From Chiloscyllium plagiosum (taxonomy: Eukaryota), in contig NC_057719.1 of NCBI RefSeq assembly GCF_004010195.1, positions 8,304,224-8,353,123 on the forward strand: a stretch of 48,900 nucleotides of DNA. The letters are read 5' to 3'. This document shows positions 1-48,900 of the stretch, piece after piece. The notes beneath the pieces were generated by a model. It was given only the letters and a program-made list of their open reading frames with translations. It did not search any database and was not told the origin of the DNA. The translations under genes were made by a program, and so were the position numbers. Each line of letters starts with the position of its first letter. Within the stretch, counting starts at the first letter, position 1.

Positions 1-350
1 TCTTACTAATGGAAGTATCTTCCTAACATGTACTCTATCCAGGCCATTCAGTATTCTGTATGTTTGAGTTAGATACCCCCTCATCCTTCTAAACTCCATC
101 GAGTATAAATCCAGAGTCCTCGAACGTTCCACATACATTAAGCTTTTCATTCCTGGGACCATTCTTGTGAACCTCCTCTGAACTCACTCCACGGCCAGTA
201 CATCCTTCCTGAGATATGGGGCCCAAAACTGCACACAATATTCCAAATGTGGTCTGACCAGAGCCTTATAGAGCTTCAGAAGTACATCCCTGCTTTTATA
301 TTCAAATCCTGTCAAAATAAATGCCATCACTGCATTTGCCTTCCTAATTA
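1..350 (-). mobile_element. CR1 (HER1-like) LINE ORF2 3' fragment
   Basis: ORF 184..444 encodes the CR1 C-terminal motif LYKALVRPHLEYCVQFWAPYLRKD; runs off the window edge. Confidence 0.9.
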
Positions 351-1280
351 ATAAGAAACTTGTGAGTCTCTTTAAAATTGGATGGATTGGGTTCCATCTG
401 GTACAATGACTTTGATTACAATATATTTCTTTGTGCATTTGCATTCGGTGATATTTCTGTGGGCTGGTTTCTTCCCTGATGCTGTAAATATTTTCAAGTT
501 AGACTGATTGTTTTTATACTGTGGTCAATGGATAGCTGTTTCCTGCTTACACTGTTATACCAGCCTGCTCTGGTGCTTCTCCAGCCTCCTGCTGGGCTTT
601 ACCTTTGTTACCTACACAGACCTTGAAGTCTGTCTCTCAGTGCTCCTTGCCCCTGCCATGATTGTCCTATTGCATTTCCCCCACTTCGTGAGTCAGGTCC
701 CTGGGCTGACCTGGTAGTTTATCCATAACACTGCCCTGCTGCTGGGCTTCAATTCAAGCTCTTACCATCACTTTGTCTCCCATTCTGTGAGTCTGGGCTC
801 GCCACCACCATGTCATAATGTGAGGTCTAACCTCTAATGCATAAATATTAACGATACCTTTATTAACGATACCTTAAAAAGGACACTCTGTTGCAGAGTT
901 AAGCCCCAGTTCCATGACGAGCTTGTTTCACATCTGCCCCACTCGCTAGCTTTGGTGTTAAAGAACAGATGTTATTTATTTACAATAATCTTCTCATGTC
1001 GTGGCTGTTATTAATGAGATTAGGTTGTTTCCCCAGCTTTACTTGTTTTAATTGGATTCGAGTTTCTGTAGCAGCTAGGGAAAAGTCTCAACCAATGTCC
1101 CTGGAGAATTAATGTAGGCTTCTCAATGGCAAAGGCAGCCAGGTCACTTCCAAGTTACTGCCTCAATAAATAGTTCCTGATAATTATAATCTCTCAGTTC
1201 AGGTACTTCAGCGCAACGTATACTTCCTCAAGACAACCATGCATGGCCTCCAAACACATTTCTACGCATAGACATAGACA

Positions 1281-1462
1281 GGATGCTTTGGTTTCTTCCC
1301 ACAGTCCAAAGATGTGCAGATTAGGTAAATTGGCCATGCTAAATTGCCCGTAGTGCTAGGTGCATTAGTCAGAGGGAAGCAGGTCTGGGTGGATTACTTT
1401 TCGGAGGGTTGATGTGGACTGGTTGGACCAAAGGGCCTGTTTCCACACTGTAGGAAATCTAA
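1281..1462 (+). mobile_element. HE1-type V-SINE, 3' half
   Basis: V-domain end (TTCCCACAGTCCAAAGATGTGCAG..TAGGT..ATTGG) and CR1-derived tail GGGCCTGTTTCCACACTGTA..ATCTAA. Confidence 0.85.
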
Positions 1463-2224
1463 TATATCTTGATGGAAATCCACACTTTTTCAGATGTCTT
1501 CATAACATATTTATATAATGACATAAGAATGAGGAACAGGAGGAGGCCGTTCAGCCCCTCAAGCCTGCTCTACCATTTAATACAATCACGGCTATTCTCA
1601 TCTCAGACTCAGCTCCATTTACTTCCCAGTCTCTGTAACATTTTAACCCATTACTAATTGAGAATCCGTCTATTTCCTCCTTAAATTTACTTAGTGTCCT
1701 AATGTCCACCACACACTGTGACAGTGTGATATCTTGACCATTTCAGAGAAGCAATGCCTCCAAACATTCAATCCCTTCATCACCGATGCTCAGTAGTGTG
1801 TCCTATCTACAAGATGTACTGCATAAATTCATCAAAGATCCTCAGACAGCATGTTCTAAACTCACAAGCACTTCTATCTAGGAAGATAAGGGCAGCAGAC
1901 ACATGGGAACACCATCACCTGCAAGTTCCCCTCCAAGACACCCAATCCCTGCTTTAATTCAACCACTTTTAGTGTAACACTATGACCTCTCATTCTAGAT
2001 TTCCCTAAAACAAGAAACATCTCTGTGTCTACTTGGTCAATCCCCTTTAACACCTAAAGGGTGGCTTAGTGATTAGCACTGCTGCCTCACAGTGCCAGGG
2101 ACCTGAGTTTATTTTCACTGTTGGGCGACTGTCTGTGTGCAGTTTGTACGTTCTCACCGTGTCTGTGTGGGTTTCCTCTGGGTGCTTCAGTTTCCTCCCA
2201 CAGTCCAAAGGTGTGCAGGTAAGG

Positions 2225-3245
2225 TACACCTGCTCACTATCCAAGGGCTTAAATAGTCTCTCCAGGTGAAGCAGCATTTCAGCTGTACCTCCTCCAATCT
2301 TGGGTTTTGTATTCACTCCACTCAATGTGGCCTACTCTACATTTATGCAAGACTGGGCTGACTGCTTTGTGGAACACCTTGGGACTGTGCACAGTCAGGA
2401 CCCCGACCTTCCCGTAGCTGGTCACTTTAACACAGCGTCCTGCTCACATGCTCACATGTCTGTCCGTGGCATGCTGCAGTGTTCCAGTGAAACACAGCGC
2501 AAACTGGAGGAACAACAGCTCATCTTCACATGGAGCACTTTACAACCTTCTGGGCTCAATATTGAATTCAACACCTTCAGATTTGTGGGCGGCACGGTGG
2601 CATGGTTGTTAGCACTGCTGTCTCACAGTGCCAGAGACCCGGGTTCAATTCCTACCTCGAGCGACCCTCTGTGTGGAGTTTGCATGTTCTCCCCATGTCT
2701 GCGTGGGTTTCCTCCGGGTGCTCTGGCTTTCTCCCACAATCCAAAAAAAAAATGTGTAGGTTAGGTTGATTGGCTACACTAAATTGCCCATAGTGTTAGG
2801 GGAATGGATCTGGGTGGGTCGGTGTGGACTTGTTGGGCCGAAGGGCCTGTTTCCACACTGTAAGTAATCTAAATTAAGTTTAGATTGTGAATATACTTCT
2901 ATTCCTTTTCTTTTAGCTTTGCTTGTTAGACTCTCTGTCACCATATCCTCTGTCCCCTAACCCCCTACCCCAGTGGGACTGTCTGTCCTTTCCAGTCTGG
3001 CAGTTAGACATTCCATTGTTCTGCCATTCTCACATTCCGATCACTTAATCTGAACTATCAACATCCTTTCTACCCCAGCACTCCACACCCCCACTATTGC
3101 TTCGATGCTGTCCCCACCACTTCACGTCAGCCATGATGAAGGGTCATCTAGACTCGAAACGTTAGCTTGCTCTCTCTCCAAGGATGCTGCCTGACCTGCT
3201 GTGGTCTCCAGTACAGACTCCAGCATCTGTTGTAATGTGCTTCTA
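2225..3245 (+). mobile_element. Penelope-like element 3' part (GIY-YIG C-terminus plus pseudo-LTR), itself interrupted by an HE1 SINE at about 2586-2815
   Basis: ORF 2300..2764 contains FVEHL..DLPVAGHFN..CSHAHMSVRGMLQC..RKLEEQQLIF..LQPSGLNIEFN, typical of the PLE endonuclease end; hammerhead-like motif at 3133-3163. Confidence 0.85.
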
Positions 3246-3279
3246 CAGGTTAGGGTGGATTGGCCATTCTAAATCACCC

Positions 3280-3658
3280 TTAATGGGCTACCTTGGGATC
3301 CTCTAACCACATGGCATCAACATTGACTTTATCAGTTTCCCCCCACCTCATCCACCTTATCCCAGATCCAATCCTCCAATTTGGCACTGCCCTCTTGAAC
3401 TGTCCTACCCGTCCATCTTCCTTCCCACCTATCTGCTCCAACCTCCTTTCCGACCTATCACTATCACCTCCCACCTTCATCTAGCTATTGCCTTCCCAAC
3501 TACCTTCCCCAGCGCCACCCCCATCCTCCTATTTATCTCTCAGCCCCCTTCCCCTCTCCACATTCCTGCTGAAGGGCTTATGCCCAAAACATCGATTCTC
3601 CTGCTCCTCAGATGCTGCCATCCCTGCTGTGCTTTTCCAGCGCCACATCTTTTGATCT
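3280..3658 (+). mobile_element. Penelope-like element 3' end/pseudo-LTR (family A)
   Basis: C-rich tract similar to 21640-21960; degenerate hammerhead 3566-3593; 10-bp TSD TAAATCACCC. Confidence 0.8.
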
Positions 3659-4384
3659 TAAATCACCCCACAGTGTCCAGGCTAGGTGGGTTAGCCAAGA
3701 GGAAAATGCAGGGTTACAGGGTGGGGCTGGATGGAATGCTCTTCGGAGGGTTGGTGTAGACTTGAAGGGCTGAACGGCCTGCTTCCGCATGACTGAATTC
3801 TTTGATCCTATGATCTTATATACCTCAATTCGATCTCCTCTCAATCTTCTAAACTCTGGCAAGTACAGGCCTGAAATGTTCAATCCTTCTTAAGATAAAC
3901 CCATCATCTCCGGAATCAATCCAGTGACTCTATACAATGGCTCCCTCAAGTAAAGGGACCAAAACTATATGCAGCGTCCCAGATACAATCTTACCAATGC
4001 CTTGTACAAATGCAACAATGCTTTGCCATTTTCATAGTCCATTCCTTTACTTGCCCTCCTTTGTTTTGCAAACGGAAAGCCCCCACAAATAGCAATGTGA
4101 TAATGACCTGATGAGCTGGTTTGTGTGAAGCTGGCTTTGATTTCACATTTAGATTTTATTGTCATGTGTACAGAAGTACAGGTGTACAGTGAAAACTGTA
4201 TAATGTCATCACACAAAGCACCATCTGATGTATAAAGGTACCCATGTACAACAAACTTTGGTAACTGGAGGGGGAGGTTTGTGAGGACATTTGGTACAAT
4301 TCAGCTCCCCAGGGACTATACCCCAGTGGCATTCAATAGAGACAGGGAGGTGATTCGTGAGGAAGGGATAGGTTTTGTAAGAGA

Positions 4385-4598
4385 CAAAAAAAAACTGCGG
4401 ATACTGGAATCCAAAGTAGACAAGCAGGAGGCTGGAAGACAACAGCAAGCCAGGCAGGAGATGGAGAAGTTAACGTTTTGGGTATTAACCTTTCTTCTGG
4501 ATGGTGGGACTAGATTGGTTTGGGTTATCTGGTCAACATGGACGTGTTCGACCGAAGGGTCTGTTTCCGTGCTGTACATCTATATGACTCTATGACTC
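4385..4598. mobile_element. PLE pseudo-LTR remnant (-, about 4385-4500) adjoining a CR1 tail (+, about 4501-4598)
   Basis: Minus strand reads CAGAAGA-AAGGT..ACCC-AAAACGTT (decayed hammerhead); plus strand ends in GAAGGGTCTGTTTCCGTGCTGTAC and (CTATGACT)n. Confidence 0.65.
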
Positions 4599-4699
4599 CA
4601 TGTCTCACTTGTTTATCGACTGTCTCTACTTGCTGACCCACACTGGGTCCTGGTCCAGCGCTGTTTCAAATGTCGTATTTTTTTCAAATCCTTTGATGG

Positions 4700-5032
4700 C
4701 CCAAGATCGATCCAGCCCTACAATCCTCTGGAATTTCAGCATCCTTTTAATATTGGCTGTTGAGCATCCTGGATTTTCATTCCTCTACTCTGGAGACCTT
4801 ATCTTGACTTTCCTGTGCTCTGGGCTCCGAAACTCCCTCCCTTAAACCTCTCCACCCCTTTACCTTTCTCCCTTGAAGGCACACCTTAACAATTCTCTTT
4901 TTGACTGAACCTTTGGCCACCCATCCCAACATTGTGCGCAGCCCCGTAGTAGATTTTGCTCATTGGATATTCCCGCGAAGTGTGTCTGGGCATGTTTGAT
5001 TTGGTTACCGGCGCTTCACAAATGCAAGTTAT
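4700..5032 (+). mobile_element. Old L2-like LINE 3' end
   Basis: AACTCCCTCCC..AAACCTCTCCAC.. and terminal GGCGCT..ACAAATGCAAGTT resemble L2 tails. Confidence 0.5.
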
Positions 5033-5207
5033 TCACAGATCTGTTTGACCCAAAAAAAGTTGCTCATCGATATTTTGACAAAAAGAATATTTCAGTAGAC
5101 AGAAACTTCTTTTTGTCTCGAAAATGGATTTCCTCGCTGTGCTTGTGTGACAGAATTAAAAGGCTTTGAAGACGCAGAGGCTGAGTGACGCTGAGACAGG
5201 CCAGAGT

Positions 5208-5223
5208 TGTTACCATGGTAACA
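5208..5223. promoter_or_regulatory. Palindromic RFX X-box (TGTTACCATGGTAACA)
   Basis: Perfect 16-bp palindrome matching the RFX consensus GTNRCC-N(0-3)-RGYAAC, in apparently unique, locally CpG-retaining sequence. Confidence 0.6.
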
Positions 5224-5309
5224 GGAACTACGGCTGCATGGACTCAGCTGCCAGAACGTCACGATTCTGGAAGACTGCAAATTGTGGGTCATTGTAGTTA
5301 TGGGGGTTG

Positions 5310-5640
5310 GAGGGCAAAGGCCTAGTGGTATTATTGCTAGACCTTTCATCTGGAAGCTGGACCTGATTTGAGTCCTGTCATGGCACAGAATGGAATTCAA
5401 TTTGATTTAAAAAATAATCTGGAATTAAGAGCCAACTGATGACCATGAAACCCTTGTTGATTGTCATACAAGCTCGTCCGGCTCATTAATGTCCTTCAGG
5501 GAAGGAAATCCGGCCTACGTGTGACTCCAGACCCACAGCAATGTAGGTGACTCTCAACTGCCCTCTGGACAATTATTGATGGACTCTAAATGCTGATTCT
5601 GCCAGACTCCTCACATCCCACGAATGAATTAAAAATAAAA
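5310..5640 (+). mobile_element. Second SINE family sharing its tail with the second LINE family
   Basis: A-box-like GGCCTAGTGG head; core TAATGTCCTTCAGGGAAGGAAAT..GTGACTCCAGACCCACAGCAATG recurs at about 17950-18035 and 24170-24250; tail AAATGCTG..CACATCCCACGAATGAAT-A-rich. Confidence 0.7.
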
Positions 5641-6138
5641 CTCTTAAACGCAGAGGAAATCAGGAGCACAGGGTCAAGATGGGGTGGGTGCATGGGTAGA
5701 GGGCAAGTTAACCCAGTATTTCCTTTTCAATCCTCACTCCTTTTCATCCGAGGCTACTTGCCTGTGCTGTAATTCTTGTCCTGTCCACACCTCTCATGAG
5801 TGCATTACACGATACATTGGATAATGGTTCTCTTCAAGCCAAGCCAATCAGCTTAAACTTGTGTCTCTGATTCTCAAATCTCCCCTTGATTTCTGCTGAG
5901 GTGGAAATAGTTAAAGCTGACCGTGGTATGCTATCAAGACAGGATAGATCATCACAGGAAGTGAAGCATTATCACATGATCTGGCTATTTCACAGGAAGG
6001 TCTTCCTTAAGTTTACCCTTACCTCAGTAGATATTCATCAGCAGTACAAGGCTGAGAATATTAGGGGCTCTAGTGCCTTAAACTTGGAGCCAGGAGGTCT
6101 GGGTTGAAGTGCCACTGGCTCTAGAGATGTGTCACAAT

Positions 6139-6467
6139 TAGCGAGTTTTGAGAAAATTTGTAGCTCAGGTTGAGGTTCTGAATGTAGGTTTGCTCGCTGA
6201 GCTGGAAGGTTCGTTTTCAGAGGTTTTGTCACCATACTAGGTAACATCTTCAGTGAGTCTCCGAATGAAGCACTAGTGATGTAGCCCGCTTTCTATCTAT
6301 ATGTTTGAATTTCCTTGGGTTGGTGATGTCATTTCCTGTAGTGACATAATTTCCGATGGTGATGTCATTTTCTGTTCTTCATCCGGAGGCTCACTGAAGA
6401 TGTTACCTAATATGGTGACAAAATGTCTGAAAATGAACCTTCCAGCTCAGCGAGCAAACCTACATCC
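6139..6467. mobile_element. Non-coding PLE mini-element with inverted pseudo-LTRs (family B)
   Basis: 89-bp inverted arms 6182-6270/6377-6465 (6 mismatches); 12-bp TSD ATGTGTCACAAT at 6127-6138 and 6468-6479; hammerhead-like motif in each arm. Confidence 0.85.
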
Positions 6468-6735
6468 ATGTGTCACAATATCTCTGAAGAGGCTGATTGC
6501 TAAAAATATTACGAGGATCCCTCAAGATTTTTGAAGACCTCTATCAAACCTCCTCATTTCCAGTCTTTAGCTTTTCCAGTCTATCTGTGCAATAGAATCT
6601 CATTCTTCTGTGCCCTCACTAATGCCTTCTCAGCACACATCATAAACAATACTGGCATGGTGGGGACCAAAATTCCTTTTGGTGATGATTTCGAAAGTAC
6701 CATAAAAGCAGATACAACAGCAACATTTAGAATGA

Positions 6736-7074
6736 GAATCCCTATAGTGTGGAAACAGGCCTTTTGGCCCAACAAGCTCACACTGCCCTCCAAAGAGTAA
6801 CCCACCCAGACCCATTCCTCTACTTAATATATTTACACTATCTAATGCATCTAACCTACACATCCCTGAACACTATGGGCAACTTAACATGGCCAATTCA
6901 CCTAACGTGCATATCTTTGGACTGTGGGAGGAAACCAGAGCACCCTAAGGAAACCCACACAGGCACGGGGAGAATGTGCAAACTCCACATTGACAGTAAC
7001 CTGAGGCTGGAATCGAACATGGAACCCTGGTGCTGTGAGGCAGCAGTGCTAGCCACTGAGCTCCCATGTTGCCC
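6736..7074 (-). mobile_element. HE1 V-SINE, near full length
   Basis: Reverse complement of tRNA-like head, V-domain and CR1-type tail. Confidence 0.9.
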
Positions 7075-7969
7075 CAAACAGACCCATGAATAGGCACAGA
7101 ATAGAGAGGTATGGATCATGTGCAGGTAGACATGGTGGGCTGAAGGGCCTGTTCCAATGTTGTACTATTCTAATTTAATTTATGCCCATAGTCTCATACA
7201 GCGTGACTTGCCTGGACCGATCTTTGATATTCTCCATCATCCTCAGGGAAGTGAGTGAGAAAGGAACTCCGAAACTTTCCCTACCTTTGACGATATCTCT
7301 CTGATGTGAAATCCACCCAGAGGGAAAAACCAACAAAAAAATCCAAAAGCCCATGACATTAGAAATGTGGTCGCACCCAGTGCTCCATTTGAAGTGTACA
7401 AGACTAATCAGGCCAGTATGTTTGCAGGTTTTGGGGATTTCTTATGGAGTTAGAACACAGCTCTGTGGTTGTAACATTTCTGGAGGCCTGGATTAATCTT
7501 GGAAGGAATATAAGGTAGAATCTCAATCTCTGAGATGGTTGAATCACATTTCGCAATAAATCGGTGAACATTATGATGATACGGATGCTTTGATGTAACT
7601 TGTTTGCTCACAGCCTCTACCAGGAAAGAGTACTGTCATCATTGTTCAGCCAGGTTTATATCCAATCCCTGACTTCTTAAAGTGCCTGAGTAAGTCAGAT
7701 CAAACTGCGCGATTTTTTAGAAACAATTAGTTCCTGGCTTGCATGCTTCTCAAGGCTATTTCCAAGTCAGTTTAATGTTGAAATATTGCATTGATCCCAG
7801 AAAAACCTTGAAGGAAGCTAGGTCACATCATAATATGTAATGGTCTCATATAACATGTCTCCATTTTACCGTCTGCACATTCAGTTGATAGTCAGTCTGT
7901 TAACCAACTTGTTAGTCAGCCAGTCCACTGTTAATATAACAGTAAAATTAGAATTTAATTTAGCATATA

Positions 7970-8188
7970 CAGGTTGTTCTGCTATAAGTGGCGTTTCGTT
8001 AATTTGAACTCGCTATAAAATGATTGACGAATTGGGCACACTTTTTCTATAGTGCAAACTTTCAAACTGCGTATTAGATTTAATGTGATTCCGGCCCCAT
8101 TAGTTTAAATGGTGCTGCTATTATGTGCTTTTCTTATAACACGGGATTGCACGAGAACAGAACTATGGTGTTACAGCAGAACCGACTG
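7970..8188. mobile_element. Tc1/mariner (pogo/Tigger-like) MITE
   Basis: TA flanks at 7968-7969 and 8189-8190; imperfect 18-bp TIRs CAGGTTGTTCTGCTATAA / TTACAGCAGAACCGACTG (14/18); no ORF. Confidence 0.75.
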
Positions 8189-8387
8189 TAACTCAATCTG
8201 TATATGCAAGTCTGAGATTTTATGTCCGTGTGCATTTTAGTTGTTAATAAAGTTCCAGATTGCTGACTCAGTACAAACCTGTGATATATGTTGAAATAAC
8301 TCTTCAGAGGCTGACATCCCATCACCAAACCCCTTTATTCACAAATGCACAGCTTTCGACAAGAGCACTGCCTCTCACTGAGTCAAA

Positions 8388-8470
8388 GTAAAAAATCACA
8401 CAACACCAGGTTATAGTCCGATAGTTTATTGGAAGCACTAACTTTCAGTGTACTGCTCCTTCATCAGGTA
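8388..8470 (-). mobile_element. PLE pseudo-LTR remnant (family C)
   Basis: Minus strand CTGATGA-AGGAGCAGTACACT-GAAAGTTA at 8439-8467; related to 11000-11092. Confidence 0.7.
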
Positions 8471-8518
8471 GCTACGGGACAGGGTCCAACAATTTAGCTT
8501 GGAGAAAGTGAGGACTGC

Positions 8519-8695
8519 ATGGCCAAATTAGCGTGGCCAACCCATCTAAGCTGCACACCTTCGGACTGTGGGAGGAAACCCATGCAGACAGGGGGAGAAT
8601 GTGCAAAATCCACATAGACACCTGAGGGTGGAATCAAACTCAGGTCCCTAGTGCCGTGAGGCAGCAGTATGAACCACTGAGCCAGCATGCCACCC
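8519..8695 (-). mobile_element. HE1 V-SINE 5' part
   Basis: GGACTGTGGGAGGAAACC..GAGAATGTGCAAA..GTGAGGCAGCAGT..AACCACTGAGCCA. Confidence 0.8.
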
Positions 8696-9059
8696 AATCT
8701 TTGGACCTGAAAGGGTCTGGATTCACATTCCATCTCAGGAGACATTGGGCACAGAGATAGGTCAAAATGCAACTGAGCAGGTTGACTATTGCACAGTGGT
8801 AGCGTCCATACCTCTGAGCCAGAGTTCAAGTCTCTCCTACTCCAGAGGTGTATCATAATGCTCAGAATGGGTTGATTAGAAAATATCTGTAAGAAGTCAC
8901 ACATTTTATTTTTATGTATTCTTTCTTGGTGGGCCAAAAGGCCTGATCCTGTGCTGTATTGAATTGTAAATTCATGAGATGTGGGTCAGGCCTAATCCCT
9001 CATTGCCTTTGAACTGAGTGACTGATTTGACAATTTCGGGTAAAGAAATGTGTCATAGA

Positions 9060-9440
9060 CATAATTGAAACTTACAGAATACTGAATGGCCTGGACAAAG
9101 TGGATGTTGGGAAGATGTTCCGTTGGTCGGAGTGAGTAGGACCCCAGGGCACAGCCTTAGAGTAAAGGGAAGACCATATAGAATGGAGATAAGGAGAAAC
9201 TTCTTCAGCCGGAGAGCGGTGAATCTATGGAACTCGCTGCCACATAAGGCTGTGGAGGCCAGGTCATTGAGTATAGTTAAGACCAAGATAGATAGTTTCA
9301 TGAGTATCAAGGAGATCAAGGGTTACAGGGAGAATGTGGGAGAAAGGGGTTGAGAAACTTGTCAGCCATGATTGAATGGTGGGGCAGACTCGATGGGTTG
9401 AATGGGCTAATTTCTGTTCCTATGTCTTATGGTCTTATGG
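9060..9440 (+). mobile_element. CR1 LINE 3' end
   Basis: ORF 9123..9353 SRTPGHSLRVKGRPYRMEIRRNFFSRRAVNLWNSLP; tail (GTCTTATG)n. Confidence 0.9.
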
Positions 9441-9533
9441 TAAGCCTGAACTTGTAAGGATGGCACAAGTTCCTTCCCTAGAAAACATTCATGAAGCAAA
9501 AGGGTTTTCTTTTTATAACGAAAATTGTTGTAT

Positions 9534-9790
9534 GCCTCAGGCAACTGCTGTGTGGAGTTTGCACATTCTCCCCGTGTTTGTGTGGGTTTCCTCCAGGTGC
9601 TCCAGTTTCCTCCCACAGTGCAAAAATGTGCCGGTTAGGTGAATTGGCCGTGTTAAATTACCCGTAGTGTTAGGTGAAAGGGTAAATGTAGGGGAATGGG
9701 TCTGGGTGGGTTGCTCTTCGGAGGGTTGGTGTGGACTTGTTGGGCCAAAGGGCCTGTTTCCACACTGTAAGTAATCTAATTTATCTAATC
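9534..9790 (+). mobile_element. HE1 V-SINE, 5'-truncated
   Basis: V-domain TGTGGAGTTTGCACATTCTCCCCGTG and tail ..CACACTGTAAGTAATCTAA. Confidence 0.9.
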
Positions 9791-10398
9791 ATGATTCACC
9801 GTCACTGAGATCCACTTTGTTAATTCTAGCTTTATTAATTGAATTTAAATCCCACCACCTGCCATGGTAGGATTTGAACTTGTTTCCTTAAAGCATTAGC
9901 CTAGGCCTCTGGATTACAAACCCAGTGCCATTAGAGGTCCTCAGCTGCCATACTGAGGAGAGAGGTGGTCCACTCAGAGGTTCAATTGACAATATTTTCT
10001 TTACAATTACAGATCCAATTTCCTTATGAGAGTTGTGATAATGAATCTGTTTCCATTACACTTTCTGTCTCTGGAATCCAGATCACAGCAAGTCTCTGTG
10101 TAAATTTAATTTTCTTTCCGGTTCTTTCATTGATTAATCTTAAATCCTCTGGGTTACTGAAACCTCCTGCCACTGGAAAATCATCATCTGATTGTAACCC
10201 CCAACAACAACAATTAACTTACATTTATATAGAGCCTCCCCAAGAGCGTTGTCAAACCAAACATGAAATGAGAGATGTCAGGATAGTTGACCAAAAGTTT
10301 GATCCACTGGGTAAATTATAAGGAGCATCGTAAAGGTGGCAGGGAGGTTAAGGAAAGTAATTTCAGACTCAGACAGTTAATGGTGGATACTCAAGAGG

Positions 10399-10623
10399 AA
10401 AAAGTGGGGACTGCAGATGCTGGAGACCAGAGTTGAGAGTGTGGTGCTGGAAAAGCACAGCCGGTCAGGTAGCATCTGGAGGAGCAGGAGAATTGACGTT
10501 TCGGGCATAAGCCCTTCATCAGCCTCATTCTTGATGAAGGGCTTTTGCCTGAAACGTCGATTCTCCTGCTCCTCCAGATGCTTCCTGACCTGCTGTGCTT
10601 TTCCAGCATCACACTCTCGACCC
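10399..10623. mobile_element. Palindromic PLE mini-element (family A) with a hammerhead motif on each strand
   Basis: Inverted arms about 10434-10521/10532-10619; 15-bp TSD TGGAT(A/T)CTCAAGAGG at 10384-10398 and 10624-10638. Confidence 0.85.
10495..10522 (-). ncRNA. Minimal hammerhead ribozyme core (intact consensus)
   Basis: Minus strand CTGATGA-A-GGGC-TTAT-GCCC-GAAA-CGTC; stem I flanks are diverged; activity untested. Confidence 0.7.
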
Positions 10624-10999
10624 TGGATTCTCAAGAGGCCATGTCTGGAGGAATGCAGAGGACTGAGAAAGTGATGATTTTCCAGTGGCAGGAATTTTCA
10701 GTAACCCAGAGGATTTAAGATTAATCAATGAAAGGTGAGACACTGGAGGTGGTTAGAGAAATAGGAACAAGCAAGGACATGGAGGGATTTCAGAGGAAAG
10801 GTGTAAGTTGAAAATGGTGACACTAGCCATTGGAATTACTTACATTGGAACAGCATCATTGCCAGCTATAGGTTTAACCATTTCAACTAATGAAATTTAG
10901 GAGATTCAGTAACATTGGAGAAGCGTTTGTAATGTTCTATGGTGATAACTGTGTGTTTAATATATTCACTGGTGGGACATGGGCATCACTGGCTGGAAA

Positions 11000-11092
11000 T
11001 CACTTCATCTGACAAAGGAGCAGCTCTCCGAAAGCTTGTGATTTCAAATGAACTTCTTGGACTATGAAGTGATGTCGTGTGACTTCTGACTT
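11000..11092 (+). mobile_element. PLE pseudo-LTR remnant (family C) with decayed hammerhead
   Basis: CTGACAA-A-GGAG-CAGCT-CTCC-GAAA-GCTT at 11009-11037. Confidence 0.7.
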
Positions 11093-12879
11093 AGTGATAT
11101 TCTGTTTCCAGGTTCAGGTGTGGAAGAAATACATTATGATATCCAATCAGTTCTGGGCAGGGGGGACACAAAATAGGTGATATTGTAATTTCTGACAGTA
11201 ATTGTTCTATTAAAGTGCATGGATTTAAACAACAGGAGAGGTGATAAAATACAAACAACGCTCCATCGACCACATCTGACGTGAGTCAAAAAATTCTGAC
11301 CTTTAAGACATGTTAACATCTGAGTAACGCCCAATGTTTTAACCTTGTCCTTGAAAGAGATGACATCTCACAACGACAAAGCATACTAGATCTAACAGAC
11401 TTGTGAACATGCCTTCCTGACCTGCACCATCAAATAGATAAGGGACTTCACTGTTAGTGTCATCAGCATTACATCCTGCTGAAGGTACATTAATGATCTG
11501 CAGTGCAGTCAAGTCTTTGTGGGCTGAGTCTGCAATGAGACAGAATTACCCATTCCGATGTTTGCTGACCTCAGTGGTGGATAATTGTTTCCGTTCTTTG
11601 GTGGGTAATTGTTGACATTGGGTAATAATGGGAAACAGGCAAAATCAATTAAATTTTCCGTGATCCATTCTGCATTCTCACTGCCATAAGTACCAGATGG
11701 TGACAACAATATAAACAGACATCCTCACAAAACAGGCAACTGTAGTTAAGGGATACTTAACAATGGACCCAAATAACTCATGGGATAAAATCTACAAAAA
11801 GCACCCGAAAGCTCAGACCCTGATAATTCCAATGCACAAACAGACTTTGATGAACCAAATATTTACAACTGAAAGCACAGCAAGCAGCCTGTGCAGAGCT
11901 GCAGTAAAGGGCACAGTTAACTGAGTCAGAGGCCCCTTGTATTTCTCCTCACAGCTTGTCTCCTATCCACAGTCCCTGTGAAAACCGCACACGCCAGTCA
12001 AGGTGTGGGAATAGCAGGTTCTGTGAGAGAAATACCTTTTAAACATTGTGGTTCAATTCAGCATTCACTTCCCCTCCCTGATAGCCCTTCACAAGCTGCT
12101 TTCTTGAATCACTGCAGTCCCTGGTGCGTAGTGTTATGGACCAGACCAAACCCCTCAAAAATGTATTAAGAAGAGTGTCTATTTTAGAAATGAAAGCAAG
12201 GCATTGCGTTCCAGATGTAATTTGATTGGTCAAACTATCGACTTTAAGCGAAACACGCTTTATTTTTACATGGCCAGTAAAATACAGACTATATTCAGGA
12301 ACCTGCCTGGTTGTGTGGTGGGTTTGAAAGTTCTGTTCAGGTCTTGGGTGTGGGGTTACACTATGGAGCAGACCAGCTGGAGGACATAAAGGGACAGGAC
12401 TTACAGCAATGCTCCTTCAATGTCTGAGTTTCATTTGAAACTCTAAAACTCCAAATGAGTTTGGTTATTGTCCATCCATAGTTGCCCCGTTGTCCTTCTT
12501 GATGCCTGGACTTGCTGCCGAATGGTTTGGGCTGTTTGGCTACTTTGGAGGATAATTCAAGAGTCAAGCCCATCGCTATGAGGCCTGGAGTTACCTGTAC
12601 ACCCAGATCTAGTCGGTTTTAATCCTTAAAGGACAGTGGGTTTTCAAAGACAATCCAGCAGCTTCACAGCCACTCGAAACTGATTACAGACTTATAGCGA
12701 AACAGATCTCATGGTCACAAATTGTCATGGTAGGGGTTGAGCTCACAGGGCTGGATATTACCAGGGCTTTGGGGACTGATTGGTAGGCAGGGAGGAGATT
12801 GGCATGTCTAACTGCCTTGGGAGCTACGGGAATGGGTGCCTCTGGTGGGTCCATTTGAGGGCATTTTGCCTGCATTGTA

Positions 12880-12930
12880 GAGGGGGAGGGTGGGTTGAAG
12901 GGGGTGGGGGGGGGGGGTGAGGTGAGGGGT
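12880..12930 (+). repeat. G-rich tract with G-quadruplex potential
   Basis: At least six runs of three or more G within 50 nt, including a long G homopolymer. Confidence 0.6.
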
Positions 12931-13407
12931 AACCTGCTGTTGTCACAGTGTAGAATCACCCAGTGAAAACTGGCACTGTCCCACTGGAGTTCAGGCTTTA
13001 CCAGCCCTTCTTGACAGGGAGAGATTTCTAGGTGGCATTGGTCACTGTCGTGGCAATAGGATTGTGTGTTCTTAATAACCCTTCCCCCTCTGCTGCCAGC
13101 CTCGGTGTCTACACTTCCTCATCGAGAACACTTACTACCTTGCAGCTGCTCAGGCCTTTGTATTGCTCTATCCATGCAACTGCAGTGCCAGCAAAGGCCA
13201 CCACCATTGGTGGTGCTGTTGTGCTGCCAGCTATCCTTATCTGGTCAGTGCCTCCTGGGACGAGCAATCATTCTTAATGAAGGGCTTACGTTCATTGGTC
13301 ACATGGTGGAAGGTGCCTCTCTGTGCCCTGACTCCAAACTTAAAACAGGTCACCTCCTGCTTTTATTCCTGTTGACAGGACCTCAACTGTTCTGGCAATA
13401 TTCTGAT

Positions 13408-14942
13408 CATAGAGTCATAGAGATGTACAGCACGGAAACAGACCCTTCAATCCAACTCGTCCATGCCGACCAGATATCCTAACCTAATCTAGTCCCATTT
13501 GCCAGCACTTGGCCCATATCCCTCTGAACCCTTCCTATTCATATACCCATCCAGATGCCTTTTAAATGTTGGAATTGTACCAGCCTCCACCATTTTCTCT
13601 GGCAGCTCATTCCATACACACACCACCCTCTGCATGAAAACATTGCCCCTTAGGTCCCTTTTAAATCTTTCCCCTCTCACCTTAAACCTATGCTGTCTAG
13701 TTCTGGTCTGCCTCTCTCCAGGGAAAAGACCTTGTCAATTTACCCTATCTGTGCTGCTCATGATTTGATTGACCTCTATGAGGTCACCCCTCAGCCTCCA
13801 ATACTCCAGGGAAAACAGCCCCAGCCTATTCAGCCTCTCCCTGTAGCTCAAATCCTCCAATCCTGGCAACATCCTTGTAAATCTTTTCTGAACCCTTTCA
13901 AGTTTCACAACATCTTTCCGATAGGAAGGAGACCAGAATTGCACACAGCATTCCAACAGTGGCCTAACCAATGTCCTGTACAGCCGCAACATGACCTCCC
14001 AACTCTTGTACTCAATACTCTGACCAATAAAGGAAAGTATAGCAAATGTCTTCTTCACTAGCCTATCTAACTGTGACTCCATTTTTAAGGAGCTATGAAC
14101 CTGCACATCAAGGTTTGTTCAGCAACACTCCCGAGGACCTTACCATTCAGTGTATAAGTCCTGCTAAGACTTGCTTTCCCAAAATGTAGCACCTCACATT
14201 TATCTAAATTAAACTCCATCTGCCACTTCTCAGCCCATTGGCCCATCTGATCAAGATCCCGTTGTACTAAGAGGTAACCTTCTTCGCTGTCCAGTATACC
14301 TCCAATTTTGGTGTCATCTGCAAACTTACTAACTTTCCTTCCTATGTTCACATTCAAATCATTTATACAAATGATGAAAAGCATTGGACCCAGCATCAAT
14401 CCTTGTGGCGCACCACTGGTCACAAGCCTTCAGTTGGAAAGGCAATCCTCCACCACCACCCTCTGTCTTCTACCTTTGAGCCAGTTCTGTGTCTAAATGG
14501 CTAGTTCTCCCTGTATTCCATGAGATCTAACCTTACTAACCGGTCTACCATGAGTAAACTTGTCGAACACCTTATTGAAGTCTATATGGATCATGTCCAC
14601 TGCTCTGCCCTCATCAATCGTCTTTGTTACTTCTTCAAAAAACTCAAGCAAGTTAATGAGATGTGATTTCCCACACACAAAGCCATGTTGGCTATTCCTA
14701 ATCAGTCCTTGCCTTTCCAAATACATGTCCCTGCCCCTCCAACAACTTGCCCACCACTGATGTCAGACCCATCGGTCTATAGTTTCTTGGCTTTTCCTTC
14801 CCACCTTTTTTAAGCAGTGGCACCACATCAGCCAACCTTCAGACTTCCGTCACCTCACCTGTGACTATCGGTGATACAAATATCTCAGCAAGAGACCCAG
14901 CAATCACTTCCCTAGCCTCCCATAGAGCTCTACGGTACACCT
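13408..14942 (-). mobile_element. CR1 (HER1-like) LINE, about 1.5 kb 5'-truncated, frameshifted reverse transcriptase
   Basis: Consecutive ORFs: SQHGFV..NLLEFFEEVT..DFNKVFDK, SGAPQG..LGP..KFADDTKIGG, LVRPLLECCVQFWSP, RVVCVWNELP; tail (CATAGAGT)n. Confidence 0.95.
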
Positions 14943-15079
14943 GCCATGTTCCATTTTGAACTGTAGCTTTGTACTATTACCACAGGGCCTTGGAGATGGT
15001 AGGGAATGGGTAGAATGGATCCAGTCATGGGGAATTACAGTCACATTGGGAGACCAGATGAGTTGAGTTCAACCAAAAG

Positions 15080-15500
15080 ACATATGAGCAGAAGTGAGCC
15101 ATTCAGCTAATCAAGTTTTGTAGCACTGTTCAATGAGTTCATGTCTGATCTAATAATCCTCAACTCCACTCTCGTGCCTTTTCCCCATAACCCTTGATTC
15201 CCTCACTGATTACAAATCTGTCTTGAATATTTCTCATGATCAGCTTCTGTGGTGAAGAATTCCAAAGGTTCACTATCCTCTGAGAGAAGAAATTCCTTCT
15301 CATCTCTGATTTAAATGTGCAATTCCTACTCTGAGCTTACACCCTTTCGTCCAAGACTCCTCCTAAATTCTAATGAGTACAGGCCCAATCTACTCAACCG
15401 TTCCTCCCAAGGCAGCCTCTCCATACCTGGGATCAGTCTGGTGAACCTTCTCTAACTGCCTCCAATGCCACTCTATCTTTCCTTCGATGAGGGGCCCAAA
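15080..15500 (-). mobile_element. CR1 LINE 3' end, older subfamily
   Basis: Tail ACATATGAGCAGAAGTGAGCCATTCAGC and GAGAAGAAATTCCTTCTCATCTC motif. Confidence 0.75.
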
Positions 15501-15586
15501 CAGAAAGCTAACAGGAGGCAACAACAGAAAGTGTTGGAACTACTCCGTACCTCTAGAGAAAGAAAGAGTTAATGTTTTAGGTCGAG

Positions 15587-16485
15587 TAGAACAAAGAACA
15601 ATACAGCACAGGAACATGCCCTTCAGCTCTCCAAACCTGCGAAGACACATTTTGCCCTTCCATACTCAAACTGTCTTCATTTACAGGATCCGTATCCCTC
15701 TATTCCCTTCCTATTCATATATTTGTCTAAATGCTTCTTGAACCCTGCTATTGTGTCTGCTTCCACCACCTCCTCTGGCAGCGCATTCCAGGCACTCACC
15801 ACTCTTTGTTTGTAACACTTGTCTCTCACGTCTCTTTTAAACATCCCCCTCGCACCATGGATCTGTGTCCCCTAGTAACTGACCCCTCTATCCTGGGAAA
15901 AAGCCTCACACTTTCCACTCCATCCATGCCATTCACAATCTTATAAACTCCTATCAGGTCGCGCCCCTCAACCTCCTGTGTTCCAGTGAAAACAAATGCA
16001 GTCTATCCAACCTTTCTTCATAGCTAAAGTCCCCCATACCAGGCAACATCCTGGTAAACCTTTTCGGTACCCTCTCTCCAACGTATCTACATCCTTCTGG
16101 TATAGTAGTGACCAGAACCGTGCACAATATTCCAAGTGTGGCCTAACTAAAGTTCAATAAAGCTGCAGCATAGCTTATCTATCCTTATACTCAATGCCCC
16201 TTCCAATGAAGGCAAGCATTTGTTACTACCTTATCTCCGTGTGCTGCTACCTTCAGTGATCTGTGGTCCTGCACATCCAGATCCCTCTACATACCAATAC
16301 CCCTAAGGCTCCTGCCATTCACTGTATAATTTCCACCTGTACTTGACTGTCCAAAATGCATCACCTCACACTTGTCCAGATTAAACTCCATCTGCCATTT
16401 TTCTGCCCTTGCCTCCAACTGATCTGTATCCTGCTGCATCCTCTGACAATCCTCCTCACTATCTGCAACTCCACCAATCTTTGTA
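15587..16485 (-). mobile_element. CR1 LINE 3' fragment flanked by oppositely oriented PLE remnants (about 15520-15586 and 16503-16562)
   Basis: (AGAACAA)n tail; TATTCCAAGTGTGGCCTAAC and ATTAAACTCCATCTGCCA motifs of CR1 ORF2. Confidence 0.85.
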
Positions 16486-17227
16486 TTGTGTTCTTACACG
16501 GAACCCTGTTTTTCTCTCCCCATTGACGCTTCCAGACCTGCTGAGATTTCAGATTTCCAGCAGGCACAGTATCTTGCTTTTGTTTAATGCAAAGTGACGG
16601 TTTTAATTGGCAATGCTAGCCACAAAAACATTTGCAGAGGAAAGTATAGGGAACCTGGAGCAACAGCTGAGGACTTGATAACCAGAAGATGAGTCTTCGG
16701 GTGATTGGTGAAAGACGCAGAGGCAATAAGAAGCAAAGTGGTTGGCTATGATGTGGAATGTATTGCCAGGTAGGATCGCTGATGCAGATTCAATTGTAAT
16801 AATCAAAAGTAGGTGTTCATGTTGCAGGACAATGGGAGAAGAGCAAGAGCTAGTGCAGACTCAATGGACTGAATGTGTTTGGATGTTTTATAGTTGTAAG
16901 AAATGGAAGGATTTGTAATGATAGTTTCAGGATTCATTCATTTAATGGAGAGGTTGATACAATTGTGTAACAAAGCACCCGACAGAAAAGGTTGAAAACT
17001 CTGCTCTAAGTCCTCGGGTGAATGGAGCCATAACCCAGGAGGGGGAGAGAAAGAAATTCAGGGGAAATAAATAAGAATATTAATAATACATGGTTCCCTG
17101 AACTAGACAATTCTATTAATCCAGAGATCCAGGTAATGTTCTGGGGAATTTGAATTCACTAAAGTTCTGCGATTAAGAGTTCAATGATGACAATGAATCC
17201 ATTGTTGGCAAAACCCACCTGGTTCCA

Positions 17228-17748
17228 TAGAACATAGAACAGTCCAGCACAGGAACAGGCCCTTTGGCCCAAATGTCTGTAATGGCCATGATACCATTCT
17301 AAGCTAATTGCACATAGTCCATAACCCTCTATTCTCTGCTTGTTCATGTGTTTGTCTAAATGCCTGTAAAACATTGCTATTGTATCTGCTTCTACCACCT
17401 CCCTGGCAGCACATTCCACGCACCTACCACCCTCTGTGTAAAATACTTGCCTCGCACATCCCTTTTAAACTTGCCCCCTCTTACCTTAAGCCTCTGCCCC
17501 CTAGTATTTGACATTTCCACCCTGGAAAAGAAACACTGACAATCCCCTTAATCCAGGCCTCTCATAATTTTATACACTTCTATCAGGTCGCCCTTCAGCC
17601 TCTGACACTTGTGTAAAAACAACCCAAGTTTGTCTGAGCTCTATTTCCAGCTAATATACTCCTATCCTGGTAACATCCTGGTAAACCTCTTCCTCACCTT
17701 CTCCAAAACCTCCATATGCTTCCCAGAGTGGCGATCAGAATTGCATAA
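17228..17748 (-). mobile_element. CR1 LINE 3' end inserted in a second-family SINE (about 17085-17227 and 17950-18035)
   Basis: (ATAGAAC)n tail; ORF 17159..17419 EVVEADTIAMFYRHLDKHM. Confidence 0.8.
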
Positions 17749-17767
17749 AATAATATTGGGAAGGAAA

Positions 17768-17942
17768 GAGTCAAGAGGAAAAGAACTGGAGGCTGAAAAT
17801 CAGAAACAAAAGCAGGAATTGCTGGAGAAAACTCAGCAGGTCTGGCAGCATCTGTGGAGACAGAAAAACAGAGTTAATGTTTTGGGTCCAGTCACCCTAC
17901 TTCAGAATTCTGAGCTTTTCCACCAGTTTCTGCTTTTGTTTT
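17768..17942. mobile_element. PLE mini-element (family D) with short inverted arms
   Basis: 17-bp TSD TAATATT(G/A)GGAAGGAAA at 17751-17767 and 17943-17959; decayed hammerhead on the minus strand (GGGT..CTGGACCC-AAAACATT). Confidence 0.75.
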
Positions 17943-18039
17943 TAATATTAGGAAGGAAACTGCCTTCCTTACCTGGCCTGGCCTAGATATGACTCCAGAC
18001 CCACAGCGATGCCATTGACTCTTCCCTGCCTTCTGGAGC

Positions 18040-18672
18040 TAGGGGAGATGAGGAGGTGATCCTATAGACATCTACAAAGATTATAAGAGACATAGGTAAG
18101 GCAGATGGCTGACAGCCTTTCCCTGCTTGGGGTGGGGGGGCGGATGAGATTTAAAACTAGAGGCCGTAGGTTTAAGATGAGAGAGGAGAGATACAAAAAG
18201 GTCGAGAGAGTCAATTCTTTTCACACAGAGGGTGGCAAGTGTCTGGTACGTGCAGCCAGAGGTAGCACGGGAGTGAGTACAGTTTTGTCATTTCAGAAAC
18301 ATTTGGACAGGTATGGAGGCACAAGGACCAAACACAGACAAATGGGACTAGTTTGATGGGATGGTATGGAGAAGTTGGGCTGAAGGGTCTGTTTCCACAC
18401 TGTAAGTAATCTAATCTAAGTCTACGCCCTTTGGCCCAACAAGTCCACCAAAGCGCAACCCACCCAGACCCATTCCCCTACACCTAACACTATGGGCAAT
18501 TTAGCATGGCCAATTCACCCTAATCCACACATCTTTGTGACTGTGGGAGGAAACCCACGCAGACACGGGGAGAATGTGCAAACTCCACACAGACAGTCGC
18601 TTGAGGCGGGAATTGAACCCAGGTCTCTGGTACTGTGAGGCAGCAGTGCTAACCATTGTGCTACCACGCCGC
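18040..18672. mobile_element. CR1 3' end (+, about 18040-18420) tail-to-tail with an HE1 SINE (-, about 18426-18672)
   Basis: KTRGRRFKMREERY motif then (TCTAA)n; SINE V-domain and A/B boxes on the minus strand. Confidence 0.85.
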
Positions 18673-20011
18673 TGTGACTCTGTGACTCTCGACAATCAAG
18701 ATGGACGGCAAATGATGGTGTACCCAGCAATGCCCACAATCCTGAGAATAAATTTTTAAAAATTACTTTGACTAACAAGATTGGTGCCACAAACTTGGTG
18801 TCATGGAACAAATTGAAATAATTTGCTCTGGGGAAGGGTCACTTGATCCAAAACGATAACCGTGGTTTCTCACCACAGATGCTAAGATCTTCCAGCAGTT
18901 TTTTTTATTGTTTTTGAAATAATTCAGTTCACAGCTATATCACCTTCACATGATGAGGCACTACAAGGTCAATGACGGACTTGGATACTATTTGCATCGC
19001 TTGAGGGACCTCCAAGACAGAATTAAAACTGGTTTGTATTTTGTGTTTGTGCCTATCCCTCCAAGGATGACATTAAATAGTATTGAGGAGGATTATTTAA
19101 GATACCATCCGAATAATTACTGGTTTAAAGCTGCATTCTTTCCCCCTTTGCTATCAAGCTGCTTGTCAATTTCAAGTTACATTTCACATATTCAGAATCA
19201 ACCAACCAGCGCCCTCACCCTAATCAGGCTGAGTAGACTGCAACATGCAGCAACTACATGGTCAGAGGTGACTCGAATAATTCAGAAGGATATGACCTGA
19301 CTTTTCCAAAGGTGCGGGGATGTGGACCGTGCTCTGGAACCACCCCCCCTCCCCCCACCGCCTCAGAATCTCAGCACGTGTAGAGCATTCAGACTCAAGG
19401 ACAATCAAGGAACCAATCAGCACACAGGGAGGCCATTGGGCCTGTTGTCTCTGTACTAGCTCTAGTGAAGCACTATCCCACTCTTATTGTTTTCCAAAAC
19501 TCTACAATTTGTTTTTTTTTAACAACAAAATTGATCAAATTCCCTTCCGAAAGTTATTGACTTTGCTACATTGCAGATCGGAGATGCTTACTGTCTCAAA
19601 TAAATTCCCCTCATCTCCCTCTACAGTTCATCCTGTGATTTTCTTAATTCTGTCTCTTCTTTCCTGATGGGATAAGGGCATCACTGGAAGGGAAACGTTT
19701 GTAGGCCGTCCCTAATTACCCCAGAATTTACCACCTTTCCAGGGCAACTAGGGACAGGCAACAAATGCTGACCCAACCAGTGATTTCCATGTCCCACAGT
19801 AAATAAAATTTTTAAAAAACTGAGTGGTGTTATTGGGATGTTTAAGAGGGTTTTTATAGGAACTGGCTACATGGTTGTGGATCTGGAGTCAAATGTAGGC
19901 CAGGCCAGTTACAAACAAAAAGTCTCCTCAGCGAGCCAGTGGCTTCACTGTCACTATAACTGAGTCTAACTCCAGATTTGTTAATTGAATGGGATTGATG
20001 GGATTTGAAAG

Positions 20012-20140
20012 TGGAGAAAGTGAGGATCACAGGTGTGGGAGATCAGAGTCGAAGAGTGTGGTGCTGGAAAAGCACAGCCGGTCAGGCAGCATCCGAGGAG
20101 CAGGAGAACCGATGTTTCGGGCCTAAGCCCTTCATCAGGA
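20012..20140 (-). mobile_element. Solo PLE pseudo-LTR (family A) with near-intact hammerhead
   Basis: Minus strand CTGATGA-A-GGGC-TTAG-GCCC-GAAA-CATC at 20111-20138. Confidence 0.8.
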
Positions 20141-20247
20141 TTTTGACGCCATGTCCCCCAGAGCATTAGCCTGTGTCTTGGGGGCTGCCTCTTCTCACAC
20201 CGTTGAAAATAATTTCTTCCTCCTTAGACCATCAAAACCGCACACCA

Positions 20248-20710
20248 TTTTTTAAAAAAAGCCCTTCATGGGATGTGTGTATTCCTAGCTGGGCCAGAAT
20301 GTATTGCCTCTCTCCAGGAGAAGGTGATGGTGAACTGCCTTCTTGAATCATTGCTGTCCTTGGGATATAGGGACACATCCACCTAATGACAGTAGATAAC
20401 GATGTACTTCCAAGTCAGGATGGGGAGTGACTTGGAGGGGAACTTGCAGTGAGCAATGTTCACATGTACCTGCTACCTTTGTCCTTCTAGATGGTAAAAG
20501 TCACAAATTTGGTGCTGTTGGAGAAACCTTGGAGTGTTGCTTGTAGATAGTAGACATTTCTGCTACTTAGTTTTGGTGGTGGAGAGAGCAGATGTGGTGC
20601 CAATCGAGTGGGATGCTTTGTCCTAGATGGTGTCAAGCTTCTTGAGTGTTGTTGGAGCTGCACCCATCCAGGCAAGTGGGGAGTATTCCACCTCACTCCT
20701 GACTTGTGAC
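20248..20710 (-). mobile_element. Second LINE family (CR1/L2 clade) 3' fragment
   Basis: Matches 37440-37800 and 1755-1945 (CACCACCTGCAAGTTCCCCTCCAAG motif; GCAGCTCCAACAACACTCAAGAAGCTTGACACCATC). Confidence 0.8.
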
Positions 20711-20999
20711 ACAGTGAGAGCAATCTAAGCAAACAATTAAACAAATGAGGAAAACCATGGGCAGCTTGTATTTCTACACTCTTCTCAGAACACTGAGCAG
20801 CCTGAAGGGTTTTGTGCTAGAGTGTGTGCAGCTCTCCAGGTGACAAGCTAACCTTTACAACATTCAATTCAACCCCAAGGTGGACCTTGCCTTCCCAGTC
20901 TTGTGCAGAAATCAGGCCATTCATTGTGGTCCCAGTATCCCCATGTCACCACCCATTGCAATCACTAGGGTGAGATCTGGATAAAAAATCCTTTGTCTG

Positions 21000-22010
21000 G
21001 CCTTGAACTCCTCCCTTCCAAAGCAACAAGGATAGAACTCCACCCCAGTCCTCACCTCCCATCCCACTAAACTCCAGATATAATGCATCATCCTCTGCCA
21101 TTTCTGCCACCTACAGTCAGACCCCACCACTAGAGATATATTTCCCTCCCCACTACCATCAGCATCCTGCAGAGACCACTCCCTCTGCAATTCCCTCGTG
21201 AGGTCCACACCCTCTACCAACCTACCCTCCACTGCCAGCACATTCCCTTGCCACCGCAAGAGGTGTAAACCCTGCACCCACACCTCCCCCCTCACCTCCA
21301 TCCGAGGCCCCAAAGGATCCTTCCACATCCAGCAGAGATTTTCCTGCGCCTCCACACACGTCATCTACCATATCCATTGCTCCTGATGTGGTCTCCTCTA
21401 CATGGGGGACACAGAACGCCAATTCGCAGAACATTTCAGGGAACATCCTTGGGACACGCGCGCTAAACAACACCACCACCCTCTGGCCGAACACTTCAAC
21501 TTTTCCCTTCCACTTCGCCAAGGACATGCAAGTCCTGGGCCTCCTCCACCACCAAATCCAAACCATCTGATGCCTGAAGGAAGAACGCTTCATTTTCTGA
21601 CTTCGGTCTCTCCAACCTCACAGCATCAATATCGATTTCACCAGTTTCCTCATCTCCCCTCCCCTCCGCTCACCTCATCCCAGATCCAACCCTCCAACTC
21701 GGCAGTGTCCTCTTGAACTGTCCTACCTGTCCATCTTCCTTCTCACCTATCCGCTCCACCTTCCCTTCCGATCTATCACCTTCATCCACTTCCATCTACC
21801 TATCACATTCCCAATTACTTTCCCTCCTGCCCCACCCCCCTCCTATTTGTCTCTCAGCCCCCTTCTCCCTGCCCCACCCCATCGTTGATGAAGGGCTTAT
21901 GCCCGAAACGTCGACTCTCCTACTCATTGGATGCTACCTGACCTGCTGTGCTTTTCCAGCACTACACTTTTCGACGCTGTTCTCCAGCATCTGCAGTCCT
22001 CACTTTCTCC
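21000..22010 (+). mobile_element. Penelope-like element 3' region: Cys/His linker, GIY-YIG endonuclease pseudogene and pseudo-LTR
   Basis: FPCHRKRCKPCTH..FSCASTHVIYHIHCS*CGLLYMGDTERQFAEHFREH..PLAEHFN with a stop and frameshifts; hammerhead TTGATGA-A-GGGC-TTAT-GCCC-GAAA-CGTC at 21885-21912. Confidence 0.92.
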
Positions 22011-22013
22011 AAA

Positions 22014-22510
22014 ATATTATGAAGCTGGAGAGGGTTCAGAAGAGGATGTTGCTGGGAATGGAAGGTTTGAGTTATAAGAAGAAGCTGACTAGGTTGGGAT
22101 ATTTTTCACTGGAGTGTAGGAGATTGAGGGGTGACCTTATAGAGGTTTATAAAGTTATGAGAGCCATAGATAGGGTTAATAGACAAAATCTTTTCCCTGG
22201 GGTTGGGGAGTCCAGAACTAGAGGGCATAGGTTTAGGGTGAGGGGGAAAGATATAAAAGGGGCCAAAGGGGCAACTTTTTCACACAGAGGGTGGTATGTG
22301 TATAGAATGAGCTGCCGGAGGAAGTGGTGGAGGCTGGTAAATTGCAACATTTAAAAGGTGTCTGGATGGGTACATGAATAGAAAGGGTTTAGAGGGGTAT
22401 GGGCCAAGTGCTAGCAAATGGGTACAGATTACATTGGGATATCTGATTGGCATGGTCAAGTTGGACCAAAGGGTCTGTTTCTGTGCTGTAGACCTCTATG
22501 ACTTTATGAC
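22014..22510 (+). mobile_element. CR1 LINE 3' end
   Basis: KLERVQKR..FSLECRRLRGDLIEVYKVM..ESRTRGHRFRVRG in ORF 21713..22354. Confidence 0.9.
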
Positions 22511-23390
22511 CCTTTGTGCACATTAGGTGGATTGGCCATGCTAAATTGCCCATAGTGTCCAGGGATGTGTAGGCTAGGTAGGTTAGCCATGGGATATGTA
22601 GGGTTAGGGTATGGAGCTTGGATGGGCTGCATGGCCTACTTCCACACTGTCAGAATTCTATTCTATGCCTCTAATCTGTGAATGAACACTGCTGCTCCTA
22701 ACCCCTGTGCTTGTATTGTTTTGCTTTATTGGGATGCCCAAGGAAAGGTTGAGGACCTAAGGGCCAGGTCATCGCTGACCCTGAAAAATGTAGCCGAGAA
22801 GATCACGCTGATAGCGATTGAGCAAGTGTAGACCTGAGGAGCCGCAGGTGGCTGGAGACTGAACATACAGAGAGACTTGAGAAGCTTGGATTATTCTCTT
22901 TAATACAGTAAAGGAGAAGAGGAGATCAAGCAGAAATATTTGAAATCCGCATTTATTCACCTTTGATAGTGTAAATGAGAACAAACTGTTTCCGGTGATG
23001 GGGTGATGGAAAGGCAGATAATCAGAGGTCATGGACTTGCGATAATTGGCAAAACAAGTCGAGGTATTACGGGGAAACATAGGAAGGCATTTTTCTACCA
23101 TTAGTAGAGGGCTCAATAATAAAGGGCATAGAGGTACAAGGCTAAGAGGACCATTGACAAGATTTCTTTTCAATCAAAGGATGGTGTGAGTTTGAAACTC
23201 ATTGCCTGAAAGGGCAATTCAGTCAGAAACTCTTGTAACATTTCAGCAGCATTTAAACATTCACTTGCATTGTTGTAGCCTCCGGGGATACGAAACAACA
23301 ACTGAGAAGTAGACCTGACGTGGTCAGATCTTTGTTGTTCAGCACAGACACATTGGGCTGAATGGTCCCCTTAAATTCATCCTGTCGTTC

Positions 23391-23510
23391 CCGATGAAGG
23401 GCTTTTGACGTCAATTCACCTGCTCCTCGGATGCTGCCTGACCTGCTGTGCTTTTCCAGCACCACACTCTCAACTCTGATCTCCAACATTTGCAGTCCAC
23501 TTTTTCCCAG
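23391..23510 (+). mobile_element. Solo PLE pseudo-LTR (family A), hammerhead internally deleted
   Basis: CCGATGAAGGGCTTTTG-[deletion]-ACGTC followed by the family A body. Confidence 0.75.
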
Positions 23511-23794
23511 TTGATTCCTCCCTAAGTTCCCTGCCCAGTGATGTTACCTCATTTTTAAGAAAAGATAGACAGAGTTTTGAACAGTTAAGGGATATGGTGA
23601 GAGGGCGGGTAAGCGGAGCTGAGTCCATGATAAGATCCAACCGAGATCTTATTGAATGGTGGAGCAGGATCGATGGGCCAGTTGGCCTATTCCTGCACCT
23701 AGTTCTTATGTTCTTAAGTGCTGTGATGTAAAAATAAAGCGATCTGTTAGGATCTGAGGTCTACTGACTTGGATAAGTGATAGACATGAAACCA

Positions 23795-23905
23795 CTTTTG
23801 CCCGAAACGTCGATTTCGAAGCTGGATGCTGCCTGAACTGCTGTGCTCTTCCAGCACCACGAATCCAGAATCTGGTTTCCAGCATCTGCAGTCATTGTTT
23901 TTACC
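23795..23905 (+). mobile_element. 111-bp PLE pseudo-LTR insertion with perfect 13-bp TSD
   Basis: TSD AGACATGAAACCA at 23782-23794 and 23906-23918; insert starts inside hammerhead stem II (CTTTTGCCCGAAACGTCG). Confidence 0.85.
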
Positions 23906-24850
23906 AGACATGAAACCATATTAATTTCCAAAAGGATGAATGTTTGATGGCAAAAAAAATCCTGGTACATAAGGAAATAGTAGAGGGGGATGGAATTAAT
24001 TAGATAATTCAAAAGGCTGACAAAGTATATGTGGGTCAGATGGTGGGCCCAGGGCTTTGGGTCCCTGGGTTCTCCCACCGCAGCTATGCAACTAATGTTC
24101 ATTGGATCCAGAAATAAAAGTGTTTTTCAGTAATGGTCACCATTTAGCCGCCATAGATGTTGTAAAAATCCAGCTGGCTTGCTCACATTCAGAAGAAGTG
24201 CGACCTTTAACCAGGTCTGGCCCACATGTGACTCCAGACCCCCAGCAATGCGATTGATGAAAGAGCGAGGGATGACCTGTTTGATGCGTGTCGGATCTTG
24301 AATGGCCTTCACAAAGTAGAAAGTGGAAAGGACGTTTGCTGTGGGTCAGTCCTGAAGTGGGGACGTTGTTTTAAAATGGGGCATCATCTTTTTAAGACAG
24401 ATTTGAGGAGAAATCTTTTCTCTCAGAGCATTGTAAGACTTTGGAACTCCTTAAGACAATAAGACCCTTGATGAAGGATCAGAAGTAGACCATTCAGCCC
24501 ATCAAATCTGCTCTGCTGTTCAATGAGATCATGGTTAATCTGATCATCCTCAACAGCACTGTCCTGCCTTTTCCCCATTACCCACAATTTCCTTGCTGAT
24601 TATAGCTATGTCTATCTCAGCCTTAGCTTCAGAAGGCAATGAAAGTGGAGTCTTTGAATTTTCTTTTTAAGATAAAGGGAGGCACAGATTATTGGGGAGA
24701 TGGGGATATGGAATTTTAAACACAAACAGTTCAGCTGTGATTTTATTGAATGGCAAAACAGGCTTTATGAGCTGAACGGTCTATATCAGCTCTTCTTTCA
24801 AATGTTTGTTTGCTCGTATAACTCTGAGATGATCTAGCTATATTTTTTTT

Positions 24851-25612
24851 AGAGTCATAGAGTCCTACAGCACAGAGACAGGCTCTGTGGCCCAAACTAG
24901 TCCATGCCAACCAAAATGTCCATCCATTTAAACCCCATTTCCCTGCACTTGGCCCATATCCTTCTAATCCTTTCCTGCCCATGCACTTGTCCAAATGCCT
25001 TTTAAATGTTGTTAATGTACCTGCCTCAACCACTTCCACTGGCAGCTCATTCCATATGCATACCACCCTCTGTGTAAATAAAGTTGCCCCTCAGGTTCCC
25101 TTTTATTCTTTCCCCTCTCACCTTAAACTGATGCCCTCTGGTCCTCAATTCCCCAATCCTGGGAAAAAGACTGAGTGCATTCACCCTATCCATGCCTCTC
25201 ATGATCTTATGCACCTCCATAAGGTGTCCCCTTAGCCTCCTACCCTCTAAAGAAAAAAGTCCTAGTTTATCCAACCTCTCCCTGTAACTCACACCATTGA
25301 GTCCTGGCAACATCCTTGTAAATTTCTTCTGCACTCTTTCCAGTTTAATAATATCCTTCCTATAGCAAGGTGACCAAAACAGATCGCAATACTCCAAGTG
25401 CGGCCTCACCAACATTCTGTATAACTGCAACATAACTTCCCAACTTCTATACTCAATGCCCTGACTGATGAAGGACAGTGTGCCAAAAGCCTTCCTCACT
25501 GCCCTGTCTACCTGGGACTCCACTTTCAGAGAACCATGCACTTGAACTCCAAGATCCCTCGGTTCCACTACACTGCTTAAAGCCCTACCATTCACCATGA
25601 AACTCCTACCTT
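24851..25612 (-). mobile_element. CR1 LINE 3' fragment
   Basis: ORF 25047..25598 (183 aa) RDLGVQVH..LYRMLVRPHLEYC..FSLEGRRLRG..RTRGHQFKVRG. Confidence 0.95.
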
Positions 25613-25709
25613 GCTGAGCTAGCCACTCAGTTCAAGGGCAAACAAGGATGGATAACAGTTACTAGCCTTTCCAATAAGTGACAAATTGTATAAAGTAAAA
25701 TAAAGTATC

Positions 25710-26195
25710 TTTACTTGAGAAAGGATGTACTGACACTGGAAGGGGTGCAGAGGAGGTTCACTTGGTTGGTTCCAGAGTTGAGAGGGTTGGCTTATGTGAG
25801 ATTCAGTAGACTGGGACTACACTCATTGGAACTTAGAAGAATGAGGGGGAAGCCTTATAAATACATATAAAATTATGAAGGGAATAGACAGGATAGAAGC
25901 AGGGAGGGTGAAACTAGAACTTTGGGGCATAGCGTCAAAATAAGGGGGAGCAGATATAGGACTGAGCTGAGGAGGAACTTCTTTATCCAGAGAGTTGTGA
26001 ATGGGTGGAATTCCCTGCCCAGTGAAGCAATTGAGACCTCGTTGAATGTTTTTAAGGCAAAGGAACAGTAAAGGAATTAAGGGCTACGGTGAGTGGATGG
26101 GGAAGTGGAGCTGAGTCCATGAAAATACCTTATTGAATGGTGGAGAGGGGTCAGGGAGCCAGATGACCTCTTCCTGATCCTATTATTAATGTTCT
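25710..26195 (+). mobile_element. CR1 LINE 3' end
   Basis: GAGGAGGAACTTCTTTATCCAGAGAGTTGTGAAT..GGAATTCCCTGCCC and CR1 tail. Confidence 0.8.
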
Positions 26196-26684
26196 TTTGT
26201 ACTATTGTGCTGAGTTTAATTTTCTAGAATTCTACAGAAACTCCTGGTTATAATATGCTGAAATGGAAATTGTGGAAGAAACTTGACAGGATCTGTCGAG
26301 AGAGAAAGCAAAGTCAACATTTCGGGTCCAGAGCCGTCCTTCAGAACTGATTATGATGTCCTCTTCAACTGATGTCAAAATGCTAGGTTTATTGTGAAAG
26401 GTCTTGTTCCCCTTGGTGTAAGGTAAACTCACCATAGTCCCATATCTCTCATTCGAGACAAATGGCTAGGGGTGAGTTGAACTTGAGGGTCATCGCACTT
26501 CAGGCATGGGGTGAGGTTGAGAAGGAGGGTCCTTCATGGTAACCTCAGCTACTTAACCCAATCTGTTAGCACCACCCTCCAGCCGTCCAACTAACTGGGC
26601 TAACCAATCCTGTCCTTTCTGCAACCCCTGATGTTATCCTTCAGTGAGTCAATCGGGGAAGGTAGAACTTAACACAGGTCGATT

Positions 26685-27168
26685 AAAAATCATGAGGGGT
26701 ATGGATAGGGTAAATAGACAAGGTCTTTTCCCTGGAGAGGGGGAGACCAGAACTAGAGGGCATAGGTTTAGAGTGAGAGGGGAAAGATTGAAAAGGGTCC
26801 TAAGGGGCAATTCTTTCACTCAGTGGGTGGTGTGTGTATGTGGAATGAGCTGCCAGTGGAAGTGGTGGAGGCTGGTACAATTACAATATTTTAAAAAGGC
26901 ATTTGGATGAGTACATGAATAGGAAAGGTTTGAAGGGATATGGAGAAATTGAGGATTGCAGATGCTGGAGATCAGAGTTGAGATTGTGGGGTTGGAAAAG
27001 CACAGGAGGAGCAGGATGCTGCCTAACCAGCTGTGCTTTTCCAGCATCACACTCTCCGGTGGGATATGGGCAAAGTGCTGACAAATGGGACGAGAGTAGA
27101 TTGGGATATCTGGTCAGCATGGACGAGTTGGGCTGAAGGGTCTGTTTCCGTGCTGTACATCTCTATGA
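26685..27168 (+). mobile_element. CR1 3' end containing a palindromic PLE remnant (26944-27060)
   Basis: KIMRGMDRVNRQGLFP motif; insert flanked by 9-bp TSD GGGATATGG at 26935-26943 and 27061-27069. Confidence 0.85.
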
Positions 27169-27667
27169 TTCACCAAAGACGGAATTTTCTCCTTCTGAAG
27201 GATCTCACTGGGTCACTAATGTAGTGCCCAAGGGGACCTGTGCAGAATGCAATGTAATAATGCCAAGAATGGCCCGGGTAAGAAATGTCAGACCCCTGCC
27301 TTGTGCCTTCCCAGTAAAACTGGATCCCATCTCAGCTGTGGAGCATGAGTGCTGAGCTCCAAATATTGCCTTTGTTGTCGGATCAAAAGTTACTGCAGAA
27401 GCTATCAGTGTCATCAGCCTACACAGAAGATTAGTATTCACTGCTGCCCTTAACAACATTCTCTTCAGGAGCCCTGCTCTAATCTGATTATGCTGCAATT
27501 GTAAAACATGCTGAACTTGTGCCTTAAACTGCAGGGTTATCGAAGGCTGGGTTACCAGCACCGGAGCAGGCAAGCTGCGTGTGGTTGAATTACTAGTCAG
27601 TGCTAGATTGCTATCAGCTGGCATCAGCAACTAGGAACACAGCTCCCCATTGTTTAACACATTAAAG

Positions 27668-28360
27668 CTCATAGAATTGTTACAGCATGGAAGGAGGCCA
27701 TTCAGGGCATTGTATCTGTACTAGGTCGACTACCCAGTACCAATCTCCTGCCTATTCCCTATATCCATGAACACCATTTTTAACCAAATGCTTCAGTCAA
27801 TCCTGCCCTCCAGCACATTTCCAGGCACACATCTCTTTGTGAAAAAGTCTGTTTCTCTCATCACGTTTACTATGTTTGCAAATCACTTTAAATCTAGGCC
27901 CTCTTGTTCCTTTTCATTTGACCAATAGGAACAGCTTCTCCCTACTACTGTCTCCAGCCCTCTGATGATTTAGGAAACCTCCATCAGATCTCCTCTTAGC
28001 CTCCTTCTCTCCAAGGAGAGAAAAATTTCCAACTTCTTCAGTCTGTCCTCATCTCTGAAGTTTCTCATCCCTGGAACCATTCCTGTACGCTGCTTTTACA
28101 CTCTCTCCATGGTATTCACAATCTTTCCTTTAATGTGGCGCCTACAATTAAACACAAAGTCTAGCTGAGCTCGAGCAAGTGTATTGTACAAGTGTACCAT
28201 CACCATCCCACTTTTGTACTGTATGCCTCTGTTAATAAACCTGAAAACACCGTATGCTTTATTAACTGCTGTCTCAAGCCACCTTCAATGATCTGTGCAC
28301 ACCTGGTGTCAGGTCGTTCTGCTCCTCAACCCCCTTTAGGATTGCACTCCCTATTTTCTT
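27668..28360 (-). mobile_element. Old CR1 3' fragment
   Basis: CATAGAATTGTTACAGCATGGAAGGAGGCCATTCAG tail; similar to 34850-35500. Confidence 0.7.
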
Positions 28361-29189
28361 TCCGATGCTCCTGCTCAACGTCTCCCCTCATGTGAGGTGA
28401 GAGGGCAACCATAAGGATGATGTAGGACTGTCACAACTTTACCTTACCTTACCACATGGTGCTTTACTTGTATAAATAATAAGCTGGAATGAAGGTAAAT
28501 ACGCAAGAAAACTTGACATTGCCTCAAGTGGTAGTCCCCGATACTTTTAAACATGGAAGCATATGAGATAGGAACAGGAGTAGGCCATTCGGCCCTTTGA
28601 GCCCACTCCACCATTCAATATGATCATGGCTAATCATCCAATTCAGTCCCCTGTTCCCACTTTCCCCCATCCCCTCTGTACCCTTTGATCCCTTTAAGCA
28701 CTTGGAACTTTAGGCCTGAAGTCAGAAAAAAATCCCCTTATATTTGTCTTCACAAATTTATAATCCCCCTGTACACCTTATATTTGTCTTCACAAGAGCA
28801 AGGTAGCTTTGGCAGCTATCCTGGGCAACTAAATGACTATCTCTTGATTTTATTTAAATTTTATTTCCTCTTCCAAATACAGAGTCTAACCCATCGCTCC
28901 TCTCTACCTGTCTCAGCATCTTTAAGATGTTCCTTTAAGAACATAAGGCCACCTTATTGATTCCTACATGATTCTCGGGGGAGTTGACAGGGTGAATGCT
29001 GAGAGGTTGGTTCCCCTGTGGGTGAGTCTAGGACCAGGGGGAGGAATAAAGGATCCGTTAGTTAAGGCACAGCTGCAAAGAAAGTGTTCTCTCGGATGGT
29101 AGTGAATTTGTTTATTTCCTAGGGCTGTTGAGGTTGCCTATTTATTGATAACTCAAGGTTGAGTTGGACAAACTGTTAATCAGAAAGGG

Positions 29190-29748
29190 AAGATGTTGCC
29201 GGCTATGGAAGGTTTGAGTTATAAAGAAATGTTGGAGAGGCTGGGACTATTTTTACTGGAGCTTTGGAGGTTAAAAGGCGACCTTCTAGAAGTTTATAAA
29301 ATAATGAGGGGTATAGATAATAGTGAGTTTTGAGAAGATTTGGAGCTAGGTTGAGGTTCTGGTTTTAGGTTTGGTCGCTGAGCTGCAAGGTTCGATTCCA
29401 GCTCAGCGAGCAAACCTACATCCAGGATATAGATAGGGTTAATGGTAGTTGTCTTTTCCCTACGATGGAGGATTTCAAGACAAAGAGGCACATTTTAAGG
29501 TGAGAGGACAGAGATTTAAAAAAAGACATAAGAGGCCATTTTTTTTACCCAGAGGGTAGTATGGCCGTGGAATGAACTTCTTGAAGAAGTTTTGGATGTG
29601 AGTACAAATACAACATTTCAAAGACATTTGGATGGATACATGAATAAGAAAGGTTTGGAGGGATATGGGCTAGGAGCAGGCAGGTGGGACTAGTTTAGTT
29701 TGGGATTGGACTGGTTGCCCGAAGGGTCTGTTTCCATACCGTATGACT
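29190..29748 (+). mobile_element. CR1 3' end containing a PLE family B inverted remnant (about 29320-29427)
   Basis: Short inverted arms TAGGTTTGGTCGCTGAGCTG / CAGCTCAGCGAGCAAACCTA; TSD core TATAGATA at 29312-29319 and 29428-29435. Confidence 0.8.
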
Positions 29749-31137
29749 GTAAGAATCGAGGGTTTTGAGGAAATGGCAGGACAGTTTGTCGAGAGTTATC
29801 AGATCATCCAGGATCCAGTGGTATGGCTGAGCAGTCTTGAGGGGCTGAACGGCCTACTTCAGCCCCTATGTCTTACGGTCTCCTTAGACCCTCCCTGTTT
29901 GCTCAAGCTGCTGTTTACCTGTCCTCGTGTCTCCTTCTTGAGCGACAACCTTAATTATTTTTGGTCTGCTTGCGTTCCCATGAACCGCTTTGGAATGTAT
30001 TGCTGCGGTAAAGGAAATGCAACCGTTGATGCACCCTGCTGTGCGTGAGCGATGTTCCCCTCCCTCCTAAATGCTTAGGGGTTGGATCCTGGAGATTCTG
30101 CATTAGAGTATTGCGTTTTGAAAAGGGAGTGACAATATAAACTGCATTGGGAAAAGGAGTGTTGATGGTTTGTTGTTGAGTGGTGGCTATGAGAACGCAC
30201 CAAGGAACCGTGTCCCTCCCATTCCCTTTTCTCACTGACAACTAAAGGCCCGAAACCCTGATTACGTCCCTTTGCCCTGTGGGGATGGGGGGGACTGGCC
30301 TGTGCATTGGTTTTCTTGTAACTTCTGGCCGATGAGTGAAACTTAATCGAAAGTCATTTCAGTGCAGGCAGACTGAAGGGTAAAGCTGAAAACAGGATTG
30401 ATCATCAGACAGCAAGCTGTCCTCTCTGTCAAACCCATAGTGGAGGAGCCTCCTGAGAGATAAAGCAGCGGCTTTTGAGTTGGGGCTATCGGACAGAGCA
30501 GGGAGCTGTTGACTGGAATGCTGAAGAAGCAGAGAGCTGGAAAAACCAAACAAAGAAAATAAAAGTTCATCAGCCCCCAAACTATTTTTCTCCCTGAGAA
30601 AGCAACAAGACGGAGGTCATGTTGGCAGCTGATGAAATGAATGAATGTCAAACGGCAAACTGCAGCTTCACAATTAAATTGACCGAAGCGATAAATAACC
30701 TTTCAGCTCGCCAATGATTTTCATTAAGATTAGAACGAAGAAGAAAGTAGAGTTATGGTTTTAAGTGTACAGAAAGTCAATAGATTTCTCTTCGCGCACT
30801 ATTGATAATCAATTCTCACACCCAAGGTATAATTTGCTGAAATCCGAATCCCTTGTGTCTTGTCAACACTTATTTAGAAGCACATTAATAGGATGTTGTC
30901 ATTATGAGTCATTGTTAAGTTTTAATCTGTGTCTGGTACAGCTCTTCCACAATGTAAGCAGTCTTCATTTTGCAGCCACTCCACAAATGTGTCATCAGCA
31001 TAAAGCTAAGCAATGTTCCTCCTAGGTCTGAGAGAGTTTCAAATTCAAACCCTATCCGACTCCTGAATCTTAAACATGAAAATGCACTTGAAATGATGAG
31101 GGAGTGCTACACTGTCAGAGAAACCATCTTTCAACTG

Positions 31138-31580
31138 TACTGCAAGCTGGAAGAATAGCATCTCATCTTCCGCTTTGGGGGACCCTGCAGCCTTCTGGAC
31201 TCAATATCAAACTGAACAGCTTTAACGCTTGAGCCCTCCCATGTCTTTACCCCAATCCCCACACACTAGGCCATGTTATCACACAGTCTGTAATTACACA
31301 CAACCCATTGGTAGTGACTAACAATCCCGAATAATAACTATTCACCCTGCTAGCAAGATTTCTATCCATTCCTTTGTTCAACTGTTCTCTCTGTTTGGTC
31401 TCTATCCCCACCTGTCATTTATTCCTTATCCCTTTCCCCACTCAGTCTTCTGCACATGAACTGACATTTTCCTCGCAACCATCAGTTTTGAGGAAGAGTC
31501 ACTGGACCCGAAACTCTGAATTTTCTCCACAGATGCTGCCAGACCTGCTGAGCTTTTCCAACAATTTCTGCTTTTATTCT
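31138..31580 (+). mobile_element. Penelope-like element 3' end (family D), preceded by a DeuSINE-like remnant (about 31015-31135)
   Basis: CKLEE*HLIFR..TLQPSGLNIK endonuclease end; TTGAGGA-A-GAGTC-ACTG-GACCC-GAAAC at 31488-31514. Confidence 0.8.
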
Positions 31581-31882
31581 AGATATACTCTTCTTTCTCC
31601 CCTTCTTCCTTTCATTATTTTTTGTAGATATTTTCCCAGCCAACCTGTTCAGAGCTTTCATTAACACCTTTGGGACAGGTGGGGCTTGAGCCTGGGCCTC
31701 TGGGCTCAGAGTTAGGCATACTAGCACTCACACTGCAAGAATCCTTCCTGCCTTGGGTAACACCACCAGCTTTAAATCAGTAAAAGACTGGCTTGAGTTG
31801 AGGGCAGTGTTTGTGAATCTCATTCGGATCGTGCTTTGAGTTTGGAAAATTATATTAAAACCTTGTTGAATTTTCCCAATCT

Positions 31883-32672
31883 TAGAGTCATAGAGTCGCA
31901 GAGATATACACCAGGAAACAGACCCTTCAGTCCAACTTGTCCATGCTGTCCAGATATCCTAAATTAATCTAGTCCCATTTGCCAGAACATGGCCTATAGC
32001 CCTCTAAACCCTTCCTATTCATATACCCGTCCAGATGCCTTTTAAGTGTAATTGTACCAGCCTCCACCACTTTCTCTAACAGCTCATTCCATACACACAC
32101 CACCCTCTGCATGAAAAAGTTGCCTCTTAGGTCCCTTTTAAATTTATTCCCTCTCACCCTAAACCTATGCCCTCCAGTTCTGGACTCCCCCACCCCAGGG
32201 AAAATACCTTGTCTATTTACCCTATATATGGCCCTCATGATTTTATAAACCTCTATAAAGTCACCCCTCAGCCTCCGATGCTCCAGAGAAAACAGCCCTA
32301 ACCTATTCAACCTCTCCCTATCGCTCAACCCTCCAACTCTTGCAACATCCTTGTAAATCTTTTCTGAACCCATTCAAATTTCACAACATGCTTCCTGTAG
32401 GAGGGAGGCCAGAATTGCACACAATATTCCAAAGTGGCCTAACCAATATTCTGTACAGCCGCAACATGATCTCCCAACTCCTCTACTCAATACTTTGACC
32501 AATAAAGGAAAGCATACCAAACGCCTTCTTCACTATCCTATCTATCTGCAACTCCACTTTCAAGGAGCTATGAACCTGCACTCCAAGGTCTCTTTGTTCT
32601 GCAACATTCCACAGAATCTTGCCACCAAGCTTATAAGTCCTGACCTGATTTGCCTTTCCAAAATGTAGCATC
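31883..32672 (-). mobile_element. CR1 LINE 3' fragment
   Basis: ORFs 31969..32373 and 32483..32716 with CR1 C-terminal motifs. Confidence 0.95.
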
Positions 32673-33619
32673 TCTTTGAAGTGTTTCACCTGAATGGAGA
32701 CAGTAAACCTGCACACTTTAACAACATGTGTTCTGTGAGAGGGATGTTGCAGTGCTGGTTGGTAAACTTCCTGAAAGGCAGTAACCAGCAGGAATTATTG
32801 AACACTGGAAAAAGCCAGAACAAGCCTGACTTTTAAAAATGCAGCCATCCTTATATTTATCCGTCCCTGTTTCTTAGACCCAAGACTCTCTCAGTCGGCA
32901 AAGAACCACCCACAAAGTATATTGCTGTGGGACGTTGGGATATGGTTCGCGGTGCTATATCAATGCAAATTCTGCTCTCAGTTTGAGCTACCTGATAAAA
33001 CAGTGGGATTTCTGAAACCATTAGACAATTGTTTTGCTATCTCAATCCTTCCGCAGCACCAAGTGTTAACAAATACAGCCAAAATGGCACATCAAGTAAA
33101 TGTGGTTCAGGGGACTTTTGTTGTCAATAGTTTCAAATTGAATTGAAAAGCAATAGAGTATCTGAAGAGGCTCTCTGAATAAACCTGTTTGCACCACATA
33201 TTCACACACTAAATGGCTGCTGGATTAAAGACTCGGAGAATAGCATTTCATATTAACATGCTACGTGAGAAAACGATATCTTTGCTGCATTTTAATGCAT
33301 GTATATAGCAGAATGGATGTTTCATTATCACTGAGTACTGTTATTATTGAAATGATGGGAGTAAAATAGTGTGGTACCGTGGATGCCAGTGTGTTGATAA
33401 CAGAAAGCAAATATGAACATTGTGCTGTGGTAGACCAGCTGAAGAGCTCAGATAAGGAGAGAAGAATAAGATTAATTCATTATTTAACAACTAGTGTTTT
33501 GTAAGAGATGGAGGTTTTCAGGAGGGAAATGTCAAGTCAAAATGAGAATTTACATTTTACTTTGTATTCAGGGGAAAGGGACAGTAAGGCGAATGGATTC
33601 ACATAATGTGTCCAGTTTG

Positions 33620-33790
33620 GGGTTAGACGTTGCTGTGAGCCAGAAAGTCAGGCTTCAAACCCCTGTCAGAGGAAGTCTTCCCAAACTCCGGCCTATACTT
33701 CAGTGTGGTGCTGAGGAAGTGCCACACTGTCAGAAGTGACAGTCTGATGGAGGAGATGTTAAACCTTGAGCTCCTGCCCCTACAGAAGGC
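33620..33790 (+). mobile_element. DeuSINE (SacSINE1-like) remnant
   Basis: CTGAGGAAGTGCCACACTGTCAGAAGTG..GAGATGTTAAACC resembles the Deu-SINE body (recognised from memory). Confidence 0.5.
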
Positions 33791-33809
33791 AAAGTGGAAT
33801 CTGCAGGAA

Positions 33810-34345
33810 ACATAAGAAACATAAACAGGAGTAGGCCATTCAGCCCCTCCAATCTGTTCTGACATCCAGCATGACCATGGCTGATCTGAGACCTGACTCC
33901 ATATAACTGCCATTGACCCTTAATACATTTGCTTAATAAAAAAGTATCTATCTCAGGTGTAAAACTAGCAACTGATTTAGCATTAACTGCCATTTGTGGA
34001 AGAGAGTTTCAAATATCTACCATCCTTTATGTGTAGAAGTGCTTCCTAACCTCTCTCCTGAACAGTCTTACCCTAATTCTCAGTCTATGCTCCCGAGTTC
34101 TAGAATTGCCAACCAATTATCTACCTTGTCTTTTCCTTTTAATATCTTGAAGACTTCAAACAGATAAACCTTAAACTTCTAAATTTTAGAGAAAATGGGC
34201 CTAATTTGTGTAATATGTCCCCATAACAACTCCTGAAGTGAAAGTATCATTCTTGGAAACCTACATTGAACTTCCTCCAATGCCAATATATCCTTCCTAG
34301 GATATGGTGCCGAGATCTGCTCACAGTACTTCAAGTGGGATCTAA
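33810..34345 (-). mobile_element. CR1 LINE 3' end
   Basis: (ACATAAGA)n tail, CAGGAGTAGGCCATTCAGCCC, CAGTACTTCAAGTGGGATCT. Confidence 0.8.
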
Positions 34346-34662
34346 GGTTAAATTTTCAAATTGGCAATGGAGGTGGCAAGTCTGGAATATTCCACTGCCA
34401 GCTGACACGGTTCAGTCTCAGTGCCGTTTCCACGATGGGAATGGTAAAGGACCTCTGCTCACAATTGGATGGTGGCCAGTTCAGGTCATTAAAGCCCCTC
34501 TGCTATTTTGTCTCAGTATTCATGTTCCTCATAAACCTTCTCTCAACTTTGTCTCACGATGTATCTCGATATTCAGCTGCACTTTACACTCCTCTGTTGC
34601 TGTCTTTTAAGGTTGGAGGGGCTCGTAAAATCACAGAACCACAGAATTGTTCTGAAGGAGAA

Positions 34663-34849
34663 GGAGAAAGTGAGGGCTGCAGATGCTGGAGATCAGAGCT
34701 GAAAATGTGTTGCTGGAAAAGCGCAGCAGGTCAGGCAGCATCCAAGGAACAGGAGAAGCGACGTTTCGGGCATAAACATTCCTGAAGAAGGGCTTATGCC
34801 CGAAACGTCGATTCTCCTGTTCCTTGGATGCTGCCTGACCTGCTGCGCT
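34663..34849. mobile_element. Young palindromic PLE mini-element (family A)
   Basis: 56-bp inverted arms 34720-34775/34794-34849 with 1 mismatch and CpGs retained; inserted in a CR1 tail that continues to about 35500. Confidence 0.9.
34776..34813 (+). ncRNA. Minimal type I hammerhead ribozyme (best preserved copy; core 34782-34809)
   Basis: ATTC-CTGAAGA-A-GGGC-TTAT-GCCC-GAAA-CGTC-GATT: full CUGANGA/GAAA core, 4-bp stem II, palindromic ACGT stem III, GUC cleavage triplet, short stem I; activity untested. Confidence 0.8.
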
Positions 34850-35599
34850 GATGTAGAAGGAGGCCATTCAGCCCATCGAGTCTGTAACAGCTCTCCAATG
34901 AATGATATGATTTGGAGCTTTGGACCTGTCTTTTCCCATTATCCTTCACATCGTTTCATTTCAAATAATCATCCAATCCCCTCTTGAGTAACTCCAGGCA
35001 ATTTCCAGGCAATGCATTCCAGAGCCTAATCATTTGCTGTGTGAAAGTTTTTTTTTATTCTCACATTGCGTTTACTCTTTTTGCAAATCACTTTAGCTCT
35101 GTGTCCACTCGTCCCTATTGAGTCGATCTAACCCTCTCATGATTTTGAAAACCTCTATCATATCTCTCTCTCCAAGGGAAACAGTCCTCTCCAAACTGTC
35201 TTCATAGCTCTCATTTCTCAAACCACTTCTGTGAATCTCTTCTGCACACTCTCCAATCGTTCACACCCTTCCTGAGGTGTGGCACCCAGAACTGTACACA
35301 ATACTTGAGCTGAGGTCCAGACAGTGTCCTATTTAAGTTCAGCATTACCTCCTCACTCTTGTATTCTATGCTACTATTAAAGCTGTGGACACTGTTCTTT
35401 ATTGACTGGTCTCTCCAGCTGTCCTGACACCTTCAGTGATCTTTGCACATACACACCCAAAGACCTTTCCTCCTGTACTTAGGTTTTGCATACCCTATTT
35501 TATACTGTCTATTCCTGATCTTCTGCACGCTCCACCAAATTTGTTGTGACCTTTGGGGGTTCTATTTTATCCTCTTCACAGTATACAATGCTTCCAAGT

Positions 35600-35795
35600 T
35601 TGTGGACATAGTTTTGTTCGCTGAGCTGAATGGTTCATTTTCAGACCTTTCGTCACCGTACTAGGTAACATCTTCAATGAGCTTCTGGTCAATGCCTGGA
35701 GGCTCACTGACGATGTTGGGATTAGAGAGGTGCTGGAAAAGCACAGCCGGTCAGGCAGCATCCGAGGAGCAGGAAAATCGACATTTCAGGCAAAA
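35600..35795 (-). mobile_element. Adjacent PLE pseudo-LTR remnants (families B and A)
   Basis: Minus strand TTGAAGA-T-GTTACC-TAGTAC-GGTGAC-GAAA-GGTC; family A body at about 35730-35795. Confidence 0.7.
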
Positions 35796-35828
35796 GGGGC
35801 AGAGGAGATGACCTTGGGGTTGGAGTGA

Positions 35829-37830
35829 GATGGTGATGGTGATGTCTGGGACATTGTCTGTATCATTCCATGATATGACCCTGTCAGGCTGTTGCTTGAC
35901 TAGTCTGTAAGACAGCCCTCCCATTTCAGAACTAGCTCCCAAATAATAGTAAGGAGGACTTCGCAGGATCGACAGGAGTCATATCATGGAATGATGCAGA
36001 CAATGTCCCAGACATCACCATCACCATCCCTGGCTGCGGTCTAGTCCCACCGGCAGGACAGACCTGGCAGAGATGGCGGCACAGTGGTACGCAGTCAGGA
36101 GGGAGTTGCCCTGGGAGTCCTCAGCATTGGTGCTGGACCCATGAAGTCTCATGGCTTCAGGTTAAACATGTCAGTCTTCAGCTAATTTGATTCACTCTAT
36201 GGAATACCAAGAAATGGTTGGAGGCACTGGATACTGCAAAGGCTACAGGCCCTGACAACATTCCAGCAATGTGCTCCAGAACTTGCAGTACACTTCCAAC
36301 ACTGGCATCTTCCTGTCAACGTGGAAAATTTCCCAGGTGTATCCTGTACACAAAAAGGAGGATAAATCCAACCCGACCAATTATAACCTTATCAGTCTGC
36401 TCTCCATCATCAGTAAAGTGACAGAAGGGGTCCTCAACTGTGCTAACAAGCTGAACTGCTCAGCAATTTCCTGCTCAGTGATGCCCAGTTTGGGTTCCAC
36501 CAGGGCTACTCAGCTCCTGACCTCATTACAGCCTCGGTTCAAACATGGACAGAAGAGCAGAATTCCAGAGGGGAGGGGAGAGTGATAGCCCTTGATATCA
36601 AGACCGCATTCTCCTGAGTTTGGCATCAAGGAGCCTGAGCAAAACTGGAATCAATGGGTATTGGAGGGCAAACTCACTAGTGTTTGGAGTCATACGTGGC
36701 ACATAGGAAGATGGATGTGGTTGTTGGAGGTCAGTCATCTCAGCTCTATGGTAGTGTCCTAAGGCAAAGTAGGCATGATTGCACAATGTTTAGCAGATGT
36801 TCCTCAGATACTGGGCTGACAAGTGACAAATAACATTTGTGCCACACAAATGCCAGGCTATGACTATCTACAATATGAGACAATCTAACCAGGGCCCCTT
36901 CACATTTAGAGTCATAGAGATGTACAGACCCTTCGGTCCAACTCGTCCATGCCAACCAGATATCCCAACCCAATCCAGTCCCACCTGCCAGTACCCGGCC
37001 CATATCCCTCCAAACCCTTCCTATTCATATACCCATCCAAATGCCTTTTAAATGTTGTAATTGTACCCACCTCTGGCAGTTCATTCCATACACGTACCAC
37101 CCTCTGTGTGAAAAATTGCCCCTTAGGTCTCTTTTATATCTTTCCCAGAGGACAGACTTTGTCTATTTATCCTATCCATGCCCCTCATGATTTTATAAAC
37201 TTCTATAAGGTCACCCCTCAACCCACGGTTTCTCCAGGGAAAATAGCCCCAGCCTATTCAGCCTCTCCCTATAGCTCAAATCCTCCAACCCTGGCAACAT
37301 ACTTGTAAATCTTTTCTGAATCCATTCAAGTTTCACAACATCCTTCCAATAGGAAGGAGACCAGAATTGCACACAATGTTCCAACAGTGGCCTAATGGCA
37401 TTACTATCAATGAATCCCCCCACCATCAAAATCCTGGGAAACTCAACTGGACTTGCCACGTACATGGAGTAATCCACTCTTGCCTGGGTGGGTGCAGCTC
37501 CACCAACACTCAAGAAGCTTGACACCATCCAAGACCAAGCAGCCCGCTTGATTGGCACCACATCTATGAACATCCACTCCATCCACCAATGATGCTCAGT
37601 AGCACATTGTACGAGCTACAAGATGCACTGCAGAGATGCACTGCAGGACACCAAAGATCCTTCGACAGTACCTTCAAAACCCATGACCACTTCCATCTAG
37701 AAGGACAAGGGCAGCAAATACATGGGAACACCACCTCGTGAGAGTTCCCATCCAAGCCACTCACCATCCTGGCTTGAAAATATATCGGCGTTCCTTCACT
37801 GTCACTGGATCAAAGTCCTGCAACAGGCAT
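35829..37830 (+). mobile_element. Second LINE family (CR1/L2 clade): deleted endonuclease and RT remnants with inverted 5' segment, interrupted by a CR1 (-) at about 36908-37395
   Basis: LVKQQPD..DNVPDITITI (APE region), LDTAKATGPDNIPA and WKISQVYPVHKKEDKSNPTNYNLISLLSIISKV (pre-RT). Confidence 0.85.
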
Positions 37831-38400
37831 TGGTTGTCCTGAAGGGCGGATCTTAAGTTGTGACATCAATTAACCCTTTCGGGTACTAACTGCCTTGTTA
37901 CAGATGATAACTGACTTCAGGAAGACAAGACAGACCGTTCAGTTAGACAGACAGGTGGTAGGTTCGAGGATGGATAGAGTGTCACAAATTCAGCTACCCA
38001 AAACAAACAAGCGCTGAAAGTCAGGCAGCTTTATCATCTTCCATGCCTCAATGTTAATTATGGGTAATTAAAAAAGAAATTTATTGAGTCAGATTTTTAA
38101 TCAGTAAGGGGAAAAAGAAAGTATAGTTGAGGATAATCAGATCAACCATTGAATGGCAGAGCTGGCTTGATGGGCTGAATGGCCTATATCTTATGCTCTT
38201 GGACCATTGGGTAGTGCCCTATTTCTGTGGTGTGACTAGTCAGTGGCTTCGCCAGCTGTAGCCTGTGTGTTAAGCCCTTGACCTGTCCGACCCTGGGTTG
38301 ACCTGAACAAACCCCAACCTAAAACTTGGAAGTCTCCAAGAGCCAATCTAACCCCTGACCTGGAAGGTGTCAGATTCCGTAAGTATTGGTGGAGTTATAC

Positions 38401-38740
38401 AATCCCTACAGTGTAGGAAACAGTTCCTGTGGCCCAACAAATCCACACCAACCCTCTCAAGAGTAACCCACCCAGACCCATTCCTGTTATCCTATATTTA
38501 CCCGTGACAAATGCACTTAACCTACAGATCCCTGAACACTATGGGCAATTTAGCTTGGCCAATTCACCCGACCTGCGCAAGTTTGGATTGTGTAAGGAAA
38601 CCAGAGCACCCAGAGGAAACCTACACAGACACAGGGAGAACATGCAAACTCCACACAGACAGTCGCCCGAGGCTCGAATCAAACCTGGGTCCCTGGCTCT
38701 GTGAGGCAGCAGTGCTAACCACTGAGCCACTGTGCCGCCG
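38401..38740 (-). mobile_element. HE1 V-SINE, full length
   Basis: Head, V-domain and tail on the minus strand. Confidence 0.9.
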
Positions 38741-39269
38741 AGTGAGGGGAGGCAAAATGGTGCAGTTTGAGAGCAGCAGGGGGCACACAGGATGCTTCAG
38801 AGCCCCGTTCTTGGTGCCACCCTCAGGGAGACAGCTCCTGCTCTCAGCGGATTCTCTGGGAGTTTGTACCCGATTCTGTCAGCCTCAGCCTTGGATTCCA
38901 CTTGGACAGTTAACTTTTGTTGTTTCCAAAGAGTGAATGATGTGGCTTTTCGAAGCTGATGAGTAGAAAAGAGCAGCTCCCACATCACCCACCAATAGAT
39001 TCTGTGGGGAAACAGCCCATGGCTCATTGTGCATGACATTGCTGTTTATTATCCAGAGGATTTGCTGTGACTGCATTGCAGGTTCTGCCTGGGTTCGGCT
39101 CACTTGCTGTCTCTGGCAGAGGGAAAACAGCTCAATCCAGGCAGTGTAAATTACTGTAGCACTACAGAGACGTCAAATCATTGGTTTGATAATAAAGATG
39201 CATCTTAATAGTGAATAAACTGTCAACTCTCACTCAGCTGACTGTAACAAAACATCCCCAGTGAAGGTC

Positions 39270-39275
39270 CCTCTC

Positions 39276-39306
<31 letters not shown>

Positions 39307-39308
39307 CC
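39270..39308. repeat. (CT)n microsatellite
   Basis: Direct reading. Confidence 0.9.
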
Positions 39309-39814
39309 TCACCCTCTCACATTTCTGCCCTTGGTTTCCTCACCTTATTCACGGTCCCTTGGGGCATCAATTGCACAAGTGAAATTGACCTTCACACAGA
39401 CTCTAATGCCAACCAGCTTAAACACTCCAACTCTTGACCCCTGGATTAAAGAATCTATTTTTATATGTTGTTTATCCCTAAGGGTTGCTCATCCCTAATT
39501 GCCCTTGAACTGAGAGGCTCACTTGGCTGTTTCAGAGGGCAGTTTAGTGTGAACCGCATTGCTGTCAGTCTGGAATCATGTGGCGACCAGGCAGGTTGGA
39601 ATGATGGATTTTAATGAACTAAATGGACTATTACAGCAATAGATTGCCATTTCACATTCACCGTTTCAACTCCAGAATTATAAATGGAAGTTTAAAATTT
39701 AGCCAGCTGTGGGAGTTGGACCCATGCCCTGACATTATCAGTCTATCATCATTTCTCTGCACATGCTCCTTCCTTCAGACTGCATTCGTTCTGATCAACA
39801 TTGGTAAGAAGCTC

Positions 39815-39943
39815 GGAGAAAGTGAGGACTGCAGATGCTGGCAATCAGAGTTGAAATGTGCGGTGCTGGAAAAGCACAGCAGGTCAGGCAGCATCCAAGG
39901 AGCAGGAGAGTTGACGTTTCAGGTATAAGCCCTTCATCAGGAA
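39815..39943 (-). mobile_element. Solo PLE pseudo-LTR (family A) with intact hammerhead core nucleotides
   Basis: Minus strand CTGATGA-A-GGGC-TTAT-ACCT-GAAA-CGTC at 39913-39940 (stem II weakened). Confidence 0.8.
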
Positions 39944-39964
39944 CTTAGTAAATGGGGAATGACT

Positions 39965-40655
39965 TCAGAAATCTGAAGTACAAAGGGACTTAAGAGTGCT
40001 AGTTCAGGATTCTCTTCGGGTTAATGTGCAGGTGTAGTTGGCAGTTAGGGAGTCAAATGTAATGTTAGGATTAATTTCAAGAGGACTAGAAAACAAAAGC
40101 AGGGATGTACTGCTGAGGCTGGATAAGGCTGTGGTCAGGCTGCATTTGGAATATTGTGAACAGTTTTGCACCCCGTGTTCAAGGAAGCATGTATTGGTGA
40201 GAGTCCAGAAGAGGTTTATGAGAATGATTCTGGGAATGAAGGGCTTGTCATATCTGGAGCGGTTGAGGACTCTGGGTCTGTATACGATGAGTTTAGAAGG
40301 ATGAGGGGGAATCTGATTGAAGCTTACAGGATACTGAGATGCCTGGATAGAGTGGATGCAGAGAAGATGTTTCCACTAGTAGTAGACGCGAGGGCACGGC
40401 CTCAGAGCGAAGGGACGACCCTTTAGATGGGAGATGAGGAGGAATTTCTGGGGAAGTCTGGGGAACTCATTGCTGTGCACAGATATGGAATCCAAGTCAC
40501 TGAGTGTAATTAAGACAGAGATAAACAAGTTATTGATTGGTAAGGAGATCAAGGGTTACGGGAAGAAGGCAGGAGAATGAAGTTGTGAAACACACCAGCC
40601 ATGATCGAATGGTGGAGCAGACTCGATGGGCTGAATGGCCTGATTCTGTTCCAAT
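39965..40655 (+). mobile_element. CR1 LINE 3' fragment
   Basis: ORF 40038..40304 LGLISRGLENKSRDVLLRL..VRLHLEYCEQF. Confidence 0.88.
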
Positions 40656-40721
40656 ATATTAAGTGACAATTTCTTGTCCCTACATTTGCTACTTAGTTCA
40701 TTCTGTTTCTGGATAATTAGT

Positions 40722-41036
40722 GGGTGGCACGGTGGCACAGTGGTTAGCACTGCTGCCTCACATCGCTAGAGACCCGGGTTCAATTCCCGCCTCAGGCGAC
40801 TGACTGTGTGGAGTTTGCACGTTCTCCCCGTGTCTGCGTGGGTTTCCTCCGGGTGCTCCGGTTTCCTCCCACCATCCAAAGATGTGCAGGGTCAGGTGAA
40901 TTGGCCATGCTAAATTGTCCGTAGTGTTAGGTAAGGGGTAAATGTAGGGGTATGGGTGGGTTTTGCTTCGGCGGGTCGGTGTGGACTTGTTGGGCCGAAG
41001 GGCCTGTTTCCACACTGTAATCTAATCTAATCTAAT
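40722..41036 (+). mobile_element. HE1 V-SINE, full length and young
   Basis: Pol III A box TGGCACAGTGG (40733-40743), B box GGTTCAATTCC (40777-40787), CpG-rich V-domain, (TCTAA)n tail. Confidence 0.95.
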
Positions 41037-41384
41037 ACTTAAGCTGAAAATATGTAAACTTCAATCCAGTCGCTGAGTTCAGAGGTCATTCTATTCCCTC
41101 TCCACCATAACTGACTGTCCTTGCCTGTCTCCATCCAATAACTCAAACTGTTTGAATGCTGTTCTGACCTTTGCCCAGGTTTTTGAAATGATAGCTCGAT
41201 ATTTTTTGACATTGATGCTGTCTCAGGGAAACAGGTTGCAGATGTTGTTGCTCTCAGTCCAAGAATAACCACTCAACTAAGAATAATGTGAAGTCAAATT
41301 TCCAACTTTAGGAAATGCTGGTTGACGGATGAAAATGTGGAAAGAAATTGTTATATCTTGCAGATAAAATCAAATAATTATCAA

Positions 41385-42542
41385 TTGATCAGATGGGCCA
41401 ATGGGCCGAGGAGTGGCAAATGGAGAAAATTTAGATTAATGTGAGGTGCTGCATATTGGAAAAGCAAATCAGAGCAAGACTTATGCACTTAATAATAAGG
41501 TCCTGGGAGTGTTGCTGAACAAAGAGATCTTGGAGTGCAAGGTCATAGCTCCTTGAAAGTGGAGTCGCAGGTAGATAGGATAGTGAAGAAGGCGTTTGGT
41601 ATGCTTTCATTTATTGGTCAGTGCATTGAGTGATAGGAGTTGGGAGGTCATGTTGCAGCTGTACATAACATTAGTTAGGCCACTTTTGGAATACTGTGTC
41701 CAATTCTGGTCTCCCTGCATTAGGAAGGATGTTGTGAAGTCTGAAAGGGTTCAAAAAAGATTTACAAGGATATTACCAGGGTTGAAGAGTTTGAGCTGTA
41801 GGGAGAGGCTGAATATGCTGGGATTATTTTCCCTGGAGTGTTGGAGGCTGAGGGATGACTTTATAGAGGTTTATAAAATCATGAAAGGCATGGAATAGTG
41901 AAGAAGGCGTTTGGTATGCTTTCATTTATTGGTCACTGCATTGAGTAATAGGAGTTGGGAGGTCATGTTGCAGCTGTACATAACATTAGTTAGGCCACTG
42001 TTGGAATACTGTGTCCAATTCTGGTCTCCCTGCATTAGGAAGGATGTTGTGAAGTCTGAAAGGGTTCAAAAAAGATTTACAAGGATATTACCAGGGTTGA
42101 AGAGTTTGAGCTGTAGGGAGAAGCTGAATATGCTGGGATTATTTTCCCTGGAGTGTCGGAGGCTGAGGGATGACTTTATAGAGGTTTATGAAATCATGAA
42201 AGGCATGGATTGGATCAATGGGCAAGGTCTTATCCCCAGGGTAGTGGGAAGTCCAAAACTAGAGGGCATACATTTAAGATGAGAGGGGAAAGATATAAAA
42301 GAGACCTACGGGACAACGTTTTCATGCAGAGGGTGGTACATGTATGGAATAAACTGCCCGCGGAAGTGGTAGAGGCTGGTACAATTACAACATTTAAAAG
42401 GCATTTGTATAAGTATATAAATAGGATGGATTTAGAGGGATAAGGGCCAAATGCTGGCAAATAGGATTAGATTTATTTCGGATATCTGGTCGGCATGGAA
42501 GAGTTGGACCAAAGGGTCTGTTTCCGTGATATTCGTGACTCT
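41385..42542 (+). mobile_element. CR1 LINE 3' fragment with an internal 315-bp tandem duplication
   Basis: Near-identical ORFs 41596..41898 and 41911..42282; units 41580-41894 and 41895-42209. Confidence 0.95.
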
Positions 42543-43159
42543 AAATGCAACAGCATGACATGATCTTGGTTTGGAAGGTGTTGATTCCATATGAGGTGGA
42601 AGTAAGAAATTAGAAGGGGAGGGAGATGCTGGTAATCCTGTAACAGTAGCTATAATGTAAGACAGAGAATAACTCAGGAGATAATAGAAAAGGCAGTACA
42701 TTCATCTTTAATGGGTCCTTTAATCTTCCCGTAAGTTTGGAAATGCAAACTGGCAGAGATAGCAACACGGAAGAATTTATTAATCCTTGAAAAATTGTGG
42801 ATCCAACCAGAGAATCAGGCTATTACAGATTTGCTAATGTGGTAATGAACCAGTTTTAATAAATGACCTCAGAGTAAACGATCCCAAAGGAAACATTGAT
42901 TGTAACATTTTAGAACATAGCATTCTGTTTGAAAGTGAGAAACCTGAATTGAAAAAGCAGGATGCAGCCTTCATTGAAAGGTCTAGGATGTGAGGAAAGA
43001 CTGAATAGAGCAGTGAGGTTTGATAACAGCATATAGTATTATGAGAGGCATGGATAGGGTGGAGAGGTTTAGATTCCTGAAGGAGTCCTATGCGGATGGC
43101 ACACTGGCTCAGTGGTTAGCACTGCTGCCTCACAACACCAGGGACTTAGGTTCGATTTT

Positions 43160-43630
43160 GGCAGAAACAGCTGAATATTATTTAAATGGAAAAAGACTGC
43201 AGAAAGTTGCAGTACAGAGGGATTGGGGTCCTAGTGCCTAAGTCACATAAAGCTAGTGTGCAAGCTCAGTGGATAATAGGAAAGGCAAATCGACTGTTGG
43301 CGATTTCAAAAGGAATTAGTTTTAAAATATGGAAGTCTTGCAATAACTATACAAGGCATGAGTGAGACCACAGCTGGAATACTGTGAACAGATTTAGACT
43401 CCTTATCTAAACGACTAAGGCTGTCCAAAGAAGGTTCACTTGGTTGATCCCAGATATGAAGGGATTTTGTAAATGTTGACAGGTTAGGCCTGTACCTGAT
43501 AGGGTTAGGTTCGGATTAAGGCTGTTTCCACTTCTAGGACAGTCTAGGGCACAATCTCAAAGTAAGAGATCACACATTTAAGACAGCGATGTGGAGAATT
43601 TCTTCTCTCAGTGGGTAGAGAATCTGCAGA
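43160..43630 (+). mobile_element. Old CR1 fragment
   Basis: YYLNGKRLQKVAVQRD motif; GTGAGACCACAGCTGGAATACTGTGAACAG. Confidence 0.7.
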
Positions 43631-43680
43631 GTTCTGTACAGTTGCTGATCCATTAAATCCTGTACATGCACTCACATAAG

Positions 43681-44266
43681 GGGCAGCACAGTGGTTAGCA
43701 CTGCTGCCTCACAGCACCAGACTCCCAGGTTCAATTCCAGCCTCCAGGACCTGTCTGTATAGAGTTTGCACGTTCTCCCTGTGTCTGCTTGGGTGGGCTC
43801 CGGTTTCCTCCCACAGTCCAAAGATGTGCAGGTCAGGTAAATTAGCCATGCTAAATTGTCCGTAGTGTTAGGTGCATTAGTCAGAGGGTCGGTGTGGACT
43901 TGTTGGGCCGAAGGGCCTGTTTCAACACTGTAGGGAATATAATCTAAGGGCGGCACAGTGGCACAGTGGTTGGCACTGCTGCCTCACAGCTCCAGAGACC
44001 CGGGTTCAATTCCCGCCTCAGGCAACTGACTGTGTGGAGTTTGCACATTCTCCCCGTGTCTGCGTGGGTTTCCTCCGGGTGCTCCGGTTTCCTCCCACAG
44101 TCCAAAACAAAATGTGCAGGTCAGGTGAATTGGCCATGCTAAATTGCCCGTGGTATTAGGTGAAGGCGTAAATGTAGAGGAATGGGTCTGGGTGGGATTG
44201 TTCTTCGGAGGGTTGGTGTGGACTTGTTGGGCCGAAGGGCCTGTTTCCACACTGTAAGTAATCTAA
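43681..44266 (+). mobile_element. Two head-to-tail HE1 SINEs (43681-43947, 43948-44266)
   Basis: The second head GGGCGGCACAGTGG begins immediately after the first AATCTAA tail. Confidence 0.9.
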
Positions 44267-44394
44267 ATATGTTCAAAGTTGAGATAGAAAGATCTTGAAT
44301 GAGGGAGGGAATCTGACTGTTATGTTGGATGTTGTCATTGACTAGGGAGAAGATGATTTTATTTTATTTCATCAGTCCTTACCTGCTCACAGAA

Positions 44395-44710
44395 TCCCTA
44401 CATTCAGCCCATCGAGTCCACACCAACCCTCCAAAGAACATCCCACCCAGACCCACACCATCCCTGTAACTCTGCATTTCCCATAGCTAACCCACCTAGC
44501 CTACACATCCTTTGACACTATGGGCAATTTAGCACGGCCAATTCACCTAACCTGCACATCTTTGGACTGTGGGAGGAAACCGGAGCACCCGGAGCACACC
44601 CACGCAGACACGGGGAGAATGTGTAAACTCTACATGGACAGTCACCCAAGGCTAGAATCGAACCCAGGTCCCTGGCTCTGTGAGGTAGCAGTGCTAACCA
44701 CTGAGCTACC
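44395..44710 (-). mobile_element. HE1 V-SINE
   Basis: V-domain and head on the minus strand. Confidence 0.88.
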
Positions 44711-44714
44711 TGTG

Positions 44715-47395
44715 ATTTATTATCATCACATGTACCTAAGTACAGTGAAAAATTTTGTTTTGTGTGCAGTGTAACATACAAGGACATACAGATCACAGCA
44801 TGTTTAGACACAGCAAGACATACAAGATTACAGCTACATAGGAAGTACACAAGAACATGAGCAACATTAGATTTGAAATTAGAGAGGTCAATGCAACAGT
44901 CTAATAACAGTGGGGAAGAAGCAGTTCTTGAACATGTTATAGAACATAGAACACAGAACATAGAACACAGAACATAGAACATAGAACATTGGCCCTTGAT
45001 ATTGTGCCGACCTTTTATCCTAAGATCAAACTAACCTCTATGCCTTACATTTTACAATCATCCATGTGCCTATCCAAGAGTCACTTACATGTCCCTAATG
45101 TGTCTGACTCTACTCCCACTCCTGGCAGTGCATTCCATTCACCCATCACTCTCTGAGTAAAGAACCTACCTCTGACATCTCCCCTAAACCCTTCTCCAGT
45201 CACATCTCAGATCATGCCCCCTCATGATAGCCATTTCCACTCTGGTGATCCACTCTATCTATGCCTCACATCATCTTGTACACCTCGATTGGGTCACCTC
45301 TCATCCTTCTTTGCTCCAATGAGAAAGGTCCTAGCTCCCTCAACCTTTCTTCATAAGAAATGCTCTCCAGTTCAGGCAGCATCCTGGTAAATCTCCTCTG
45401 CACCCTCTAAAGCTCCCACATCTTTCCTACAACGAGATAACTAGAACTGAACACAAATTTCAAGTGTGGTCTAACCAGGGCTTTATTGAGCTGCAGCATA
45501 ACCTCACAGGTCTTGAACTCCATACTCCTGCTAATGAAAGCCAACACACCATGCATCCTCTTAACAACTCTATCAACCTGGGTGGCAACTTTGAGGAAAC
45601 TATGGACATGGACCCCAAGATTCCTCCACATCATCAAGAATCTTGCCTTTAACCCTGTAATCTGCATTTGAGTTCAACCTTCCAAAATGAATCACTTCAC
45701 ACTTTTCCAGGTTGAACTTCATCTGCCATTTCTCAACCCAGCTCTGGAACCTGTCAATGTTTCGTTGCAACCTACAACAGCCCTCCACACGATCCACAAC
45801 TCCACCAACCTTCATGTCATCAGCAAACTTACTAAGCCACCCTTCCACTTCCTCATCCAAGTCATTTATAAAAATCACAAAGAGCAGAGGTCCCAGAACT
45901 GATCCCTACAGAACACCACTGGTCACCGGGCTCCAGGCTGAATATTGTCCATCCACCAGCACCCTCTGCCTTCTCTAGGCCAGCCAATTCTGTATCCAGA
46001 CAGCCAAATTTTCCAATATCGCATGTCTCCTTACTTTCTGAATGAGCCTACCATTGGGAACCCTATCAAGTGTCTTGCTAAAATCCATATACACCACATC
46101 CATGGATCTACCTTCATCAAGGTGTTACATCCTCAAAGAATTCAATAAGGTTTGTGAGGCATGACCTGCCCTCACAAAGCTATGCTGACTATCTCTAATC
46201 AAACTATGGTTTTCCAAGTAATCATAAATATTGTCCCTCAGAATCTTCTCCAATATATTGCCCACCACAGACGTAAGACTGACTGGTCTGTAATTCCCAG
46301 GCTTATCCCTATTCCCTTTCTTGAACAAGGGAATAACATTTGCCACCCTCCAATCATCTGGTACTACTCCAGTGGACAGAGAGGACACAAAGATCATTGC
46401 CAAAGGTAGCAATCTCTTCCCTCACTTCCTGTAGTAACCTGGGTTATATCATGGCTGTCCCAGGGGACTTATCATAGATTCATTGAAAATGTACAGTGTG
46501 GAAACAGGCCTTTGGCCCAACAGGTCCACACTGACCGTCAAAAGAGTAACCCTCCCAGATCCATTCCCCTACTCTACATTTATTCCTGTCTAGGGCACCT
46601 AACCTACACTATGGCAATTAAACATGGTAAACTCACCTAACCTGCATATCTTTGGATTGTGGGAGGAAACTGGAACACCCAGAGGAAACCCATGCAGACA
46701 TGTTTTTCAAAATTTTTAGCACATCTTCCTTCTTAACATCAACCTGTTTGAGCATATCAGCCTGTTTCATGCTGTCCTCACAAACGACATGATCCCTCTC
46801 AGTAGTGAATACTGAAGCAAAGCATTCAGTAAGAACCTTCCCGACCTCCTCCGATCCACACACAAGTTCCTCTACTATCCCTGATTGACCCTACCCTCAC
46901 TCTGGCCATTCTTTTGTTCCTCACATAAGTGTAGAATGCCTTTGGGTTTTCACTAACCCTACCCATCAAGAACTTTTCATGCCCCCTTCTAGCCCTCCTC
47001 TGGCCATACTTCAGTCCCTTCCTGGCTACCTTGTAACCCTCCAAAGCCCTGTCTGATCCTTGCCTCCTCAACCTTAAGTAAGCTTCCTTTTTCCTCTTGA
47101 CTAAATGTTCCACATCCCTTGTCACCCAAGGTTATTCACCCTACCATCCCTTCCTTGCCTCAGTGGGACAAACCTGTCCAGCACTACCAGCAAGTGCTTC
47201 CTAAACATCCTCCACATTTATGTTGCGCATTTTCCTGAGAACATCTGTTCCCAGTTTAGGCGCCCCAGTTCCTGCCTACTAGCATTGTAATTCCGCCTCC
47301 CTCTGTTGGTATGTGTGTGTGTGTTTAAGCTTCTGTACCTTCTGCCTAATGGAAGAGTATAACTGGGGTGGGAGGGATCTTTGGTGATGTTGGCA
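44715..47395 (-). mobile_element. Rex1/Babar-like LINE 3' remnant (about 44715-44935 and 47301-47395) split by the long CR1
   Basis: GGGGAAGAAGCAGTTCTTGAAC before the CR1 and CTGTTGGT..AAGCTTCTGTACCTTCTGCCT after it read as one colinear Rex-like sequence (recognised from memory). Confidence 0.55.
44939..47300 (-). mobile_element. Longest CR1 fragment (about 2.3 kb, ORF2 linker + RT + C-terminus), interrupted by an HE1 SINE piece at about 46490-46699
   Basis: ENPKAFYTYVRNKR, GVVPDDWRVANVIPLFKKG..NYRPVSLTSVVG, INDLDE..SKFADDMKVGG motifs; tail of 7-bp A(T/C)AGAAC units at 44939-44988. Confidence 0.95.
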
Positions 47396-48566
47396 ATGAG
47401 AAGAGGGAGGAAGCTTTCTCAAAGTTTGACCTGGTCTGTGCCATAAGGGAGCTTCCCTCTGATTTCCCATCGGCATCACTCAGTCATCTGAGGAAATTCA
47501 CATGCCCAGATCCCATTCTCTCTCAAACCAAAATTAACAAAACCTGATTCACTGCTTGTGGGATCTTCCTGCTTTGAAGGTGGCTGTCACATGCTGCACT
47601 TGCTGCACTCAAAACGGTTTATTAATACAGGATGCGTCAAAGATCAGATTAAAATGTGAATCTTTATGGAAATTTATTCTTCAAGTAATAATTGCAATCT
47701 CAGTCCTTCATATTTAGTTTTGCTGTGATCCTTCTCAAAAATTGGAAGAGATTTTTCCCAGAAAAAAACAACACAATATTTTTAACAGAGTCTTTTTTTT
47801 TTGAAGTCCTTCTGCAGTAATATTGACTCAAGGTGATGTTTTCTGTGATATAATATCAGAGAGGTTTCGATGACTGTGCAATTATGTTTGATGTTTGCTT
47901 GTGGTTTCCAAATGATTTGAGTTTATGAAATGAGTTTTGAAAGTATTTATTGAACTTCTCTCCCTTGTGTCGAACTTTCCTCATTAGGCATCACATCAAC
48001 GTACAAGGCAAGTTCGATCTTGTTTTGTGTTTTTCGGTTTGCTGATGCTTTTGTTACAATGCTGAGTCAAGCTGGGGTAGAGTTCCTCAGGCGTGAGTGG
48101 TCCTCCTATAATCTCCCCCAGAGAGTATAAATCAAAGAGATGATACACCATCACAATGAATATAAACTGATTTTCGACTGTAGCACCACATTACAGGAAC
48201 AGTCACTCTTTATTGTCAGACATGGAAAGTCTGGCTGCTTTGCTTTTAAGGCATTCTAGAAAGTGTCAAGGTCATATGTAAGGAGGGCATCTAAACTCAG
48301 CGTTTGAGGTGGCACCCCTCTGGCCCAGAATAAAAGGCAGCAAAGGTTCTCAGTACTTCTCAAAACACACCATGGGCAATGCAGTATACTGCTGCTGTAA
48401 TAATATAGTCTGGAGAAGGATCACTGGACTCAAAAAGTTAGCTTTGCCTTCTCTTTTCCCAGTGATTTCTGATTTTGCTGTTGTAATGTCTGGGACACAG
48501 CAACCAATTTGTGCAAAGCAAACTCCTACAGCCTGCAATAAAGGTTGTGGATGCTGGAATGTGAAA

Positions 48567-48900
48567 CGCACACACACACACACATCCACACACACACACA
48601 CACACACACATAACACACACACACACACATTCACATACACACATAACACGTGCATGCACACACGCACACACATCACACATACATTCACACACACACATAA
48701 CACGCACACACACATCACACACACACATTCACACACACAACACGCGCACATATTTACACACACACATAACACACACACACACACATTCACATACACACAT
48801 AACATGTGCACGCACACACACACATACACATCACACACATATTCACACACACAACACGCATCACACACACACACATTCACACACACACATAACACACACA
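48567..48900. repeat. Compound (CA)n microsatellite
   Basis: More than 330 bp of CA with recurrent CATTCA, CATAAC and CATCA interruptions; runs off the window edge. Confidence 0.95.

What the first reader, a model, noticed from the sequence alone, without database searches (positions are those of the whole stretch)
3133..39940. About 20 minimal hammerhead ribozyme motifs in 5-6 families with covarying stem II
Seen: the pattern CTGAnGA-(A/T)-stem-loop-GAAA-short palindrome recurs with different but always complementary stem II sequences. These are GGGC/GCCC (3566, 10495-, 10531, 20111-, 21885, 34782, 39913-), GTTACC/GGTGAC (6220-, 6394, 35644-), GGAG/CTCC (11009, decayed at 8439-), G(G/A)GTC/GACCC (31488, 17875-, 18828, 26320-) and GGGTC/GACTC (3133). 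Three copies lie just 3' of GIY-YIG endonuclease remnants. Established: Penelope-like elements carry minimal type I hammerheads in their pseudo-LTRs, and an extra nucleotide between A9 and stem II is known in natural hammerheads. Inference: several independent PLE lineages in this shark kept the ribozyme fold, at roughly one motif per 2-3 kb.
Basis: partly seen in the sequence, partly recalled or inferred. Interest (0 to 1): 0.75.

Follow-up and report, generated by a model that had tools for sequence, protein, structure and literature searches.

The report
Penelope hammerhead fossils, signs of cutting
These motifs are mostly decayed end pieces of several Penelope-type jumping genes that carry a known tiny self-cutting RNA (hammerhead) motif; elsewhere in the same genome eight insertions join U6 RNA exactly at the predicted cut, which likely records that these weak ribozymes do cut in the animal.

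Summary
All 17 listed sites exist; 5 keep CUGANGA/GAAA/UH and only 34782 is intact throughout. A strict descriptor gives 6 window hits against 0.08 in shuffles. The motifs are pseudo-LTR stubs of endonuclease-bearing Penelope-like elements: about one per 3.5 kb in a 965-kb genome sample, linked to GIY-YIG ends. They fall into three lineage groups, not 5-6 independent ones. Helices I and II covary across families. This is the minimal hammerhead of Cervera and de la Pena 2014. Beyond that: copy 5' ends step up sharply just before the motif, about 30 nt behind a TATA-like box, so the ribozyme is likely the front of the transcript. Plain truncations show no clear cut-site excess once microhomology junctions are removed. 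However, 9 of 9 U6-Penelope junctions (8 insertions, two lineages) sit exactly at the predicted cut with five Ts: indirect evidence of in vivo cleavage. This scan noted the motifs (770 notes) and the U6 chimeras before, on other DNA of this and other genomes.

The parts
34778..34813 (+). Family A (Neptune-type) minimal hammerhead, the only fully intact window copy; right arm of an inverted pair (left arm 34662-34775, minus strand, starts inside helix II)
20107..20142 (-). Family A motif, core and helices intact, CpG-decayed palindrome (CA); copy starts 2 nt before the core
10491..10562 (.). Divergent inverted pair of family A stubs (C3 at 10522 minus, core intact but helix I 5' strand lost; C3 at 10531 plus, C3 changed to U)
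39909..39944 (-). Family A motif, core intact, helix II 3 of 4 pairs
21881..21916 (+). Family A motif (C3 to U) at the end of a 5'-truncated element
21048..21687 (+). Broken RT-thumb/linker/GIY-YIG remnant of the element that ends in the 21885 motif
   Evidence: tblastn with P0001, E 2e-61
3562..3597 (+). Family A motif, decayed (CUGCUGA, AAAA); TATA-like TATTTAT at 3530-3536
23387..23422 (+).
3129..3167 (+). Family E motif (C3 to A), helix II 5 of 5 pairs; related to A and D
2212..2578 (+). GIY-YIG remnant upstream of the 3133 motif, followed by a SINE-like repeat at about 2578-2880
   Evidence: tblastn E 1e-20; repeats D2, D6
6216..6431 (.). Divergent inverted pair of family B (Penelope/Poseidon-type) stubs, C3 at 6253 minus and 6394 plus; both GAAA to AAAA
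35640..35681 (-). Family B motif, C3 to U, helix II 6 of 6 pairs
8435..8471 (-). Family C (second Neptune-type lineage) motif, core intact, helix II 3 of 5 pairs
11005..11041 (+). Family C motif, core mutated (CUGACAA)
31484..31521 (+). Family D motif, decayed; 351 nt of upstream element including the endonuclease C-terminal tip (31143-31487)
17872..17909 (-). Family D motif, decayed, with short inverted arm at 17910-17950
18824..18861 (+). Family D motif, decayed
26311..26348 (-). Family D motif, decayed with a one-base deletion
4470..4504 (-).
48406..48444 (+).

Best explanation
The motifs are mostly decayed, 5'-truncated pseudo-LTR ends of endonuclease-bearing Penelope-like retrotransposons (three lineage groups), each carrying the known minimal type I hammerhead, which in the active parent elements likely forms the front of the transcript and likely cuts in vivo at a low rate. 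Shown: the motifs, their families, their link to RT/GIY-YIG frames, stem covariation across families, a sharp step in copy 5' ends just before the motif, and U6 joined at the predicted cut in 9 of 9 junctions. Inferred: transcription starts 4 nt (A, D), about 8 nt (C) or about 22 nt (B) before C3 behind a TATA-like box; reverse transcription starts about 90 or 125 nt behind C3 and often runs off that RNA front, so short stubs retain the whole ribozyme; a minority of RNAs self-cleave (as dimers through the ACGU/AGCU palindrome or with the element's protein), leaving a 5'-OH that an RtcB-type ligase can join to U6. The genomic stubs themselves are passive fossils.
For: Descriptor enrichment. RT and GIY-YIG Pfam hits in long family A copies, GIY-YIG frames upstream of B, C, D, 17 of 295 copies with an endonuclease remnant within 900 nt upstream. 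Architecture matches the published consensus NNN CUGANGAH G..C GAAAN palindrome NUH NNN. Covariation: 79.6% of cells paired against 62.1% shuffled, 7 of 8 pairs with changes on both sides, all slid registers 24-47%. 5' ends: family A 51 in 10 nt from -8 against 20 in the 90 nt upstream (n 174, p 3e-35), family C 22 against 4 (n 65); the best-supported loose end upstream of the motif in three runs is position -4; TATA-like boxes 28-32 nt before these positions in A, B, C, D. 3' ends cluster at about 90 and 125, the published 30-40 nt tail. U6 junctions: 7 of 7 pattern hits for the A group, free to fall over about 29 registers, lie at the cut, 1 of 1 for C, plus L358; all have five Ts and unrelated flanks, as in RtcB-made U6/L1 chimeras. 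Variation inside family A falls on N7, loop II, CpG sites and downstream subfamily positions.
Against: No excess of plain truncations at the cut: 0 of 174 sample alignments start at 28-29 (2 to 5 are compatible on inspection); for subfamily A1 the raw excess (135 against 29-62) falls to 1.65-fold (95% 0.74-3.18) for host-flanked copies. No pile-up of RNA molecule starts or ends in the one informative raw RNA run. No U6 junction for family B and none tested separately for D. Helix I is only 2-4 bp, with a U-U mismatch in the two largest A subfamilies, and the hammerhead fold is the predicted minimum only for A1. The extra G expected from cap copying was not enriched (5 of 16). The B start site rests on 3 of 17 copies and was not resolved. 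The profile was filtered on core similarity, which biases it towards core conservation.
Confidence: 0.8

Rival explanations
1. Same elements, but the hammerheads are catalytically silent relics or protein-binding folds; the U6 junctions arise by reverse-transcriptase template switching or by a host nuclease at a structure-exposed bond.
For: Published minimal hammerheads cleave poorly, and cleavage was not needed for insertion in vitro; no cut-site footprint among ordinary stubs; very short helix I.
Against: 9 of 9 U6 junctions at the exact predicted bond in two lineages with different sequence at the cut, all with five Ts and no microhomology in family C; catalytic positions fixed across families while stems covary.
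Confidence: 0.13
2. The short copies are a non-autonomous hammerhead element (retrozyme or SINE-like) that spreads on its own RNA rather than run-off stubs of the full element.
For: Most copies are 90-130 nt, start at one position and are very numerous; tandem retrozymes derived from PLE pseudo-LTRs are described, including in one chondrichthyan.
Against: The same sequence continues into GIY-YIG and RT frames in long copies of A, B, C and D; the stubs lack the upstream TATA-like box; 103 of 174 A copies have the inverted partner typical of PLE insertions; no tandem array of the motif in the window.
Confidence: 0.05
3. Individual genomic copies have been domesticated as host ribozymes.
For: One copy (34782) is intact; reads from embedded copies occur in an RNA run.
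Against: 16 of 17 listed copies carry damaging changes, mainly CpG decay; the intact one is simply identical to a young subfamily.
Confidence: 0.02

Closest known systems
Minimal hammerheads (min-HHR) in pseudo-LTRs of metazoan PLEs, Cervera and de la Pena 2014 (PMC4209133; parts 1-2 of 4 and part 2 of 3 of supplement 2 read; supplement 1 not searchable)
   Same: Core, extra nucleotide after A9, G10.1-C11.1, palindromic 15.2/16.2, short helix I, many families per genome, mostly single truncated copies, divergent inverted pairs.
   Different: No shark or Callorhinchus term found in the supplement files searched; their counts were thousands per genome (4,000 coelacanth, 9,000 Xenopus) against a rough 280,000 descriptor-passing copies extrapolated here; family A helix II is only 4 bp and helix I 2-4 bp; they had no in vivo evidence.
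Poseidon element of Anolis (PAc), Frangieh et al. 2024 (PMC11167929; parts 1-2 of 4 read)
   Same: Pseudo-LTR hammerhead, two reverse-transcription start sites that give the tail; here 3' ends cluster at about 90 and 125.
   Different: They found no RNA reads ending at the cut and cleavage only with protein; the U6 junctions here are a genomic record they did not report in the parts read.
Neptune and Penelope/Poseidon EN+ PLE clades, Craig et al. 2021 (PMC8557442; passages read)
   Same: C-terminal GIY-YIG, CX2-5CxxC linker in A, C, D, none in B; inverted 5'-truncated partner; 30-40 bp tail.
   Different: Clade labels here rest on the linker motif only; no tree was built. They call HHR function in EN+ PLEs unclear.
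U6/LINE-1 chimeras made by RtcB, Moldovan et al. 2019 (PMC6789731; passages read)
   Same: U6 ending in five Ts joined to a retroelement RNA that needs a 5'-OH.
   Different: L1 junctions are variably truncated and the nuclease is undefined; here the junction is fixed at the ribozyme's predicted bond.
Animal non-LTR retrozymes (bioRxiv 10.64898/2026.07.22.740005; part 1 of 5 and passages read)
   Same: Type I hammerheads related to PLE pseudo-LTRs, reported in one chondrichthyan.
   Different: Retrozymes are tandem arrays; these are dispersed stubs and inverted pairs linked to ORFs.

Membership tests
PLE minimal type I hammerhead | CUGANGA, GAAA and UH core | tested here: met
   Young copies of A, B, C, D; only 5 of 17 listed window copies still meet it
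PLE minimal type I hammerhead | Extra nucleotide after A9 and G10.1-C11.1 pair | tested here: met
   A in groups A, C, D, E; U in B
PLE minimal type I hammerhead | Palindromic 15.2/16.2 without helix III | tested here: met
   CG in A, B, D, E; GC in C
PLE minimal type I hammerhead | Helices I and II with compensatory change across families | tested here: met
   7 of 8 pairs change on both sides, 13 real copies, two C rows misaligned by one column against the structure; relatedness not corrected, no R-scape
PLE minimal type I hammerhead | Located in the pseudo-LTR 3' of an RT/GIY-YIG frame | tested here: met
PLE minimal type I hammerhead | Self-cleavage (dimer or protein-assisted) | not testable with these tools
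   Indirect only: U6 junctions at the predicted bond
EN+ Penelope-like element | Full element with two direct pseudo-LTRs around one intact ORF | tested here: inconclusive
   535-aa and 527-aa RT+EN frames with flanking pseudo-LTR sequence; no gap-free full-length copy found, the longest frames ran into assembly gaps
Neptune clade (A group, C) | CX2-5CxxC linker between RT and EN | tested here: met
Penelope/Poseidon clade (B) | No linker zinc finger; RT phylogeny | tested here: inconclusive
   Linker absent in two long copies; RT not recovered, no tree
Rfam hammerhead families | Covariance-model hit | tested here: not met
   No hammerhead family at E <= 10
Non-LTR retrozyme | Tandem array with a hammerhead in each unit | tested here: not met
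   None in the window; not surveyed genome-wide

The most novel reading that the evidence does not exclude
In two Penelope clades of this genome the minimal hammerhead is the first 30-55 nt of a TATA-driven transcript, and it does cut in the germ line: U6 copies ligated to the 5'-OH product at the exact bond are a fossil record of in vivo cleavage by ribozymes for which the papers read give no in vivo evidence. Cleaved RNA is a minor template, so the cut may decap or limit the element's RNA rather than being required for copying.
Probability: 0.65. Interest if true: 0.65.

Novelty: new member of a known kind. Interest (0 to 1): 0.42.

Why it matters
The motif class is published, so the census alone is ordinary. 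What adds value is mechanistic: whether PLE hammerheads cut in vivo and where they sit in the transcript are open questions in the papers read. This genome offers hundreds of thousands of copies, a mapped likely start site and U6 chimeras that pin the cut to one bond, which makes a direct test simple. The negative result also matters: apparent cut-site pile-ups among stubs can come from microhomology at inverted junctions.

Tried and rejected
Rfam scan: no hammerhead; the miRNA-family hits are the inverted pairs and the weak U6 hit at 37250-37358 (E 8.8) lies in LINE sequence. Pfam on nine window frames: no GIY-YIG hit, only a LINE RT; tblastn with a genomic PLE protein was needed. A search for an intact element led to frames filled with assembly gaps. 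Cut-site footprint among stubs: A2 counts 1068 (cut), 597 and 767 (neighbours) reduce to about 500, 240 and 360-410 after removing point changes in 30, 15 and 15 inspected loci, with microhomology ambiguity; A1 135 against 58, 29, 50, 62, mostly inverted junctions in helix I or palindrome register; rejected as evidence. A special role for helix I in fold-back: it is the commonest register (18 of the first 100 listed of 1945 junctions, counted by eye) but the GAA and AA registers give 12 and 9, so general microhomology explains it. Extra G at the start: 5 of 16, no support. RNA runs: no RNA holder listed; X20 laid nothing; X19 reads are mostly embedded copies and show no start or end pile-up. 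U6 chimera search for family B: none. One row (D 491) was a coordinate slip and the F row was off by one base; both were left out of the counts. Literature: hammerhead ribozyme + shark + Penelope gave one paper where shark is only the head shape; U6 snRNA + chimer + Penelope + hammerhead gave none; one search gave no other report in its listing.
Full report
Observation. A direct scan and a look at each coordinate show that all 17 listed sites hold a hammerhead-like motif. A homology search adds a few more, 22 copies reaching the core region. Most are damaged. Five of the 17 keep CUGANGA, GAAA and UH; 11 keep every helix II pair; only 34782 is intact throughout and it is identical over 40 nt to a young copy elsewhere. 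The signal is far above chance: 6 descriptor hits against a mean of 0.08 in 100 shuffles of the window, and 77 against 4 (reversed) and 0 (shuffled) in 965 kb taken as 100 evenly placed 10-kb stretches of the genome. Rfam has no model that hits them.

What they belong to. The window lies in a 3.56-Gb genome. Single 29-letter patterns occur 952 times (one family A variant) and 15,504 times (family C). In the sample 273 copies reach the core, one per 3.5 kb; the window is somewhat denser. Extrapolation gives roughly a million homologous copies and about 280,000 that pass the descriptor; this is rough. Long copies tie each group to a Penelope-like ORF. Family A has RT and GIY-YIG hits with a C-X4-C-X2-C linker; C and D have that linker too and B lacks it. 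By the criteria in Craig et al. (passages) A, C and D are Neptune-type and B Penelope/Poseidon-type; no tree was built. In the window, endonuclease remnants lie before 21885 and 3133, and only the C-terminal tip before 3566 and 31488.

Is the fold real? Across 13 real copies the stems change sequence but stay paired: 79.6% of cells against 62.1% in shuffles, 7 of 8 pairs with changes on both sides, and 24-47% when the register is slid. Relatedness is not corrected for, and two rows were misaligned by one column against the structure. Within family A the variable positions are N7, loop II, CpG sites and subfamily positions behind the cut (filtered on core similarity). For the youngest subfamily the predicted minimum-energy fold is the hammerhead itself; for others it is not, and none folds much better than shuffles except 20138. 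The layout matches the published minimal hammerhead consensus, including the extra nucleotide and the palindrome.

Where the ribozyme sits. Earlier scan notes suggested that copies start just before the motif; I tested this. In family A, 51 of 174 sample copies start in the 10 nt from -8, against 20 in the 90 nt upstream; in C, 22 of 65 against 4. In reads and contigs from three runs the best-supported loose end upstream of the motif is position -4. Long copies of A, B, C and D all have a TATA-like box 28-32 nt before the inferred start; in B it lies further from the ribozyme and 3 of 17 copies start at -22. The simplest reading is that the RNA starts there and that reverse transcription often runs off its front. 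This is inferred from DNA; the one informative RNA run shows no start pile-up, and the extra G expected from a cap was not enriched (5 of 16). The 3' ends cluster near 90 and 125, the tail that Frangieh et al. trace to two internal start sites of reverse transcription. 103 of 174 A copies have an inverted partner.

Does it cut? Ordinary stubs give no clear answer. The raw excess of copies starting at the predicted cut (A1: 135 against 29-62 at four neighbouring positions) comes mostly from inverted junctions where the two arms share letters; among host-flanked copies the ratio is 1.65 (0.74-3.18), and A2 is similar. Junction registers follow microhomology in general. A second lead from earlier notes did hold. 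A pattern that left the junction free over about 29 registers found 7 matches, all at that base; family C gave 1, also at its own predicted cut; family B gave none. The 9 junctions come from 8 insertions with unrelated flanks and several subfamilies, and all have exactly five Ts. Mature U6 ends in five Us with a cyclic phosphate and is ligated by RtcB to RNAs with a 5'-OH, the end a hammerhead leaves (established chemistry). In family A a CpG-decay reading of the last Ts is possible but would require a three-U tail in every case; family C has no such ambiguity. This is indirect evidence that the ribozymes cut in the germ line, at a low rate.

Comparison and novelty. The motifs are members of the class described in 2014; I found no shark entry in the supplement files searched (one file could not be searched) and no paper combining these terms with sharks or with U6 chimeras, while tandem retrozymes are reported for one chondrichthyan. 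The papers read state that in vivo evidence is lacking or that function is unclear. The finding as written is therefore a new instance of a known kind, made mostly of fossils. The start-site step and the U6 junctions raise its value, and both had been noted by this scan on other DNA before I checked them.

Verdict. Observation partly confirmed, interpretation partly supported, new member of a known kind, interest 0.42.

Noticed in passing
L358, L382-L389 (G000 C1, C3, C7, C10, C11, C31, C52879): U6 copies joined to family A or C pseudo-LTRs at the predicted cut, several with an inverted pseudo-LTR arm upstream; the C31 locus has the chimera in both arms.
   Followed up: yes
L356, L363, L364, L368, L373, L376-L381: About 11 of the 30 U6 copies inspected are followed by the 5' end of one SINE-like repeat; L359 is followed by a tRNA-like sequence.
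   Followed up: no
L357, L360, L365, L371: U6 copies in a tandem-like cluster with a shared downstream repeat unit.
   Followed up: no
Family A subfamilies, e.g. L096:8161-8200 and L099:5910-5949: The youngest subfamily has a perfect 4-bp helix I; the two larger ones carry a U-U mismatch, a natural pair for a cleavage-rate comparison.
   Followed up: partly
Genome-wide: 1945 short inverted junctions whose arm ends at or near the inferred start and resumes by 2-4 letters of microhomology.
   Followed up: partly
window 29321-29425 and 26941-27058: Inverted B and A stubs that start behind the ribozyme and fold back on themselves.
   Followed up: no
window 13400-14430, 24860-25630, 31900-32800, 36900-37450, 41575-42530: Many 3' ends of a CR1-like LINE, with a 315-nt tandem duplication at 41575-42189 (the CR1 label is recalled).
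   Followed up: no
window 48548-48900: Long degenerate (CA)n microsatellite.
   Followed up: no
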